From: Myxococcota bacterium
GTDB taxonomy: Bacteria > Myxococcota_A > UBA796 > CAJQPC01
Assembly (NCBI GenBank): GCA_036229005.1
Contig: JAZAMN010000011.1
Span: 1 to 64,000 of the forward strand
Reading direction: 5' to 3'
DNA length: 64,000 bases
Positions within the stretch are counted from its first letter, which is position 1, and each line of letters starts with the position of its first letter. Positions 1-64,000 of the stretch are shown here, one piece after another. The notes beneath the pieces are model-generated. The model ran no database searches, was not told the origin of the DNA, and was given only the letters and a program-made list of their open reading frames with translations. The position numbers were made by a program, and so were the translations under genes.

Positions 1-1323
1 GGGAGGGGGGAAGTCAGCGGGCGGGGGCGGCGGAGGCTCTCGGTTCACCACCGTCGGATCCACGTCCCTGTGCGGGAGCTTGGGCTCTGGAGGCGGCGAG
101 GACACCTTGGGTGCGGGCTCGATCCGGGTCGCGGCGTCGGCGGCCCACTCGTCCTCGTTGTGCTGGTCCAGCAGCGCCTCGATGGACTGGCCACCGCCCA
201 TGGGGGGCAGGTCGTCCATGTCGGGCACGATGGTGGGGTTCGGTCCCAGGTCCGGCGGCGGCGGCCTGACCTCCTGCAGCTCCGGCTGGAGCGGACGCTT
301 GGTGGCCTCGCTCCGGACAAAGACCTGACTGTCCTCTTCGAGCACCCTGCCGGCCATGGGGTTGGGAGGAGACTGCGCCTGCAACCCCTGAGCCCGCTTG
401 ACCAGCCCGGGGATCTGCTCCTCGCACCACTCGGTGATGCTGGAGCCGGGAAGCGACCGCGAGATCTGTCGAGCGATCTTCTGGACGTCCTCCGCCGAGG
501 GGCGGTCCTGGTGCTCAAAGGCCAGGCAGCGCGTCAGGAGCTGCTCGATCTCGGAGCCGAGCTGGGGCGGCACGATCAGCGAGGCGCGCATGAAGCTCAT
601 GCGGTCCGCCAGGAAGCGTGCGTGGCGCTCAGGGCGGCCCTTGGCCTTGCCCAGCTTCTCCAGGGTCAGCACCTCGAAGATGCTGGCGCCCAGGCTGTAG
701 ATGTCGGAGGCCGGGGTCTCGGGCTCGAAGAAGAGCCGCTCGGGGGGCATGTAGTCCACCGACCCGAACTGGAGCTCCCGGGTGTGGCTCTCCCGGGAGT
801 CGAAGTCCGCCCGCGCGACGCCGAAGTCCAGGACCTTGACCAGGCCGGACTCGTCGATCATGACGTTGGAGGGCTTGATGTCCCGGTGGATCACCCGCAG
901 GGGCTTCTCGCCCGGGTAGGGGGGGCGGTTGTAGGCCGCGTCCAGGGCGCTGGCGACGGACGCCGTGATCTCCATGACCACGCGCGGCGGAACCAGCTCC
1001 CCGCTCTCGCCCAGGAAGGCCACCATGTTCTTGAGGTCGCAGGCCTCCAGGTACTCCATGACCACGGCGGCGCGGCCGTCGATGGAGGTCAGGTCGACCA
1101 CATCCACGATGTTGCGGTGCCGAAGCCAGCCCAGCAGGCGGGCCTCATCGCGCATGCGGCGCGCGATCTCCTCGTTCTCCGACCAGCGGCGGTGGAGGAG
1201 CTTGACGGCGGCCAGGCGGGAGAAGCCGTCGGCGTGCATCACCTTGCAAAGGTAGACCCCGCCGAATCCCCCGCTGGCGATCTCCCGGATGAACTGAAAG
1301 CGACGCTTGGACTCGCGGCTCAC
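1..1323 (-). CDS. Hanks-type Ser/Thr protein kinase, 3' end runs off the left edge of the window
   Basis: Not in the ORF track because there is no stop in the window. Manual translation from GTG at 1323 gives MSRESKRRFQFIREIASGGFGGVYL...AAVKLL...EARLL...HRNIV...VIHRDIKPSNVM...VKVLDFGVAR, followed by a Pro/Gly-rich tail. GTGA overlap with the stop of 1320..2222. Confidence 0.9.
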   Translation of the reverse strand, partial: MSRESKRRFQFIREIASGGFGGVYLCKVMHADGFSRLAAVKLLHRRWSENEEIARRMRDEARLLGWLRHRNIVDVVDLTSIDGRAAVVMEYLEACDLKNMVAFLGESGELVPPRVVMEITASVASALDAAYNRPPYPGEKPLRVIHRDIKPSNVMIDESGLVKVLDFGVARADFDSRESHTRELQFGSVDYMPPERLFFEPETPASDIYSLGASIFEVLTLEKLGKAKGRPERHARFLADRMSFMRASLIVPPQLGSEIEQLLTRCLAFEHQDRPSAEDVQKIARQISRSLPGSSITEWCEEQIPGLVKRAQGLQAQSPPNPMAGRVLEEDSQVFVRSEATKRPLQPELQEVRPPPPDLGPNPTIVPDMDDLPPMGGGQSIEALLDQHNEDEWAADAATRIEPAPKVSSPPPEPKLPHRDVDPTVVNREPPPPPPADFPPP

Positions 1324-2222
1324 AAGGCCCTCGACTGTGAAGGTGGCGAGCCTACCACGCGTGCCCATGCGCCACTGGACTCGACCCCGGTGGCGTGTCC
1401 GTCGCCCAGGAGCAGCCCCAGCAAGGGGTCGACGAGCTCGCAGCTCCCCATCAGCTCTCGGTGGGCGAAGGGCCCGATGGTGGGCGCTCCCTGGGAGCCC
1501 GCGCCGCGATCCTCCAGCTCCAGCAGGCTCTCGGGGTGCCCCGCCGGCTCCAGCTTGAGGGCGATGGCGGCCTCTCCGACCGGCCCTCGCAGTCCCAGCC
1601 GCCCGCGGTCCCGCAGGCTCGCGCCATCGATCTGGCTGTCCGCAACGAGCACCAGGGCCGTCTGACAGCGGCCCTCTTCGATGGCGTGGATGGCCAGCCG
1701 CAGGGCCTGGACGCCCGCGCTCTCCGCACCGACCACCGCGTCGCCGGGGCCCATCAGCTCCAGGTTGATCGCCACGTGGGCCAGCACCATGTTCGGCAGG
1801 GTCATCAGCGGCAGCAGCGGCGGGTAGAGATCGCGCCCCCGCTCGGCCAGCAGGCGGGTGTCCAGGCGCCCCTGCGCGTCGAGGCTCGCGGCGATCGCGG
1901 CGTCGGCCTCGCCCCGGTCCGGCGGCTCCCGGCGCACGCCGGCGAACAAACCTACGTCTTCCGGGTCCTCGATCTGGCCCAGGGCCTGGAACGCCACCGG
2001 CAGCGCGAGCTTGGCGGCGCGGGGCAGCAGCTTGGCGTCCTTTCGGCGCTTGAGCAGGCCCTTGAGCTTGGGTCCGGGGACCCTGGCGCCCAGCAGCTCC
2101 TCCCAGCCGGGCTCACCCAGCGGCTGCAGCGCGCTCCGCCCCGCGGCCAGGGCCTGCTGGACGCTCTCCAGGTCGTCGCCCAGGGCGCAGAGCACCCCCA
2201 CTCCGGTCACGCTCGCGCGCAT
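1320..2222 (-). CDS. Beta-ketoacyl synthase N-terminal-like protein lacking the catalytic Cys (chain-length-factor-like partner)
   Basis: MRASVTGVGVLCALG start, DVGLFAG, PLLPLMTLPNMVLAHVAINL and GEAAIAL segments are typical of the KS fold. GAESAG replaces TACxS. Only about 300 aa. The ATG overlaps the fabF stop (TGATG). Confidence 0.75.
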   Translation of the reverse strand: MRASVTGVGVLCALGDDLESVQQALAAGRSALQPLGEPGWEELLGARVPGPKLKGLLKRRKDAKLLPRAAKLALPVAFQALGQIEDPEDVGLFAGVRREPPDRGEADAAIAASLDAQGRLDTRLLAERGRDLYPPLLPLMTLPNMVLAHVAINLELMGPGDAVVGAESAGVQALRLAIHAIEEGRCQTALVLVADSQIDGASLRDRGRLGLRGPVGEAAIALKLEPAGHPESLLELEDRGAGSQGAPTIGPFAHRELMGSCELVDPLLGLLLGDGHATGVESSGAWARVVGSPPSQSRAL

Positions 2223-3415
2223 CAGCCCTCCCACCGGCTCAGGATCAGGCTGCCGTTGCTGCCGCCAAAGCCGAAGGCGTTGGTCAGCGCGTGCAGGGTC
2301 TCCTGCTCGCGGGCCACGTTCGCGACGTGGTCGAGATCGCAGGCCGGATCCGGGCTCTCCAGGTTGATGGTCGGCGGCAGCACGCCGTGGCGCACCGCCA
2401 TCGCCGCAACGATGGCCTCGACTGCACCACAGGCAGCGACGAGGTGACCCATCATGGATTTGGTCGATGAGACCGCCGGGCCCAGCGCACCAAAGACCCG
2501 CTGGATCCCCGTGGACTCGGAGGCGTCGTTCATCCGGGTGCTGGTGCCGTGGGCGTTGATGTAGCCCACCTGGTCGGCCGAGATCTGCGCGCTGCGGAGG
2601 GCGTTCTCCATGGCCTGGGCCGCGCCGCGTCCGTCCGGCGGGCTGTCGGTGATGCGGTAGGCGTTGAGGCTGGCGCCGTAGCCCGAGAGCTCGGCCAGGA
2701 TCTCCGCCCCGCGGGCCTGCGCGCTCTCCAGGGACTCCAGGATCAGCACCCCGGCGCCCTCGCCCAGCACGAAGCCGTCGCGGTTGATGTCAAAGGGCCG
2801 GCTGGCGGCCTGGGGGTTCTCGTTCCGCGTGGACAGCGCGCCCAGCAGGGAGAAGCCGGTGACCATCACGGGGTTGACCAGCACGTCCACGCCGCCGACC
2901 ACCACCGCATCGCAGGCGCCGCGGCGGATCTGCAGCAGGCCCTCGCCCACAGCCTGGGAGGAGGACGTGCAGGCGGTGGACAGGGTGACCGTGGGGCCCT
3001 GCGCGCCGATGTGTTCAGCGACCCAGCGGGTGGGGGCGGCGGGGGCGTTCCGGAGCAACTCTTCGGCCGAGGGCACGCGACCGCTGCGCACCCGCGTGGC
3101 GACCACATCCAGGGCCGGGCGGGCGGCCTCCGAGCCGAAGATCACGCCCAGCCGACGGGGGTCGACGTCCGGCAGTCCCTGGGGACCCAAGGCCTCCTGG
3201 AGCGCGACGCGGGTCAGATCCAGCTTGAGCTGTCCCTCGTCGATGGCCCCGGGCAAGTCGACCTCTGCGGCGAAGCGCACGGGGAAGTCGGTGGGGTCGA
3301 AGCGTTGGATGGGACCGATCCCGCTCCTCCCCTCCAGCAGAGCGGCCCAGGTGGCCGGGAGGGTTCGACCGAGGGGGGTGATGGCCCCCATTCCCGTGAC
3401 GACGACGCGGCGCAC
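2222..3415 (-). CDS. fabF: Beta-ketoacyl-ACP synthase II (FabF family)
   Basis: MRRVVVTGMGAITPLG, STACTSS (catalytic Cys), ASRPFDINRDGFVLGEGAG, YINAHGTST, KSMMGH, NAFGFGG. Confidence 0.9.
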   Translation of the reverse strand: MRRVVVTGMGAITPLGRTLPATWAALLEGRSGIGPIQRFDPTDFPVRFAAEVDLPGAIDEGQLKLDLTRVALQEALGPQGLPDVDPRRLGVIFGSEAARPALDVVATRVRSGRVPSAEELLRNAPAAPTRWVAEHIGAQGPTVTLSTACTSSSQAVGEGLLQIRRGACDAVVVGGVDVLVNPVMVTGFSLLGALSTRNENPQAASRPFDINRDGFVLGEGAGVLILESLESAQARGAEILAELSGYGASLNAYRITDSPPDGRGAAQAMENALRSAQISADQVGYINAHGTSTRMNDASESTGIQRVFGALGPAVSSTKSMMGHLVAACGAVEAIVAAMAVRHGVLPPTINLESPDPACDLDHVANVAREQETLHALTNAFGFGGSNGSLILSRWEG

Positions 3416-3904
3416 TCAGCGATCCTCGGGGGGGAGGCCCGCCCACAGCCCAGCCAGGGCCTTGCGCTCCAGGCGCTCGACCCGCTCGGACTCACCGGGG
3501 GTGTTGAAGGCCACCGCGTTGAACACGAAGGTCTCCTCGGCCTGGGCGATGACCTTGCCGCCCACCTTGGCCCGGACCTTCATCACGGCGGACTCCTCGC
3601 GGAGGGCGATGAACTGGGAGTGCAGCTCGACGGCGTCGCCGGGGCGCACGAACTTCCGGAACTTCACCTTGTCGGCCATGGTGAAGATGGGGAAGGGCCA
3701 GTCCCCGCGCTGCTTGCGCACGGTGTACCCGATGAGCTTGCCGGAGAGCTGGGCCATGGACTCGAGCAGGATCACGCCGGGCACCACCGGGAAGCCCGGG
3801 AAGTGGTCCGCGAAGAAGTGCTCCGAGAGCGTGAAGGCCTTGACCCCCACGGCGCTCTCGCCAATCACCATCTCGTCGATGCGGTCGACCAGGAGCCAGC
3901 GCAT
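3416..3904 (-). CDS. fabZ: 3-hydroxyacyl-ACP dehydratase, FabZ/FabA hotdog family
   Basis: LLVDRI, FFADHFPGFPVVPGVILLESMAQ, KVKFRKFVRPGD. Confidence 0.85.
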   Translation of the reverse strand: MRWLLVDRIDEMVIGESAVGVKAFTLSEHFFADHFPGFPVVPGVILLESMAQLSGKLIGYTVRKQRGDWPFPIFTMADKVKFRKFVRPGDAVELHSQFIALREESAVMKVRAKVGGKVIAQAEETFVFNAVAFNTPGESERVERLERKALAGLWAGLPPEDR

Positions 3905-4734
3905 CAGTCCAGCACCGCTTCGAGGCAGTCCACGGCGACCAGCTCACGCGCACCGCCGTCACACTGCTTGTACCGGTGCACCTCGAAGAGGTGGTAGCCC
4001 GAGTACGGCGCGTTGAAGTTGTGCAGCCACTGGCGGCGCTCCCCGACAACGGGGCCCGCGGCGACGTTGGCCTCCTTGGGGCGCCCGTCGAACCAGGTGT
4101 CCATGGTGTAGGTGCAGCTCGCGTCGCCGTCCTCGGCGGCCACCGACCAGGCCCCGACGGGCACGGCCTCGCCCAGGGAGGCCAGCTTGTTGACCTCGCC
4201 GCGCTCCAGCTCCTTGTTGGCCTTCTTCCAGTCCTTGGCGGCGTCCTCGACAAAGAGGGTGGCCTCGCAGACCTCGAAGGAGAAGGGCTGCCCCTCGGGG
4301 AAGGGCAGGTACTCGACGTAAGGCGTCGCGTTCAGGGGCTTCTCGACCTCCTTCCCATCCGCCATGGTCACGAGCATCTCGGACACGCGCACCGCGCAGG
4401 TCCGCTTGTTGGGCTCCAGGTAGAGCCGCTTGAGGTTGTCCTGCCCCGCGTCCACGGCGGCCTTGCGCTCGCCGGTCGCGACCTCTGTCAGGACCAGGTC
4501 GGAGTCCCGCTTCTCCCCCTTCATGGCGCGGCGGGTGCTGCCCCCGTCCACGTAGACCGCGCTGTTGTCGGCGTTCACGCGGATGCGGAAGTCGTGGACC
4601 CCCTTGGAGCCCTCCACCTTGATCCAGTCCCCGGCGAGCTGATCCAGAGCGATCTCCGGGCAGGGGTCTTCCAACACAAACTCAGGCTCTTCGGGCGCGC
4701 CGCTGCAGGCGAGCGACAAGATCAACATCAGCAT
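3904..4734 (-). CDS. Hypothetical lipoprotein
   Basis: MLMLILSLAC lipobox, GAGG upstream, its stop overlaps the fabZ ATG, GC-biased third codon positions. Confidence 0.8.
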   Translation of the reverse strand: MLMLILSLACSGAPEEPEFVLEDPCPEIALDQLAGDWIKVEGSKGVHDFRIRVNADNSAVYVDGGSTRRAMKGEKRDSDLVLTEVATGERKAAVDAGQDNLKRLYLEPNKRTCAVRVSEMLVTMADGKEVEKPLNATPYVEYLPFPEGQPFSFEVCEATLFVEDAAKDWKKANKELERGEVNKLASLGEAVPVGAWSVAAEDGDASCTYTMDTWFDGRPKEANVAAGPVVGERRQWLHNFNAPYSGYHLFEVHRYKQCDGGARELVAVDCLEAVLD

Positions 4735-4828
4735 GGGGTACCTCGGGCCGATGAGGGTAGCGCCGATTCAGGCCCGCGGGCAAAGTCGCTGCAAGGCCGT
4801 GACAAAGTCGAGCGGGAAGGAGGCTGCC

Positions 4829-5686
4829 GTGCTGCTCTGGATCTGTGGGTTCACCGCCGCGATCGCGGGCCCCCTGGACCCCGTGACACCTTCGTCCGCC
4901 GGCGAGGTCACCCTGTCGCTGACCGGCTCTCTGCGGAGCTTTGAGCAGGTGAGCAGCGCCCACCACGATCCCCAGGTGCTACCGGCAAGCTGGGGGGTCG
5001 CGGTCCTGGCGCTGGATGCCCAGGCCGGCCTGCGGGAGCACCTGGCCGTGGCCGCTGGGCTGTCCTGGTGGGACGCCACCCCAAAGGTCCTGGACGCAGG
5101 CACCTGCGCGGACTGGGCGGCCTGCGAGGCGGTGAAGGCCCCAGGCGATCTGACCCTGTCCCTGCGCAGCCTCTGGCGCCTGGGGGCCTGGCGCGTCGAG
5201 GGGCGCGCGGGGGTGGTGAGCGGGGCTCTGTACCAGCGCCACCTGGAGTCGCTGGGCGCGCCCGGCAACGGCAACCTGGACCTGCACGCGGGCGGCGCGC
5301 TGAGCAGGCAGGGCACCCTGGGGCCGCTCTCTTGGCGCACCCAGGTGGCCGCCGGCGGGAGCCTCGCGCCAGGGCGGCCCCCGAACACCCTGGAGGCCAG
5401 CGCGCAGCTCTCCGTGGGCACCCCGGTGCTGCAGCTTGGACTGGGGTGGATGACCCACCAGAGTGTGCACGGCGTCGACTTCGACGTGGCGGTGGCCGAC
5501 CCCAGCGACCCCGCGCGCTTCACCGATCTGGACCACGACCTCCAGCGCCTGGACGTGGCGCTGGGCGTGGCGGTGGGGCCGCCCGGCTGGTGGCTGGTGG
5601 CCGGAGGGTGGATGCACACGCAAGTGGACAACGGCCCGGCGGACCTGCGGGGAGCGGAGCTGGGCGTGCAGTGGCAGCGGGACTAG
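4829..5686 (+). CDS. Hypothetical exported protein, possible outer-membrane beta-barrel
   Basis: GTG at 4829 after AGGAGG (4818-4823), short hydrophobic N-terminus, alternating amphipathic strand-like segments, C-terminus AELGVQWQRD. Confidence 0.6.
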   Translation: MLLWICGFTAAIAGPLDPVTPSSAGEVTLSLTGSLRSFEQVSSAHHDPQVLPASWGVAVLALDAQAGLREHLAVAAGLSWWDATPKVLDAGTCADWAACEAVKAPGDLTLSLRSLWRLGAWRVEGRAGVVSGALYQRHLESLGAPGNGNLDLHAGGALSRQGTLGPLSWRTQVAAGGSLAPGRPPNTLEASAQLSVGTPVLQLGLGWMTHQSVHGVDFDVAVADPSDPARFTDLDHDLQRLDVALGVAVGPPGWWLVAGGWMHTQVDNGPADLRGAELGVQWQRD

Positions 5687-5688
5687 CG

Positions 5689-5936
5689 GGGCATCCGGGG
5701 TCGAACGCCCGCCGAGACTGGGCATCCGGGGGCGAACGCCCGCCGAGGCTAGGCATCCGGGGGCGAACGCCCGGCGAGACTGGGCATCCGGGGGCGAACG
5801 CCCGCCGAGGCTGGGCATCCGGGGTCGAACGCCCGCTTCTACCCTGAGACCCGGGCGTTCAGCCCCCGATGCCCCCAGAACCCGGGCATTCAGACCCGGA
5901 TGCCCCCAGCCCCCGGGCGTTCAACCCCCGATGCCC
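5689..5936. repeat. 31-bp-period intergenic repeat element: 5 direct units plus 3 inverted units
   Basis: GGGCATCCGGGG(G/T)CGAACGCCCG core at 5689, 5720, 5751, 5782 and 5813. Reverse-complement-like copies at 5852, 5883 and 5914. Lies between convergent genes. Confidence 0.9.
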
Positions 5937-5952
5937 GATCCAGAGCCCGCGC

Positions 5953-6939
5953 CTACTCTCCCCAACCCGCAAGCTCCGTCCACTCCTGCGTGTCCAGGTC
6001 CAGCTCCCAGACGTCGTTGACAAAGTTCGGCGCGTTCTCGTCGTCTGCGGGGTCCCCGCCCATGATGGTCAGGTGGCGTCCGTCGGGGCTCGCGCTGACC
6101 TGGGCGTCGCGACCGATGGGCGCGGGCTCCGAGTCGTAGGCCGCCCAGGTCGCGGTGCTGGGGTCGAAGGCCCACAGGACGGTGTCCTCGCCTTGGCCAG
6201 CCCAGATCCAGAGGTGATCCGCATACCAATGCACCGTGTGTGAGGCCCGGACTCCGGGGGTCTCCCCGACCACAAAGACCTCCTGCCAGATGGCCTTGCC
6301 AGGCTCCGAGCGCGTATCCACGGTCCACAGCCAGTCGTGGCGGGTGTCGTCGGCGTCGATGCCGCCCATCAGCCAGACCCTGCCGTCATCGGCCAGCGCC
6401 ATGCCCGAGCGGGTGAGCGCGCCGGGGCCGCCGACCTGCTCCAGCTCCTCCCAGGTCTCGGTGTCCGGGTCGAAGGCCCAGAGATCCGAGCGGGTGAGCG
6501 TCTCGTCCCCGTCGTCGAAGCGCCCGCCGTAGACCAGCATGCGGCTGCCATCCCAGACCGCGTCGGCCTTGTAGCGGCCCAGCGGTCCCCCCTCGCCCAA
6601 GGTGGTCCAGGTGTCGGTGCTCAGGTCCCAGCGCTCGAGGGAGGCGGACTCGGTCGAGCTGTTGCCCTCGCTGCCGCCAAAGACCCAGGCGATGTCCGTA
6701 CCGGGCTCCTGGACCAGGGTGGACCGGAAGATGTCGCGGGGCGGGTCCCCCATCCTCTCCCAGGCCTGATCGGAGAAGCGCCAGGCGTCCCGGCGCTTGC
6801 CCCCCGAGCCGGAGCCTCCGGTGATGTAGAGGTTCTCCCCCGCCGCATCGAAGGTCCCCACGTGGGAGTAGCGGTAGCGGGGGACGGAGGCGACGGGGTC
6901 ACCGCCGCCGTCGGTGCAGGCCAGCAGGATCATGAGCAT
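5953..6939 (-). CDS. Kelch-repeat beta-propeller lipoprotein
   Basis: MLMILLAC lipobox. Repeated Kelch pattern (LYITGG, WVFGG, LVYGG, WLMGG, TIMGG), each followed by W...W motifs. Confidence 0.85.
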   Translation of the reverse strand: MLMILLACTDGGGDPVASVPRYRYSHVGTFDAAGENLYITGGSGSGGKRRDAWRFSDQAWERMGDPPRDIFRSTLVQEPGTDIAWVFGGSEGNSSTESASLERWDLSTDTWTTLGEGGPLGRYKADAVWDGSRMLVYGGRFDDGDETLTRSDLWAFDPDTETWEELEQVGGPGALTRSGMALADDGRVWLMGGIDADDTRHDWLWTVDTRSEPGKAIWQEVFVVGETPGVRASHTVHWYADHLWIWAGQGEDTVLWAFDPSTATWAAYDSEPAPIGRDAQVSASPDGRHLTIMGGDPADDENAPNFVNDVWELDLDTQEWTELAGWGE

Positions 6940-7022
6940 GCTCCAGCTATATCCGACCGGCGGCCTGGTGGGGTCTGACGGGAGGGACGGCGCGCTGCTA
7001 TGCTCGGTGCCAGGAGTCCCCC

Positions 7023-8102
7023 GTGCTGCTCATCCTGCTCTCCGGCTGCTGGAAGACCGACGTCGCCGTCGACACCACCATCATCCCCTTCACCAACGCC
7101 ACGACCAACACCTCGGGCTGGGTGGAGCGGGTGGAGACCCAGCTCTCCTGCCCCGATGGCAACCCGGCCAGCTTCTACGTGGTCTACCCCCAGACCCAGA
7201 GCGGCCCGCAGCCCGCGGCCGTGGTCCTGCACAGCGCGGCCTTCGACTACATCATCGCGCCCGACGCCGGGAACCCGCTGCTGGGGCAGAACTACGCGGG
7301 CCTGAGCGCCGACGGCTACACCCGCCTGGAGGCCGACTGGGGCGAGGCCAAGACCTTCGAGACCCTGGGCCTCATCTCCCGCATCGACGCCAGCGAGGAC
7401 AACCTGGGCACCCTGCCCGCGGCCCTGCTCGACGCCGGCTACGTGGGAATCTACCCCACCAACTGCTGGGGCGACCTGTGGCACAACGAGACCCCCAGCG
7501 CGGGCCTCCCCAACCTGTCCAACAACACCGAGCTGGACTTCTTCCAGCGCAACGGCGGGGCCCTGGCCCTGGACGCCTGGGAGTTCGCCACCGGCGACCA
7601 GCTCTTTGAGTCCGGCGCGCTGATCGACACCTCCGAGACCCTGCTGGTGGGCCTGGGCGACGGCGCCCGCGGCGCCACCGAGCTGCTGCTCCGCGACGAT
7701 GTGAACCCCTCCGCCATCCTCATCGACTCCCCCATCGACGAGCTGGAGGACTGGGCCACATCGACCGGAGTCCAGGCCGGCCTGGAGCGCATCTACCTGG
7801 GCTCCACCGAAGAGGGCTACAACTGGAACCAGTGGACCCTGGCCCGCATGGCCTCGGCCGCCGTCGACAGCCTGCCCGACGTCCCCATCGCCCTGGTGCA
7901 CTCCAGCATCGACCCCCAGGTCCCCGCCGGCAACAGCGAGCGCCTGCTGGAGAAGTTCGACGAGACCGACCCGCTGCGCTGCGAGATCGACACCACCGCC
8001 AACAAGCACATCCAGACCAACGGCGACGCCCTGCTGGCCCGCGACCTGGTGGCGTGGCTTGCGGGGGGGGACCTACCGGCCCAGTGTGAAGCCAGCGAGT
8101 GA
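7023..8102 (+). CDS. Lipoprotein with alpha/beta-hydrolase-like fold (atypical nucleophile elbow GLGDG)
   Basis: MLLILLSGC, AGGAG RBS, PAAVVLHS, LLVGLGDGARGA, PIALVHSSIDPQVP, distal His (NKHIQ). Confidence 0.6.
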   Translation: MLLILLSGCWKTDVAVDTTIIPFTNATTNTSGWVERVETQLSCPDGNPASFYVVYPQTQSGPQPAAVVLHSAAFDYIIAPDAGNPLLGQNYAGLSADGYTRLEADWGEAKTFETLGLISRIDASEDNLGTLPAALLDAGYVGIYPTNCWGDLWHNETPSAGLPNLSNNTELDFFQRNGGALALDAWEFATGDQLFESGALIDTSETLLVGLGDGARGATELLLRDDVNPSAILIDSPIDELEDWATSTGVQAGLERIYLGSTEEGYNWNQWTLARMASAAVDSLPDVPIALVHSSIDPQVPAGNSERLLEKFDETDPLRCEIDTTANKHIQTNGDALLARDLVAWLAGGDLPAQCEASE

Positions 8103-8131
8103 GTTCGCCTGCGGCCGGTTAGCCTGCTCCC

Positions 8132-9073
8132 ATGCTGCTTCTCCTGCTCGCCTGCAAGGCCCCCGCCCCCGAAGACACCGCCCCCTGGGAGCCCTCCTGG
8201 GACCAGCCCGACTGGGACACGCCCGGCGCCCGCCGCTGGGCCAACACCGGCGGCTGGTACCCCAACGACCCCGATGAACTGGACGCCGAGGTCCAGGCCC
8301 TGCTTGAGGCCGGCGGGGGAACGCCCCAGGCCACCCAGTCCGTGCTCGTCCCCCACGCGCGCTTCCTGAGCGCCGGTGCCGTCGCGGGGCACGCCTATTC
8401 GCGGGTGGAGATCCCCGAGCGCGTCATCCTGCTGGTCCCCAACCACGGCTCGGGCGCCCAGCTCGCCATCTGGGACGAGGGCCCCTGGCTGGTGCCCGGC
8501 CACTCCCTGCAGAAGGACGACCAGCTCACCGATCGCCTGCGCGAGCTGCTCCCCGAGCTGGAGAACGACCCAGTGTCCTTCTCGCGCCACCCGCCCGAGA
8601 TGCAGCTCCCCTTCCTGCAGTACCTGAACCCCGACGTGAAGATCGCGGCCATCGCCATCCGGGACACGCCCAGCGAGCACTTCGGGGAGGGTGTCCTCGA
8701 CCCGGCCTTCACGCCTCAAGAGGTGGATCGCTGGGGGACCGCGCTCTCGACGGTGCTCCAAGAGTTCCCGAACACCCTGCTCCTCACCTCGACTGACCTG
8801 ACCCACTGGGAAGACACCGAGACGACCGCGACCCAGTGCGAGGCCTTGATGGGCTACATCGGCACCAACGACGTGCCTGGCCTGCACGCCTACGTGGTCA
8901 CCGGCGAGATCAGCATCGGCGGCGAGATCCCCACCGCCATCATGATGAGCGCCATGGGCAAGCTGGGCTACGCCGAGGCCTCCTGGAGCCACTGGGGCGA
9001 CTCCTTCCACGTGAACGAGGACCCCTCCGACGTCATCGCCTACCCCTCCCTGGGCACCTGGAGCGCGCAGTGA
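8132..9073 (+). CDS. MEMO1 / AmmeMemoRadiSam protein B-like protein with lipoprotein signal
   Basis: GGWYPNDPDEL, VLVPHA, VAGHAY, VILLVPNH, EMQLPFLQYL, STDLTHW are MEMO-family motifs. N-terminus MLLLLLAC. Confidence 0.8.
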   Translation: MLLLLLACKAPAPEDTAPWEPSWDQPDWDTPGARRWANTGGWYPNDPDELDAEVQALLEAGGGTPQATQSVLVPHARFLSAGAVAGHAYSRVEIPERVILLVPNHGSGAQLAIWDEGPWLVPGHSLQKDDQLTDRLRELLPELENDPVSFSRHPPEMQLPFLQYLNPDVKIAAIAIRDTPSEHFGEGVLDPAFTPQEVDRWGTALSTVLQEFPNTLLLTSTDLTHWEDTETTATQCEALMGYIGTNDVPGLHAYVVTGEISIGGEIPTAIMMSAMGKLGYAEASWSHWGDSFHVNEDPSDVIAYPSLGTWSAQ

Positions 9074-9093
9074 CCCCCGCAATGATCCCCGCG

Positions 9094-10335
9094 ATGCTCC
9101 TGGCACTGGCCTGCAGCCCCCCGGAAGACTGGGAGGCCGTCGACCCGCCCTTCTACAGCTACGACGACAGCAAGACCCCGCTGGTCGAGCTGCCCGCCGA
9201 CGAGAGCACCTGGGAGGACCTGGAGTTCCCCCTGGAGCAGAGCGGCGGAGACAACGGCGACACCGGCATCACCTACAGCTTCGCCCTGGCGGCCTACTAC
9301 ATCCTGGGCGTCCAGAACGTCGGCATCGGCCAGCCCTTCGGCTACACCCTGGAGCCCACCACGGGCGTCTGGGAGGACGACGACTCCTGGGGCCGCCAGG
9401 TCATGGCGACCATCACGCTCGTGCGCGCCTCCAACGTCACCGGCCGCCCCGAGTTCGAGCTGGGCGCCCGCATCGCCATGCGCCAGCTCCTGGAGGACGC
9501 CGAGGAGCAGGAGGACGGCTCATTGAAGCTCTCCAGCATCGGCCCCACCGCCCTGATGGTCATGGCCATGACCGAGCACGCCGCCCTCACCGGCAGCACC
9601 GAGTGGGAGCCCGCCCTGGAGGGCTTCGGCGCCTACATCCTGAGCGCCCAGAACCCAGACGGCTCCTGGTCCGAGGGCAGCCGCCTGACCTGGCAGCAGC
9701 TCCACAAGGCGCTGTGGGAGCTCTACGTCCACACCGGCGAGGTCGTCTACCTGGACGCCCTGGAGGCCACCGGCAAGTGGCACAGCGACAACCGCGATCT
9801 CACCGGCGACGCCGAGCCCTTCGAGTACCCCTACCTCTACGGCCTCTGGGCCGCGGAGCCCCTGCTGGGCCTCTACCGCGAGCGCCCCGCCGACTGGATC
9901 CCCGAGCTGGTGTTCTCCGTGGGCGACGACGTGATCGGCGACCAGTGGACCCCCGACACCGTCACCGACGAGACCGCGCAGTACATGGGCGGCTACTGGG
10001 CCAACCCGCCCAACGAGGACGGCCCCCCCAACTGGAACCACACCATCAAGCTCGAGGCGGTCATCGACTGCTGGCGCATGGCGGATGAGGTCGGGGACGA
10101 GGAGCGGGCTGCGCTCTACCGTCGCTCCGCTCTCATCGGCACGGCCCACCTCCAGGACTGGCAGTTCCGCCAATCCGACATCACCGGCTGGCCCAGCGAG
10201 GACATCGCGCTCGGCGGCATGCCCCTCTACGTGGACGACCCCAGCATCCGCATCGACATCCCCGCCCACGGCGGCGTCGCGATGATGAAGGTCGCCAAGT
10301 ACCTGGAGCTGGAGGCGTGGCCGGGGGGCTACTGA
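9094..10335 (+). CDS. Lipoprotein, predicted helical (alpha/alpha)-barrel-like protein
   Basis: MLLALAC (alternative starts 9082 and 9070). SAQNPDGSW QW-like motif and repeated helical hairpin pattern (ALWELY..TGEVVYLDA). IRIDIPAH near the C-terminus. Confidence 0.6.
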   Translation: MLLALACSPPEDWEAVDPPFYSYDDSKTPLVELPADESTWEDLEFPLEQSGGDNGDTGITYSFALAAYYILGVQNVGIGQPFGYTLEPTTGVWEDDDSWGRQVMATITLVRASNVTGRPEFELGARIAMRQLLEDAEEQEDGSLKLSSIGPTALMVMAMTEHAALTGSTEWEPALEGFGAYILSAQNPDGSWSEGSRLTWQQLHKALWELYVHTGEVVYLDALEATGKWHSDNRDLTGDAEPFEYPYLYGLWAAEPLLGLYRERPADWIPELVFSVGDDVIGDQWTPDTVTDETAQYMGGYWANPPNEDGPPNWNHTIKLEAVIDCWRMADEVGDEERAALYRRSALIGTAHLQDWQFRQSDITGWPSEDIALGGMPLYVDDPSIRIDIPAHGGVAMMKVAKYLELEAWPGGY

Positions 10336-11054
10336 CCCGTCAGCCACCCCTCCATGTCCACAGCGAGCTGCTCATTCACCCCAAAGATCTGCGTCCCGTG
10401 GCTCCCCGGGTCGTAGATCACCACCGGCCAGTCCGGGTTCACCGCCTCGAAGTCGTCGGCGTTGGCGGCCTCGCTCGTGGGGAAGCCCACCCAACCCGGC
10501 AGCTCCGCGATGGCGCTCAGGTCATGGTTGGCCTGGGTGTAGTTGCCCGGCGACAGGAACATGAAGCCGTCCAGCGCCGGCCAGGCCTCGCTGCCCTCCA
10601 GGCTCGCGTAGTCCAGCACGCTGGTCGAGCCGTTGCTGGCGCCCACCATCAGCAGCTTGTCGAAGCCGTCCGCCTGGGCCCGCAGCACGCAGGCCTCCAG
10701 GTCGTAGGCGCCCTTGACCGTGTTGTAGGCGTCCGCGGCCATGCCCTCGCTGTCCCCCGCCCCGCGCCGGTCCAGCACCATCAGCGCCAGCCCCGACTCG
10801 TGCAGCGACTCCAGAAAATCCGTCGGCCAGTCCGTCCGGTTGAAGCCCGCCGAAGGGTTCATGTGCGCGAACACGACCAGGGTGACCTCGCTTGAGGACT
10901 GGCCGTAGTAGTCCGTGGTGATCTGGACCTCGTCCCGGGTGGTGAGGGTCAGCGTCTGCATCGCCACGGGACCGCTCACCTCCTGGGAATCCTGGGTGTC
11001 CTGAACCTCTGTGGACCCGCCGGCGCAGGCGAGGACAAACCAAAGCAGACCCAT
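10329..11054 (-). CDS. Alpha/beta hydrolase lipoprotein
   Basis: MGLLWFVLAC, LDRRGAGDS, VGASNG nucleophile elbow, HGT catalytic His. Paralog of 11057..11779. Confidence 0.85.
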   Translation of the reverse strand: MGLLWFVLACAGGSTEVQDTQDSQEVSGPVAMQTLTLTTRDEVQITTDYYGQSSSEVTLVVFAHMNPSAGFNRTDWPTDFLESLHESGLALMVLDRRGAGDSEGMAADAYNTVKGAYDLEACVLRAQADGFDKLLMVGASNGSTSVLDYASLEGSEAWPALDGFMFLSPGNYTQANHDLSAIAELPGWVGFPTSEAANADDFEAVNPDWPVVIYDPGSHGTQIFGVNEQLAVDMEGWLTGQ

Positions 11055-11056
11055 GA

Positions 11057-11779
11057 TCAACCCTCCTGCCCGATGAGCCAGGCCGTGAGCTCGGGCGCGC
11101 AGTCGGGCGCCTCCGCGAACATGCGCGTCCCGTGCGCCCCGGGATCGTAGAGGGTGAAGCTCCACTCTCCGGGATCCACCTCCTGCCAGGGCGCGTTGTT
11201 GTCGGCCTCGCTGGCGGGGTATCCGAACCAGCCCGGGAGCGCGGGCATGTCGGCGATGGCGTGGTTGTTGGTGGTCGCTCCCACGGCGGAGAGCATCGCG
11301 AAGGCGCTGGGCGCGGTCCAGCCCTCGGTCCCGGCCAGGGCGGCGTAGTCCAGCACGCTGGTGGTCCCGTTGCTGGCGCCCACCAGCATCAGCTCGGAGA
11401 AGCCGTCCACGCCCAGCACGGCGGCCTCGATGTCGTAGGCGCCCTTGACGGTCTCGAAGGCCTCGCTGGCGACGCCGGAGCTGTCCCCGGCCCCGCGGCG
11501 GTCGATGACCATGACGTGGAAGTCGGCGTCGACCAGGGGCTGGAGCACCTCGCCGGGCCAGTTGTCGCGGTTCCAGGAGCCGGTGGGGTCCATGTGCACG
11601 AACACCACCAGCGGCCGGTCGTCCCCGGAGGCCGTGTAGTGATCGGCCACGATGTCCACGCCGTCGCGGGTGGTCAGGGTGACGATCTCGCCGCCCTCCG
11701 GCTTGGGCTCGGCGGTGTAGGGGGGCGCGGTCTCTTGGATCTCGGCCTTGGTGCAGGCCAGCAGGAGCATGAGTGTCAT
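11057..11779 (-). CDS. Alpha/beta hydrolase lipoprotein (tandem paralog)
   Basis: MTLMLLLAC, IDRRGAGDS, TVKGAYD, VGASNG, HGTRMF. Confidence 0.85.
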   Translation of the reverse strand: MTLMLLLACTKAEIQETAPPYTAEPKPEGGEIVTLTTRDGVDIVADHYTASGDDRPLVVFVHMDPTGSWNRDNWPGEVLQPLVDADFHVMVIDRRGAGDSSGVASEAFETVKGAYDIEAAVLGVDGFSELMLVGASNGTTSVLDYAALAGTEGWTAPSAFAMLSAVGATTNNHAIADMPALPGWFGYPASEADNNAPWQEVDPGEWSFTLYDPGAHGTRMFAEAPDCAPELTAWLIGQEG

Positions 11780-11788
11780 GGGCAGAGC

Positions 11789-12403
11789 CTAATCCCCGCG
11801 CTGCGCCTCTGCGCCCACGACCAGGATGCCCTCGACCGTGAACACCCGCTCATCGCCGCTGTTCCACATCAGGTCGGCGCCCGTGCCGGTGCAGATCAGG
11901 TCCAGGTGCAGCTCGGAGCGGCCCATCGCCGACATCCCCCGCGCCCCGGAGAGCGCCTCCAGGCTGACCACGTCGATGTGGCCGCGGCAGGGGATCGCGG
12001 GGCTGCCCAGACGATCCGCGCGGCGCCGATCCCGCTGGCGCCAGGTGGCCGTGAAGCCCTGGCTGTGGCGCCCCAGCGCGCCCTGATCCCCCGTCTCCAG
12101 GAAGTCGCCGTCCAGGCGCAGGGTGAAGCTGCCCTCCAGGGGGGTGGGCCGCCACGGGTAGGTGCCCTCGGCGAGCCCGTGGGTCCCGCGCACCTGCAGG
12201 CCGTTGATGGCCGCCTCGCCCTCCAGCGGGCCGGTGAAGATGCGCTGGGGGCCGCCGTCCTCGCGCAGGCGCAGGTCGGTGTGCACGGAGACGTCCAGGG
12301 GCTGGGAGTCCCCCACGAAGAAGTCCAGCAGCAAGAGCATGGGCACCAGGGCCCCGAGCAGGAGCCACAGCAGGTGCGCGCTTGAGAGGGGACCCCTGGC
12401 CAT
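11789..12403 (-). CDS. Hypothetical membrane-anchored protein
   Basis: N-terminal hydrophobic segment LLWLLLGALVPMLLLLDFF. TATACT-N6-ATG at the start. Fills the gap between supported genes. Confidence 0.6.
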   Translation of the reverse strand: MARGPLSSAHLLWLLLGALVPMLLLLDFFVGDSQPLDVSVHTDLRLREDGGPQRIFTGPLEGEAAINGLQVRGTHGLAEGTYPWRPTPLEGSFTLRLDGDFLETGDQGALGRHSQGFTATWRQRDRRRADRLGSPAIPCRGHIDVVSLEALSGARGMSAMGRSELHLDLICTGTGADLMWNSGDERVFTVEGILVVGAEAQRGD

Positions 12404-12423
12404 GCGTGGAGTATAGGTGGGAC

Positions 12424-13575
12424 GTGACCGCACTCGTCTGGATCCTGCGCCTGACCATGGCCCTCACCCTGCTGGGTTGGGGCGCGACCTGGCTCAAGGT
12501 GCTGACCCGCAAGCGTGACCCCAAGTGGGCACTGGGCCCCGAAGACCCAGCTTGTTCGCCCGATCTGCTGGTCAGCATCGTCATCCCCGCCCGCAACGAA
12601 GAGGCGCACATCGCCGGCTGCGTGCAGGCCGCGCTCGCCCAGGACCACCCCAACCTGGAGGTCGTGGTCCTCAACGACGGGAGCAGCGACCGCACCGGGG
12701 AGATCCTTGCCGCCATCGACGATCCCCGCCTGCGCGTGCTCCAAGGCGGAGAGGCCCTGCCCGACGGCTGGTTCGGCAAGCCCTGGGCCCTGCAGCGCGC
12801 CCAGGAGCACGCCCGGGGCGACTGGCTCTTCTTCATCGACGCGGATGTCCGGCTCGCCCCCCAGGCCGTCTCCCGAGTGGTCGGCTACGGCGAGTCCAAG
12901 GGCCTGGGCATGGTCACCGGCTTCGGCACCCTGACCATGGAGAGCTTCTGGGAGCGCGTGCTGCAGCCCGCGGTGGGCGGCCTCATCCTGCTGGGCAACT
13001 CCCTGGACCAGGTCAACGACCCTGAGCAGCCTGACAAGAACATGGCGAGCGGGCAGCTCCTGGCCTTCTCCCGGCGGGGCTACGACCAAGCCGGGCAGCA
13101 CCACGCGGTCAAGAACAACATCCTGGACGACGTGGGCCTGGCGCGCGCCTGCGTGGACGCCCAGGTCGGCTACCACTGCCTGTTCATGCGGCGTCTGTAC
13201 AGCGTGCGCATGTACACCAGCCTCCAGGAGATCTGGGACGGCTGGGGCAAGAACCTGTTCGCCGGGATGCACTACTCCTGGGCGACGGTGGCCTTCGTCG
13301 AGTACTTCCTGTTCACCAGCACCCTGCTCGGCCCCATCCTGCTCGCGGTGGGGCTCGCGACCGGCGCCTGGGAGTGGGTGGCCTGGGGCGGCGCGCACCT
13401 GGTGCTGATGCAGGGCACGCGCCTGTCCATGGACCTGCAGTACGGCCACAAGCCGCTCTACGGGCTCTCCCACGCCCCCGCGACCGCCATGGTCATGGCC
13501 CTCATCGTCCACTCCGGCATCAAGAGCCAGGGCAAGGGCGTGCAGTGGAAGGGACGCACCTACAACCCCGAATAG
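12424..13575 (+). CDS. Family 2 glycosyltransferase, membrane-bound (CrtQ/HpnB-like subgroup)
   Basis: VSIVIPARNEE, NDGSSDRT, GWFGKPWAL, FFIDAD, ILDDVGLA, VRMY, GWGKN, C-terminal TM helices and VQWKGRTY. Confidence 0.85.
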   Translation: MTALVWILRLTMALTLLGWGATWLKVLTRKRDPKWALGPEDPACSPDLLVSIVIPARNEEAHIAGCVQAALAQDHPNLEVVVLNDGSSDRTGEILAAIDDPRLRVLQGGEALPDGWFGKPWALQRAQEHARGDWLFFIDADVRLAPQAVSRVVGYGESKGLGMVTGFGTLTMESFWERVLQPAVGGLILLGNSLDQVNDPEQPDKNMASGQLLAFSRRGYDQAGQHHAVKNNILDDVGLARACVDAQVGYHCLFMRRLYSVRMYTSLQEIWDGWGKNLFAGMHYSWATVAFVEYFLFTSTLLGPILLAVGLATGAWEWVAWGGAHLVLMQGTRLSMDLQYGHKPLYGLSHAPATAMVMALIVHSGIKSQGKGVQWKGRTYNPE

Positions 13576-13587
13576 GCGCAGAGCCCC

Positions 13588-15237
13588 TCAGCGTGCGGCC
13601 AGCAAGGCCTCCCACGCCGCCTCGTCCCGGAGCACCACGGGGTCCTTGATCTGACCGTGGGGCGCCCCCGCCGCGACCTTCGCCGCCCGCCAGCGCGCAT
13701 AGGTCCCCTCAGGCAGGGCCAGCAGCTCCGGTGCGCCGATGCGCATGCTCTCCCGCTTGGCCTGGTACTCGACGTTGCCCTCCTGCAGGGCGCGATCAAA
13801 GCGCTGGGCGAAGTCCGCGGGGAACCCGGGCGCCCCGCTGCCCTCGACCGCCACACGCAACACAGGCACCTCGTCCATGCGGTACCCGACCGAGAACCCG
13901 GCGACAGCCACCCCAGATCCCACGGCGGTGGAGACGGCATGGACGAGCTGGTCCTCACTCAGCTTCTCCCCGGTCACGTTGAGCATGTTGCCGCCCTTGC
14001 GCACAAAGCGGAGCAGCGGCGCTCCGTGCACGTGCCCGGTGCACTCCAGGATGTCGTTCATGTCGTAGCGGTAGAGCCCGCCGGTCGACGAGATGACCAG
14101 GCGATAGCGCTGCCCGGCCTCCAGCTCCCAGGCCCAGCGCAGGCTGCCCGCGTCGTCCACGAACTCCAGGAGCTGCCCCCCCAGCCAGGCCACACCGCCC
14201 TCGTCCCCGTCGGACATGGGGATGGCGAAGTAGCCCTCCGACGCGGTGACCCCCAGCTCCCGGATGGGCAGCGCATCCCCACCGGGCCCCAGCGCAGCGC
14301 GGAGCCGAGGCAGGAAGAACTGGGCCGGGCCCCCCTTCCAGGTGTTGAGGACGGCCAGATCCCAGAGCTCCAGAGGGCTGGGCTCACCGCTCAGGCGTCT
14401 GCGGCGCAAGCGCGGCTTGAGGGCCCATCGCGTTCGGCGAGGCAAGGCTGAAGCCGGCCCACTCAGGGTCCCGTCGCGCAGGTCGCGCACCAGGTCCGGC
14501 CAGTGCTCCTGCAGCTTGCGGAAGAGCAGCAGCAGCGTGCTGGGGTTGGCCGTGGTGAAGCTGGAGATGTCGGTCTGCAGGGCGAAGCGCAGCAGGCAGT
14601 AGATGCGCACCGGGGAGTCGGTGATGGCGGCCACCTGCGGGGGCACCGGCACGCGGGCCCGCACATACCAGGGCTGGCGCGACTGCATGCGCCCGGTGTT
14701 GGAGCCATAGGGCAGGCCGCTCGGCAGCCGGCCCTCCACCGGCGGGGAGACCACGGTGAACGCGCGGCCCTTGGTGACCCCCTCGTGGTCGCGCATCAAG
14801 GCCAGCCGCCAGAGGGCCTGTCCGGCGTCCACGGCCTGGGCGTATGGCTCGGTGACCGGCAGGAGCTTGGCCGCGCCCGTGGTCCCGGAGGTCTTGAGCA
14901 GCATCTGGACCGGGGCCTTCGTGAGCACCCTGTCCTCGCCAGCGTGCACCCGCTTCATCCAGGGCTCGAGCTCCCCGTAGCTCCGGAGGGGCACCTTCTC
15001 GCGCCACTGCTCCAGGGAGTCCCCCCTCCTCAGACCATGGGCTGCCCCGAAGGCCGTGCCCTCCGCCTGCGCGATGATGGCGTCCAAGCGGCGGATCTGG
15101 GCCCCCATCGGGTCCACCAGCGAGGCCTGGAATTCGCGCACCAGGGGCATCGAGAGCCCCCTGAACAGGCGGTAGGGGCCGTTGCCGTCCTCCGGCAGGG
15201 TGTAGGCGGCTGGATCCACCGACGGGCTCTTGATCAT
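13588..15237 (-). CDS. GH3 family acyl-adenylate/amido synthetase-like protein
   Basis: VPLRSYGELEPW, KTSGTTGAAKLLPVT, TANPSTL, ASEGYFAIP, LVISSTGGLYRYDMND, GEKLSE, NVEY, QIK. Start uncertain. Confidence 0.85.
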   Translation of the reverse strand: MIKSPSVDPAAYTLPEDGNGPYRLFRGLSMPLVREFQASLVDPMGAQIRRLDAIIAQAEGTAFGAAHGLRRGDSLEQWREKVPLRSYGELEPWMKRVHAGEDRVLTKAPVQMLLKTSGTTGAAKLLPVTEPYAQAVDAGQALWRLALMRDHEGVTKGRAFTVVSPPVEGRLPSGLPYGSNTGRMQSRQPWYVRARVPVPPQVAAITDSPVRIYCLLRFALQTDISSFTTANPSTLLLLFRKLQEHWPDLVRDLRDGTLSGPASALPRRTRWALKPRLRRRRLSGEPSPLELWDLAVLNTWKGGPAQFFLPRLRAALGPGGDALPIRELGVTASEGYFAIPMSDGDEGGVAWLGGQLLEFVDDAGSLRWAWELEAGQRYRLVISSTGGLYRYDMNDILECTGHVHGAPLLRFVRKGGNMLNVTGEKLSEDQLVHAVSTAVGSGVAVAGFSVGYRMDEVPVLRVAVEGSGAPGFPADFAQRFDRALQEGNVEYQAKRESMRIGAPELLALPEGTYARWRAAKVAAGAPHGQIKDPVVLRDEAAWEALLAAR

Positions 15238-15362
15238 CGACGCTCTCTGGTCGCGGTTTTCTGGCTTTGACACGGATCCCGCGTACCGATACCTTCGCAC
15301 ATCCCTCCGGCGTGCCTCCCCCTGCGCCACCCCCCTCCCTCCGAAGCGACAAAGGCCTGCCC

Positions 15363-17276
15363 GTGAAGACCGGTGATCTCGTCCACGACGCCCAGGGCCG
15401 CAGCTACCAGGTCGGCCCCCTCCTCGGCCGCGGCCTGTGGGGCAAGAGCTACCTCGTCCGACACGGCGACTCCCGCGCCGAGTTCGTGCTCAAGACGCCC
15501 CTGGGGCGCGATGACTTCAAGGGCGACGTCCCCCTGACGGACACCCTGCTGCGGGCCTGCCAGGACGCGTGCAAGGAGCAGGCGGAGCTGCTGGGTCAGA
15601 GCGCCCAGGTCTTCCTGCCGCCGCTGCAGTCCCGCGCCTCCGAAGACGGGAGCCCCCTGCTCATCCTGCCGCGCTTCACCAGCACCCTGGACCGGCGCAT
15701 CTCCCAGGGCTGCTCGCTGAGCGAGGTGCTGGGTGTGTTGCTCCAGACCACGGAGCACCTCCAGACCCTCCAGAAGGAGTCCGGGGCGCACGGCAACCTG
15801 CGCCCCTCCAACCTGCTCCTGAACGACCGGGGCGAGGTCCTGCTGGTCGACATGGCCACCGCCTCCGCCCGCAAGAGCCTGGGCCAGCTCCACGCCATCA
15901 GCCCGGAGCCCAACCACTACCTCCCGCCCGAGGTCCTGGCTGGCGCGGCCATCACCACCAGCACCGACACCTACGCGCTGGCCGCCATCCTGTACCGGGC
16001 CATCCACACCCCGCGCGAGGGCGACGCCGAGGGCAAGGCCATCCCCCTGCCCCAGGCCGGCCTGGACAAGGGCGCGCTGGTGGAGCTCAAGAACCGGGCC
16101 GCGGCGCGCCTGGCGGACGAGGACTCCAACCCCCGCTTCCACGCCCGCTTCGCCGAGAAGGTCGCCAGCGTGCTGAACCGCGCCCTCAGCCGCGAGGTCC
16201 ACCCCAGCCCGCCCTACCGCTTCTCGAACCTGGCCGACCTGGCCGCCCGCTTCCAGGAGCTGCGCACGCTGATCCGCCCGGAGATCACCACCGTCGGCAA
16301 GATCATGCTCAACCGCCCGCCGGGGTCCACGACCTTCGAGACAGACGAGCAGGTCAGCTTCACCGTCACCGTCGGGGCCTCCAATGGCGTGAGCGGCCAC
16401 GACGAGGTCGCCGTTGGCGTCGCCCTCTTCGACGAGGAGAGCGAAGAGCGCCTGCGCAGCGTCGAGACCCGCTACACGACAGAAGACCACCCCTCCGGCC
16501 GCTACCGCTTCCGCTTCGACATCAGCGATCTGACCCCCGGCCGCTACCGGGTGCGGCTGGCCTTCGCCGTGCGGGAGTCCGGGCACCCGCCCCAGACCAC
16601 CGAGATGGTCTTCGAGGTGCGCGCGGCCGCCGGCTACGTGCCCCCCCAGCCCTCCGCGAGCGAGCCCCAGGCCCTGCCCTTCGGCCGCAAGGAGGACGAG
16701 CCCAAGACCGCGGTGACCGAGCCTTTCCGGGAGGATCTCTCCCAGCCCCGGCCTCTGGCCCCCGGCGAGCCCAGCGCGCCCAAGCCGCCCCCCGTGGCGC
16801 CCGCGCCGCCCGCCATCTCGGTGTCCCCCACCCCCTCGTCCTTCGACGAGGAGCCCCCCACCGTGGCCGAGCCCCCGCCCGTCGCGGTGCGCCCGACCCC
16901 CGTGGCCACCGTGCCCAGCCTGGACGACGTGCCCCCGCCCCCCGCGCGGCCCACCGCCGTCCCATTGTCGACCGAGGACCTCTACGAGCCCGAGGCCACC
17001 GAGCCCCACGTCTCCCAGAGCACGCAACTTCCGGAGCGTGACCCCCTCAAGGACATCGTCGGCGCCGGCTCCTGGACGGACCTCCCCCTCCCCGGGGATG
17101 CCCGCGATGACAGCGCCCCGCCCGACCTCGGAGACGGCCCCGAGCCCGAGCCCGAGAGCCCCATCGCCCGCTTCGTGGAGATGATGCGGGCAGATCCCTT
17201 CCTGATGCTCATGGTCGGCGGCGGCGCGCTGCTGCTCGTCCTCCTCATCATCCTCATCATCCTCAAGCTCACCTGA
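15363..17276 (+). CDS. Ser/Thr kinase-like protein (probable pseudokinase) with beta-rich domain, Pro-rich linker and C-terminal TM anchor
   Basis: LGRGLWGKSY, FVLK, HGNLRPSNLLL, LVDMA, YLPPE, DTYALA. C-terminal ALLLVLLIILIILK. GTG at 15363. Confidence 0.8.
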   Translation: MKTGDLVHDAQGRSYQVGPLLGRGLWGKSYLVRHGDSRAEFVLKTPLGRDDFKGDVPLTDTLLRACQDACKEQAELLGQSAQVFLPPLQSRASEDGSPLLILPRFTSTLDRRISQGCSLSEVLGVLLQTTEHLQTLQKESGAHGNLRPSNLLLNDRGEVLLVDMATASARKSLGQLHAISPEPNHYLPPEVLAGAAITTSTDTYALAAILYRAIHTPREGDAEGKAIPLPQAGLDKGALVELKNRAAARLADEDSNPRFHARFAEKVASVLNRALSREVHPSPPYRFSNLADLAARFQELRTLIRPEITTVGKIMLNRPPGSTTFETDEQVSFTVTVGASNGVSGHDEVAVGVALFDEESEERLRSVETRYTTEDHPSGRYRFRFDISDLTPGRYRVRLAFAVRESGHPPQTTEMVFEVRAAAGYVPPQPSASEPQALPFGRKEDEPKTAVTEPFREDLSQPRPLAPGEPSAPKPPPVAPAPPAISVSPTPSSFDEEPPTVAEPPPVAVRPTPVATVPSLDDVPPPPARPTAVPLSTEDLYEPEATEPHVSQSTQLPERDPLKDIVGAGSWTDLPLPGDARDDSAPPDLGDGPEPEPESPIARFVEMMRADPFLMLMVGGGALLLVLLIILIILKLT

Positions 17277-18716
17277 GTGAACCGCATGCAGATCCAGACC
17301 TCCGCCCTCGCGGACGCCCCCCTGTTGGCCGTCGTCCTGACCGAGGGCGACCTCACCGTCCCCGCCGCCCTCGATGAGGCCTTCGGCGGCGCCCTGTCCC
17401 AGCTTGTGGAGAGCGAGAAGTTCAAGGCCAAGGCTGGCTCCTCCCTCACCGTCCGCGGCATGGGTGCTGTCTCCAACGCCTGGGTTGGCCTCTTTGGCGC
17501 AGGCGAGGGCGACGCAGAGGGTCTGCGCAAGGCGGCTGGCGCCGCGTCCAACTTCGCCCGCAGCAAGAGCCTGACCGGCCTGAGCCTGCAGGTCCCCGGC
17601 GGCGACGCCAAGGCCGCCGAGGCCATCGGCGAGGCCATCGTGACCGGCAACTACCGCTACGAGCGCTACCTGCCCGAGGCCCGCCAGACCAAGCCCCTGG
17701 AGGCCGTCTCCGTGACCGGCCTGGGCGACACCACCGGTCTGGACGCCGGCGTGGCCCTGGGCACCGCCCGCAGCCTGGCCCGGGACCTCATCAACGAGCC
17801 CCCCGCCGACATCTACCCCGAGACCCTCGCAGCCGCGGCCACCAAGCTCAGCACCGACCGCCTGCAGGTCGAGGTCTGGGGTCCGGACCGCCTGGAGTCC
17901 TGGGGCGCCGTGGGCACCCTGGCCGTGGGTCGGGGCAGCAGCCGCACCCCCCGCCTGGTGCACATGACCTACACCCCCGCCGGTGAGAGCCAGGGCACCA
18001 TCGCCCTGATCGGCAAGGGCGTGACCTTCGACGCAGGCGGCCTGAGCATCAAGCCCTCCGCCGGCATGGTCACCATGAAGTGCGACATGGGCGGCGCCGC
18101 CGCGGTCGTGGGTGTGATGAGCGCCCTGGAGAAGCTGGGCGTGAACGTCACCGTGCACGGCATCTTCGCCGCCGCGGAGAACATGCTCGGCGCCGACGCC
18201 TACAAGCTGGGCGACGTGCTGCGCTACCGCAACGGCAAGACCGTCGAGATCCACAACACCGACGCCGAGGGCCGCCTGCTCCTGGCCGACTGCCTCTGCT
18301 ACGCCAGCGAGATGGACGAGGTCACCCACATCGTGGACCTGGCCACCCTCACCGGCGCTGCCGTGGTCGCCCTGGGCGAGAAGTACACCGCGCTCTACGC
18401 CAACGAGCAGGACTTCGCCGACACCCTGTTGGCCAGCGCCAAGGAGTCCGGCGAGGGCCTCTGGCAGATGCCCCTGGAGAACGACTACAACGCCCTGCTC
18501 AAGGCCGACATCGCCGACATCAAGAACGTCGGTGGCCGCGCCGCGGGCAGCATCACCGCCGCCCTCTACCTCCAGAACTTCGTGGCCGAGGGCAAGACCT
18601 GGGCCCACCTGGACATCGCCGGCCCCGCCTTCCTGTCCAAGCCCACCGAGCACCTGGACAAGGGCGGCGCAGGCCCCCAGGTCGTGACCCTGCTGAACTG
18701 GCTGCGCAGCCTCTGA
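17277..18716 (+). CDS. pepA: Leucyl aminopeptidase (M17)
   Basis: ARDLINEP, LIGKGVTFDAGGLSIK, MKCDMGG, NTDAEGRL, DLATLTGA, WAHLDIAG. Confidence 0.95.
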   Translation: MNRMQIQTSALADAPLLAVVLTEGDLTVPAALDEAFGGALSQLVESEKFKAKAGSSLTVRGMGAVSNAWVGLFGAGEGDAEGLRKAAGAASNFARSKSLTGLSLQVPGGDAKAAEAIGEAIVTGNYRYERYLPEARQTKPLEAVSVTGLGDTTGLDAGVALGTARSLARDLINEPPADIYPETLAAAATKLSTDRLQVEVWGPDRLESWGAVGTLAVGRGSSRTPRLVHMTYTPAGESQGTIALIGKGVTFDAGGLSIKPSAGMVTMKCDMGGAAAVVGVMSALEKLGVNVTVHGIFAAAENMLGADAYKLGDVLRYRNGKTVEIHNTDAEGRLLLADCLCYASEMDEVTHIVDLATLTGAAVVALGEKYTALYANEQDFADTLLASAKESGEGLWQMPLENDYNALLKADIADIKNVGGRAAGSITAALYLQNFVAEGKTWAHLDIAGPAFLSKPTEHLDKGGAGPQVVTLLNWLRSL

Positions 18717-18734
18717 GGCTGACGCGCTGAGCGC

Positions 18735-18767
18735 AGGACGCCGGGGTCTTCGGGCTCCGGCGTTCTT
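18735..18767 (+). terminator. Intrinsic terminator-like hairpin after pepA
   Basis: AGGACGCCGGGGTC-TTCG-GGCTCCGGCGTTCT stem with G-U pairs, followed by a short T-rich tail. Confidence 0.65.
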
Positions 18768-18860
18768 GTGTTCGGGCCCTCTGACACAAAGGGTCACAAC
18801 TCCCGAAGCCTCTGCCGGTCGCCGGGTGCATAGGACTCCTGGCACCAAGGAGTGTCCCCG

Positions 18861-20807
18861 ATGTTCGTACACAACGCCGACGATCTGCAGAACTGCTTGC
18901 GCTCCGCCAGCGGCTGGGTGGAGATGGAGGGGGTGGATCTGTCCCAGGTCCCCCCGGAGCTGGGCAACCTGAGCAAGGTGGCCCACATCACCTTCAAGCG
19001 CTGCACCCTGGGCAGCTTCCCCGACGCCGCCTTTGGCCTGGGGAGCGAATACAAGCAGGTCAAGGTCGACTTCTACCAGTGCGACTTCGACGCCGACGCG
19101 CTCTTCGACCGCGCTCTGGACCAGGGCCTCGGGAACTGGAAGGTGCGCGTGTTCGGCCGGGGCAACAAGTCCGAGCCCCGCTGGAAGACCCTGCTGGCCA
19201 TCGGCTCGGAGCACGAGGGCACCCCCAGCCTTCGCCGCGCCGCCTATGCGCTGCTGGCAGGCTCCCTGTCCCCGGAGACCCCCACCGCCCACGTCATCCC
19301 GCTGCTGAACCACGGGAAGGCCCCCGTGCGTCGGGCTGCGGGAGGTTGGCTGGATGTGCACTTCCAGGCTCCTCAGCTCACCAACGGGACCCAGGTCCTG
19401 GTCTTGGGCAAGCCAGAGCGCCTGGAGCGAGACGAGGTCACCGAGCTGCTGGAGGCCCGCGGCCTGAGCGAGACCCGGGCCCTCAAGTCCGCCGGCGCGG
19501 TGCTCCTGCTCCAGAAGCCCGGCAAGCGCCTCGCGCAGGTCCTGGAGCTCGGACTCCCCCTGCTGGTTGAAGGGCACCTGGAGGCCGCTCCCCAAGCGGC
19601 CCCCTCCACCGAGACGGAGCTGGATCGCCTGGACGACATCCTGTTCGCCAACGAGCCCGCGACCATCCTGGTCGGCCTGCGCCTGCTGGGCGGACGCGAG
19701 CTGGACGACCGGCTCCTGGCGGACACCCTGGCCCTGGCCCTCTTCCACGACGACAAGGGCATCCGCAAGGCCGCCCGCGAGCTGGTCCTGGCCAAAGCGC
19801 CCGACAGCCTGCGGGGCCCCCTCGCCGGCGACCGCCGCCGCTACCACACCCTCCAGGACAGCAACAAGATCCACAAGGCCCTGGTGGCCTTCTCCAAGCT
19901 GGGCGTGGACCCCGTCGCCCTGGCCGTCGCCGTGGTCCGGGTGCGCGCGATGCCCGAGAACCTGGGCGAGTCCGAGGCCCTGACCGCGGCGCTGCGCATC
20001 CCCGGCGCCGACCGGCCCGCGCTCGCCGCCGTCGCCCACCTGGAGTCGCTGGCCTTTGGGATCGAGGGCCGCTTCCCCCAGGGGCTGGAGCAGCTCCACG
20101 CCCTCAAGGAGCTCCTCATCGAGTCCGGCTCCACCATCAAGTCCGACGAGAACGTCGCTGCGCTCGCGTCCCTACCGAACCGCATCCACCTGGATGTGCG
20201 CCCTCGGAGCCTGGACCTGACCCACCTGCTGCCCGTGGCCGAGCGCCTGGTTGGGCTCGCCGTCTCCTACACCAACAGCCTCAAGCACCCCGAGCTGCTG
20301 CCGCACTTCTCGAACCTGGAGATCCTGACCCTGGAGCGCATGGACCTGACGGATCTGGGCCACCTCAGCAGCCTGCCGCTGCGCATCCTCCGCATCGCGC
20401 GCGTGGAGGCCACTGACCTGAGCCCCCTCGCAGAGCTGGCCGGCACCCTCAAGGTCCTGGACATCTCCCACGTCAAGGCGGACCTGAGCCCTCTGCGCAG
20501 CCTGACCGGCCTGCAGGAGCTGAGCATGGTCCAGACCGGCGTGAAGGACCTGAGCTTCGTCCAGGCCATGCCCGAGCTGCGCACCCTCGACATCGGCAAC
20601 GCCCACTGCAACGACCTCGCCGCGCTGGCCGGGCACCCCAGCCTGGAGGTCCTGCACATCGGCTACTTCGTCCGAGAGGGCCAGGTGGATCTGAGCGCCC
20701 TGCTGGAGGTGCCCAAGCTCCGGGCCGTGCATGGCGTCGGCACCGTCACGCCAGAGGCCGCTGAGCAGCTTCGGGCTGCGCGGCCCCAGCTCTGGATCAG
20801 CCATTGA
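18861..20807 (+). CDS. BRCT-like domain + helical region + leucine-rich repeat protein
   Basis: AAGGAG 8 nt before ATG 18861. BRCT-like segment QVLVLGKPERLERDEVTELLEARG...KPGKRLAQVLELGLPLLVE. Internalin-type LRRs such as DLSPLRSLTGLQELSM and DLSFVQAMPELRTLDI. Confidence 0.75.
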   Translation: MFVHNADDLQNCLRSASGWVEMEGVDLSQVPPELGNLSKVAHITFKRCTLGSFPDAAFGLGSEYKQVKVDFYQCDFDADALFDRALDQGLGNWKVRVFGRGNKSEPRWKTLLAIGSEHEGTPSLRRAAYALLAGSLSPETPTAHVIPLLNHGKAPVRRAAGGWLDVHFQAPQLTNGTQVLVLGKPERLERDEVTELLEARGLSETRALKSAGAVLLLQKPGKRLAQVLELGLPLLVEGHLEAAPQAAPSTETELDRLDDILFANEPATILVGLRLLGGRELDDRLLADTLALALFHDDKGIRKAARELVLAKAPDSLRGPLAGDRRRYHTLQDSNKIHKALVAFSKLGVDPVALAVAVVRVRAMPENLGESEALTAALRIPGADRPALAAVAHLESLAFGIEGRFPQGLEQLHALKELLIESGSTIKSDENVAALASLPNRIHLDVRPRSLDLTHLLPVAERLVGLAVSYTNSLKHPELLPHFSNLEILTLERMDLTDLGHLSSLPLRILRIARVEATDLSPLAELAGTLKVLDISHVKADLSPLRSLTGLQELSMVQTGVKDLSFVQAMPELRTLDIGNAHCNDLAALAGHPSLEVLHIGYFVREGQVDLSALLEVPKLRAVHGVGTVTPEAAEQLRAARPQLWISH

Positions 20808-21892
20808 GCAGCAGCGGTCTCGGTCAGCGGCTCAGCGCTCCGGCGCTCAAGGAGCTGCTGGCCCACACCTTCCAGGCCAACCTGGCGGCCGAGGCCCACG
20901 GCGGTCGCCGCCTGCCCGTATGCATCTGGGGTCCGCACGGGATCGGCAAGACCGAGCTGGCCGAGGACTTCGCCCGGGAGCGCGGCTGGGCCTTCTCCTA
21001 CGTCGCCCCCGCCCAGTTCGAGGAGATGGGTGACTTCCTGGGGATGCCCCGCATCGACGCCCAGGGAGACACCCGCTTTGCGCCCCCTGCGTGGGTCCCC
21101 CGCGAGCCCGGGCCGGGCCTGCTGCTCCTGGACGACTTCAACCGCGCCAGCGGCCGGATCCTGCGCGGCACCATGCAGCTCATGCAGCGCCACGAGACCA
21201 TGGCCTGGCGCCTGCCCGCCGGCTGGCAGATCCTGGCCACCGCCAACCCCGAGGGCGGCGTCTGGCAGGTCAGCGCCATGGACCCCGCGATGCTCAGCCG
21301 CATGGTCCACGTCAGCCTGGCCTTCACCCTGGCCCCCTGGCTGCGCTGGGCGGAGCAGGCCGGCCTCGACCCCCGCGGACTGGCCCTCGCCCGCTCCGCG
21401 CCCGGACTCCTGGAGCAGGCCAGCCCTCGGGCCTTCACCCAGCTCATCCGCCTGCTCGCCCCCATCCCCGACTGGAGCGCCGACTCCGAGATGGTCCAGG
21501 CGCTGGTCTGGGGCTGCCTGGAGCCCGAGGCCGCCGCCATGTTCCTGGGCCTGCTCTCCAAGGGCCCGCGGGCGCTCCCCGATCCCCTCGCCTGCCTGCG
21601 CAGCGGCGCCATCACGCCCCTGCTGCTCACCCCTCTGTCCGAGCTGCTCAGCAGCGAGGCCCCGCCCATGGACGCCATCCTGCAGTTCCTGGGCCGCCTC
21701 GCCCCCGCCTGCGACGCCCTCTCCACCTCGGAGCGCCCCCAGGCGGTGGCCAACCTCAAGGCCCTGCTGCTCCTGGATGCCCTGCCCGAAGAGCTGGTGA
21801 TGGTGCTGGCCACCGAGCTCGCCCCCACCGGCGCACTGGGCAAGCAGGTGCTCTCCGACCCCCAGGTCGCCAGGCGCCTGCTGGGAGGCTGA
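20804..21892 (+). CDS. MoxR/dynein-related AAA+ ATPase
   Basis: IWGPHGIGKT Walker A, LLLLDDFNRA Walker B, ILATANP, MDPAMLSR, SPRAF. TTGA overlap with the upstream gene. Confidence 0.85.
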   Translation: MSSSGLGQRLSAPALKELLAHTFQANLAAEAHGGRRLPVCIWGPHGIGKTELAEDFARERGWAFSYVAPAQFEEMGDFLGMPRIDAQGDTRFAPPAWVPREPGPGLLLLDDFNRASGRILRGTMQLMQRHETMAWRLPAGWQILATANPEGGVWQVSAMDPAMLSRMVHVSLAFTLAPWLRWAEQAGLDPRGLALARSAPGLLEQASPRAFTQLIRLLAPIPDWSADSEMVQALVWGCLEPEAAAMFLGLLSKGPRALPDPLACLRSGAITPLLLTPLSELLSSEAPPMDAILQFLGRLAPACDALSTSERPQAVANLKALLLLDALPEELVMVLATELAPTGALGKQVLSDPQVARRLLGG

Positions 21893-22987
21893 GTGCAGAG
21901 GGCCCTGAGCCGCGCCACCACCGAGCTGCTCCTGCAGCGCCCCTTCTTTGGCCACATCCTCTGCGGCCTGGAGCGCCGAATCGTCCCCGGGGCCGCGCTG
22001 CGCCTGCGCGTCGACCAGGGCCGATTCATCCTCCAGCTTGGCCTCGAGCGCGTCCGCACCAGCACCCCCGCCCAGCTCCGCGGGCTGCTCCTGCACGCCC
22101 TGCTCCACCTCGCCCTCCGGCACCCGCAGCGCCAGCAGCAGCGCCCCGCCGCCACCTGGCAGCTCGCCTGCGACCTGGTCATCGCGCCCCTGATTCCCCC
22201 CGATGAGCGCGCCGAAGACCACCCCCTCCCCCAGGAATTCGGCTTCCGGGAGCACCTCAGCGCGGAGGCCTACCACGCCCTGCTCGATGCCGACCCCAGC
22301 CAGGCTCCCGGCCCAGGAGACGGGCTCCCCCACCCCGAGTGGGCCGAGCTCGGCGACGGCCCCGACGTGGAGCTCGCTCAGCAGCGCCTGGCCACCCTCA
22401 TCCAGTCAGCGTGGGCCCGCCGCGGCCCGCCCGGTCTGCTCCCCAGCGCCCTCCACCGCGCGATCCTCCAGTGGCTGGGGGTGCCCAGCGTCCCCTGGAG
22501 CGCGGAGCTGCGCCGCTTCGAGGCCCGCGCCCAGCGCCAAGAGCGCAAGCCCACCCTGCACCGCCGCTCCCGTCGCTATGGCACCGTCCCCGGCCTGCGC
22601 ACCGGCGACCGCTGCCGGCTGGTCGTCGTCCTGGACACCTCCGGCTCCATCGGTCCCCAGGAACTCGGCCGCTTCGGCACCGAGCTCCGCGCCCTCTCCG
22701 CCACCGGCACCGAGCTCTTCCTGGTCCTGTGCGACGCCGCCGTCCACGCCCGTATGCCCTTCACCGGCACCCTGCCCGAGCAGATCCCCGGCGGCGGCGG
22801 CACCGACCTGGAGCCTGGCCTGCAGGCCGCCCTGGAGTACGACCCCGACGGCGTGATCCTCTTCACCGATGGGGGCCTCCCGCCCCTGCGCACCCGAGCC
22901 CCCTGCCCCCTGCTCTGGCTGCTCACCCCCGACGGCCTCTCCGATCCCTACAGGCAAGGGGAGGAGCTGCGTCTGCCCCCGAGCTGA
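21893..22987 (+). CDS. DUF2201-type putative metallopeptidase domain + vWA-like domain protein
   Basis: LLLQRPFFGHIL, HALLHLALRH, WQLACDL, MIDAS motif VLDTSGSI, CDAAV, GGGGTDL, ILFTDG. Confidence 0.85.
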   Translation: MQRALSRATTELLLQRPFFGHILCGLERRIVPGAALRLRVDQGRFILQLGLERVRTSTPAQLRGLLLHALLHLALRHPQRQQQRPAATWQLACDLVIAPLIPPDERAEDHPLPQEFGFREHLSAEAYHALLDADPSQAPGPGDGLPHPEWAELGDGPDVELAQQRLATLIQSAWARRGPPGLLPSALHRAILQWLGVPSVPWSAELRRFEARAQRQERKPTLHRRSRRYGTVPGLRTGDRCRLVVVLDTSGSIGPQELGRFGTELRALSATGTELFLVLCDAAVHARMPFTGTLPEQIPGGGGTDLEPGLQAALEYDPDGVILFTDGGLPPLRTRAPCPLLWLLTPDGLSDPYRQGEELRLPPS

Positions 22988-23008
22988 TGGGCCCACCCCC
23001 CGGGCACC

Positions 23009-23731
23009 TCAGCCCTCGAGCAGCTCGACCTCCTCGGCCCCGACGAAGTGCTGCTGTCCTGAATCGCTGCGGATCCCGACGCGGATCCCCGGTCCTCGCT
23101 TGGACGGCCCGATCCAGAAGATGACCCCGCGCAACCCCCGCTGCTTGGGTGGGCCCAGGACCACCTGCACCCGGTCCCCCTTCTCCAGCTCCACAGCCAC
23201 AATACCCGTGTCCTCCGGTGCTGCGACCCTGGCCTTCATCCAGGCCACGCACTCCTGCAGCGACGCGATCTGGCGGTGGGCGCGATCCCAGGTCCCCACC
23301 CCGTCCAGCCCGTCCTGCCCCACCATGCGCTGCAGGCTGCTGAGCTGAGCCTTCGCCAGATCCACCGCGGAGGCACCATCGGAGAGCCGCAGGTTGCGCC
23401 GCCGCAGCCGCTCGATCAGCCACGGGGGCATGGGCTTGGGGAGCACCGCCTCGACACCGGGCAGACACGCCAGCGCGAAGGACCAGCCGTTCATCGACAG
23501 CGCCGTCACGAGCGGCAGCCCTCCCAGATCCACCCTCCGCCAGTCCCGGATCCGCGGGGCCAGCAGCCTCCCAATGGCCGGCCACTGGTGGTCGCTGGCC
23601 ACCTGGAAGGCCGCGATCAGGGCTGCCTGCGAGAAGTCCTCGTGACGCTTCAGCAGCGCCTCCAGTGCGCCCGCCTCCCCCCTCGCGGCCAGCCTCCGGA
23701 GCTCCTCCGCCGCCTCGGTCTCGCCGCTCAC
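23009..23731 (-). CDS. Hypothetical protein with C-terminal KOW/SH3-like beta domain
   Basis: GTGA overlap with 23728..24246. C-terminal KGDRVQVV...RGVIFWIG...RVGIRSDSGQQHFV. Confidence 0.6.
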   Translation of the reverse strand: MSGETEAAEELRRLAARGEAGALEALLKRHEDFSQAALIAAFQVASDHQWPAIGRLLAPRIRDWRRVDLGGLPLVTALSMNGWSFALACLPGVEAVLPKPMPPWLIERLRRRNLRLSDGASAVDLAKAQLSSLQRMVGQDGLDGVGTWDRAHRQIASLQECVAWMKARVAAPEDTGIVAVELEKGDRVQVVLGPPKQRGLRGVIFWIGPSKRGPGIRVGIRSDSGQQHFVGAEEVELLEG

Positions 23732-24246
23732 AGCGCCGCCAGGCTGTGGTCGCCCCGGGGCAGCCTCAAGCGCTTGGGCGGATCTCCGGCGGCCCCTCGG
23801 TGTGTCTTCCCCCCGGCGTCGACCAGCAGCGAGAACTTCGCATAGCCGTGGGTCACCAGCCAGAGCGCCGGGCGAGCCGAGCCCTCCAGCCCCTCGGCCG
23901 CCAAGGCCTGCTGCCCCGCCGAGCGCCCACCCTTGAAGTGCGCCTTGGCCTGCGCGATGGCCCCCGCCTGCACCGCGGTGTCCGCCATCATCTCCAGGTC
24001 ATCCCAGTCCCAATCGCCGCTCTCCAGCATCTCGCCGGCCATCAGATCCGGCTCCGCAGCGGCGACGGCCACCCCCACCACCGCGTGGTCCAGGCTCTCG
24101 CCGTAGGCCTGTCCGTGGGCCAGCGCGCTCCAGCCCTCGACGCCCTTCAGCGCAGCCTGGAGCGCCTCGAGCGCGCTCACGCTGAGCTCTTCGAGCGCCC
24201 ACCCATACACCACCACCGCGCAGCCACCATCGGGGAGCTCAACCAT
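23728..24246 (-). CDS. Hypothetical protein
   Basis: GGAGG RBS before the ATG, coupled to the downstream ORF. Confidence 0.55.
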   Translation of the reverse strand: MVELPDGGCAVVVYGWALEELSVSALEALQAALKGVEGWSALAHGQAYGESLDHAVVGVAVAAAEPDLMAGEMLESGDWDWDDLEMMADTAVQAGAIAQAKAHFKGGRSAGQQALAAEGLEGSARPALWLVTHGYAKFSLLVDAGGKTHRGAAGDPPKRLRLPRGDHSLAAL

Positions 24247-24346
24247 GCTTGCCTCCAGGTCGACGAGCGCATGTCCTCGTCGATGCCAGGGGGTCTTAGT
24301 CCGGCCACCGCGCTACCAAGCCCGCGGAGTTGTGACCGGATGTGAC

Positions 24347-24967
24347 CTACTCCTCTCCCATCCCCTTGAACCCCGTCCCTGCGATGAAGAACTCCCGGCT
24401 CACGCTGCGCACCGCCTCGGGCTTGTAGCGCCGGAGCACCTGGAAGTCCTGGCGGATGGCGTCGATGCAGCCGTTCGCGTCGCTGCCGTCGAAGATCTTG
24501 TAGACGATGGCCCCGCCCGGCTTGAGGAGCTGCTGCGCCAGGAAGTGCGCCCGCTCCACCAGGCCGATCTGGCGCAGGTGGTCGGTGTCCTTGTGACCCG
24601 TGGTCTTGGGGGCCATGTCCGAGAGCACCACGTCCGCGGGGCCGCCCAGGGCCTCCAGCAGCTCGCTGGCCTCGACCTCGTACACCGAGCGCACGATGAA
24701 GTTGCCCACGATCCCCTGGGGCTCGTCCAGGTCCACCCCGGAGATCACGCCCTTGGGGCCCACCTTCTGCGCCGCGTAGCGCGTCCAGCTCCCCGGGTAG
24801 CAGCCCAGGTCCACCACGCGCATGCCCGGCTTGAAGAGCCCCACCTTGCGGTCGATCTCCTCGAGCTTGTAGACCGAGCGGGCCGCGTAGCCTTGGCCCT
24901 TGGCCTTCTTGGTGAAGTGGTCGCCCCGGTAGGCCGACCCACCGCCCTTTCTGCGACGGCGGCTCAT
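24347..24967 (-). CDS. rlmE: 23S rRNA Um2552 methyltransferase RlmE/FtsJ
   Basis: DHFTKKAKGQGYAARSVYKLEEID, VVDLGCYPGSW, DVVLSDMAPKTTG, KIFDG, KPEAVRSVSRE. ATG at 24967 overlaps the engB stop. Confidence 0.92.
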   Translation of the reverse strand: MSRRRRKGGGSAYRGDHFTKKAKGQGYAARSVYKLEEIDRKVGLFKPGMRVVDLGCYPGSWTRYAAQKVGPKGVISGVDLDEPQGIVGNFIVRSVYEVEASELLEALGGPADVVLSDMAPKTTGHKDTDHLRQIGLVERAHFLAQQLLKPGGAIVYKIFDGSDANGCIDAIRQDFQVLRRYKPEAVRSVSREFFIAGTGFKGMGEE

Positions 24968-25593
24968 GGCAGATCCAGCTCCTGGCCCACCGCCACGGCA
25001 TTGAGGACCCGCCAGGTCTCCTCGACACCCAGCCCCTCGAGCGAGGAGAACGCGATGATCTGCTGCGTGGACAGGCCCAGGGGCTTGCGGATCTCCTTGA
25101 GGGCCGCCGCGCGCTTGGAGCGCTTGATCTTGTCGACCTTGGTGGCCAGCACCAGCAGCGGGATGTGCGCCTGACGCAGGCCCCAGATCATCTCGGCGTC
25201 CAGGTTCTGCACCCCGTGGCGGGAGTCCACGACCACGACCACCAGCTTGAGGGCCTCGCGGCCGCCCAGGTAGCCCTCGATCATGCCCTTCCAGTGCGAC
25301 TTGACCTCGGCCGGGACCTTGGCGAAGCCGTAGCCCGGCAGATCCGCAAAGATCAGGCGCTTCTCTACCGTAAAGAGGTTGATGCGCTGGGTGCGCCCCG
25401 GCGTGCCCGAGACCCGCGCCACCTTCTTGGTGTTCAGGAGCTTGTTGATGGCCGAGGACTTGCCCACGTTGGACCGCCCGGCAAAGGCGATCTCCGGCCA
25501 AGGGGTCGCGGGCATCTCGTGGACGGCGCCGAAGCTGCCCAGCAGGCCGACGCGACCGCCGGCGTACTGCTTGATGGGCTCTGGTGTCTGCAT
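24964..25593 (-). CDS. engB: Ribosome biogenesis GTPase EngB/YihA
   Basis: EIAFAGRSNVGKSSAIN, GTPGRTQ, DLPGYG, TKVDK. Confidence 0.95.
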   Translation of the reverse strand: MQTPEPIKQYAGGRVGLLGSFGAVHEMPATPWPEIAFAGRSNVGKSSAINKLLNTKKVARVSGTPGRTQRINLFTVEKRLIFADLPGYGFAKVPAEVKSHWKGMIEGYLGGREALKLVVVVVDSRHGVQNLDAEMIWGLRQAHIPLLVLATKVDKIKRSKRAAALKEIRKPLGLSTQQIIAFSSLEGLGVEETWRVLNAVAVGQELDLP

Positions 25594-25642
25594 GGGAGCC
25601 TCCCTAGCGCTCCCAGAGCCCGCGCGCACGCGTCAAAGTCCC

Positions 25643-26077
25643 TCAGTAGACGTCGGTGGGGGTCAGGCGCTCCGGCTCTCCCCCGTCCGTGAGCTCGTAG
25701 CGGGCGTAGACCCCGTCCCCATCGACATCGATCAAGGCCCCCGCCAGGTAGCGCTGCCCGTCCCCGGGCACATCCACCCAGTAGACCCCGCGGACCTGCC
25801 CAGCCTCGGGGTTCAGGCGCTGCCAACAGGGCGTCTGAGGCCAGCTCCGCTGCGCCTTGGGATCCACGCTCGCCAACATGCCGGTGGCCTCCTGCTCGTT
25901 GGAGCACCCCAGGTAGGCGCTCTCCGCCGCGTGGATCGCCGCCTGCTGCTCCGCGATCTGCTTGAGCTCGAAGGGGGCCTCGCTCCGCTTGGTCCGCAGA
26001 CTCATCTCCGTGTCCGGCGCCGCGCAGGCCAACACCAGACCACCAAACCCCACCACCAGACCGCTTCGCCAGCTCAT
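25643..26077 (-). CDS. Lipoprotein with type IV pilin-like globular domain
   Basis: GGAGGA RBS, MSWRSGLVVGFGGLVLAC lipobox, then RTKRSEAPFELKQIAEQQAAIHAAESAY, VRGVYWV and DVDGDG, recalling deltaproteobacterial pilin heads. Confidence 0.6.
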   Translation of the reverse strand: MSWRSGLVVGFGGLVLACAAPDTEMSLRTKRSEAPFELKQIAEQQAAIHAAESAYLGCSNEQEATGMLASVDPKAQRSWPQTPCWQRLNPEAGQVRGVYWVDVPGDGQRYLAGALIDVDGDGVYARYELTDGGEPERLTPTDVY

Positions 26078-26148
26078 CGCGTCCTCCACCGGATCCTGCC
26101 GACTGATATGGCTCCAGGGGCGACGCTGCAAACCCACGAGGCTACAGG

Positions 26149-27189
26149 ATGAGCATGCACGCCTTCGAGTGGTCCAAGGCCGTCAAGCAGCGCCGAATCC
26201 ACCGCCTGGATCCGGAGCGGCGCGTCTACGTGATCTCCGACCTCCACCTGGGGGACGGGACCTTCTCGGACACCTTCGCCCAGAAGGATCGCCACCTGCT
26301 GCGCTTCCTGGACAAGGTCGACCAGGAGGGCGCCACCCTGGTCGTGGCCGGCGACGCCGTGGACTTCTCCCAGGCCTGGTTCTTCACCAACATCCTGCGG
26401 GCCCACGGCAAGGTCCTGGGCCAGTTCTCCGCCATGGCCGCCGACGGGCGCCTGATCTACGTGCTGGGCAACCACGACCACGACCTGCGCTTCTACACCG
26501 ACGTGCTGCGCATCCCCGTCGTGCACGGCGTGGAGATCGGCCAGCGCGCGCTGATCCTCCACGGCTACGAGTTCGACCCGGTCATCGGCATCGACCTGGA
26601 CCAGAGCGAGTGGCGCACCCGGGCCCACCACCTGGTCGAGCGCGCCCTCAAGACCTGGATCCGCCTGCCCCTGCAGCACTTCTACACCTTCTGGAATCGC
26701 CTCACCTTCTGGGGGTTTCACAAGATGGTGCACGTCGGCCGCGCCCGCGCCGACCTGATGGACCGCCTCTTCGGCGGGCAGCGCCGCGCCGAGCTGGAGG
26801 CCGAGATCAACTACTGGCTGCTGGGACAGATCGGGAACCCCGGTGGCATCTGGGACCAGGCCCGCGCCGCGCTGGAGACCGGCCCCTACGAGATGCTGAT
26901 CACCGGACACAGCCACCTGCCCGGCGTGGTCTCGCTCCCCGGCGGCCGCCAGTACGCCAACACCGGCTCCTGGACCTTCCGGAGCGCCACCGCCCTGCGC
27001 ATCGACCAAGGAAAGCTCGAGCTTCGGGACTGGCTCTCCGGGCGCGCCTGGACCGACGAGCTCTACAAGCCCCTGCTGGCCGGCGAGCTCTCCCAGGTGG
27101 ACTTCGACGCGTGGTGGTCCCAGAACTACCTGGGCTGGCTGCGGTACCGTGTAGACCTCAACCCCCACAGCGCGGAGAGCCAAGCGTGA
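26149..27189 (+). CDS. Calcineurin-like metallophosphoesterase (LpxH/UDP-2,3-diacylglucosamine hydrolase-like)
   Basis: ISDLHLG, AGDAVD, GNHD, LHGYEFD, GHSH, NTGSW. Confidence 0.85.
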   Translation: MSMHAFEWSKAVKQRRIHRLDPERRVYVISDLHLGDGTFSDTFAQKDRHLLRFLDKVDQEGATLVVAGDAVDFSQAWFFTNILRAHGKVLGQFSAMAADGRLIYVLGNHDHDLRFYTDVLRIPVVHGVEIGQRALILHGYEFDPVIGIDLDQSEWRTRAHHLVERALKTWIRLPLQHFYTFWNRLTFWGFHKMVHVGRARADLMDRLFGGQRRAELEAEINYWLLGQIGNPGGIWDQARAALETGPYEMLITGHSHLPGVVSLPGGRQYANTGSWTFRSATALRIDQGKLELRDWLSGRAWTDELYKPLLAGELSQVDFDAWWSQNYLGWLRYRVDLNPHSAESQA

Positions 27190-27986
27190 TCACCTGGTGG
27201 ATGGCCATCAGCGCCAGCGCCCTCGCGGCGTCCGAGAGCACCCAGGAGCAGGCCCGCGTAGAGCGCACCCTGCTCACCTGCAGGACCCGTGCCCAGGAGC
27301 TCCTCGACGAGCCCCAGGCTCTGCTCGCGTCCTGGGACCACTGCGCCGAAGAGGCCAAGGATCGCGGCGTTGAAGCTGCCATTCCACTGATCCTCGGAGA
27401 GCGGACCCTGGTGGAGCTGCGCCTGGCGCACCCCGAGCTCAAGGCCCAGGATCCCCTCGCCTGGTCGCTGCTCGTCCTCAAGACCCAGGCCGCCAGGCCG
27501 GAGGCCACCCTCCCCTTTGAGGAGGTGAAGGAGTCCTGGCTCAAGCAGGTCAGCGATCCCTCAACTCGCCAGAACCTCGATCGCGTGCGCACCGTGACGG
27601 TTCGACCCGCAAGCGAGGACAGTGATCCGCAGGCCCAGGCGGTGTACGACCTGGTGCGGCGCCACATCGGGGACCTGGGCTTCAAGGTCTCCCTCCCCGA
27701 CGAGGCCTCCGCAGCGGACTCCGCGATCCACCTGAACCTGGGCATCCAGAGCGACAGCTCCGTCCGCAAGACCAGCCGGATGACCTTCCACGAGGTGGAG
27801 ATCCAGCTTCAGTGCAGCGCGCCGCGATACGTGCGCCTGGACGCCGAGGGCGCGCCCCTCAAGGTCAGCGGTCACTCGACCCCCACCCTCAAGGACCAGG
27901 CCTGGCGAGAGGCCGCAGATCAGGCCGCCGCCAAGCTGGCCGAGGCCCTGCTCCGGCAGGTGGTCCAGACCCTCTACGCAGACTGA
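27186..27986 (+). CDS. Hypothetical exported protein
   Basis: GTGA overlap at 27186, short signal-like MITWWMAISASALA. Corresponds to the 3' part of track ORF 25962..27986. Confidence 0.7.
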   Translation: MITWWMAISASALAASESTQEQARVERTLLTCRTRAQELLDEPQALLASWDHCAEEAKDRGVEAAIPLILGERTLVELRLAHPELKAQDPLAWSLLVLKTQAARPEATLPFEEVKESWLKQVSDPSTRQNLDRVRTVTVRPASEDSDPQAQAVYDLVRRHIGDLGFKVSLPDEASAADSAIHLNLGIQSDSSVRKTSRMTFHEVEIQLQCSAPRYVRLDAEGAPLKVSGHSTPTLKDQAWREAADQAAAKLAEALLRQVVQTLYAD

Positions 27987-27998
27987 CAGGAAGGCTTT

Positions 27999-29069
27999 GT
28001 GAAGGTTGACGGCACGCCATACCGCACGGTGTGGATGGACGGCTCGGTTGTACGCATGATCAACCAGCACCTGATCCCCCACCGCTTCGAGATCATGGAC
28101 CTGGGCGACTACCACCAGACGGCCAAGGCCATCACGGTGATGAACGTCCGCGGGGCCGGCGCCATCGGCGCCACGGCAGGCTTCGCCATGGCCCAGGCTG
28201 CCCTCTCCGCCGGAGACAGCAGCTTCCACGCGGACATGGCCCAGGCCGCCAAGGTGGTGCAGGCGACCCGTCCGACCGCCCAGAACCTCTTCTACGCCGT
28301 CCGCCGCGTGCTCAAGGCCATCGAGGCCCAGGGCAGCGACATCGCCAAGGCCCGCCAGGCCGCCGTGGCAGAAGCCCAGGACATCGCCGACGACGACGCC
28401 GCCTGCTGCGAGGCCATCGGCCAGCACGGCGCTCCCCTGGTGCCCGAGAACGCCCGGGTCAGCACCCACTGCAACGCCGGCTGGCTGGCCTTCGTGGACT
28501 GGGGCAGCGCCCTCTCCCCCGTCTACGTCGCCCACCGCCAGGGCAAGAAGCCCTTTGTGTTCGTGGACGAGACCCGGCCCCGCAGCCAGGGCGCCCGCCT
28601 GACCGCCTGGGAGCTCGCCAAGGAGGGCGTCCCCCACGCCGTCATCTGCGACAACGCCACCGGCCACTACCTGCGCACCGGCCAGATCGACATGGTCATC
28701 GTGGGCAGCGACCGCATCGCCGCCAACGGCGACGTCGCCAACAAGATAGGCACCTACACCAGCGCCCTGGCCGCCAAGGCCGCCGGCGTGCCCTTCTACG
28801 TGGCCGCCCCGACCACCACCATCGACCCCGACTGCCCCAGCGGGGACGACATCCCCATCGAAGAGCGCGACCAGGACGAGGTCCGCTACACCTGGGGCTG
28901 GTCCGACGACGGCATCTTCACCCGCGTCCGCACCGTCCCCGAGGAGTCCAGCGCCCGCAACCCCGCCTTTGACGTGACCCCCGCCGAGCTCGTGGCCGGC
29001 ATCATCACCGAGAAGGGCGTGGTGAGCGCGAGCGTTGAGGGGATCGCGTCGGTGGCGCGGAAGGGCTGA
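27999..29069 (+). CDS. mtnA: S-methyl-5-thioribose-1-phosphate isomerase
   Basis: MNVRGAGAIG, TRPTAQNL, THCNAGWLA, DETRPRSQGARLTAWEL, GSDRIAANGDVANKIGTY, NPAFDVTP. Confidence 0.95.
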   Translation: MKVDGTPYRTVWMDGSVVRMINQHLIPHRFEIMDLGDYHQTAKAITVMNVRGAGAIGATAGFAMAQAALSAGDSSFHADMAQAAKVVQATRPTAQNLFYAVRRVLKAIEAQGSDIAKARQAAVAEAQDIADDDAACCEAIGQHGAPLVPENARVSTHCNAGWLAFVDWGSALSPVYVAHRQGKKPFVFVDETRPRSQGARLTAWELAKEGVPHAVICDNATGHYLRTGQIDMVIVGSDRIAANGDVANKIGTYTSALAAKAAGVPFYVAAPTTTIDPDCPSGDDIPIEERDQDEVRYTWGWSDDGIFTRVRTVPEESSARNPAFDVTPAELVAGIITEKGVVSASVEGIASVARKG

Positions 29070-29083
29070 GGCCGCAGATTGGC

Positions 29084-29136
29084 TGTTGCTCCTCCAGGGA
29101 CATCCCGTATAGGGTGTGTCTACTGGAGGGTGACGC
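29084..29136 (+). promoter_or_regulatory. Putative promoter/operator and RBS block, copy 1
   Basis: TTGCTC-N18-TAGGGT with GGGA-CA-TCCC inverted repeat in the spacer, then GTCTACTGGAGG RBS. Near-identical block at 32016-32069. Confidence 0.65.
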
Positions 29137-30687
29137 ATGTTCATGGTCCTGCTGGCGGCGTGTACGCAGCCCCCCTCGCCTTCGGCTGGCCCCGACACCG
29201 GCGACGCTTCTACGCCCCCGGCGACACCCGAGCTCTGCGACAACGGCCTGGACGACGACCGTGACGGGCTGACCGACTGCAGCGACCCGGACTGCATGCC
29301 CTGCCAGGAGGACTGTGAGGACGGGGTGGACAACGACCTGGACGGGCTGGCCGACTGCCTGGACCCGGACTGCGATGTCTACACCGTCTGCATCGAGTTC
29401 GACTGCGAGGACGGGCTGGACAACGACGGCGATGGCCTCGCCGACTGCCTGGATCCCAACTGCAGCATCCGGTGCGACGAGGACTGCGGGGATGGGGTCG
29501 ACAACGACGCGGATGGGGATGTCGACTGCACCGACTCCGAGTGCATGGAGAAGGCCCCTGACTGTGTAGAGGAGTGCGACGACGGGCTCGACAACGACGG
29601 CGACGGTCTGATCGACTGCGACGACGACCACTGTCGCGGCTTGGAGGCGCCCTGCATCGAGGTGTGTGGCGACGGGCTGGACAACGACCGGGATGGGGAC
29701 ACGGACTGCGCGGATGCGGAGTGTTTTCGCGACGAAGTGTGCGCCGAGACCTGCGATGACGGTCTGGACAACAACGGGAACGGCTTGGTGGACTGCGAAG
29801 ACCCCGTGTACTGCCAGTGGGACTCCTCCTGCATCGAGGACTGCGCCGACGGCCTGGACAACGACCTGGATGGGAGGCTGGACTGCCGCGACCCCGACTG
29901 TTTCCGCGCCCCCGACTGCCTGGAGGTCTGCGACGACGGCATCGACAACGACCTGGACGGCGACGTGGACTGCGACGACCGGGACTGCGCCAGCCTCCAG
30001 GCCCCCTGCGTCGAGGTCTGCGACGACGGCGCCGACAATGACCTGGACGGCCTCGTGGACTGCGAGGACGGGAGCTGCTCCGCCGAGTGTGCGGAGAGCG
30101 ACTGTACCGACGGGGTGGACAACAACGGGAATGGCCGGGTCGACTGCGACGACGAGGAGTGCTGGGGAATCGAGGGATGCGATGACGGCTTCGCCATCCG
30201 CGTCCTGAGCGGTCATGTCACCCAGGACTTCGTGACGAGCTCCATCGCCAGTCACACCTGGGTGGTCCAGTCTCCGCAAGGCGTCGCCCACATCGGCGAG
30301 TCCAGCGAGCACATAAGCTGCACCTGGTCTGCTGCGGGCTTCACGCTGCGCCACCAGACCTGGACCAACCGCAGCTACTACGGAGCGACCTCCTGGACCG
30401 GGAGACAGTACTGGCTGATCGACAGCCTGCAGACCTCAGGAGCGTGCTCCGGCCGCCTGAGCAGTGGGATGCTGAGCTTCGAGTCCACTGCGTCCGACCG
30501 TGGGGCGCTGGGCCACCACATGGCCGGCGACTATGGCTCGATGAACCTGGACAGCACGCGGCTGCTGGGAGGCGTGTACTTCTTCCCCAGGTCGACCTAC
30601 TACGGCGCGACGCACACCTGGCGTGCCTGGAGCGCAACCTTCCAGATCGACCCCGCCATGACCGAGCCCCTGGAGCTGAGCGAATGA
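29137..30687 (+). CDS. Cys/Asp-repeat stalk lipoprotein with variable head domain, paralog 1 (11 repeats)
   Basis: MFMVLLAAC, repeats CxDGxDNDxDGxxDCxDxDC, head with SCTWSA and QTSGACSG. Confidence 0.9.
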
Positions 30688-31967
30688 CACCGCTGCTCCT
30701 GGCGTTGGCCTGCAACTCTCAGCCCCAGCCCCAGCCCCGAGACTCCGCGGACACCTCTGTCCCCCAGCCCGATCCCGAGCTCTGCGACAACGGCCTGGAC
30801 GACGACGGCGACGGCCTGATCGACTGTCTGGACCCCGACTGCACCGAGCTCTGCCCCGAGGACTGCCACGACGGATGGGACAACGACGCCGACAGCCTGG
30901 AGGACTGCGACGACCCCGAGTGCGCGCTCCAGTGCGTCGAGGACTGCGACGACGCATTCGACAACGACAACGACCTGCTGATCGACTGCTGGGACCCGGA
31001 CTGCGAAGGCGACCCCACCTGCACCGAAGACTGCAGCGACGGCATCGACAACGACGAAGACGGTCGCATCGACTGCAGGGACTCCGACTGCTACGCCTCG
31101 GAGGACTGCGTCGAGGACTGCAGCGACGGCGTCGACAACGACCTGGACGGCTACACCGACTGCGAGGACTCCGAGTGCGCTGGGCTGGTTGAGCACTGCG
31201 TCGAGGACTGCACCGACGGCATCGACAACGACGGGGACTGGGCCATCGACTGCCAGGACGCGGAGTGCGCTGGGCTGGTCGAGCCCTGCATCGAGGACTG
31301 CAGCGACGGCATCGACAACGACCTGGACGGCCGCGTGGACTGCGAAGACGGCGACTGCTCCTTCTCCTGCACGGAGCTGGACTGCCACGACGGGCTGGAC
31401 GAAGACGGCGACAGCCGAACCGACTGCGACGACGCCGACTGCTGGGGGGTTGGGACGTGCTCAGGGAAGGCCAGCCTGCGGGTCCTGGGTGGCGTGTCCA
31501 AGCACCTCTCGCTCTACTCCTTCTCCTCCAGCTACTCCATGTCCGGAGAGGCCCACAATGCGACCAAGGTCTACGGCACCGCGTTCCTGCAGGACGCCGA
31601 TCGCTCCCTGGCCTGTGACTGGTCTGCCGATCGGCTCTTCGCCTTTGAGACGATCGGTTCACGGCGCGAGTTCAGCTACGAGGTCGTGAGCAGCAGCACC
31701 TTCATCCACACCTACTTCGTCCCTGTCTACCGGCAGGGCCTCCGCTTCTTCGGGTTCACCAGCACGGGCGCGTGCGGCGGCTTCCTCACCAGTGCAGCCG
31801 TCTCGTTCGCTTCTTCGGCCGAGGAGACTCCCCTCCCCGAACGGGTCGACTTCCCGAGTGCGAGCGTACTGTCCCTGGACAGCACACCCTTCATCGTGCA
31901 GGCGGGTCGATACAGCACCATCGTCGGCGCACGGACCGAACCCTGGGTCTTCTGGGAAGAGGAGTGA
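30684..31967 (+). CDS. Cys/Asp-repeat stalk lipoprotein, paralog 2 (8 repeats)
   Basis: ATGA overlap at 30684, [10 protein letters not shown], head with ACDWSA and TSTGACGG, ends [10 protein letters not shown]. Confidence 0.9.
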
Positions 31968-32015
31968 TCCGGGGTGGCCCGGAGAGGCTGAAACGTGCGG
32001 TGAACCCGGATTTCC

Positions 32016-32069
32016 TGTTGCCGACCAAGGGACATCCCGTATAGGGTACTGTCTACTGGGAGGTGACAG
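32016..32069 (+). promoter_or_regulatory. Putative promoter/operator and RBS block, copy 2
   Basis: TTGCCG-N18-TAGGGT. AGGGACATCCCGTATAGGGT is identical to copy 1. GTCTACTGGGAGG RBS. Confidence 0.65.
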
Positions 32070-33611
32070 ATGTTCCTGTTCGCTCTGCTGCTCGCCTGCG
32101 ACAAGGACGTCGAGGTCACCGAGACCGACACCGACACCGGCACCCTGTCCAGCGAGATCTGCGACGACGGCATCGACAACGACCGCGACAGCCTGGTGGA
32201 CTGCATGGACCCCGACTGTCCGGCCTGCGCCGAGGACTGCGCAGACGGCGTGGACAACGACGGGGATGGGGCCATCGACTGCCTGGACAGCGACTGCGCT
32301 GCCGAGGCCTCCTGCCAAGAGGACTGCACGGACGGGGCCGACAACGACGCCGATGGCTTCACGGACTGCGAAGACGACGACTGCGCCAGCGACGCCGCCT
32401 GTCGCGAGTCGGTCTGCGACGACGCTGTAGACAACGACAGTGACGGCTTCACAGACTGCGAAGACGACGACTGCACGGCAGACAGCCACTGCGATGAGTC
32501 CCTGGCCTGTGAGGACGGCGCGGACAACGATCTGGACGGCCTCACCGACTGCGAAGACGACGACTGCGCTGGCGATGCCGCCTGCCCCGAGGTCGACTGC
32601 GGCGACGGGCTGGACAACGATCTGGACGGCCTGAGCGACTGCTACGACGACGACTGCAGCGCGGATCCAAGCTGCGATGAGTCCACCCAATGCGCAGACG
32701 GGGTGGACAACGACGGCGACGGCGACATCGACTGCGAAGACCACGACTGCAGCCGCGATTCCGCCTGCAAAGAGTCCGACTGCCGCGACGGCGCGGACAA
32801 CGACTCCGATGGCCTGAGCGACTGCTACGACGACGACTGCGCCCGCGACTGGGACTGCCTGGAGAACAAGAACTGCGACGACGGCGCCGACAACGACCTG
32901 GACGGCGACACCGACTGCGACGACAGCGACTGCGCCACAACAAGCGAGTACTGCGTGGAGTTGGACTGCTTTGACGGCCTGGACAGCGACAGCGACGGGC
33001 TGGTCGACTGCGAAGACGGAGACTGCATGTCCGCCTGCACAGAGAGCGCCTGCAGCGACGGCGTGGACAACGACTACGACGGCTACACCGACTGCATGGA
33101 CGACGACTGCATCGGGGACAGCGCCTGCAACGATCGGATGTGGGCCACCATCACCGGCGGCAACGCCAGCTTCTCCGAGCGCATGGACTGGGGCGGGGTC
33201 TCCGGCGCCATCGTCGAGCAGAGCGCCTGGGTTCAGAGCCCCAGCGGGAGCGCCCAGCTCCAGATCAGCTCCGCCACCTACGCCTGCAACTGGACCGCGA
33301 GCAGCTTCCAGGTCAACGACACCTGGAACGATGGCCTCTCCTCTTGGCGCACCTTCGAGATCACCGGCCTGAGCTCCACCGGCGCCTGCGGCGGCCTGCT
33401 GACCTCTGCCTTCTTCGACAAGACCTACTGGTCCCCCACCGCGAGCAGCGGCATGGACCTGTACATCTGCGGCGCCAACCTGCTCCTGGGCTCCCACACC
33501 CTGATCCGGGGCGGCTCGATCAGCGCGAGCACCTCCAGCAGCGGCACCGGCTGGAGCCGACAGACCACCTACGCCCCCGTCCAAAGCGGCGACCTCTGGC
33601 CCCAACTCTGA
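32070..33611 (+). CDS. Cys/Asp-repeat stalk lipoprotein, paralog 3 (11 repeats)
   Basis: [10 protein letters not shown], head with ACNWTA and SSTGACGG. Confidence 0.9.
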
Positions 33612-33626
33612 GCCCTCGGAATCGCA

Positions 33627-35306
<1,680 letters not shown>

Positions 35307-35315
35307 GGGAGGGAC

Positions 35316-36494
35316 ATGATCTGGCTCCTGCTGGCCTGCACCCCCACCCCCCAGGACAGCGGCCCTGCGCCCAACTCCGTCGAGCTGTTTTGCCGGGACG
35401 ACGAGGACAACGACGGCGACGGCCTGACCGACTGCGAGGACAGCGACTGCGCCGAGAACCCGGCCTGCTACGAGGCCTACTGCGGCGACGTGCGGGACAA
35501 CGACCTGGACGGGCTGACCGACTGCTACGACCCGGACTGCTGGGGGCGAGACAACTGCACCGACGTGTGCGATGGCTGTCCTGAGATCTGCGATGACAAC
35601 AAAGACAACGACCTGGACGGACCGCGAGACTGCGACGACCCCGACTGCGAGCTGGATTCGGCTTGCGTGGAGATCTGCGACAACGGCCAGGACGACGACG
35701 GCGACAACAAGGTCGACTGCCTGGATCCTGACTGCGCGGGCCTGCAGGCGCCCTGCATCGAAGTCTGCGATGACGGCGTCGACAATGACCTGGACGGCGC
35801 CACGGACTGCCGGGACTGGGACTGCATCGACGAGCAAGCGTCGTGCATCGAGATCTGCGACGACGGCGTCGACAACGACGCGGACGGCCTGGTCGACTGC
35901 GAGGACGGTGCCTGCGCCGATACATGTATCGAGCACTCCTGCGACAACGGCATCGACGACGACAACAACGGCCGGGCAGACTGCGACGACGAGGACTGTT
36001 GGGGGCTGGGCGCCTGCCCCAACCGCGCGGGCCTCCGGGTGCTGGGGGGCCGCTACCGGCACCACACCTACCAGGATGCAACGTTCTACATGCACGCCAC
36101 CATCTCGCAATGGTGGGTGGACTCCGCGAGCGGGGTGCTCGTGCGCGGCAGCGATGGGGTCCAGAGCTCCTGCGCTTGGGAGGCCAACTCAGTGGAGGCC
36201 TGGGAGGTGTTTGGCGTCAGCTACGGCCACATCTGGACCCGACAACACCTGGCGCTTCCTGGCTTCAGCAGCACCGGCGCCTGCTCGAGCTGGGGCGCGC
36301 CCTCCCAGTTCACCTTCTCGGATGTGCTCAGTGGAGACAGCCTCCCCGAGCGCTTTGACAGCTCCCCCAACGGCTTCACCCTCGACGGCCAGTGGCTGGC
36401 GCGCGGGCTACCCTTCCAGGACAGCTTGGGCAGGATCGAGGTGAGGGTGCTCCCCAGCTACACCGAGCCCTGGGTGTTCTGGGAGGAAGAGTGA
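35316..36494 (+). CDS. Cys/Asp-repeat stalk lipoprotein, paralog 5 (7 repeats)
   Basis: GGGAGG RBS, MIWLLLAC, head with SCAWEA and SSTGACSS, ends [10 protein letters not shown] as in paralog 2. Confidence 0.9.
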   Translation: MIWLLLACTPTPQDSGPAPNSVELFCRDDEDNDGDGLTDCEDSDCAENPACYEAYCGDVRDNDLDGLTDCYDPDCWGRDNCTDVCDGCPEICDDNKDNDLDGPRDCDDPDCELDSACVEICDNGQDDDGDNKVDCLDPDCAGLQAPCIEVCDDGVDNDLDGATDCRDWDCIDEQASCIEICDDGVDNDADGLVDCEDGACADTCIEHSCDNGIDDDNNGRADCDDEDCWGLGACPNRAGLRVLGGRYRHHTYQDATFYMHATISQWWVDSASGVLVRGSDGVQSSCAWEANSVEAWEVFGVSYGHIWTRQHLALPGFSSTGACSSWGAPSQFTFSDVLSGDSLPERFDSSPNGFTLDGQWLARGLPFQDSLGRIEVRVLPSYTEPWVFWEEE

Positions 36495-37390
36495 AGATCC
36501 TGCTGCTGCTGGCCTGCGCCCCCACCCCTGCGACACCCCAGCCCACTCCAGACTCCGGAGAGATCTGCGATCCCTGCGAGGACACCGGCAGCACAACCCC
36601 TGCGGTCGAGCACTGCAGCGACGGCGTGGACAATGATGACGATGACCTCGTCGACTGCGCGGATCCCGACTGCAGTGAGCTGTGCATCGAAGACTGCGGA
36701 GATGGGGTCGACAACGACCAGGACGGGCAGATCGACTGCGCTGACACATCTTGCCGACAGGACCCAGTGTGTCAGGAGGACTGCAGCGATGGGGTGGACA
36801 ACGACCTGGATGGGCTCACCGACTGCGAAGATGGCGACTGCCAACTCGACTGCATCGAGACCGCCTGCGAGGACGGGCTGGACAACGACGCCAACGGGCT
36901 GGCCGACTGCCAGGACCCCGACTGCTGGGGGATCGTGGACTGTCCCGACGCCAAGGCGGTGTTCTGGACGGAGACCCGCGACTCGTGGAACAGCAGCAGC
37001 ATGTTCCGGGTGGGCTCCCACTCCAGCACCATGAACGCCACCTGGCACTACGCGGCCTCCTGGTGGGACGACAGCGCAGCCGGCGTCGGGTGGGTGCTTC
37101 GGGACGGCGTTCTTCAGAGCTGCACCTGGACGGCGGACCGCTTCTTCGCGCAGCACACCACCAGCCAGGACCACAGCGTGGTGGAGATGCGACAGCTCAT
37201 ACACTTTGACGCCCTGCAGAGCAGCGGGGCCTGTGGCGGTGCGATCAGCGGGAGCGCCCTGGACTTTGACGTGGACCCTCGCGACGGCGCGCGCTTGGGC
37301 CTGGGCTCCAGCCTGCAGATCGATGGATACGCCTTCGGGGCGCCGCAGTGGGAGCAGCGGCAGCCCTGGGTGATCGGAGTCGAGCCATGA
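36491..37390 (+). CDS. Cys/Asp-repeat stalk lipoprotein, paralog 6 (4 repeats)
   Basis: GTGA overlap at 36491, MKILLLLAC, head with SCTWTA, QSSGACGG and RQPWV. Confidence 0.88.
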   Translation: MKILLLLACAPTPATPQPTPDSGEICDPCEDTGSTTPAVEHCSDGVDNDDDDLVDCADPDCSELCIEDCGDGVDNDQDGQIDCADTSCRQDPVCQEDCSDGVDNDLDGLTDCEDGDCQLDCIETACEDGLDNDANGLADCQDPDCWGIVDCPDAKAVFWTETRDSWNSSSMFRVGSHSSTMNATWHYAASWWDDSAAGVGWVLRDGVLQSCTWTADRFFAQHTTSQDHSVVEMRQLIHFDALQSSGACGGAISGSALDFDVDPRDGARLGLGSSLQIDGYAFGAPQWEQRQPWVIGVEP

Positions 37391-38760
37391 TTTGGCTTCT
37401 GCTTGCGTGCACAGCGGACTCTGAGCCCTACCGCTTCCAGCCTGTGGAGTTCTGCATCGATGGCCTGGACAACGACGGTGATGGCCTCACGGACTGCGAC
37501 GACGACGACTGTATTCCGGACCGGCAGTGCCCGGAGATCTGCGACGACGGGCTGGACAATGACGACGACGGTGAGGTCGACTGCGACGACCTGAACTGTT
37601 CGACCGTCGCCCCCTGCGTGGAGATCTGCGCAGACGGTGTCGACAACAACCACGACGGCAAGACGGACTGCGAGGACGTCCAGTGTTGGGAGCACAAGAG
37701 CTGCCAGGAGGACTGCAGCGATGGCATGGACAACGACCTGGACGGGCGCACCGACTGCGAGGACCCGGAGTGCGACTGGGTCCCTCCCTGCCTGGAGGAC
37801 TGCAGCGACGGCGTGGACAATGACGGCAACGGCCTGATCGACTGCCTGGACTCGGACTGTGAGTCCTCGGGCTGGTGCATCGAGGACTGCGCAGACGGCG
37901 TCGACAACAACCAGGACGGCCGGGTGGACTGCGACGACCCGGACTGCAGCGACACCTGTCTGGAGGACTGTAGCGACGGTGTCGACAACGACGCCAACGG
38001 GCTGGTGGACTGCAAGGACACACGCGACTGCTACACCCACGAGGCGTGCGCGGAGGACTGCACCGACGGGATCGACAACAACTACGACCGGCTAGTGGAC
38101 TGCGACGACTACGCCTGCTGGCGCGACGACGCCTGTCGGGAGCTCTGTGACGACGGCATCGACAACGACGAGAACGGCCTGGTCGACTGCGAAGACGGCG
38201 CCTGCCAGTTGGAGTGCCTGGAGAGCGACTGCACGGACGGAGTCGACAATGACGCCAACGGGCTCGCGGACTGCCAGGATCCGGACTGCTGGGGCGTGGT
38301 GGACTGTCCTGACGCCCGCGCGGTCTTCTGGACCGGGGACGACATGTCGTGGTGGAGCAGCCAAGGTCGCTACGGGTGGTCTGGCTCCACCAGCGGCCAG
38401 TCCGGCAAGGTGGTCTGGCAGACCTCCACGTGGGTCCACAACAGCCCTGACGGTCTGGGGTGGGTGCTGGAGGACGGCGTCCCCCTGAGCTGCGGCTGGA
38501 GGGCGACTCTGATGACCGCCCAATACCGGAACCACAACAACGATGGAAAGCGGGAGCAGCGCGAGATGCTCGAGTTCACCGGCCTCAGCAGCACCGGCGC
38601 CTGCCTCGGGGCCTTCTCGGGCAGCGCGCTGGACTTTGACCTGGACCACCTCGAAAGCCAACGGCTGGGGAGCGGCTACTATCTGCAGCTCGACGGCTAC
38701 GAGTTCGGCCAGCTCTACTGGAGCGATCGCCAGCCCTGGGTGATGGAGCTGGAGGACTGA
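37387..38760 (+). CDS. Cys/Asp-repeat stalk lipoprotein, paralog 7 (10 repeats)
   Basis: ATGA overlap at 37387, MIWLLLAC, head with SCGWRA, SSTGACLG and RQPWV. Confidence 0.9.
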   Translation: MIWLLLACTADSEPYRFQPVEFCIDGLDNDGDGLTDCDDDDCIPDRQCPEICDDGLDNDDDGEVDCDDLNCSTVAPCVEICADGVDNNHDGKTDCEDVQCWEHKSCQEDCSDGMDNDLDGRTDCEDPECDWVPPCLEDCSDGVDNDGNGLIDCLDSDCESSGWCIEDCADGVDNNQDGRVDCDDPDCSDTCLEDCSDGVDNDANGLVDCKDTRDCYTHEACAEDCTDGIDNNYDRLVDCDDYACWRDDACRELCDDGIDNDENGLVDCEDGACQLECLESDCTDGVDNDANGLADCQDPDCWGVVDCPDARAVFWTGDDMSWWSSQGRYGWSGSTSGQSGKVVWQTSTWVHNSPDGLGWVLEDGVPLSCGWRATLMTAQYRNHNNDGKREQREMLEFTGLSSTGACLGAFSGSALDFDLDHLESQRLGSGYYLQLDGYEFGQLYWSDRQPWVMELED

Positions 38761-38881
38761 CCACCGGGCAGCTGTCATCCTGCCCCCCCGCTGGAGCGCC
38801 GATGCTGAGCTGGACCTGCGGCCCACGGCGGGGGCCTAAAGTCCGGGGGAGAGGGTCCGATGGCGCGCAAAAGGAAGACGC

Positions 38882-39619
38882 ATGGACCCGAGCACCCTGT
38901 ACTTTGTGCACATCCCCAAGACGGCGGGGCGCTACTTGGTGGTGAAGGCGCTCAACCACGAGCTGCTCGAGTACAAGCACCTGCCGAAGGGCCGCCTGTA
39001 TCGCGGGAATCCGACGGGCCGGGTGTACTACGGCGGCCACAATGTGTGCCACAGCGCGCCCGCGAGTCCGATCAAGTACTTCACGGCCGACTGCACGCAG
39101 GACGCGGAGTTCCACAGCTCGACGAGCTTCGCCATCGTGCGGAATCCCTTCGACCTGCTGGTGAGCATGTTCAAGGCGGGCTGGCCCTACCAGCGGGGGA
39201 TCAGCGACCACCGCTTCCCGGACTTCGAGGCCTTCATCCACGCATATTGCGACCCGGAGTACCCCTGGGTGGTCCCGCTGCAGCAGCGCTTTCTGTTCTT
39301 TCAGGTGCTGGATGATGGGGGTCGCTGCGCGGTGGACCGGCTGCTGCGCTTCGAGGACCTGGACACCGAACTGGCCGAGCTGTGCGCACCCATCGGGGTG
39401 AAGCCGGCCGTGGACTCGCCCTTCCGGCCCTCGCGGCATGGGGACGACCGCGACCACCGGCGCTGGTACAACAACGCGACCCACGACCTGGTGCGGGCGG
39501 CCTGCGCCCAGGAGCTGGAGCAGCTCGGCTACGACTTTGACGGGATCTGCGCGCCGCTGGACCGTGAGCGGCTCCACGTCCCGGACTTCCGGGCGGTCGA
39601 GGCGGAGCTGGCGGCCTGA
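38882..39619 (+). CDS. Sulfotransferase (Sulfotransfer_2-like, carbohydrate sulfotransferase family)
   Basis: YFVHIPKTAG 5'-PAPS-binding motif, FAIVRNPFDLLVS 3'-phosphate motif, LRFEDL, ELEQLGYDF. Confidence 0.85.
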   Translation: MDPSTLYFVHIPKTAGRYLVVKALNHELLEYKHLPKGRLYRGNPTGRVYYGGHNVCHSAPASPIKYFTADCTQDAEFHSSTSFAIVRNPFDLLVSMFKAGWPYQRGISDHRFPDFEAFIHAYCDPEYPWVVPLQQRFLFFQVLDDGGRCAVDRLLRFEDLDTELAELCAPIGVKPAVDSPFRPSRHGDDRDHRRWYNNATHDLVRAACAQELEQLGYDFDGICAPLDRERLHVPDFRAVEAELAA

Positions 39620-39626
39620 ATCTGGG

Positions 39627-39882
39627 GGCTACCGGGGGTGAGTGAGCGGGAGGGGGTGGCTACGCGTCGCGAATGAGCGGTCGCTGGAGGCCAGGGGTAC
39701 TCGGTGAGCGATTTGGCGACCGATCGGGCGGATTCAGGGCTGAAATCAGCCGTTTCCGGGCTACTTGGGGCCGAAATGGTGGAGATCGGTGAACGGATCG
39801 CTCACTGGTGAGGCGTAGCCTCAGGCAGTCGCTCATTCAGAGGCCTTGGCCACCCCCGGGCGCTCACTCAGCAGCCGTAGCC
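39627..39882. repeat. 256-bp imperfect palindrome built of 31-bp-period subrepeats (3 direct + 3 inverted)
   Basis: GGCTAC/GGCTAC/GGCCAG at 39627, 39658, 39689 and TGAGCG at 39643, 39674, 39705. Mirrored CGCTCA at 39799, 39830, 39861 and GTAGCC/TTGGCC/GTAGCC at 39815, 39846, 39877. Confidence 0.85.
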
Positions 39883-39917
39883 GCAGCGAACACCGGTCCG
39901 CGGGGTGGCCAGAACGC

Positions 39918-39943
39918 AGAAAGCGCCCCCGGAGGGGCGCCTT
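39918..39943 (-). terminator. Terminator-like hairpin for the minus-strand operon ending at 40135
   Basis: Minus strand GCGCCCC-TCCG-GGGGCGC followed by TTTCT. Confidence 0.5.
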
Positions 39944-40143
39944 GGCACTCCGGGGGGCTGGCCCCCCGAGAGAATGAGCTTTGATTTCTACGAAATCAGG
40001 ACCGGCCGCTCCTTTGACTGCAAAGGAGACCGGCGGCCGGTCCCGGACTGCGTGAGCAGGCCGCCAGGGGGTGCCCTCAAGGGCACTCCGGGGGGCGGGC
40101 CCCCCGAAAAGAATGAGCTTTGATTTCTACGAAATCAAAGCTC
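39944..40143. repeat. Two 55-56 bp direct repeats with internal hairpins flanking a long GC stem-loop
   Basis: GGCACTCCGGGGGGC(T/G)GGCCCCCCGA..GAATGAGCTTTGATTTCTACGAAATCA at 39944-39998 and 40082-40137. Hairpin at 39999-40043. Palindrome with perfect 13-bp arms at 40115-40143. Confidence 0.85.
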
Positions 40144-41442
40144 CGCGGTGGTGATGTTCCAAGTCAGGATGTCCTGCTCCAGGCGGCCGAGCAGCTCCTT
40201 GTCGAAGGTGCCGCGCTCGGCGTTCCAGGTGTAGCGCTTGAGCTCGCGCTGGGTGTCCGCGGCCACGTAGAGCTCGGGGACGCCGTTGCCGTCCAGGTCG
40301 GCGGCGTAGGCGCTGTGCTCGAAGCCGCCGCTGGCGGAGTCGAAGCGGGTCACGGTCCACTCGGTGGCGCCGTCGGCGGGGGGCTCCATCAGGTACAGAC
40401 CCGAGGTCATGGCCGCGGCGACCAGCTCGACCTGGCCGTCGCCGTCAAAGTCGCCGGGGACCAGGAAGCGGGTCTGGCGGTCCTCGATGGTGCCGACGTC
40501 GGTGCGGGTGAAGCTGCCGTCCTTGTTGTAGCTGTACTGGGCCACGGTGACGGGCTTGAGGGTCTTGCGCTTGTCGTTGGGGTCGATCTCGGCCTCGAGC
40601 ACGGAGAACAGCTCGGTCTTGCCGTCGCCGTCCAGGTCACTGGCCAGGATCTCCTTGGCGTGGGTGCCGTGCTGCTCTTCGACCCAGGTGCGCTTCCAGG
40701 TGCTGCCGTCCCACTTGTACATGACCACGCCGCCCGCCTGGCTCTTTCCAGCCTGGTTGCGGTCGGAGGGGGTGGCGAAGAACTCGAGCACGCCGTCGCC
40801 GTCGATGTCTCCCAGCTCGATCTCGTGGACGAAGGTGTCGGCCTTCTTGTCCATCTGGGTGACCTTGTGCGCGCCGCCCTCGCCCTTTCCGGGCTCGACC
40901 ACGGCCACAACACCGGAGTCGTGGGTCGCGATGATGTAGTCGTCGGCGCCATCGCCGTTCACGTCACCGATCTCGATGTCGCGCAGGCGCTGGAACTTGC
41001 CGCCCCAGTTCTCCTCCCAGAGGGTCTCCGAGGACCACTTGCCGTCGGCGAAGCTCCACTTCTTGAGCTTGGCGCCCTCGGCCCCGATGGTCAGCAGGCT
41101 GCCGTCGTCGAGCTGGATAGCCTTGTGGAAGACGTTGGACTCCTCGTCCTCCAGGCGGGTCATCTTCCAGCCGCTGCCGGTGTCCCGCCAGATGTCCATG
41201 CGCGCGGGGCCGGGCAGAGGCTTGCCGGCGGCGTCCTTGTAGAACACGGACTGGGTCAGGAGCAGGGCCTTGTAGGGGCCGCCCTCCAGGGGCTGCTGGA
41301 CGGCCTTGGGCACGCCAGCGTCGGCGGGCTTGTCCGCAGCGGCCTCGGTCTTGGCGGGCTCGGACGGCTTCTCGGGGGTCTCACCGCCGCTGCAGGCGAC
41401 CAGGCCCAGGGCCAACAGGACGGACAGGCTGAGGGGCTTCAT
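40135..41442 (-). CDS. FG-GAP/VCBS-repeat beta-propeller lipoprotein
   Basis: MKPLSLSVLLALGLVAC. Repeated GDVNGDGADD, GDIDGDGVLE, SDLDGDGKTE, GDFDGDGQVE, ADLDGNGVPE. ATGA overlap. Confidence 0.85.
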   Translation of the reverse strand: MKPLSLSVLLALGLVACSGGETPEKPSEPAKTEAAADKPADAGVPKAVQQPLEGGPYKALLLTQSVFYKDAAGKPLPGPARMDIWRDTGSGWKMTRLEDEESNVFHKAIQLDDGSLLTIGAEGAKLKKWSFADGKWSSETLWEENWGGKFQRLRDIEIGDVNGDGADDYIIATHDSGVVAVVEPGKGEGGAHKVTQMDKKADTFVHEIELGDIDGDGVLEFFATPSDRNQAGKSQAGGVVMYKWDGSTWKRTWVEEQHGTHAKEILASDLDGDGKTELFSVLEAEIDPNDKRKTLKPVTVAQYSYNKDGSFTRTDVGTIEDRQTRFLVPGDFDGDGQVELVAAAMTSGLYLMEPPADGATEWTVTRFDSASGGFEHSAYAADLDGNGVPELYVAADTQRELKRYTWNAERGTFDKELLGRLEQDILTWNITTAEL

Positions 41443-42677
41443 TCTTTCTCCGGAGGGGGGGTGCGTCCGGAGCGGACGGACACCGCGACGCCGTCTTCTA
41501 CCCGGTGCGGCCCCTCTCCGCCGCCCCAGGCCCTCAGCACATTGTGTGCAGGCCCCACCACGAACGCGCCGTTGGGGACGTGGCTGCCGTAGCCCAGGAT
41601 GACCTCGGCTCCCAGGCGGGCGTCGTGACCGATGGCGGCGCCCAGAAAGTGCGTGCCTGAAGACACCCGCTCCGAGCCATCCCAGACCTTCACCTCCCCC
41701 GAAAAGGAGAGGTCGTAGATCATCACGGTCTCCGCACAGAAGCTGTCCCGCCCGAACACACTGGCCTGGTGGCCGCGCCCGTTGGACACCATCGCGCCCG
41801 GGTAGAGCACGCACAGATTGACCATCGCACGCCGCCCCACGCGGGCCCCCTCCCCCACGACGCTGGCGTTGCAGATCGCGTGCTCCTCGATCTGCACGCC
41901 AGCGCCCAGGACGGCGCCGCGGACGACCGCGAAGGGACCGACCACGCAGCCGGGGCCCAGCTTGGAGGCCTCGACGACGGCGGTGGGGTGGATCTGGCAG
42001 TCCGCGCCGATCTGGGAGAGCCCGCGGGCCAGCTTGTCCCGGGAGACGCCGCGCGCTTTCCAGAGCACCCCCGCGATCTTGCCGGCCTTGGAGAGCAGCC
42101 CCGCCCGCTCGAAGCCGCGCCGCTCCCGCTCGATGGTGGTGGCCATGGCCAGCCAGTTGACCCGCAAGATGTGCGACCAGTGGTCGAGCTGGTGGACGCA
42201 GGCGTCGGACGCGGGCACGGCCTTGGGCATGGCGTGGGCCATGGCGGGGTGCTGCTTGTCGGGCTCGGTCAGGGTGAACTCGAAGTCGACGGTCACCGGC
42301 TCCAGGTCCGCGAACGCGGTGGGTCCGCCCGGCGAGATGCCCAGCTCGTAGACCCCGGGGGCGTCCAGGCGCTGGAGGGCGCCGCTGAGCTCCCAGAAGG
42401 CCTCGCTCTCGATGCGCAGGCGCTGTCCGGGGGAGAGAGCGGCGAGCAGGCGCTGCAGAGCGGCCGGGGTGAACCACGTCCGACTGGAGAAGACCAGGTG
42501 CGGGCCGGAGGGGGGCTTGTCGGCCCAGACGAGGCCACACTCGCTGAGCGCTTCGCGCTGGAGCTGCTCCAGATCCCGGGCCAGGATCTGGACCTTACCG
42601 GTGGGGTCGTCAAAGGGCGCGATGGGGTCGCCGGCGGGCACGCAGTAGGCCTGCCGGAGGGGGGGGAGTGCTCTCAC
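41439..42677 (-). CDS. Hexapeptide-repeat (left-handed beta-helix) protein, GlmU/acyltransferase-like
   Basis: IGADCQIHPTAVVEASKLGPGCVVGPFAVVRGAVLGAGVQIEE and GAAIGHDARLG hexapeptide runs. GTGA overlap with the upstream gene. Confidence 0.75.
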   Translation of the reverse strand: MRALPPLRQAYCVPAGDPIAPFDDPTGKVQILARDLEQLQREALSECGLVWADKPPSGPHLVFSSRTWFTPAALQRLLAALSPGQRLRIESEAFWELSGALQRLDAPGVYELGISPGGPTAFADLEPVTVDFEFTLTEPDKQHPAMAHAMPKAVPASDACVHQLDHWSHILRVNWLAMATTIERERRGFERAGLLSKAGKIAGVLWKARGVSRDKLARGLSQIGADCQIHPTAVVEASKLGPGCVVGPFAVVRGAVLGAGVQIEEHAICNASVVGEGARVGRRAMVNLCVLYPGAMVSNGRGHQASVFGRDSFCAETVMIYDLSFSGEVKVWDGSERVSSGTHFLGAAIGHDARLGAEVILGYGSHVPNGAFVVGPAHNVLRAWGGGEGPHRVEDGVAVSVRSGRTPPPEKE

Positions 42678-45600
42678 AACAAATCGCTCTCGATGTCGCG
42701 GGCGATCCAGTGGGCGCCGGTCTCCTTGGCCTCCTTGAGGGCGGCGGCCAGCAGCTCCTTGGCGCTGTCCGTGTTGCCCTGCTCCAGCAACACCCGACCC
42801 TCCAGCCAGCGGGCGGCCACCGCGGTCTGGCCATCCCCCAGCGCGCGCGCCCGCTTGTGCGCCCGCCGGATCTGCGCGAGGCCCTCGCCGGGGTCGCCGC
42901 GGCGCGCCTCCAGGTAGCCCAGGTAGGCGCGGTTGAGGGCCACGGAGCGGTTCAGGCCCGCCTCCTGGGCCAGCTCCAGGGACTCGGTGAACGCGGCGTG
43001 CGCGTGGCCGTACTGCTCCAGGCGGAGGTTGGCGTCGCCGATGTTGTGGAGGTTGATGACCAGCCCGCGGCGGTACCCGGTGCCTCGCCGCAGCTCCAGG
43101 GCGCGGCGGAAGTGCTTGAGCGCGGCGGCGTAGTCCCCGAGCCCGTGGCGGGCCAGGCCCAGGTTGTTCTCGATGCGGCCCAACAGGATGCGGTCCCCGG
43201 TCCCCTCGGCGAGCGCACGCGCGGCCTCAAGGGGCTGCCAGGCCAGCTCTGGGCGGTCATCGCGGATGAAGCGGCTGCCCAGCCCGAGCTGCACCATCGC
43301 GGCGAGCTGGGGCTGATCTCCGGCGAGCTCCATGGCCTCGCCCAGCAAGGCCTCGCAGGCGGCATAGTTCCCCGCGTCGCTGCGCAAGGAGGCGAGCTCG
43401 GTGAGGACGGAGACCTGCCCCTTGGTGTCCCGGGTGCGGCGCGCCTCACTCAGGGCCTGCTCCAGGTTCACCTGCGCCATGCCCTCCCGGCCGGTGACCG
43501 CGTAGAGCTTGCCCAGAGCCAGGAAGCAGCGGGTCTCGACGTCCTGGATCACGGCGTCCGCGGCGATGTCCATGGCCACGACCAGGTGGCGCTCGGCGTC
43601 CCGGTGCTGGCCCAGGAGCCACGCGACCTCCCCCGCCTTGAGGTGCAGTGTGGCCTCCCCCCGCGAGTGGAGCGCCGGGTCCTCGCCCCCGTCCACAGCG
43701 GCCTCCAGCCAGGAGATGCCCTTGCGGTAGGTGGCCAGCGCACGCGTGAGGAAGGCGCCGCTGCGGTGCTGGTCGCCGGCCTTGGAGGCGTACCAGGCGG
43801 CGTCGGCCAGGCGGCCTCCGGCGGCGCAGTGCCCGGCCAGCGCCTCGTAGTGGGGGGCCAGGCGGTCCTTGTAGAGGCGCTCCATGCCGGCGGCGACCAT
43901 GCGGTGGTGGTCCCGGAGCTGCACGCCCAGGATGCTGCGGCGCACCACCTGCCAGACCATCTCGGAGGCGAAGCGGCAGCTCTCGCTGGACTCCTCGTCG
44001 ACGATCAGCGTGGCCTGGGCCAGGTCCGCGAAGATCGGTCCGGGGTCCTCGAGCCCCGCGGCCTCGGCCACCAGCGCGGGGGAGAAGCTGGGGCCGATGG
44101 TGGCGGCGAGCTGCAGCGCGCCCTTGGAGGCCGGGTCCAGCGCGTCGATGCGCGAGGTCACCAGCCCCTCCAGAGTGGCCGGGAGCACCGGAACGGCCTG
44201 CTCCCCGTCGCGCAGAGAGGCCCGGCGGCGGTCCCAGTCGATGAGCTGCCGCTCCTGCAGGGCCTTGAGGACCTCGGCCACGTAGAGGGCGTTCCCCTGG
44301 GCCAGGCCGCCGACCAGCTCCAGTAGGGGCTCATCGACCTCTTGGGCGCCCAGCAGGTCCTTGACCAGGGAGCCGACCGCGTTGCGCTCCAGGGTGCCCA
44401 GGGCGATCTGGACCGTGGGCTCGGGGAGCTGCTCGGGGAGCTTGCCCCGGGCGGTCACCAACCAGAGGACCCGGGACTCCGCCGAAGAGCGGACTAGGTG
44501 GCCGAGCAGCGCGCGCTCCGGGGGCTTGAGGAACTGCAGATCCTCGAGCACCAGGAGCACTGGACGCTCCGCCGCGACGCCTCGGACAAATCGGGCGCCC
44601 GCGGCAAAGATGTCCTCGCGTGAGGGCTCGCGCCAGGCCTTGCTGCGTACACCAAAGAGGGCCGAGAGGTGGGCGATGTCGCTCTCAGCGAGCCCCAACT
44701 CGTGCATCCGCAGGAGCCGCTGTCGCAGGGCCCCGGAGCCCTCCCTCGGATCGATGCCCAGGGCGCTGCCCACCAGGTCCCGGAAGGGCGCCAGGGGGGA
44801 TTCGTGGCCGTAGGGATAGGCGCGGGCGGCGAAGAGGGGGACCCGGGCCCTCCGGGTGAGGCGGCGCAACTCTCGGACCAGGCGGCTCTTCCCCGTCCCT
44901 GCGGGGCCCCGGATGGCGATGAGGCCACCCCGACCGTCCGCCAGCCCGGAGATGCCCGTGGCGAGCTGCTCGAGTTCATCGGCGCGCCGCACCCAGCGCC
45001 CCTGCGCCCCCCCCAGCGCCCGGCGGCGTCGCCCGGCCAGGTAGAAGGTGGCGAGCTCCTCGCGGCGGCCCTTCATGCGGACGCGGGGCCCGGTGGTGAA
45101 GCGCCAGCGCTCGCCGGCTTGGGAGGCGACCTCGTTGGAGACGTGCACGTCGCCGGGCTCGGCCAGGGACACCAGGCGACGGGCCAGCTTGAGGGTGTTG
45201 CCGCGCGGGACGTAGCGCAGCTCCTCTTCGGTGCCGGAGAGGGCGACCTCGCCGCGGTGCACGGCGACCGCCAGCTCCATCGCGTGGCCCTTCTTGCGCA
45301 GGCGCTCGGTGACGCGCAGCAGGTCCTGGGCGCAGGCCAGCGCCCGGTCGGTGTCGTCTTCGTGGGCCCGCGGCACCCCAAAGAGCAGCGTGAAGGTGTC
45401 GTGGGTGAAGTCGTCCAGCCAGCCGTCGTAGCGGTCGGCCAGCTTGCGCACGGCGCGCATGAGCACGTCCTGCTGGTGGAGCACCTCTTCGGGCTCGACC
45501 ACAGCGCTCGCGTCGGTGAGCCCAACGAGCTCGGCGACCACGACCGCCACCGTCTTCTTCTCTCCGAGCACCCGCCCCCGGGCGCCGCCCGTGGTCTCCG

Positions 45601-46624
45601 AGTGGGTGCTGCCGGTGTCGGGCCCGGACACCTCCATCCGAGAGAGCTCAGCCGCCAGGGACTGGAGCTGCGCGACGCCGGGGTCGGGCCCCAGCTCCTC
45701 GGCGAACAGGTCCCGCAGGAAGCCGCTGACCGACGCCGAGTCCACCCGCAGCCCGAGCTCGAACAGCAGGGCCCGCAGGTCCTCCTCCAGCAGAGCGGCC
45801 GAGGGGTAGCGGTCGGCGGGGTCCTTCGCGAGCGCGCGAGCCAGGATGGGCATCAGCGCCTCGGGGACCTCGTCGTTGAGGGCGCGCAGGTCGGGGACGA
45901 TGGCCTCGCGGACGAGCCTCAGCTTCTCATCGCCATCGTCCGCCTGGAAGAGCCTTCGACCGGCCAACATCTCCCACAGGACGATGCCGCAGGAGAAGAT
46001 GTCCGAGCGGTGATCCACCATCCCCCCGGAGGCCTGCTCCGGGGACATGTACGCGAACTTCCCTCCCCCGGGACCGCTGCGCTCCCCCTCCTCCTTGAGC
46101 TCGGAGGCCAGCCGGGCGATGCCGAAGTCCACCAGCTTGACCTCGCCCAGGAAGCTGAGGATCACGTTGTGGGGGCTGACATCTCGGTGGACGATGGGCG
46201 TGGGCTTGCCCGTGGCGTCGGTCCGGGTGTGTGCGTAGGCCAGCCCTCGGGCCACCGCGGCGGTGACATGGAGCGCGAGCGCCAGCGGGATGTGGCGGTC
46301 CTGGCCCCGAACCCGACGCAGCGTGCGCGTGAGGTCCCGGCCGTGGATGTGCTCCATCGCGATGTAGTGGTCTTCTCCGACGCGCCCCAGGTCGAACACC
46401 TGCACGATGTTGGGGTGATGCAGCAGCGAGGAGATCTTCGCTTCGCGCACAAAGAGCTGCACGAAATGAGGGCTTCGGGCCAACTGGGGGAGGATGCGCT
46501 TGATCACCAGGCGCTTCTCGAAGCCCTCTACGCCAAAGCTCCGCGCGAGAAACACCTCTGCCATGCCGCCGGTCGCGATGCGCTCCAGCAACTGGTAGGA
46601 CCCAAAGGTGGCGGGCAGCTCCAC
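42674..46624 (-). CDS. Ser/Thr kinase - class III cyclase-like - STAND/AAA ATPase - TPR multidomain signalling protein (about 1316 aa)
   Basis: True start GTG 46624 (ELPATFGSYQLLERIATGGMAEVF). HRDVSPHN, DFGIA, YMSPEQ. Cyclase-like VVVAELVGLT...LFGVPRAHEDD...VAVHRGEV. GPAGTGKS, LVLEDL, GNALY. C-terminal TPR helices. Confidence 0.9.
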   Translation of the reverse strand: MELPATFGSYQLLERIATGGMAEVFLARSFGVEGFEKRLVIKRILPQLARSPHFVQLFVREAKISSLLHHPNIVQVFDLGRVGEDHYIAMEHIHGRDLTRTLRRVRGQDRHIPLALALHVTAAVARGLAYAHTRTDATGKPTPIVHRDVSPHNVILSFLGEVKLVDFGIARLASELKEEGERSGPGGGKFAYMSPEQASGGMVDHRSDIFSCGIVLWEMLAGRRLFQADDGDEKLRLVREAIVPDLRALNDEVPEALMPILARALAKDPADRYPSAALLEEDLRALLFELGLRVDSASVSGFLRDLFAEELGPDPGVAQLQSLAAELSRMEVSGPDTGSTHSETTGGARGRVLGEKKTVAVVVAELVGLTDASAVVEPEEVLHQQDVLMRAVRKLADRYDGWLDDFTHDTFTLLFGVPRAHEDDTDRALACAQDLLRVTERLRKKGHAMELAVAVHRGEVALSGTEEELRYVPRGNTLKLARRLVSLAEPGDVHVSNEVASQAGERWRFTTGPRVRMKGRREELATFYLAGRRRRALGGAQGRWVRRADELEQLATGISGLADGRGGLIAIRGPAGTGKSRLVRELRRLTRRARVPLFAARAYPYGHESPLAPFRDLVGSALGIDPREGSGALRQRLLRMHELGLAESDIAHLSALFGVRSKAWREPSREDIFAAGARFVRGVAAERPVLLVLEDLQFLKPPERALLGHLVRSSAESRVLWLVTARGKLPEQLPEPTVQIALGTLERNAVGSLVKDLLGAQEVDEPLLELVGGLAQGNALYVAEVLKALQERQLIDWDRRRASLRDGEQAVPVLPATLEGLVTSRIDALDPASKGALQLAATIGPSFSPALVAEAAGLEDPGPIFADLAQATLIVDEESSESCRFASEMVWQVVRRSILGVQLRDHHRMVAAGMERLYKDRLAPHYEALAGHCAAGGRLADAAWYASKAGDQHRSGAFLTRALATYRKGISWLEAAVDGGEDPALHSRGEATLHLKAGEVAWLLGQHRDAERHLVVAMDIAADAVIQDVETRCFLALGKLYAVTGREGMAQVNLEQALSEARRTRDTKGQVSVLTELASLRSDAGNYAACEALLGEAMELAGDQPQLAAMVQLGLGSRFIRDDRPELAWQPLEAARALAEGTGDRILLGRIENNLGLARHGLGDYAAALKHFRRALELRRGTGYRRGLVINLHNIGDANLRLEQYGHAHAAFTESLELAQEAGLNRSVALNRAYLGYLEARRGDPGEGLAQIRRAHKRARALGDGQTAVAARWLEGRVLLEQGNTDSAKELLAAALKEAKETGAHWIARDIESDLL

Positions 46625-46648
46625 GCCCGGAAGCCTACCCCAGAGACC

Positions 46649-48946
<2,298 letters not shown>

Positions 48947-48958
48947 GCGCCAGCCCCC

Positions 48959-50065
48959 CTACTCGTTGAGCTCCCGGAAGCGCTCCACCAGCGCGATGGA
49001 GTCCGCGTCCAGCACCGCCGGCACCCGGATCCGAAAGCGCACCAGCACGTCCCCGGTGTTGCCGTTGGCCAGGCGCTCTCCCCGCCCCCTCAGCCTGAAG
49101 GTCGACCCGCCGCTCGTGCAGGGGGGGATGGTGAGGCTGACCGGTCCTTGCGGGGTTGGGACCTCCACCCTTCCACCCAGCAGGGCCTGCGACACCGTGA
49201 TCTCGACCTCTTGCTCAAACGAGGAGCGACCGGCCGCAGACGCACCCTCGCCCTGGGAGCTCTCTGGCGCAGGCCCCACCGCCCGGATGTCGCACACCAG
49301 GTCTCCCTGGGAGCGCAGCCCATCGTGGCCCCAGCCGTGCGCGCGCAGCGTGTCGCCGTGCCGGGTGCCCGGCGGCACCTTGAGGTCGTGGATCTCGTCG
49401 TACTCGAAGAGCCCCCGCCCGTCGTCCGTGCGCCGCATCCGCTTGTAGTGCAGCGTCACGGTGCCCCCACGCTCCAGCACCCCGCGCGGGACGTCCACCT
49501 GCTGGTGGATGTCGCGGCCCTGGATCGGGTCCTGATCGCCGCCTCCGTAGCTCCCCTCATTCGGCCGGGCGCTGCCCTGCGGCGCGCTCCCGTAGGCCTG
49601 CTGGTGGGGCGGGGTCTCCCGGGGGCGCTGCCAGCGCGCTCGGCGGCGGTCCGCGTCCGTGGGCTTCTTGACCTCGGTGCTGCGGGTGCGGCCGCGGCCT
49701 CCCCCCATGCCGAAGTCCTGGGCGAAGAGATCGTCCAGATCCATGTTGTTCGCCGGGTCCCGCTGGCGGGCCCCGCTGTTCAGGTCCGGGCCCCGGCTCC
49801 CGCTGTCCCAAGGGCGGATTCCCCCCGCCATCCGGCCGGGCGTGCGTCGCTGGAAGCGCCGGTCGTAGCGCCCCCGCTCCACCGGGTCCCCCAGCACCTC
49901 GTAGGCCGCGGACACCGCCTTGAAGCGTTCCGCCTTGGCCGGGTCCTCTCCCGCGACGTCCGGATGCAGGCTCCGGGCCAGGCTCCGGTAGGCCTTCTTG
50001 ATCTCGGCCATCGAGGCATTCCGGGGAACACCAAGGATCGCGTAGTGGTCGGCGCCAGCGCTCAT
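48959..50065 (-). CDS. DnaJ-class (type II, CbpA-like) co-chaperone without zinc finger
   Basis: DHYAILGV, EIKKAYRSLARSLHPD, AYEVLGD, C-terminal QALLGGRVEVPT...FRLRGRG. Confidence 0.88.
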   Translation of the reverse strand: MSAGADHYAILGVPRNASMAEIKKAYRSLARSLHPDVAGEDPAKAERFKAVSAAYEVLGDPVERGRYDRRFQRRTPGRMAGGIRPWDSGSRGPDLNSGARQRDPANNMDLDDLFAQDFGMGGGRGRTRSTEVKKPTDADRRRARWQRPRETPPHQQAYGSAPQGSARPNEGSYGGGDQDPIQGRDIHQQVDVPRGVLERGGTVTLHYKRMRRTDDGRGLFEYDEIHDLKVPPGTRHGDTLRAHGWGHDGLRSQGDLVCDIRAVGPAPESSQGEGASAAGRSSFEQEVEITVSQALLGGRVEVPTPQGPVSLTIPPCTSGGSTFRLRGRGERLANGNTGDVLVRFRIRVPAVLDADSIALVERFRELNE

Positions 50066-50204
50066 GAATGCATGCCCTCGCTCTGGGGTCAGCATACCCG
50101 CCGACGCTGTTCCCCTACAGGTGGAGGCTCATCGTGCCGACTTCTTTGACGCCCTGGATCGGGGCGCTATAAGATCACCATTGGCCGCGTCAGGCGAGGA
50201 ATGA

Positions 50205-51458
50205 ATGGCGAAGTACAGCAACCCGGGCGGTCTCTCTTGCAGCTTTTGCCACAAGCCCCAGCGCGAGGTCGACAAGATCATCGCGGGGCCCAATGTCTAC
50301 ATCTGCAGTGAGTGCATCAAGCTCTGCCTGGACATCATCCGTGAGGACTCCAGCCAGAAGCCGATCGCCTGGGGTCATCAGAAGCTCCCCCCCCCCGCCA
50401 AGATCAAGGCCTTCCTGGACCAGTACATCATTGGTCAGCATCAGGCCAAGCGGCAGATCTCCGTGGCGGTGTACAACCACTACAAGCGCCTGGAGCACAA
50501 CAAGAAGAACGCCGCTGGGACTGAAGTCGAGATCCAGAAGTCCAACGTCCTGCTGATCGGCCCCACGGGCACCGGCAAGACCTTGATGGCCCAGACCCTG
50601 GCCCGCTTCCTGGACGTTCCCTTCGTCATGGCGGACGCCACGACCCTGACCGAGGCCGGCTACGTCGGCGAGGATGTCGAGAACATCATCCTCAACCTCT
50701 ACCAGGCCTCCAACAACAACCTGGAGCGCACGGTCAAGGGCATCGTCTACATCGACGAGGTCGACAAGCTCGCCCGCAAGAACAGCACCAGCTCGGTGAG
50801 CCGGGATGTCTCGGGTGAGGGCGTGCAGCAGGCCCTGCTCAAGATCCTGGAGGGCACCCTGGCCAACATCCAGGTGCGCGGCAACAAGCGCCTGCCCAAC
50901 CAGGAGTACCTGCAGGTCGACACGACCAACATCCTCTTCATCTGCGGCGGCTCCTTCGAGGGCCTGGAGCGGGTGATCGAGGATCGCGTCGGCGCCCGCA
51001 GCGTGGGCTTCGTGAAGTCCGCCGGCAAGACCGACGAAGAGCGCGAGGCCATGCTGCAGCAGGTGCAGGCCGAGGACCTGACCAACTTCGGGCTCATCCC
51101 CGAGTTCATCGGTCGCCTGCCCGTCATCGCCACCATGAAGCACCTGGCGGCCGAGGACATGGTCCACATCCTCAAGGAGCCCAAGAACTCCCTGGTCAAG
51201 CAGTACCAGAAGCTCTTCCGCTTCGAGAAGGTCAAGCTCAGCTTCACCGACGAGGCCCTGCGCGCCATCGCCGACGAGGCCGTCAAGCGCAAGGCTGGCG
51301 CCCGCGGCCTCCGCTCCATCATGGAGAAGGTCATGCTGGAGATCATGTACGAGATCCCCTCGCAGGAGCACCTCAAAGAGGTCTGCATCACCGACGAGAT
51401 CGTGCGTGACGCCGGCAACGCCTTCGCTGACATCAAGGAGCCAGTGGCCACCGGATGA
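50205..51458 (+). CDS. clpX: ATP-dependent Clp protease ATP-binding subunit ClpX
   Basis: CSFC...YICSECI zinc domain, [36 protein letters not shown] loop, GARGLRSI. Confidence 0.97.
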
Positions 51459-52021
51459 GCGACACCCCCCTGCGCCCGGCCAACACCTTCCGGCCGGGCC
51501 TGCTCATCGCCAGCCCGCAGCTTCGGGACCCGAACTTCTCGGGGACCGTTGTGCTGCTCTGGCACCACGACCAGCAAGGCGCGATGGGCGCCATCGTCAA
51601 CCGGGCCACCGACCTCGACCTCTCCGAGATCACCGAGCAGCTCGCGCTCCCCGCCCCTGACGCGCCCACCGCTGTGCACTTTGGCGGCCCCGTGCAGCCC
51701 GAGAACGGCTTCCTGGTCTACGAGGGGCAGGTGGACGAGCGCATGGGCTGGAACCCCCGGCCCGACGTCGCGGTCACCTCCAGCCAGGAGATCCTGGAGC
51801 AGGTGCTCAAGGAGAAGGCCGACTTCCTGCTCTGCCTGGGCTACTCCGGCTGGGGCCCTGGCCAGCTCGAGCGCGAGATCGAGGAGGGGAGCTGGCTCTA
51901 CACCGAGCTGGATCCCCGCATCCTCTTTGGGATGTCCGCTGACGAGCGCTACGATGAGGCCATGGCATCCCTGGGGCTGGATCCCCGCCAGATATGGATG
52001 ATGCAGCCGATCAGCGAGTAG
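51455..52021 (+). CDS. YqgE/AlgH family protein (DUF179)
   Basis: [52 protein letters not shown]. Confidence 0.92.
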
Positions 52022-52027
52022 AAGTCC

Positions 52028-52741
52028 TTGGCCCACCTCCTCCCCCTTCTGTTGGCGTGCACCTCTGCACCCGAGCTCACAGTCGAGGACACCTGGGCGC
52101 CGACCGGCGACGCCCCCATGGACCCTGCGCTGCTGCTTGAAGCCGCCCAGCTCCCGATGCGTTGGGCGCTGCTGATGGACTCCCAAGCGCAAGCTGGCCG
52201 CGACGCGTGCCCTCAGGTCGAACGCACCCTCGAAGGCCACGTCCAGCTTGAGGGCGGCTGCACGGACGCGCAGGGCGTGGAGTGGGTCGGCACGGCCACC
52301 CTCTGGACGGAAGACGGCCAGCAGCACTACGGCGCAGCCGACTTCGGCACCTCCGAGCGCCAGTATTGGGGCAGCATCATGGCCGGTCAGGCGCTGCACG
52401 CCACCGGACGCGCGAGCTTCGGGGGCGGCCTGGAGATCCGCTACGACGACCACAGCGTGGGCGACTGGCCGGCCTGGCAGGCCATCGACCAGGGCGCCTC
52501 CGCGAGCACGGCCATCCAGGGCCAACTGGACGTCCAGACCCCCACCCTTCGCAGCACTCTCAGCCTGGATGGCACCCTGATCCGCAGCGAGTGGGCCAGA
52601 TGCGAGACCGGCCCCGAGTCCGGGAGCCTCTCTCTCACGGGCCACCCCGACGGCGCCCTGACCTTCATCTGGTACCCCGACACCTGCGGGGAGTGCGTGG
52701 ACTGGCTGCACGGGGGAGAGCAGGGCCAGATCTGCGAGTAG
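52028..52741 (+). CDS. Hypothetical lipoprotein, paralog of 55421..56164
   Basis: TTG start MAHLLPLLLAC. Shares AAQLPM, CP, GxCTDxxGxxWxGTA, DFG, LxLxGH and CxxCxDW...CE with 55421..56164. Confidence 0.75.
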   Translation: MAHLLPLLLACTSAPELTVEDTWAPTGDAPMDPALLLEAAQLPMRWALLMDSQAQAGRDACPQVERTLEGHVQLEGGCTDAQGVEWVGTATLWTEDGQQHYGAADFGTSERQYWGSIMAGQALHATGRASFGGGLEIRYDDHSVGDWPAWQAIDQGASASTAIQGQLDVQTPTLRSTLSLDGTLIRSEWARCETGPESGSLSLTGHPDGALTFIWYPDTCGECVDWLHGGEQGQICE

Positions 52742-54844
52742 CTACCCGCGCGCGAGCAACCGCAGCGCCATCCGCAGCTCCCAGGACCGCCGGGCCTTGC
52801 GGCGCAGCACCGCCAGGGTCTGCGCGTCCGCAGCGTCCCCCAGGCGCGCTGCCTGGACCAGCTCCAGCACCTGGACCATCTCCGGCGCCCTCCCCCAGCG
52901 GCGGGCCTGCGCGAGCTGCTTCTCGGCCCGGACAGGCTGGCCCAGCTCCAGCGCACACCACGCACTCCAGCAGGCCGCGAAGCTCGCGAACGCAGGCCGC
53001 CCCGCGCTGGCGTGTCCTTGGATGCTGGCCTGCAGGTGGCCGACCGCCTCCTCGACGAGCCCGTCCTGGAGGGCCAGAATGCCCAGCACCCCCTGCGCCA
53101 TCGCGGCTGTGCGGGGCTCGCCGAGCCGCCCCGCGGCGTTCAGCGCCCGCCCAAGGTCCTCGCGGGCCAACACCCCTGTGCGCTGCGCCACCCGGAGCAT
53201 GCCCCAGCGGAGGGGGTGCAGCGCGTGCTGGAGGTCGAAGTTGATGCCCTCCAGCAAGGGATCCACCGCCTCCAACTGGGCCTGAGCGCGCCCATAGGCC
53301 CCGATCTCGAGCAGATGCCTGGCCAGGGTGCCGCGGGCGCGAGCCTCCTGCCTGGCCTCACCGCGCTCCCGGTGCCCGCGGACCAGCCGCTCCAGGGTGG
53401 CCTCCCCCTCTGTGTCCCGCTCCACCCGAAGCTGAACCTGCGCCAGGTTGGCCAGGAAGCTGGCCTGCAGTCGCCTGTCCTCGCTGGCGTCCAGAGCTCT
53501 CTGGTAGTCGGCGATAGCCGCGGGCCACTGGCTGCGAGATTGGTGGACCACGGCGCGCTGACCAAAGGCCATCGACCTCGAAGCCTCTCCCCCAGGGGAC
53601 TCCGCCCGGCGCACGCCCGCCTCCGCCGCCTCCGCCGCCTCGCTGAGCTGGCCCCGTAGCCGCAGCCACTCCGAGCGCACCTGCCAGAGCTCGCTGGCCT
53701 CATGCGCCGGGAGCTGCGTCACCCGGGAGAGGAGCGCCTCGTGCTGTTCGCGGAGCCACCCTTCGTGCCCCAAGCGCCGGCAGGCCGTGTCCAGCGAGAC
53801 CACCAGCCGCACCGCCAACGCGCGCTCGTCGGGACGCTCCGTGATCAAGCGCTCCAGCTCCGGGCGCAGCCCCACCAGCTCCGCAGCAGCCTCGCCACCG
53901 CGGGGGCCATGGACCTGGGTACGCAGCGAAGCGACCCGCGCCTCCAGCCACTGCATCCAGCGCCTCCAGTGCTCCGGACCGGCCTGTCGCCGCGCGAGCG
54001 CCTGGAAGGGCGTGGGCAGGTAGAGGCTCCCCGGGGGCTCCCAGCTCACCCAGCCCTGCCGGTGAAGGCGCTCCAGCTCTGAGCGGCCCACCAGCGCAGC
54101 GGCCTCCGGGACCGAGAGGCGTGGCCGCGCGGCGCAGGCCAGAGTCCGCAGCGCGTCCCCACCCCCAAGACGCTCCCAGCGCTCCGAGCAAGCGGCCCAC
54201 CAGCGCGGCGCCACCGACTCGGGCTCTGTCGTGAGGGCCTGCAGAAGCGCCCGCCCTGTCATCAAGCGGGCCCGCGCGCCAAGCTCCAGGCAGGGGCCGG
54301 GCAGGTGCCCCACCAGGGCGCAGAGCTCCGCCGCCTCCGGCACCTCCCGACCTGCTGCCCGCAGCAACAAGTCCCCGGCCAGCTCGGGCGCAAGTCCCCC
54401 CAAGGTCAGCGCCCCCTGCGCGGGTCCGAGGCTGCGCCCCAAAGCCTGGGCCACCGCAGCACACCCCGCCCCTGGAGGCCCCCAGACGCTCAGCGACTCC
54501 CCTCGGGCCAGGTACGCGAACGCGGCGCGGCGCCCCAGAAGGTGGGTGACCGGTCCGCTATCCGACAGCTCCAGCCGGTACCCCTGGCCGTACACGGAAA
54601 GCAGGAGGCGCGGGTGCTTGGGGTCCGGCTCCAGCTTCCGGCGGAGCTCCGAGACCACCCGGTCGACGCGCCGCGCCGATGCCTGGGGCAGCAGCGTCTC
54701 CCGCGCACACACCCCACCGCCACTCTCCAGCAGTCGGCTCAAGAGCTCGACCTCTTGCGGAGTCAGCCCGACCGGACCTGCCGGCCCACGCAGCACGGCC
54801 GCGTCAAGATCCAGCTCCAGCGCTCCCAGACGCCACACGGACAT
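52742..54844 (-). CDS. Winged-helix (OmpR/PhoB-type) transcription regulator with degenerate NTPase region and TPR repeats
   Basis: LTPQEVELL...VDRVVSELRRKLEPDPKHPRLLLSVYGQGYRL. SVWGPPGAGCA (degenerate Walker A), VGHLP (GLPL-like), TPR-like helices. Confidence 0.8.
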   Translation of the reverse strand: MSVWRLGALELDLDAAVLRGPAGPVGLTPQEVELLSRLLESGGGVCARETLLPQASARRVDRVVSELRRKLEPDPKHPRLLLSVYGQGYRLELSDSGPVTHLLGRRAAFAYLARGESLSVWGPPGAGCAAVAQALGRSLGPAQGALTLGGLAPELAGDLLLRAAGREVPEAAELCALVGHLPGPCLELGARARLMTGRALLQALTTEPESVAPRWWAACSERWERLGGGDALRTLACAARPRLSVPEAAALVGRSELERLHRQGWVSWEPPGSLYLPTPFQALARRQAGPEHWRRWMQWLEARVASLRTQVHGPRGGEAAAELVGLRPELERLITERPDERALAVRLVVSLDTACRRLGHEGWLREQHEALLSRVTQLPAHEASELWQVRSEWLRLRGQLSEAAEAAEAGVRRAESPGGEASRSMAFGQRAVVHQSRSQWPAAIADYQRALDASEDRRLQASFLANLAQVQLRVERDTEGEATLERLVRGHRERGEARQEARARGTLARHLLEIGAYGRAQAQLEAVDPLLEGINFDLQHALHPLRWGMLRVAQRTGVLAREDLGRALNAAGRLGEPRTAAMAQGVLGILALQDGLVEEAVGHLQASIQGHASAGRPAFASFAACWSAWCALELGQPVRAEKQLAQARRWGRAPEMVQVLELVQAARLGDAADAQTLAVLRRKARRSWELRMALRLLARG

Positions 54845-54848
54845 TCTC

Positions 54849-54862
54849 CGGACAATTGTCCG
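54849..54862. promoter_or_regulatory. Perfect 14-bp palindrome, candidate operator
   Basis: CGGACAATTGTCCG, just upstream of the regulator ATG (54844) in the divergent intergenic region. Confidence 0.45.
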
Positions 54863-54939
54863 CCACATAGCCGGCTGGAGGAGCCGGGGCCCGGGTACCT
54901 CTGGAGTGTCCCCGCTCGGGACCCAACAGGAGACACAGC

Positions 54940-55365
54940 ATGCGCACGACCCACGCCCTCTTCGGCCTCTTCATCCTCATCGGCACCGCCTGCACTGGAG
55001 GCGGCATGGACAGCGGCTGGGGCGACGACACCGGCAGCTTCGGCGGCGGCGGTGGTGGTGGTGGTGGCGGCGGCACCTGCGGCGGCGACTTCGACGGGAA
55101 CGTGGTCGACGAGGGCAACCGCAGCCACAGCTTCAGCGTCAACGAGGACCGGGAGGTCACCCTGACCCTGGACTGGGACAGCAGCTCCGATCTCGACCTG
55201 CACCTCAGCACGGCCAGCGGCGACGAGCTCACCCGCTCCGAGACCGACGGCGGCGGCACCGGCGAGGAGATCTCCATGGAGCTCCAGGCCGGCGACTACG
55301 TCGCGACGGTCGTCCAGTGGGACGAGACCGACACCGACTACGAGCTCGAGGTCGCCTGCGACTGA
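54940..55365 (+). CDS. Small lipoprotein with Gly-rich linker and PPC-like beta-sandwich domain
   Basis: AGGAG RBS, LIGTAC lipobox, TLTLDWDSSSDLDLHL, EEISMELQAGDYVATV, YELEV. Confidence 0.8.
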   Translation: MRTTHALFGLFILIGTACTGGGMDSGWGDDTGSFGGGGGGGGGGGTCGGDFDGNVVDEGNRSHSFSVNEDREVTLTLDWDSSSDLDLHLSTASGDELTRSETDGGGTGEEISMELQAGDYVATVVQWDETDTDYELEVACD

Positions 55366-55420
55366 GGCTCCCCGGGGGGGGGACTCCAACCGGGCGCCCC
55401 CCGTCCGGCCGACTCGAGGC

Positions 55421-56164
55421 CTACTCGCAGGCCGTCCCGGTCGCGCCGTCAAAGCTCCAGTCCGCGCAGCCGTCGCAGCCCGCGCCGTCCCAGGTGTAGA
55501 CCAGGTCCCCGGCCGAGTGGCCGGACAGGGTCAGGGTGCCGGCGTCGAACTCGTCGCTGCAGGTGCCCGCGTTGCTGATCGAGCCGCTCGCGGTCAACAC
55601 CACGCTGGCGCCGTCCTGCGCGTAGGTCATCAGGCCCGAGAAGTTCGAGCTGCCCTCGCCGTTGAAGAGCCCGTTGCCGTAGCCCTGCCAGTCATCGACG
55701 CCGTAGTCCGCGTAGGTCAGGGTGAGCTGCTGGCCCTCGTAGTCCAGGTCCACGGCCAGGTCGCTGGTCAGGGCCGCGCCGATGTCGATGTTCCCGGTCA
55801 CGGTGACCTCGCTGTTGCCGAAGTCTGTCATCGCGATGCTGCCAGCCGAGTCGCCCGTCTCGGTGAGCACAGCGGTGCCGGTCCAAGCGGTCCCCTCGGT
55901 ATCCGTGCAGTCCCCGCTCAAGGTGGTCACGGTCTCGCTGGTGGCCACCACGCTGGGGCAGTCGGTGGCATCGCCCGCGGCCATGAAGCCCACGACGAAG
56001 GCATAGGCCATCGGCAGCTGAGCGGCGGTGTAGGCCAGCTCCGGGTCCAGCTCCGCCTCTCCGCCCGAGGCGGTGTCCGCAGTGCCCGAGGTGTCGTCGA
56101 TCTTCACGCCGGTGCAGGCCAGCATCAGCAGGAAGGAGAGGACGGTCGTGGTGCGCAGGGTCAT
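55421..56164 (-). CDS. Hypothetical lipoprotein, paralog of 52028..52741
   Basis: GGAGGT RBS, LLMLAC lipobox, Cys pattern and motifs shared with 52028..52741. Confidence 0.85.
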   Translation of the reverse strand: MTLRTTTVLSFLLMLACTGVKIDDTSGTADTASGGEAELDPELAYTAAQLPMAYAFVVGFMAAGDATDCPSVVATSETVTTLSGDCTDTEGTAWTGTAVLTETGDSAGSIAMTDFGNSEVTVTGNIDIGAALTSDLAVDLDYEGQQLTLTYADYGVDDWQGYGNGLFNGEGSSNFSGLMTYAQDGASVVLTASGSISNAGTCSDEFDAGTLTLSGHSAGDLVYTWDGAGCDGCADWSFDGATGTACE

Positions 56165-56301
56165 GGGTCTACCTCCAAGCGCCCCTATCCCACCGCGCCC
56201 CGAGAGCCCCTGGACGCAAGCGAGGAGATCGTGCTCTTTTTCAAGGAATCCGATATACTACGCACTGATCCCTAGTCCACGCTTCGGTCAAGGCTCTTCA
56301 C

Positions 56302-57594
56302 ATGTCAACCCTCCGCGCTCGCATCGCCGCCACGGCCATCGTCGGCTCCCTCGCCGTCGCTGTCGCAGCCCTGATTCCCTGGCCGAGCCGCACCCAGGCC
56401 CAGCCCGAGCCCGTCGTGGAGCCCGCCCCCACCCTGCCCGAGCCGGAGCCCGAGCCCCGCTTCACGCAGGTCTCCCACAAGATCAAGCGCGGCCAGGCCC
56501 TGGGCAGCATCCTGCCCGACTACGGCGTGCACCAGGTCGACGCGGTGGTCGAAGCCGCTCTGCCCTGGGTGGACCTGCGCAAGATCTACGCCGGCAAGGA
56601 GCTGCACTTCACCCAGGACCGGGAGCTCGGCGGCAAGACCGTCGAGATGCGCTACGTCCTGGACGAAGACCACACCCTGGTCGTGGACCTGAGCGGCGAG
56701 ACCCCCACCGCCTCCGTGGACGAGGTCCTCTACACCGCCCAGCCCGAAGAGAAGGTGCTGATCGTGGACGGCAGCCTCTGGGCCGCCGCTGTGGAGGCCG
56801 GCCTGCGTCCCGCCGACATCGTGCGCATCGCCAAGGTCTTCCAGTACGACGTGGACTTCAACACCGAGCTGCAGGCCGGCGCGCGCTTCTCGGTCATCGG
56901 CCAGGCGCTCTACCGGGAGGACGGAAGCTACGCCAAGATGGGCGAGCTGCAGGCCGTGCGCCTGGAGAACAAGGGCGAGACCTTCACCGCCATCCACTAC
57001 GTCCACAGCGACGGCGAGACCGACGGCTGGTACCACCCGGACGGCACCGCCTCCAAGAAGCCCTTCCTGCGCAGCCCCCTGGACTTCGCGCGGGTCACCA
57101 GCGGCTTCTCCACCGGCCGCTTCCACCCCGTCCTCAAGAAGAAGCGCAAGCACCTGGGCACCGACTTCGGCTGCCCCACCGGGACCCCCGTGCGGGCCAC
57201 CGGCGACGGCGTGGTCAAGGTCGCCAAGACCCACGGCGGCCACGGCAAGCACGTGGTCGTCCAGCACCCTGGCGGCCGCGTCACCAAGTACAGCCACCTG
57301 AGCGCCTACAAGGTCAAGCCCGGCCAGAGCGTCAAGCAGGGCCAGGTCATCGCGCTCTCCGGCAACACCGGCATGAGCACCGGCCCCCACCTGCACTACG
57401 AGCTGCACGTGGGCGGCAAGCCCGTGGACGCCATGACCGTCAAGCTGCCCAACACCGAGTCCATCCCCTCCGGCGAGAAGTCGGCGTTCAACGCCCAGAA
57501 GGCACTCCTGGTCGCGCAGCTTGATGAGCTCGCCAAGCCCCAGGACACCGGCGGGCCCGCGCTGGCCGATGGCGGCCCCTCGCCGGCGGAGTGA
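56302..57594 (+). CDS. M23 family peptidoglycan DD-endopeptidase (MepM/YebA-like)
   Basis: N-terminal TM, FLRSPL, VTSGF, RFHPVLK, HLGTDF (HxxxD), YSHL, GNTGMSTGPHLHYE (HxH). Confidence 0.92.
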   Translation: MSTLRARIAATAIVGSLAVAVAALIPWPSRTQAQPEPVVEPAPTLPEPEPEPRFTQVSHKIKRGQALGSILPDYGVHQVDAVVEAALPWVDLRKIYAGKELHFTQDRELGGKTVEMRYVLDEDHTLVVDLSGETPTASVDEVLYTAQPEEKVLIVDGSLWAAAVEAGLRPADIVRIAKVFQYDVDFNTELQAGARFSVIGQALYREDGSYAKMGELQAVRLENKGETFTAIHYVHSDGETDGWYHPDGTASKKPFLRSPLDFARVTSGFSTGRFHPVLKKKRKHLGTDFGCPTGTPVRATGDGVVKVAKTHGGHGKHVVVQHPGGRVTKYSHLSAYKVKPGQSVKQGQVIALSGNTGMSTGPHLHYELHVGGKPVDAMTVKLPNTESIPSGEKSAFNAQKALLVAQLDELAKPQDTGGPALADGGPSPAE

Positions 57595-57636
57595 GCTGGG
57601 CCTCCAGATGAGCGCGCCGGCGTATAGAGTGGGGCC

Positions 57637-59568
57637 ATGGTGCTCCTGGCTCTGATCCCACTGCTCCCCACCGCCCAGGCCGCCGTGGCCCCCGTTCAGC
57701 AGGCCTGGATCCGCCTCCCCGACGAGGACACCCGGGCGCAAGCCGAGTCGATGGGCGCGAACTTCGCCGAGGGCGTGGACGGGCCCTGGGTGCTCATGGA
57801 CGCCCGCGCTGACGACTGGCCGGCCCTGCAGGCGCGCTTCGAGACGCGCGCAGCGCCCGCCACCATCGCGCCCCCCAGCCCCGAGGGCTACCGCAGCGCC
57901 GAGGAGATCAACGCGGCCCTGCGGACGATGGCCGAGGACCCCGCCGCCACCCTGCTGGACCTGGGCGAGAGCGGGGAGGGCCGCCCCATCCTGGGCCTGT
58001 CCATCGGCCCCCAGGACGCCCCCGCATTCCGCATCCTGGGCGCGCACCACGGCGACGAGGCCCCCTCCGCCGAGCTGGCCCTGGCCGTCGCGGAGGCCGT
58101 GCTCGGGGGAGAGGGCGCGTGGGCTGGGCTCAGCGAGTCCCTGCACCTGGTCGTGGTGCCCGTGGTCAACCCGGACGGCCTGGAAGCCGGCAGCCGCTAC
58201 AACGCCAGCGGCGTCGATCTGAACCGGAACTACGACTACGAGTGGGGCGAGGGGGCCTTCCGCGGGCCGGCCCCCTTCTCGGAGCCCGAGACCCGGGCCG
58301 TACGCACCCTGAGCCTCTACCACCCCTTCCACGCCGGCCTGAGCCTGCACACCGGCGCGCTGAACCTGGGCTGGCCCTGGAACCACACCACCGAGCTCTC
58401 CCCCGACGAGGACCGGATGGCCGCACTGGGCGAGGCCTACGCGCGCTACTGCACCCACCCCGACTTCTACACGACCAACGGCGCGGCCTGGTACACCACC
58501 ACCGGGGACACCAACGACTGGTCGCTGGGCCGCCAGGGCACCCTGGACCTCACCCTCGAGGCCTGGGAGGACAAGCAGCCCGCCGCCAGCCAGCTCGACA
58601 CGGTCCTGAACACCCACCTGCGGGCCATCGCCGAGTTGCTGAGCACCCCCGTGCCGCTGCGCGTCCAGGTGGTCGACGCCCAGACCGGTCAGCCCCTGCA
58701 GGCCGAGCTCTCCGTCGGGGAGCGCGCCAGCCCCTTCTGGACGGGCCCGGACGGTGACGGCAGCCACATCCTGGAGGTCGGGATCTACACCCTGGAGACC
58801 CGGGCCCCCGGCTACACCACCGACACCCGCGAGCTGCGCCTGCCCGCCGAGGAGATCGTCAGCCTGGAGGTCGCGCTGGAGCCTGCCGATCTGTTGGAGC
58901 AGCGCCTGGAGCCCACCTTGCTGCCCTGCTGCGAGCCCACGGAGCTGCAGATCCTCGACGCCTCCGGTGCCCCCATCGACAGCCCCCCTGCCCTGCTGAC
59001 CCTCTCCCGCCCGGGCTTCGAGTCCAAGCGCCTCGCGCTGCGGGGGGACAGCTACCCCATCGACCCCAGCTACTACGCGCCCGGCCCGTGGACCGTGGAG
59101 AGCGAGCAGGGTGTGCTGCCCAACGCGCTGCTGGTGGCCTCGCAGGGGGGGCTGATCCGGCTGGAGGAGCTGCAGGTGGATGCTCAGACGGTGGACCTCA
59201 CCGCCTCGGGCTTGGGACCCAGCCCCTCCCTCTTCCTGCTCTCTGGGCCCACCCGAGGACTGACTCGGCTGGAGCTGCAGGAGCACAGCGACACCCACCT
59301 GCGCGCGGCCCTCCCCGAGGGGCTCTCGGGAACCGTGGACCTGCTGATCGTGTCCAGAGGAGAGCAGCTCGTCATCGCCGACCTGCTGGGAGAGCCCGAG
59401 CTGGATCCTGGAACCCCCGCTGAGCCTTTGGACACCGCGCCGCCTTGGCAGGGGCAACAGCTCGTCGGTTACGGCGGCTGCAGCTCCGCTCCCCGCCCTG
59501 TCCCTGGGAGCCTGTGGCTCTTGCTGGCCACCCCCCTGCTGCTCTGGAGAGCCCGCCGATGCGCATGA
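57637..59568 (+). CDS. M14 zinc carboxypeptidase with carboxypeptidase regulatory-like domain and MYXO-CTERM-like tail
   Basis: LGESGEGRPI, AHHGDE, PVVNPDG, RYNASGVDLNRNY, PFSEPETRAV, SLHT. Tail GGCSSA...LWLLLATPLLLWRARR. Confidence 0.88.
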   Translation: MVLLALIPLLPTAQAAVAPVQQAWIRLPDEDTRAQAESMGANFAEGVDGPWVLMDARADDWPALQARFETRAAPATIAPPSPEGYRSAEEINAALRTMAEDPAATLLDLGESGEGRPILGLSIGPQDAPAFRILGAHHGDEAPSAELALAVAEAVLGGEGAWAGLSESLHLVVVPVVNPDGLEAGSRYNASGVDLNRNYDYEWGEGAFRGPAPFSEPETRAVRTLSLYHPFHAGLSLHTGALNLGWPWNHTTELSPDEDRMAALGEAYARYCTHPDFYTTNGAAWYTTTGDTNDWSLGRQGTLDLTLEAWEDKQPAASQLDTVLNTHLRAIAELLSTPVPLRVQVVDAQTGQPLQAELSVGERASPFWTGPDGDGSHILEVGIYTLETRAPGYTTDTRELRLPAEEIVSLEVALEPADLLEQRLEPTLLPCCEPTELQILDASGAPIDSPPALLTLSRPGFESKRLALRGDSYPIDPSYYAPGPWTVESEQGVLPNALLVASQGGLIRLEELQVDAQTVDLTASGLGPSPSLFLLSGPTRGLTRLELQEHSDTHLRAALPEGLSGTVDLLIVSRGEQLVIADLLGEPELDPGTPAEPLDTAPPWQGQQLVGYGGCSSAPRPVPGSLWLLLATPLLLWRARRCA

Positions 59569-60779
59569 CCCCTCTGGCCCTGGCCCTGCTGTTGACCGCG
59601 TGTGACCGGGACCGGATGTACTCGGAGAACACCTTCTCCGACAACGTCTACCAGGCCTACGCGGAGTGCTCGCCCGGCGAGATCTCCTTTCTGACCGAGC
59701 GGCACGGCATCCAGACCGCGTTCGAGCCCTGCGGGTCGAACAACTTCGTGGCCTTCGCCTGGGCGCCGGATGGGGTGAACCTCTACTTCCAGCTCCCCCT
59801 GTCCGCGCACATCATGAACGGCGAGACCAAGGAGGTCGTGGCCCTCCCGACCGAGGTCCCCGTCTCCACCCCGGCCTGGCTGAGCCCGGAGCTGCTGGTG
59901 CTGCCCCTCAAGCCCTCGGCCGGCAAGGAGGCCCCCCGCCTGGTGCTCTTCGACCGCGTGCAGGCCAACATGAACACCCTGGAGCTGCGCGGCTACACCA
60001 ACCCCGAGCACCTGACGGCCAGCGGAGACCGGGACAAGGTCTACCTGAGCGCCGAGCAGGACGGTGCGCCCAAGCTGCTGCTGGCGGACTTCACCACCGG
60101 CGAGATCACGCCGGCCTTCCCCTGGCACAGCGGCCCCATCTCCGATCTGGACTTCGAGCCCACCCTGGGCCAGGTGGCCATCGCCAGCCAAGGCAGCGTC
60201 AAGGTCTACGACACGGAAGGCACGCTGCTCTACGCCTTCGACGACGCCAGCGGGGTCGACCTGCACCCTGGGGGCCGGTACATCGCCCTAGAGACCCTGG
60301 GCGACGCCATCTCGCCCTTTGACCAGCGCACCTGGAACGAGCTGAGCGACCAGTCCCGCGAGCGCGAAGAGCGCCGCATGCAGGAGTGGCTCGCCAAGCA
60401 GCCCGACTGGGTGGACAAGGAGGTGCAGCCGCCCGTGCTGGACGTGTTCGATGCGGGCACCCAGGAGCGCTACCGCCTGGGCTACGTCTACGGCGACCGC
60501 TTCCAGTGGTACCCGGCGCGGGACTACTACGCGTCCTTCGTGCTCTGGGGCCTGGAGGGCAAGGAGCTCAACCGCAACGTGGCCCTCACCCAGCTCCACG
60601 AGCGCCTGCGCATGGCGGCAAAGGGCACCTTCTCCCTGGGCGTCGAGCAGCGCCCCTACACCCCTGTTCCCGGCACCGAGGTGCCCAGCCTGGCGCCGGC
60701 TCAGGGCGGCGAGGGATCGGATGCGGGTGGATCCGAGAACACCGGGTCAACGAACACCCCCCCGGTGAACCCCGGGTGA
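59565..60779 (+). CDS. Lipoprotein, probable TolB-like beta-propeller
   Basis: ATGA overlap, MTPLALALLLTAC, FAWAPDGVNLYF, PAWLSP and LHPGGRYIAL propeller-blade-like motifs. Confidence 0.7.
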   Translation: MTPLALALLLTACDRDRMYSENTFSDNVYQAYAECSPGEISFLTERHGIQTAFEPCGSNNFVAFAWAPDGVNLYFQLPLSAHIMNGETKEVVALPTEVPVSTPAWLSPELLVLPLKPSAGKEAPRLVLFDRVQANMNTLELRGYTNPEHLTASGDRDKVYLSAEQDGAPKLLLADFTTGEITPAFPWHSGPISDLDFEPTLGQVAIASQGSVKVYDTEGTLLYAFDDASGVDLHPGGRYIALETLGDAISPFDQRTWNELSDQSREREERRMQEWLAKQPDWVDKEVQPPVLDVFDAGTQERYRLGYVYGDRFQWYPARDYYASFVLWGLEGKELNRNVALTQLHERLRMAAKGTFSLGVEQRPYTPVPGTEVPSLAPAQGGEGSDAGGSENTGSTNTPPVNPG

Positions 60780-60802
60780 ACGGTGACCCCCCAGGGTGGG
60801 GA

Positions 60803-60859
60803 GAAATCACCAAAATATTCGTGATTTCAATAACTTGAAGACTTGGCACAACTCCTGCT
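60803..60859 (+). promoter_or_regulatory. Sigma-54 type promoter with upstream IHF-like site and inverted repeat
   Basis: TGGCAC-AACTC-CTGCT at 60844-60859 (GG-N10-GC). TTTCAATAACTTG at 60825-60837 resembles WATCAANNNNTTR. GAAATCAC-N10-GTGATTTC at 60803-60828. AT-rich island. Confidence 0.7.
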
Positions 60860-60892
60860 TTGCACCTGGGTGCACACAGTCAGGAGGACCCC

Positions 60893-61642
60893 ATGTCCAC
60901 ACAAACCGCCCGTACGCCCACGGGTCGCCGAGAGGAGCTGATCTTGGCCCACTACCCGATGGTTCGGAAGGTGGCCTACCGGATGGTCAGTCGCTTCCCT
61001 TCTTGTGTCGAGGCTGAGGACCTCGTCACCATCGGCACGCTGGGCTTGATCGACGCCGTCGATCGCTTCGAGGAGACGCGCTCCATCAGCTTCTCGGCCT
61101 ACGCCCGCATCCGGGTACAGGGCGCCATCCTGGACGAGCTCCGCAAGGAGGACTGGATCCCCCGCAGCGTCCGCAATCGCCACCACAAGATCCAGGCGAC
61201 CCGCGATGACCTGCGCGAGAAGCTGGGCCGCGACCCCAGCCACAGCGAGCTGGCCGCCGCGATGGAGGTCACCACCGAGCGCCTGAGCGAGATGATCCAG
61301 AACTCCACCCTGCGCTCGCTGGTCTCCATGGAGGACAGCACCGGCGCGGGCGAGGAGCCCATCCACTCCACCCTCCAGTCCGACGACGAGTCCCCCTGGG
61401 ACGAGGCGGTGCAGCACGATGTCTCCGCCCGGGTGCGGGAAGCGCTGCAGTCCCTGCCGGACCGGGAGCGTCAGATCGTGGACCTGTACTACTACCGGGA
61501 TCTGTCCTTCAAGGAGATCGGCGAGCTGCTGGGGGTCACCGAGTCCCGCATCTCCCAGCTCCACAGCCGCCTGCGCAACCGCCTGATGAGCCGCCTGCAG
61601 GACCTGATGGACGACCCCATGGAGCTGCTGCGCGCCGCCTGA
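60893..61642 (+). CDS. fliA: FliA/WhiG family RNA polymerase sigma factor (sigma-28)
   Basis: AGGAGG RBS, EDLVTIGTLGLIDAVDRF, YARIRVQGAILDELRKEDWIPRSVR, LYYYRDLSFKEIGELLGVTESRISQLHS. Confidence 0.9.
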   Translation: MSTQTARTPTGRREELILAHYPMVRKVAYRMVSRFPSCVEAEDLVTIGTLGLIDAVDRFEETRSISFSAYARIRVQGAILDELRKEDWIPRSVRNRHHKIQATRDDLREKLGRDPSHSELAAAMEVTTERLSEMIQNSTLRSLVSMEDSTGAGEEPIHSTLQSDDESPWDEAVQHDVSARVREALQSLPDRERQIVDLYYYRDLSFKEIGELLGVTESRISQLHSRLRNRLMSRLQDLMDDPMELLRAA

Positions 61643-61668
61643 GGCCGCAGGGCCTGTGACTCGGAGGC

Positions 61669-62625
61669 CTAGAGCGGCGCGATGCTCCAGTAGCGGTCAT
61701 TGAGCTCCCGCATGCCCATGCGGGAGCTCACGTTGAGCGCCAGGAAGCCGTCGATCTTGCTGGGGAGCCTGGGGACCACCAAGAGGTCCACGTTCTTGAA
61801 GGTCACCGTGCCCACCTGGATGCTGTCCACGTGCACCAGCTTGCCCTCGAGCGTGCCCACGCCGGTCAGCATGCTCAGGTGCGGCATCACCTCGGTCACG
61901 CCCTCGGCGCCCTCCATCGCTGCGGCGTCGACGTAGGTCCAGGCCGCAGAGGTGTCCAGGCCCAGCCAGAGCTCCTTGCCCGCGAGCTGGGTCTCGAAGC
62001 GCCAGTACCCGTCGGAGGGGTCCTGACGGACCTTGCCCTCCTCTTTGAGCTGGACGCCCTCACACTCCGGGTGCTGCCCTTCGAGCGTGGCGATCGCGGT
62101 GCCGGCCGTGCCCCGCAGCTCGGGACTGACGAACCAGAGCTGCCCCCAGGTCACCATCGCGTCGCAGGGCTTCTGAAGCTCCTCCTGCAGCTCGGCCAGC
62201 GCCCGGAGCTGCCGGTGCCCCTTGGAGCCCCTGGCGGCGACCTGCTGGCGGCGCAGGGTCAGCGCCTCGTCCTGTCGGCCGGCGAGGGCGAGCTCGGCCA
62301 CGAGCTGGTCCGCGTAAGGGGAGTTGGGCTTCCCATCGCTCAGCGCCTGGGCGAGCTCGATGGCCTTGGCGTGGTCCGCGAGCTGAATCGCCAGGTCCAG
62401 GTGCTTGCTCATCAGCGTCTTGTTCTCGCCGCAGGCCGCGTGGAAGTCGCTGTAGACCTGCATGGCCGCGGGCCCATCACCCGCCTCTGCGAGGGTCGTC
62501 GCCAAGGCGTTGACAGAGTCCGTCTTGCAAGGGGCGGCCGCCACCGACTTGCGGTGGTTGTCGATGGCCGTGGCGTAGACCCCGTAGGGGCTCGGCTCGC
62601 AAGCGCTCAGCAGGAGCAACAACAT
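61669..62625 (-). CDS. Lipoprotein with TPR-like helices and retropepsin-like aspartyl protease domain
   Basis: GGAGGT RBS, MLLLLLSAC, LGLDTSAAWT (DTG variant), VDSIQVG, IDGFLAL (GxLG variant). Confidence 0.7.
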   Translation of the reverse strand: MLLLLLSACEPSPYGVYATAIDNHRKSVAAAPCKTDSVNALATTLAEAGDGPAAMQVYSDFHAACGENKTLMSKHLDLAIQLADHAKAIELAQALSDGKPNSPYADQLVAELALAGRQDEALTLRRQQVAARGSKGHRQLRALAELQEELQKPCDAMVTWGQLWFVSPELRGTAGTAIATLEGQHPECEGVQLKEEGKVRQDPSDGYWRFETQLAGKELWLGLDTSAAWTYVDAAAMEGAEGVTEVMPHLSMLTGVGTLEGKLVHVDSIQVGTVTFKNVDLLVVPRLPSKIDGFLALNVSSRMGMRELNDRYWSIAPL

Positions 62626-62691
62626 GATGACCTCCAGGCTCCCCCTCCCCCACTCGCGGAGGCTCTGGAACCGAGGCCCACAATAACCGAC

Positions 62692-63375
62692 TCAGCGCTC
62701 CAGGCAGCGCTCCACCTGCGCGGCGGTCTCCCCGACAAAGGCGACGCCCTGGGGTCCCGGGGTGCCGCACTGCTTCTGGCCGTTGACCAGCACGCAAGGG
62801 TCCACCAGCCGACCATCCGGCGGAGGCTCGCCGGCCGCAGAGACCCGGCAGTGGACGGGCCCCCGGAAGAAGTCCAGGCCGATGTGGAAGGACTGGATCC
62901 GGATGTCGTAGCGGCTGGAGAGATCGTCCCGGTACACAGCCAGGGCGACCAGCAGCGGCGAGAGGGCCTGCAGGTCGGCGGGCGAGGCCTTGGGCGGCGT
63001 GCGGAGCGCCCCCGGCGGCACCAGGATGCGGATGCGGCCCAGGTGCTTCTCGCTGTCAAAGCTGATGGTGAGCTGGACGGTCTCCGAGAAATAGGGCGCC
63101 AGCGCCACGCTCAGCGCCGTGATGGCCTTCTGGTCGGAGAAGTAGCTCTTGTAGAGGGCGCCGATGCCCTCCCAGACGATCTCCACTGGCACCAGCTCAG
63201 CGCCCTCGACGGGGGTCGGGGGCGGTGCGGGCTCGGCGGGCGCCTGGGACAGCAAGGCCTGGGCCGCAGCCTCCGCCTCTTCTGGCGTGGGCTGGGTGAC
63301 CTCGGGGGCGGGCGGATCGCTGCAGCCGCTCCCGAGCAGGAGCAGCCCCAGGACGGTGGGCCCGAAGGCGATCAG
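62692..63375 (-). CDS. Hypothetical lipoprotein, probable CTG start
   Basis: The frame of track ORF 62692..63255 extends upstream through IAFGPTVLGLLLLGSGC to CTG at 63375, which overlaps the upstream TGA. Confidence 0.65.
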   Translation of the reverse strand: MIAFGPTVLGLLLLGSGCSDPPAPEVTQPTPEEAEAAAQALLSQAPAEPAPPPTPVEGAELVPVEIVWEGIGALYKSYFSDQKAITALSVALAPYFSETVQLTISFDSEKHLGRIRILVPPGALRTPPKASPADLQALSPLLVALAVYRDDLSSRYDIRIQSFHIGLDFFRGPVHCRVSAAGEPPPDGRLVDPCVLVNGQKQCGTPGPQGVAFVGETAAQVERCLER

Positions 63376-63893
63376 GAGATCAGCCCCTTCCGCTTCTTCA
63401 CATCGCGGACGGCCTTGTCCATCGCGACCTCGAAGTCGACGGTGCCCTCCTTGATGTTCTTGATGGAGGCGCGGGCCTCCTCGCGGATGGCGCGCTCGTC
63501 GACATCGTGGGTGCGGATCAGGTCCAGGGTCTTGCGCCAGAGCAGGCCGTCATCGGTGAAGACCTCCTCGACGAAGCGGCTGATCATGAAGTTCTCGATG
63601 AACTGCCGGGCCAGGAACTTCTCGACCGCGTCGCCGGTGGGGTGGTTCCACTCCTCGGCCACGCGGTTGCGCCACTTGCCGTACTGGTCGTAGCTGGCGT
63701 TGACGGTGGCCATCTGCTCCTTGACCTTGTCGCGGAGCTGGTAGTCCCGGCGGAGGTACTCCTCCATGATGGACACCAGATCCAGCTCGGCCTCCGAGCG
63801 GTTGGCGGGCTCAACCTCGATGTCTCCGCCGTTGCAGAGCTCCTCGATGACGTGGCGCGCGATCTCCGGGACGCGGGCGCGGTAGAGCTTCAT
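63372..63893 (-). CDS. DUF507-like protein
   Basis: MKLYRARVPEIA, V EEVFTDD region, EEARASIKNIKEGTVDFEV...KRKGL. GGAGG upstream of ATG 63893. Confidence 0.8.
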   Translation of the reverse strand: MKLYRARVPEIARHVIEELCNGGDIEVEPANRSEAELDLVSIMEEYLRRDYQLRDKVKEQMATVNASYDQYGKWRNRVAEEWNHPTGDAVEKFLARQFIENFMISRFVEEVFTDDGLLWRKTLDLIRTHDVDERAIREEARASIKNIKEGTVDFEVAMDKAVRDVKKRKGLIS

Positions 63894-64000
63894 TCCAGCC
63901 TCCTGTGCCGGGTTCACTAGCCGCTCGGAGCCCGCTGCGCCAACCCCAGCGGCGAATGGTGGAGGCCGGATGCAGAAAAGTCGAAATGCAGCCCCTCAGT

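Follow-up and report, generated by a model that had tools for sequence, protein, structure and literature searches.

Short, uncharged export signals of probable lipoproteins in an uncultured marine myxobacterium-like genome

Introduction

A basic n-region and a length of 16-26 residues are textbook features of lipoprotein signals. The positive charge is reportedly dispensable under some conditions: with the engineered poly-Leu signal peptides of Hikita and Mizushima in 1992, hydrophobicity is said to have replaced it, and this compensation reportedly required a longer hydrophobic stretch. Canonical signals are processed in the Lgt-LspA-Lnt pathway and follow the consensus [LV][ASTVI][GAS]C at a length of 16-26 (PMC8689077). 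In Escherichia coli, the prlA suppressor sites cluster at the pore ring of SecY, of which I187 is a residue (PMC2171872), and bulkier residues at SecA A373 give Prl phenotypes (bioRxiv 10.1101/2021.08.31.458331). Leaderless TA-led genes of high-GC genomes carry a TANNNT motif roughly 12 nt upstream of their starts (PMC3160421).

The signals described here resemble canonical Sec/SPase II signals in their hydrophobic stretch, their lipobox with A/G/S at -1 and Cys at +1, and the disordered tether that follows; the genome encodes the enzymes and LolA, and the same families use both forms. Unlike canonical signals, the leaders comprise 6-11 instead of 16-26 residues, lack a positive n-region, favor Leu at -2, and are too short to cross the membrane as a helix. 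In contrast to the engineered poly-Leu signals, the core is short (~5-8 residues), natural, and present in hundreds of proteins. Some starts share the TANNNT placement of leaderless genes, which explains these starts but not the signal itself. As in the prlA (SecY) and prlD (SecA) suppressors, changes at I187 and beside SecA A373 coincide with defective-looking signals (PMC2171872 and PMC3101351). Here, however, the changes are natural, fixed across an order, also found outside it, and candidates only with respect to function; the parts consulted of PMC2171872, PMC3101351, and bioRxiv 10.1101/2021.08.31.458331 do not name I187A/S or L372Y as prl alleles.

Results

Short signals in the window

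The window (the whole 64-kb stretch of DNA analyzed) contains 16 lipoprotein-like and three non-lipoprotein N-termini that the first-pass annotation had read as shortened, and all 19 translate as it described. The lipoprotein-like signals and two -10-like boxes are:

4705..4734, minus strand: MLMLILSLA-C, Cys10; gene 3904-4734, 276 aa, no Pfam family
6916..6939, minus strand: MLMILLA-C, Cys8; Kelch beta-propeller protein
7023..7049, plus strand: MLLILLSG-C, Cys9; GTG start, GGAG upstream
8120..8125, plus strand: TAGCCT, -10-like TANNNT box 12 nt upstream of the 8132 start; putative leaderless-type start
8132..8155, plus strand: MLLLLLA-C, Cys8; Memo-like protein
9094..9114, plus strand: MLLALA-C, Cys7; start uncertain, all candidate starts uncharged
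11025..11054, minus strand: MGLLWFVLA-C, Cys10; alpha/beta hydrolase
11753..11779, minus strand: MTLMLLLA-C, Cys9; alpha/beta hydrolase of a family with short and canonical signals
11786..11791, minus strand: TAGGCT, TANNNT box 12 nt upstream of the 11779 start; putative leaderless-type start
29137..29163, plus strand: MFMVLLAA-C, Cys9; NF033662 acidic double-disulfide repeats; start preceded by GGAGG and by a stop 3 nt away
30684..30713, plus strand: [10 protein letters not shown], Cys10; NF033662 repeats; ATGA overlap
32070..32099, plus strand: [10 protein letters not shown], Cys10; NF033662 repeats; start preceded by GGAGG and by a stop 3 nt away
33627..33656, plus strand: MLLLLSLLA-C, Cys10; NF033662 repeats
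35316..35339, plus strand: MIWLLLA-C, Cys8; NF033662 repeats
36491..36517, plus strand: MKILLLLA-C, Cys9; GTG start within a GTGA overlap; NF033662 repeats
37387..37410, plus strand: MIWLLLA-C, Cys8; NF033662 repeats; ATGA overlap
52028..52060, plus strand: MAHLLPLLLA-C, Cys11; TTG start; paralog (33% identical) of the canonical lipoprotein 56164
62599..62625, minus strand: MLLLLLSA-C, Cys9; aspartic-protease-domain protein; GGAGG upstream

In all 16 the Cys lies at residue 7-11, and basic residues are nearly absent (14 signals have none, 36491 has one Lys, and 52028 has one His). The earlier statement that several of these genes cannot be extended holds for 11 of the 16, where the preceding in-frame stop is followed by no ATG, GTG, or TTG ahead of the listed start (4734, 6939, 7023, 8132, 11779, 29137, 32070, 33627, 35316, 52028, and 62625). 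The stop lies only 3-15 nt from the start in 8132, 11779, 29137, 32070, 33627, 35316, and 52028; that of 8132, already pointed out in the first reading, is the TAG of the box at 8120..8125. Three genes (30684, 36491, 37387) start in NTGA overlaps. The doubt expressed about 9094 was justified, as starts at 9082 or 9070 would place the Cys at 11 or 15, both without Lys or Arg. GTG or TTG starts occur in five of the 19 genes (7023, 36491, 52028, 4829, 27186). Orthologs of 4734 in G206 and G101 have the short start, and those of 7023 in G206, G101, and G014 are short, each behind a nearby in-frame stop. A Pfam scan named eight of 26 proteins, with no match to the lipoprotein-attachment model among the 26; Rfam gave 0 matches on the 64 kb, and the ESM Atlas yielded only leads below 0.9 for the 4734 protein.

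Canonical lipoprotein signals, absent from the first-pass annotation, occur in the window as well, at 41442, 54940, 56164, and 59559. Two of these serve as comparators, listed with the three non-lipoproteins, whose signals are uncharged and, as had been noticed, look shortened:

40135..41442, minus strand: canonical signal MKPL..., Cys17; FG-GAP repeats
55421..56164, minus strand: canonical signal MTLRTT..., Cys17
4829..5686, plus strand: non-lipoprotein, uncharged ~13-residue signal, GTG start; the G206 ortholog begins MLLLCASLAQA
27186..27986, plus strand: non-lipoprotein, uncharged ~14-residue signal, GTG start
57637..59568, plus strand: M14 carboxypeptidase, uncharged ~15-residue signal ending in AQA; TATAGA 12 nt upstream

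Distribution across the genome

An N-terminal lipobox is present in 728 genes, and a start model that had been trained on the genes of 998 non-lipoproteins puts the Cys at residue 12 or earlier in 497 and at residues 15-35 in 173; starts came from our own gene caller, which mis-called some in both directions. The short-signal genes thus make up 497 of 5282, about one tenth of the genome. In 369 of the 728 the Cys occupies residues 8-10, outside the 16-26-residue range. Lys or Arg occurs in 3/497 short and 150/173 long signals, although the lipobox filter excluded charges in the last six residues and so inflates the absence for Cys 8-9; at Cys 10-12, where 2-4 positions are unfiltered, the count is 1/227. 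With at most three of the 497 holding any Lys or Arg, the short signals do not carry the twin-arginine (Tat) motif.

A histogram of first-Cys position, which the first-pass annotation had proposed for LxxC N-termini, was drawn for Cys after A/G/S without a hydrophobicity filter; it is highest at residues 8-11, with 15-22 genes per 1000 called, and is flat in shadow ORFs (6-9 per 1000). The rise is steep: 21 genes have the Cys at residue 7, and 101 have it at residue 8. A short uncharged lipobox follows the first possible start codon in 306/5218 called genes versus 11/18,395 shadow ORFs, an excess of ~100-fold. Even if the most upstream ATG, GTG, or TTG is taken, the Cys stays at residue 13 or earlier in 320 of the 728 genes, and in 112 an in-frame stop limits it to residue 14 or earlier for any start codon. 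The short starts are preceded by a purine peak at -11 to -7 (Shine-Dalgarno), and a -10-like box of the leaderless type lies exactly at -12 in 44/320 genes; the TANNNT box accounts for 48 of the 497 starts. Orthologs in G206, G101, and G014 also begin short, and the database annotations of many further assemblies have the same starts. The reading of the trait as lineage-wide is borne out. We found no published description of it.

Signal composition and mature proteins

At -1 the short signals have Ala, Gly, or Ser in 82, 13, and 3%, and over the last seven residues their mean hydropathy is 2.77 versus 2.41 in long signals, both figures being partly set by the filter, which required A/G/S at -1. 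Leu makes up a fraction of 0.53 in short and 0.28 in long signals, and occupies -2 in 69 versus 32%, which departs from the strict consensus [LV][ASTVI][GAS]C (PMC8689077).

The mature parts have the composition of canonical lipoproteins, including a Pro/Asp/Thr-rich tether after the lipobox Cys, and seven of the short-signal proteins in the window carry the NF033662 disulfide repeats. The mature Cys count is even in 335 of the 438 short-signal proteins that have one or more additional Cys (76%), in 99/130 canonical lipoproteins, and in 820/1811 signal-less proteins (45%). Since the remaining cysteines are even in number, the lipobox Cys is likely unpaired. Parity, composition, and repeat domains indirectly suggest that the mature parts are extracytoplasmic. 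In one hydrolase family, short and canonical members share the same lipobox Cys, and a quick tree contains 13 changes between the two labels, four of them forced by well-supported branches. Shortening also affects 115 non-lipoproteins, outer-membrane barrels included; as further indirect support for export, the signals of 7/10 OEP-family (TolC-like) and 5/9 TonB-receptor genes are free of Lys and Arg, and one OEP-family lipoprotein (C8) has a short signal with Cys10.

Export machinery

The genome encodes Sec, SRP, YidC, Lgt, LspA, Lnt, LolA, and several S26 peptidases. Loss of SRP is ruled out for this genome, as Ffh and FtsY are present above curated cut-offs; a motif scan for SRP RNA gave 0 matches and is uninformative. 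Loss of peptide deformylase, with a kept formyl group, was rejected because two genes look intact. BamD was dropped as a test lipoprotein, since most order members have no lipobox in it. LspA retains its Asp motifs, which we take to be catalytic, and no order-specific column was flagged in its alignment. Of the four lgt genes, two fall below the TIGR00544 cut-off, and no order-specific Lgt changes were seen by eye. The main Lgt, that of the lspA-lgt operon, keeps equivalents of the essential residues R143, R239, and R246, while its H103Y and N146C are variants that PMC13251419 describes. Trait-free outgroups have 2-6 lgt and 2-3 lspA genes, which the copy numbers here match, so expansion of either as the cause was discarded. 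The suggested adaptation of Lgt and LspA is hence not borne out, and the proposed different acylation or export route is unnecessary because short and canonical signals interchange within one family.

The idea of an adapted Sec pathway fares better, albeit in part. SecY I187 is Ala or Ser in 23/23 order members, and the position of SecA L372, adjoining the prlD site A373, is Tyr in 22/22 versus Leu or Met in 7/7 compared. At the known prlD sites Y134, L187, A373, and H484, G000 shows no change. On the other hand, order-switched columns amount to 8.1% in SecY and 3.3% in SecA versus 4.2-8.8% in three ribosomal proteins, and YidC (10/110) is near this baseline, so that excess lineage change in any of the three was rejected. 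Both substitutions also occur elsewhere: I187 is Thr, Ser, or Ala in ~16/80 named loci, mostly of Alphaproteobacteria, and outside the order the SecY motif was found in 12/257 and the SecA motif in 7/131 genomes. I187-changed genomes outside the order nearly lack the short pattern (0-1 strict matches in 15 genomes, at most four across those checked), which excludes this change as a sufficient cause. The trait is graded within the order (0.08-0.63 among aligned members), yet all these members carry both changes, which would thus be at most permissive; as one clade, the order also counts as one event. SecY I187A/S and SecA L372Y are leads only.

Discussion

The short signals are probably Sec/SPase II signals that retain only Met, a hydrophobic core rich in Leu, and a lipobox, have lost the basic n-region, and enter the normal pathway. 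Translation almost certainly begins at the short ATG or GTG. The protein would very likely cross the inner membrane via SecYEG, targeted by SecA or SRP, and there is good reason to expect that Lgt places diacylglycerol on the lipobox Cys. LspA would then probably remove the leader of 6-11 residues, followed by Lnt and Lol as usual. Higher Leu content may make up for the lost charge and length, with a lower limit near seven residues ahead of the Cys. Substrates of the SPase I type are shortened likewise, and canonical signals stay in use alongside.

The Lgt and LspA steps meet one difficulty, because a helical leader of seven residues is too short for the bilayer, which counts against normal engagement of Lgt and LspA. 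The proteins might instead be exported and lipidated by Lgt but left uncleaved, so that the leader becomes a second anchor and diacylated proteins stay in the inner membrane. Such a leader may be too short for the signal-helix site of LspA, in which no order-specific column could mark an adaptation. This alternative is unlikely nonetheless: -1 is A/G/S as in canonical signals (although the filter demanded it), short and canonical forms interchange within one family, and the OEP-family lipoprotein would presumably have to be cleaved on its way to the outer membrane.

A dedicated route, by YidC insertion or a divergent Lgt paralog and possibly with lipidation before movement, would account for the two lgt genes below the cut-off and for the switched YidC columns. 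It is improbable, as trait-free outgroups have comparable lgt and lspA numbers, YidC changes near the ribosomal-protein rate, and the equally short non-lipoproteins point to a general Sec step.

LxA before Cys also fits the -3/-1 rule of SPase I, and several S26 peptidases are encoded; the proteins could thus be exported but unlipidated, with SPase I cutting after LLA to leave a free N-terminal Cys, or with the leader as a cytoplasmic membrane tether. However, the Cys is retained in short and canonical family members, it would remain unpaired, the tether behind it is that of canonical lipoproteins, and a cytoplasmic location clashes with the disulfide repeats, which makes this explanation quite improbable.

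That true starts lie upstream, including at non-standard codons, and yield normal signals is barely credible, because despite a few ambiguous genes (9094) and the mis-called starts, 112 genes are stop-capped whatever the codon, Shine-Dalgarno and -10 signals are positioned for the short starts, many assemblies share these starts, and the excess over shadow ORFs is ~100-fold.

For the tolerance of the normal pathway toward such signals, our favored guess, and a tentative one, is that proofreading is relaxed in a prl-like manner, the candidate residues being SecY I187A/S and SecA L372Y. With similar reserve, we picture an order that fixed a naturally relaxed, prl-like Sec translocase, and in which some lineages afterwards cut most signals to a seven-residue uncharged Leu core; Lgt and LspA would act on half-length leaders, and the step at Cys8 might be the physical minimum for a functional signal.

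Judged from its genes, this organism probably makes ~500 lipid-anchored proteins whose export tags span 7-11 residues, carry no charge, and are about half as long as textbook signals. This suggests an export machinery that tolerates signals outside the standard rules. About a tenth of its genes have dropped charge and length while canonical signals persist, and they offer hundreds of natural cases bearing on the role of n-region charge, the minimum signal length, and proofreading by SecY and SecA. If rule-based predictors miss such signals, counts of secreted and surface proteins in these uncultured bacteria would come out too low.

Short lipoprotein signals and their start sites

All N-termini listed in the first-pass annotation, 16 lipoprotein-like and three others, are real on translation, and 11 of the 16 have no upstream ATG, GTG, or TTG for extension. 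The short-signal trait is confirmed and extends far beyond the window. The window corresponds to G000:C11:1-64000. The genome under study (G000; 6.4 Mb, 70% GC, 94% complete) was annotated with a custom hexamer-model caller, whose 5282 genes (90% coding) are the basis of all genome-wide counts. Sequencing runs from the same sample carry the label marine metagenome. Database homologs are labelled Myxococcota, Deltaproteobacteria, Sandaracinaceae, and Bradymonadia, and the best named SecY matches include Polyangiales/Myxococcales. The lineage is therefore probably Myxococcota-like, possibly of GTDB class UBA796.

A hydrophobic lipobox lies near the start of 728 genes. Even with the most upstream start codon, the Cys stays at residue 13 or before in 320 of them, and in 112 an in-frame stop limits it to residue 14 at most, whatever codon starts. 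After training on 998 non-lipoprotein genes, a start-site model yields 173 genes with the Cys at 15-35, 150 of them with K/R, and 497 with the Cys at residue 12 or before (peak 8-10), of which 3 have K/R; the lipobox filter barred charges in the six residues preceding the Cys and thus inflates this absence of K/R at the shortest leaders. Signals with the Cys at 10-12 have two to four positions free of the filter, and K/R occurs in 1 of 227. The remaining 58 genes have the Cys at 13-14 or beyond 35. A looser lipobox filter raises the short class from 497 to 621 genes, and an unfiltered genome-wide histogram of first-Cys positions has the same peak, with a stepwise rise between residue 7 (21 genes) and residue 8 (101 genes). 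In a chance control, short lipoboxes occur in 306 of 5218 called genes vs. 11 of 18,395 shadow ORFs.

Window genes referred to by coordinate include:
8132-9073, Memo-like (AmmeMemoRadiSam protein B) domain on a lipoprotein signal, which is unusual for a family known as cytoplasmic
11779 (start), minus strand, alpha/beta hydrolase with the signal MTLMLLLA-C (Cys9)
29137-38760, seven paralogous short-signal lipoproteins in a tandem array, each having 4-12 NF033662 repeats

Upstream of the 320 forced short starts a purine peak appears at -11 to -7, and 44 have a -10-like box at exactly -12. According to PMC3160421, TANNNT at about -12 marks leaderless genes of high-GC bacteria. For some of the in-frame stops noticed earlier, as at 8132 and 11779, the stop codon is the TAG within such a box. 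Of the short signals, 48 of 497 follow the box, vs. 1 of 150 canonical ones (P = 3e-5), as do 107 of 998 non-lipoprotein genes; thus, the contrast comes from its scarcity at canonical lipoproteins and not from enrichment at the short signals. The approximately 11% of non-lipoprotein genes with TANNNT exactly 12 nt ahead of the start (window examples at 8120, 11791, and 57625) suggest a leaderless gene class. Across six stretches from three genomes, orthologs of 4734, 4829, 6939, 7023, and 11054 in G206, G101, or G014 also have short, uncharged beginnings. That translation begins at the short starts is thus close to shown.

Evidence for export

Among short-signal proteins with any Cys besides that of the lipobox, 335 of 438 have an even number of further Cys (202 of 271 for the forced-short genes alone), compared with 99 of 130 canonical lipoproteins, counted in the same way, and 820 of 1811 signal-less soluble proteins. 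This excess points to disulfides plus an unpaired lipobox Cys. The short-signal proteins also resemble the canonical class in mature composition and in an acidic Pro/Thr tether, and the seven window proteins at 29137-38760 are acidic double-disulfide repeat proteins (NF033662).

Shortening is also seen outside lipoproteins, where 224 proteins open directly with a hydrophobic uncharged run and 115 of these lack an early Cys and have an SPase I-like site by residue 17; the even-Cys bias of short-signal non-lipoproteins is weaker (57% of 81). Signals free of K/R occur in 7 of 10 OEP-family genes, one of the seven being a weak Pfam match (12 genes read; a weak match and a gene whose start was mis-called were dropped), and in 5 of 9 TonB-receptor genes, one of them by a start re-read by eye (10 genes; one mis-called dropped). 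Proteins of both kinds must reach the outer membrane. LolA and BamD have kept K/R signals. The BamD signal (TIGR03302; G000:C7:59545-60300) is of the SPase I type without a lipobox in G000 and in the majority of the members of order and class that were read; the lipobox is kept in a few members (G061, G221, and G166) and two outgroups.

Distribution and relation to canonical signals

The strict pattern M-(hydrophobic)5-A-C has 56 matches in G000, 90 in G206, and 42 in G101; five genomes from a different family have 9-35. Of the 44 genomes in the order, 11 reach nine matches or more, and none of the 257 genomes outside it exceeds four; a reversed-pattern control gives 0-2. In 56 of the 301 genomes, chosen after the strict-pattern counts were seen, the fraction of lipobox-type matches with a close upstream ATG has a median of 0.32 within the order (0.08-0.63; >0.25 in 27 of 37) vs. 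0.14 outside it (0.06-0.23; >0.25 in 0 of 19). The trait is graded over the order and extreme in the genus of G000.

Both signal forms occur in the family of the 11779 hydrolase, which has 122 database relatives, 120 of them among the matches listed. The close relatives carry uncharged leaders with the Cys at 7-11 and the distant ones K/R leaders of 15-24, with "MR" leaders (Cys at 12-14) in a further set. On a quick, unrooted tree of the 108 relatives whose lipobox could be read (12 were dropped), the short label requires 13 changes, four of which well-supported branches make unavoidable. The label is clustered, with 0 of 500 shuffles reaching so low a count, and a well-supported clade of 38 rows has no short form. 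The short form is thus likely a variant of the normal signal, and we infer that the direction was loss of the n-region, because the canonical form spreads wider.

Export and lipidation machinery

Family searches of G000 found secY, secA, ffh, ftsY, yidC, lnt, lolA, SPase I, two deformylases, four lgt, and two lspA; secD, secF, and secE were recognised through motif or position only. The adapted Lgt suggested in the first-pass annotation is not borne out. The main Lgt keeps the essential arginines, its H103Y and N146C variants are already described (PMC13251419), and copy number is ruled out as the cause because outgroups have 2-6 lgt and 2-3 lspA. Two divergent Lgt paralogs fall under the TIGR00544 cut-off (G000:C21:84306-85220 and C52:307944-308822); their motif, GRLGCxxxHDH, is also found in the outgroup G007. 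FtsY (G000:C26:30495-31568) has a hydrophobic, membrane-anchor-like N-terminal segment in place of the long acidic domain. In YidC (G000:C8:30232 region), 10 of 110 conserved columns show order-specific changes, located in the cytoplasmic hairpin and the TM regions; this is approximately the baseline rate.

The suggested adaptation of the Sec pathway fares better in part. SecA has Tyr at the position of B. subtilis L352 in 22 of 22 order members vs. L/M in 7 of 7; by the 2VDA offset, this residue would be E. coli L372. At the neighbouring A373, a prlD site, bulkier residues make signal checking less strict (bioRxiv 10.1101/2021.08.31.458331). In SecY, the residue at E. coli I187 is Ala or Ser in 23 of 23 members of the order vs. 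Ile in 12 of 15 outgroups, with further changes F192T/S/A, E110Q, and A79V. I187 belongs to the pore ring, at which prlA sites cluster (PMC2171872 and PMC3101351). However, both motifs occur outside the order. The SecY pattern, which does not catch AGY serines, matches 34 of 44 genomes in the order and 12 of 257 outside it, where two of the matches may not be secY; the SecA motif occurs in 12 of 20 and 7 of 131. Of 80 named SecY loci, a sample that favours sequences similar to the query, about 16 have T/S/A at 187, and among 25 genomes scanned for the strict short pattern, 15 carriers of T/S/A have at most one match each. Nor do order-switched columns in SecY (20 of 248) and SecA (14 of 425) exceed those in three ribosomal proteins (3 of 71, 9 of 108, and 3 of 34). 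Only the position of these changes, within a single clade, argues for them as a possible lead, and the proposal that a prl-like translocase was what enabled the short signals is tentative and somewhat doubtful on balance. One bin of 11.8 Mb, labelled Enterobacterales and free of strict short-pattern matches, contains a SecY that shares 71% identity with the query and carries the order's motif GNGASLIIT; the contig is probably misbinned.

A leader probably reduced to hydrophobic core and lipobox

The short signals likely consist of a hydrophobic core plus lipobox and take the usual route. Richer in leucine (fraction 0.53 vs. 0.28 in canonical signals), they would pass through SecYEG; Lgt would lipidate the lipobox Cys, LspA would cleave the leader, and the Lnt step would follow. 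A seven-residue helix is too short to span a bilayer, so such a leader would have to adopt an extended form or be pulled into the bilayer. This seems plausible where no side-chain charge anchors it at the cytoplasmic face. Hikita and Mizushima reportedly found in 1992 that hydrophobicity can stand in for charge in engineered signals. Lipoprotein signals are described as having 16-26 residues and a positive N-terminus (PMC8689077), and the short ones differ from this canonical Sec/SPase II signal in both n-region and length. Natural ultra-short uncharged lipoprotein signals were not found in the literature covered, with most subscription journals outside its scope, and the parts covered of a secretome survey that includes a UBA796 genome (PMC11495043) do not mention the trait. 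By every indirect test the short and canonical signals behave alike, and the short ones are probably a novel form of the Sec/SPase II, and SPase I, signal.

Follow-up and report, generated by a model that had tools for sequence, protein, structure and literature searches.

A tandem array of predicted stalked lipoproteins with variable heads in a Myxococcota bacterium

CglD of M. xanthus is described as a lipoprotein exposed at the cell surface, with DxDxDG repeats and an adhesin domain at its end; it carries COMP/TSP-like repeats together with a VWA domain and functions in gliding (10.1101/2023.10.19.562135). TraA (TIGR04566) is described as a cell-surface protein in which a Cys-rich repeat stalk is combined with a variable domain that stands before the repeats, with a MYXO-CTERM anchor, an operonic TraB and allelic variation, the variable domain being highly polymorphic among alleles (PMC13184517).

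In the window (the whole 64,000-nt stretch analysed here, from a marine bacterium), an ORF check identified all seven ORFs of the array on the + strand (Table 1). Their products resemble CglD in a predicted N-terminal lipid anchor, DxDxDG repeats of Ca2+ type with disulfides and a terminal, putatively adhesive domain, and differ from it in that the heads have no VWA profile match, are about 170 aa long and belong to a variable multigene family. The original prediction had likened the array to TraA. This holds for a Cys-rich stalk joined to a variable domain, whereas the domain order, the anchor and the partner differ: the array proteins are anchored N-terminally, come without a partner gene and vary by paralogue content. 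A MYXO-CTERM anchor is absent from all seven proteins, whose C-termini have no hydrophobic helix and basic tail; TIGR04566 has no match in the array, its sole match in the genome being below cut-off and elsewhere; and no traB lies next to the array, which is flanked by IF-2B-family and sulfotransferase-like genes. By this comparison of architectures, CglD is a closer analogue than TraA.

Table 1. Features of the array and its surroundings (positions in the window)
Feature	Positions	Strand	Description
Left flank, IF-2B-family gene	27999..29069	+	presumably of the methylthioribose-phosphate isomerase mtnA type; synteny anchor, outside the system
Upstream element of gene 1	29077..29136	+	TTG-N16-TATAGG, then GTCTACTGG, then Shine-Dalgarno site
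Gene 1	29137..30687	+	516 aa; 9-aa lipoprotein-type signal; 11 NF033662 repeats; head 30163-30684 (174 aa)
Gene 2	30684..31967	+	427 aa; 8 repeats; head 31443-31964 (174 aa); start overlaps gene 1 stop (ATGA)
Upstream element of gene 3 (second copy)	32009..32069	+	sequence match to the gene 1 element
Gene 3	32070..33611	+	513 aa; 11 repeats; head 33111-33608 (166 aa; structure modelled)
Gene 4	33627..35306	+	559 aa; 12 repeats; head 34794-35303 (170 aa); 1-nt insertion in head in run X2
Gene 5	35316..36494	+	392 aa; 7 repeats; head 36000-36491 (164 aa; modelled with last two repeats)
Gene 6	36491..37390	+	299 aa; 4 repeats; head 36926-37387 (154 aa)
Tract at the 3' end of gene 6, shared with that of the eighth gene	37354..37374	+	codes RQPWV; site of ~1.2 kb extra in run X2
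Gene 7	37387..38760	+	457 aa; 10 repeats; head 38290-38757 (156 aa)
Right flank, sulfotransferase-like gene	38882..39619	+	weak PF03567 match, below cut-off; synteny anchor, outside the system

Gene plan, signals and stalks

The predicted plan of anchor, stalk and variable head in seven genes was borne out by the ORFs, the lipobox Cys, the repeats and the homologous heads, and by sequence the seven are paralogues within a single family of predicted lipoproteins that has no name, with GC3 of 0.85-0.95. The proposed sub-family pairs were recovered as well: genes 2 and 5 have a common ending motif at their C-terminal ends, the 5' ends of genes 3 and 4 show 82% identity across 290 nt, and the heads of genes 6 and 7 are 49% identical. 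The several rounds of duplication that had been proposed were likewise supported. An identical 18-nt element stands upstream of genes 1 and 3 (2 matches vs. 0.02 expected). The element before gene 1 probably acts as a sigma-70-type promoter followed by a short leader, and the two copies suggest two transcription units, genes 1-2 and genes 3-7; a strict promoter scan gave no match.

The usual lipoprotein signal has a basic n-region and is about 15-25 aa long, whereas the signals predicted for the seven genes measure 8-10 aa up to the Cys, with a Lys in gene 6 only. All seven end in L/A-L/A-A-C at residues 8-10 (lipobox Cys in 7/7), and the short start is obligatory in genes 1, 3, 4 and 5, which have in-frame stops upstream. 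The genome contains matches to Lgt (4), LspA (2) and LolA (1), and since the same short signal type is common across it, lipidation of the array proteins is likely. Asp occupies position +2 in genes 3 and 4; in E. coli this residue is an inner-membrane retention signal, and a lipoprotein can also be oriented towards the periplasm. Under the reading preferred below, the array proteins would be exported to the outer face of the cell.

All seven proteins match NCBIfam NF033662 (acidic double-disulfide repeat, acid_disulf_rpt) at 108-288 bits (cut-off 41), and the profile detects every stalk repeat copy, 63 altogether, so that the repeat numbers originally given for each gene are the same by pattern and by profile. 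A fourth Cys lies 3-7 residues past the motif, and a Glu at -2 to -4, in 63/63 repeats. Among the 61 canonical units, ligand position D845 is D/N/E in all 61 and D856 is D/E in 52, the other ligand positions being partly fixed by the repeat search pattern; the net charge of the stalks runs from -37 to -121. The stalk also matches the C-rich domain of teneurin-4 (7PLP, E = 3.5e-4), and the teneurin C-rich domain is described as binding three Ca2+, with disulfides 1-3 and 2-5 (PMC9058538). Both have the same arrangement of acidic ligands and the same first two disulfides. Teneurins have one copy with six Cys; in the array, a bacterial lipoprotein carries 4-12 copies in tandem, and each copy has four Cys. 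Judged by sequence, the stalk is a catalogued repeat with a solved homologue, and calcium binding by its repeats is likely by analogy with 7PLP. NF033662 covers the repeat alone and is silent on the head, the array and function. In the same genome, 104 ORFs carry NF033662 or the related MopE-type repeat; of 20 end domains sampled on such stalks, 6 pass Pfam cut-offs (C-type lectin, FG-GAP twice, beta-helix, OmpA, TSP3), recognised binding domains among them, and 3 more match weakly (PKD, SGL, fibrinogen).

The head domain and its family

The seven heads are homologous (20-49% identical pairwise) and share an invariant cysteine pair, CxWxA...GAC. Models of the gene 3 head and of the gene 5 head with the last two repeats (pLDDT 75.5 and 86.6, respectively) predict an all-beta domain with variable hairpin tips. 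The claim that the head belongs to no named family stood: the heads matched no named family, neither the seven proteins nor 91 heads had a VWA match in Pfam, and the fold search with the head models matched no named fold and gave no structural homologue pointing to a binding role. The conserved head columns hold only C, G, W, L, P and V, plus one Arg in 60/91 heads. The alignment columns have entropies of 3.5-3.65 bits at the tips of the hairpins, values that are partly alignment noise, vs. 2.5-2.7 in the core; the hairpins span 25-63 and 27-62 aa, and their tips are rich in S/G/T/R/Y/W.

The array is not the sole location of the family, as four more members lie elsewhere in the same genome. 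About 90 members were sampled in the order (91 heads in alignment counts), 4 of which have an FG-GAP-like region behind the head, detected by pattern; tandem pairs or triples arose repeatedly in other genomes. One OmpA-domain neighbour was seen among the 81 of 127 immediate neighbours of family members that were scanned. The head family is dispensable, because one 95%-complete congener has neither the array nor a detected head; such dispensability also fits neutral turnover.

Array turnover between strains

Members of the array are gained, lost or broken from one close strain to another, so that it is not invariant, as had been anticipated. A near-identical strain (run X2) has an eight-gene form, with ~1.2 kb extra, where the window has seven genes, and it carries a 1-nt insertion in the head of gene 4 and another in gene 5, in a C run just past the signal. 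The gene 6 tails differ between the strains, and gene 6 in the window is likely a deletion chimera, because it ends in residues that match those at the end of the eighth gene, which is absent from the window. One step of turnover is directly visible in the two forms, with the tract at the junction and the tail of the chimera. In three congeners the locus is decayed or empty: copies decay in G001, where 90-nt junction repeats are 80-94% identical, and in G002, and G003 has none. Between strains, the alleles of a given gene diverge by about 1-4%. A subset of the X2 differences was classified; in it, head codons show 11 non-synonymous and 13 synonymous changes, and stalk codons 1 and 8, respectively. 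The head is freer to change than the stalk, yet shows no signal of positive selection.

A surface-binding repertoire and its alternatives

We propose, with a probability of roughly 0.55, that the array proteins are cell-surface binding proteins (adhesins) on stalks, encoded at a locus that turns over by junction recombination. The predicted lipid anchor would hold the protein at the membrane, the NF033662 repeats would act as a spacer, likely stiffened by calcium and disulfides, and the variable tips of the all-beta head would form the binding surface. Specificity would differ from head to head, single heads being dispensable; members would be gained, lost or broken probably by recombination at repeated gene junctions, and the most likely targets would be surfaces or glycans of particles or prey. 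A bolder version, which we consider less probable, combines a new beta fold used as an antibody-like scaffold with a recombination-reshuffled repertoire, giving tunable, order-specific prey or surface receptors of an uncultured marine predator. Here three hairpin tips, variable in length and rich in Ser/Gly/Tyr/Trp, would be displayed by a disulfide-pinned core; the stalks, stiffened by calcium, would differ in length and be anchored by unusually short signals of 8-10 residues, and built-in gene-junction repeats would reshuffle the repertoire. For the question of how uncultured marine Myxococcota recognise prey and particles, the locus offers a head domain that is small, modelled with confidence and without a name, that comes in about 90 natural variants for expression and screening, and that is possibly an unrecorded fold whose loop-like tips might serve as a binder scaffold. 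The surprise is limited by the ordinary stalk and by variable tandem lipoprotein arrays being a known kind of locus.

Mostly neutral turnover of a structural or redundant envelope lipoprotein (e.g., a Ca2+-binding surface coat), in which copies multiply and decay as junction repeats destabilise the locus and tips drift unconstrained, would account for the quick decay in G001 and G002, the absence in G003, the frameshifts in X2, the stalk charge and head non-synonymous changes that do not exceed synonymous ones in the classified subset. We nevertheless regard it as unlikely: at the 20-49% identity of the heads, all seven genes in the window are intact and have preserved the core, the disulfide and GC3, which argues for long purifying selection on each gene, and related stalks in the genome bear recognised binding domains. 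It seems rather improbable that the proteins are TraA-like receptors for homotypic kin recognition, or that they serve as decoys or as immunity proteins against phages or the toxins of competitors, in which case tandem arrays of Tli-type immunity lipoproteins offer the comparison. Polymorphic gene content, variable tips and the repeated origin of tandem pairs and triples fit conflict-driven loci, but no recurrent TraB-like, toxin or secretion-system gene was found among the 81 of 127 immediate neighbours scanned, no toxin or secretion-system gene flanks the array, MYXO-CTERM is lacking, and the 1-4% allelic divergence contrasts with the high polymorphism described for TraA (PMC13184517).

We think it quite doubtful that the heads are carriers or scavengers of lipids or small hydrophobic molecules, of TULIP or AOC-barrel type, which the stalk would keep in the periplasm or at the surface. 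Scores of the heads against the TULIP superfamily and the DUF3237/DUF3224 beta-barrels are at background level, with no sequence similarity, and the models have no long helix. It is very improbable that long hairpins insert in the membrane and the heads oligomerise to beta-barrel pores or outer-membrane barrels, since the C-termini are mostly Pro rather than the aromatic residue of barrel signals, hairpin length varies more than two-fold, and the alternating hydrophobicity of the distal hairpins is at the level of shuffled sequences (0.55 vs. 0.57 shuffled; 0.53 vs. 0.51 shuffled).

Architecture of the array proteins

Genome G000 is 6.4 Mb and 94% complete, and the window is G000:C11:1-64000. 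Seven plus-strand ORFs fill 29137-38760, which bears out the predicted co-oriented array; three gene junctions have four-base overlaps and three have spacings of 9-102 nt. The predicted repeat counts were the same from pattern and from profile, and the heads, expected at roughly 150-170 aa, measured 154-174 aa, with pairwise identities of 20-49%. Genes 3, 4 and 5 share one reading frame, with single TGA stops and 3-5 codons between them; since every one begins with a signal of its own, read-through seems unlikely. A duplicated upstream element stands ahead of gene 1 and again ahead of gene 3, and related copies occur in the congeners G001 and G002; it reads TTG-N16/17-TAnAG plus a leader, and is likely a promoter copied along with its gene.

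Table. Coordinates of the array, its flanks and related features
Feature	Location	Strand	Detail
IF-2B-family gene	27999-29069	+	left flank
Gene 1	29137-30687	+	11 repeats
Gene 2	30684-31967	+	8 repeats
Gene 3	32070-33611	+	11 repeats
Gene 4	33627-35306	+	12 repeats
Gene 5	35316-36494	+	7 repeats
Gene 6	36491-37390	+	4 repeats
Gene 7	37387-38760	+	10 repeats
Stalk units	29236-38289	+	near-exact counterparts of teneurin C-rich core
Frame-sharing genes 3-5	32070-36494	+	
Gene 5 C run	35341-35346	+	just after signal; one base longer in run X2
Sulfotransferase-like gene	38882-39619	+	right flank, co-oriented with array
Same gene, two congeners	L022:10964-11707; L026:15466-16329		inverted
Gene 3/4-type member	L024:4241-5780 (G002:C51)		broken head, different locus; none there in G000
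NF033662-repeat lipoproteins	G000:C16:64004-64924; C51:14048-15145; C71:210394-211188		three different unnamed Cys-containing heads
MopE-repeat lipoprotein	G000:C67:1303-5013	-	
2,695-codon ORF	G000:C19:44664-52751		both repeat types

A Pfam search of the seven proteins gave no stalk match; the stalk repeat is already catalogued as NCBIfam NF033662, which matched 7/7 proteins (108-288 bits, cut-off 41). Searched against PDB sequences, the gene 4 stalk returned only teneurins, the best being the isolated teneurin-4 C-rich domain (7PLP, E 3.5e-4). In that domain, according to the available text of PMC9058538, three Ca2+ are coordinated by one Asn together with eight acidic residues, and the disulfides pair 1-3, 2-5 and 4-6. 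Since both the ligand positions and the first two of these disulfides are conserved in the bacterial unit, the stalk (104-361 aa, net charge -37 to -121) is predicted as a likely Ca2+- and disulfide-stiffened spacer. Glu at -2 to -4 and the fourth Cys were each present in 63/63 units, and canonical units had D/N/E at the D845 position in 61/61 cases and D/E at D856 in 52/61, the remaining ligand positions being partly fixed by the search pattern itself. The source of the teneurin C-rich domain has been proposed as diatom or algal (PMC3278476, available portion). Because tandem copies occur in bacteria and Myxococcota also encode teneurin-like proteins (PMC13018210, available portion), a bacterial source is a hypothesis worth testing.

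All seven N-termini have 7-9 mostly hydrophobic residues before the lipobox Cys, and genes 1, 3, 4 and 5 have an in-frame stop directly upstream, so their signals cannot be longer. Such short signals are typical of G000: where M is followed by uncharged hydrophobic residues up to [LVIFAWM][AG], Cys came next in 113/274 starts (counting starts, not genes) at position 8, 104/341 at 9, 117/276 at 10 and only 6/64 at 13. Lipidation of the seven proteins is predicted as likely, and the genome has matches to Lgt (4), LspA (2) and LolA (1). Several hundred G000 ORF starts have 8-11 aa uncharged lipoprotein-type signals ending L-A-C or L-G-C; 160/329 short-signal starts have no in-frame alternative upstream. 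A search of the literature, as far as its text was available, found no description of very short uncharged lipoprotein signals.

Turnover of the array

The array behaves as an accordion. Comparison between close strains, the check proposed with the original prediction, found that the array varies, with an eight-gene form in sequencing run X2 and a decayed or empty site in congeners. Runs bearing the locus were seawater or marine metagenomes, and four covered the whole array region at 95-100% identity. One 20.8-kb X2 contig (depth 144) aligns to 35496-37374 and resumes from 37354, and the 1,187 letters in between resemble repeats and a stalk-head junction. Protein P0007 (402 aa) fits this gap arithmetically, with the 369 nt from head start to shared tract seen on the contig, and has the same longest-contig size as alleles of genes 1, 5 and 6. 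The gene 6 allele grouped with P0007 ends RQPWVMPLEER; P0007 and gene 6 of the window end RQPWVIGVEP. In the simplest history, a crossover within the RQPWV tract common to both genes would have removed the eighth gene, so that gene 6 now ends in the tail of the lost one. The seven-gene junction is bridged in X1 (probably the source run) and X4 (depth 3.9); a 39-nt X3 contig is compatible with it, though at that length it does not count as evidence. Single-base insertions also occur in X2, one within the head of gene 4 and another in the gene 5 C run, the latter of which could be slippage-type phase variation or else simple decay; an N-truncated gene 5 allele (P0027) is on record.

The corresponding G001 site contains an intact gene, two genes with internal deletions and a stub; repeats of 90 nt with 80-94% identity link these at their junctions. 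In G002 a pair of decayed remnants lies where a contig ends, and in the congener G003 the two flanking genes lie 240 nt apart. The array was absent from more distant loci with matching upstream genes. In a quick tree the seven heads fall together within a 23-row clade of weak support (SH-aLRT 86), in two lineages (3/4 and 1/2/5/6/7), with separate local duplications elsewhere (e.g. a triple in genome G047 and a pair in G001), in agreement with the several rounds of duplication proposed.

Sequence change in the heads and their possible function

Heads are freer to change than stalks. Protein alleles, which are not independent, differ at 22 of ~1,150 head and 13 of ~1,400 stalk positions, and the X2 differences listed and classified comprise 11 non-synonymous and 13 synonymous changes in heads versus 1 and 8 in stalks, with no replacement excess in heads. 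A structural coat protein undergoing neutral turnover is an unlikely account of the array. Deeply diverged as they are, the seven genes are all intact, with GC3 of 0.85-0.95; each has thus long been retained.

The best clue to head function is the end-domain grammar of G000, which has 104 ORFs with NF033662 or MopE-type repeats (lipobox in 63, by pattern). Among 20 sampled end domains, 6 were above cut-off (the named ones including C-type lectin, FG-GAP propellers, TSP3, beta-helix and OmpA) and 11 were unnamed, without a Pfam match. CglD of Myxococcus xanthus, whose plan is like that of the array proteins, is surface exposed (10.1101/2023.10.19.562135, available text). Because some G000 stalk proteins carry recognised end domains and CglD shares the plan, the heads are taken to be likely binding domains, in an array that would be a birth-and-death repertoire (probability about 0.55). 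The proteins would work in the manner of stalked lipoprotein adhesins of the CglD type, set in a variable tandem array, and are not CglD members. Nor are they TraA members: the anchor, the order of domains and the partner are different in TraA (PMC13184517, available text), and a profile search found no TraA domain in the array. Kin recognition, decoy or immunity is about as unlikely as the coat protein, and so are heads serving as ligand carriers; heads forming a pore would be very improbable. A literature search turned up neither the head family nor its predicted structure nor the array.

Family genes have no recurring partner: nearly all clusters among their 127 immediate neighbours have a single member, a sulfatase found at 6 loci makes up the largest, and 81 neighbours scanned were for the most part housekeeping genes. 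Among G000 repeat proteins, 75 end regions of at least 130 aa fell into 18 clusters, one of 56, samples of which include FG-GAP and lectin. The end region of the MopE-repeat lipoprotein weakly resembles the TraA N-terminal profile (E 1.5e-5, 26 bits, cut-off 80). The 2,695-codon ORF ends in a membrane helix and basic tail, presumably of the MYXO-CTERM type.
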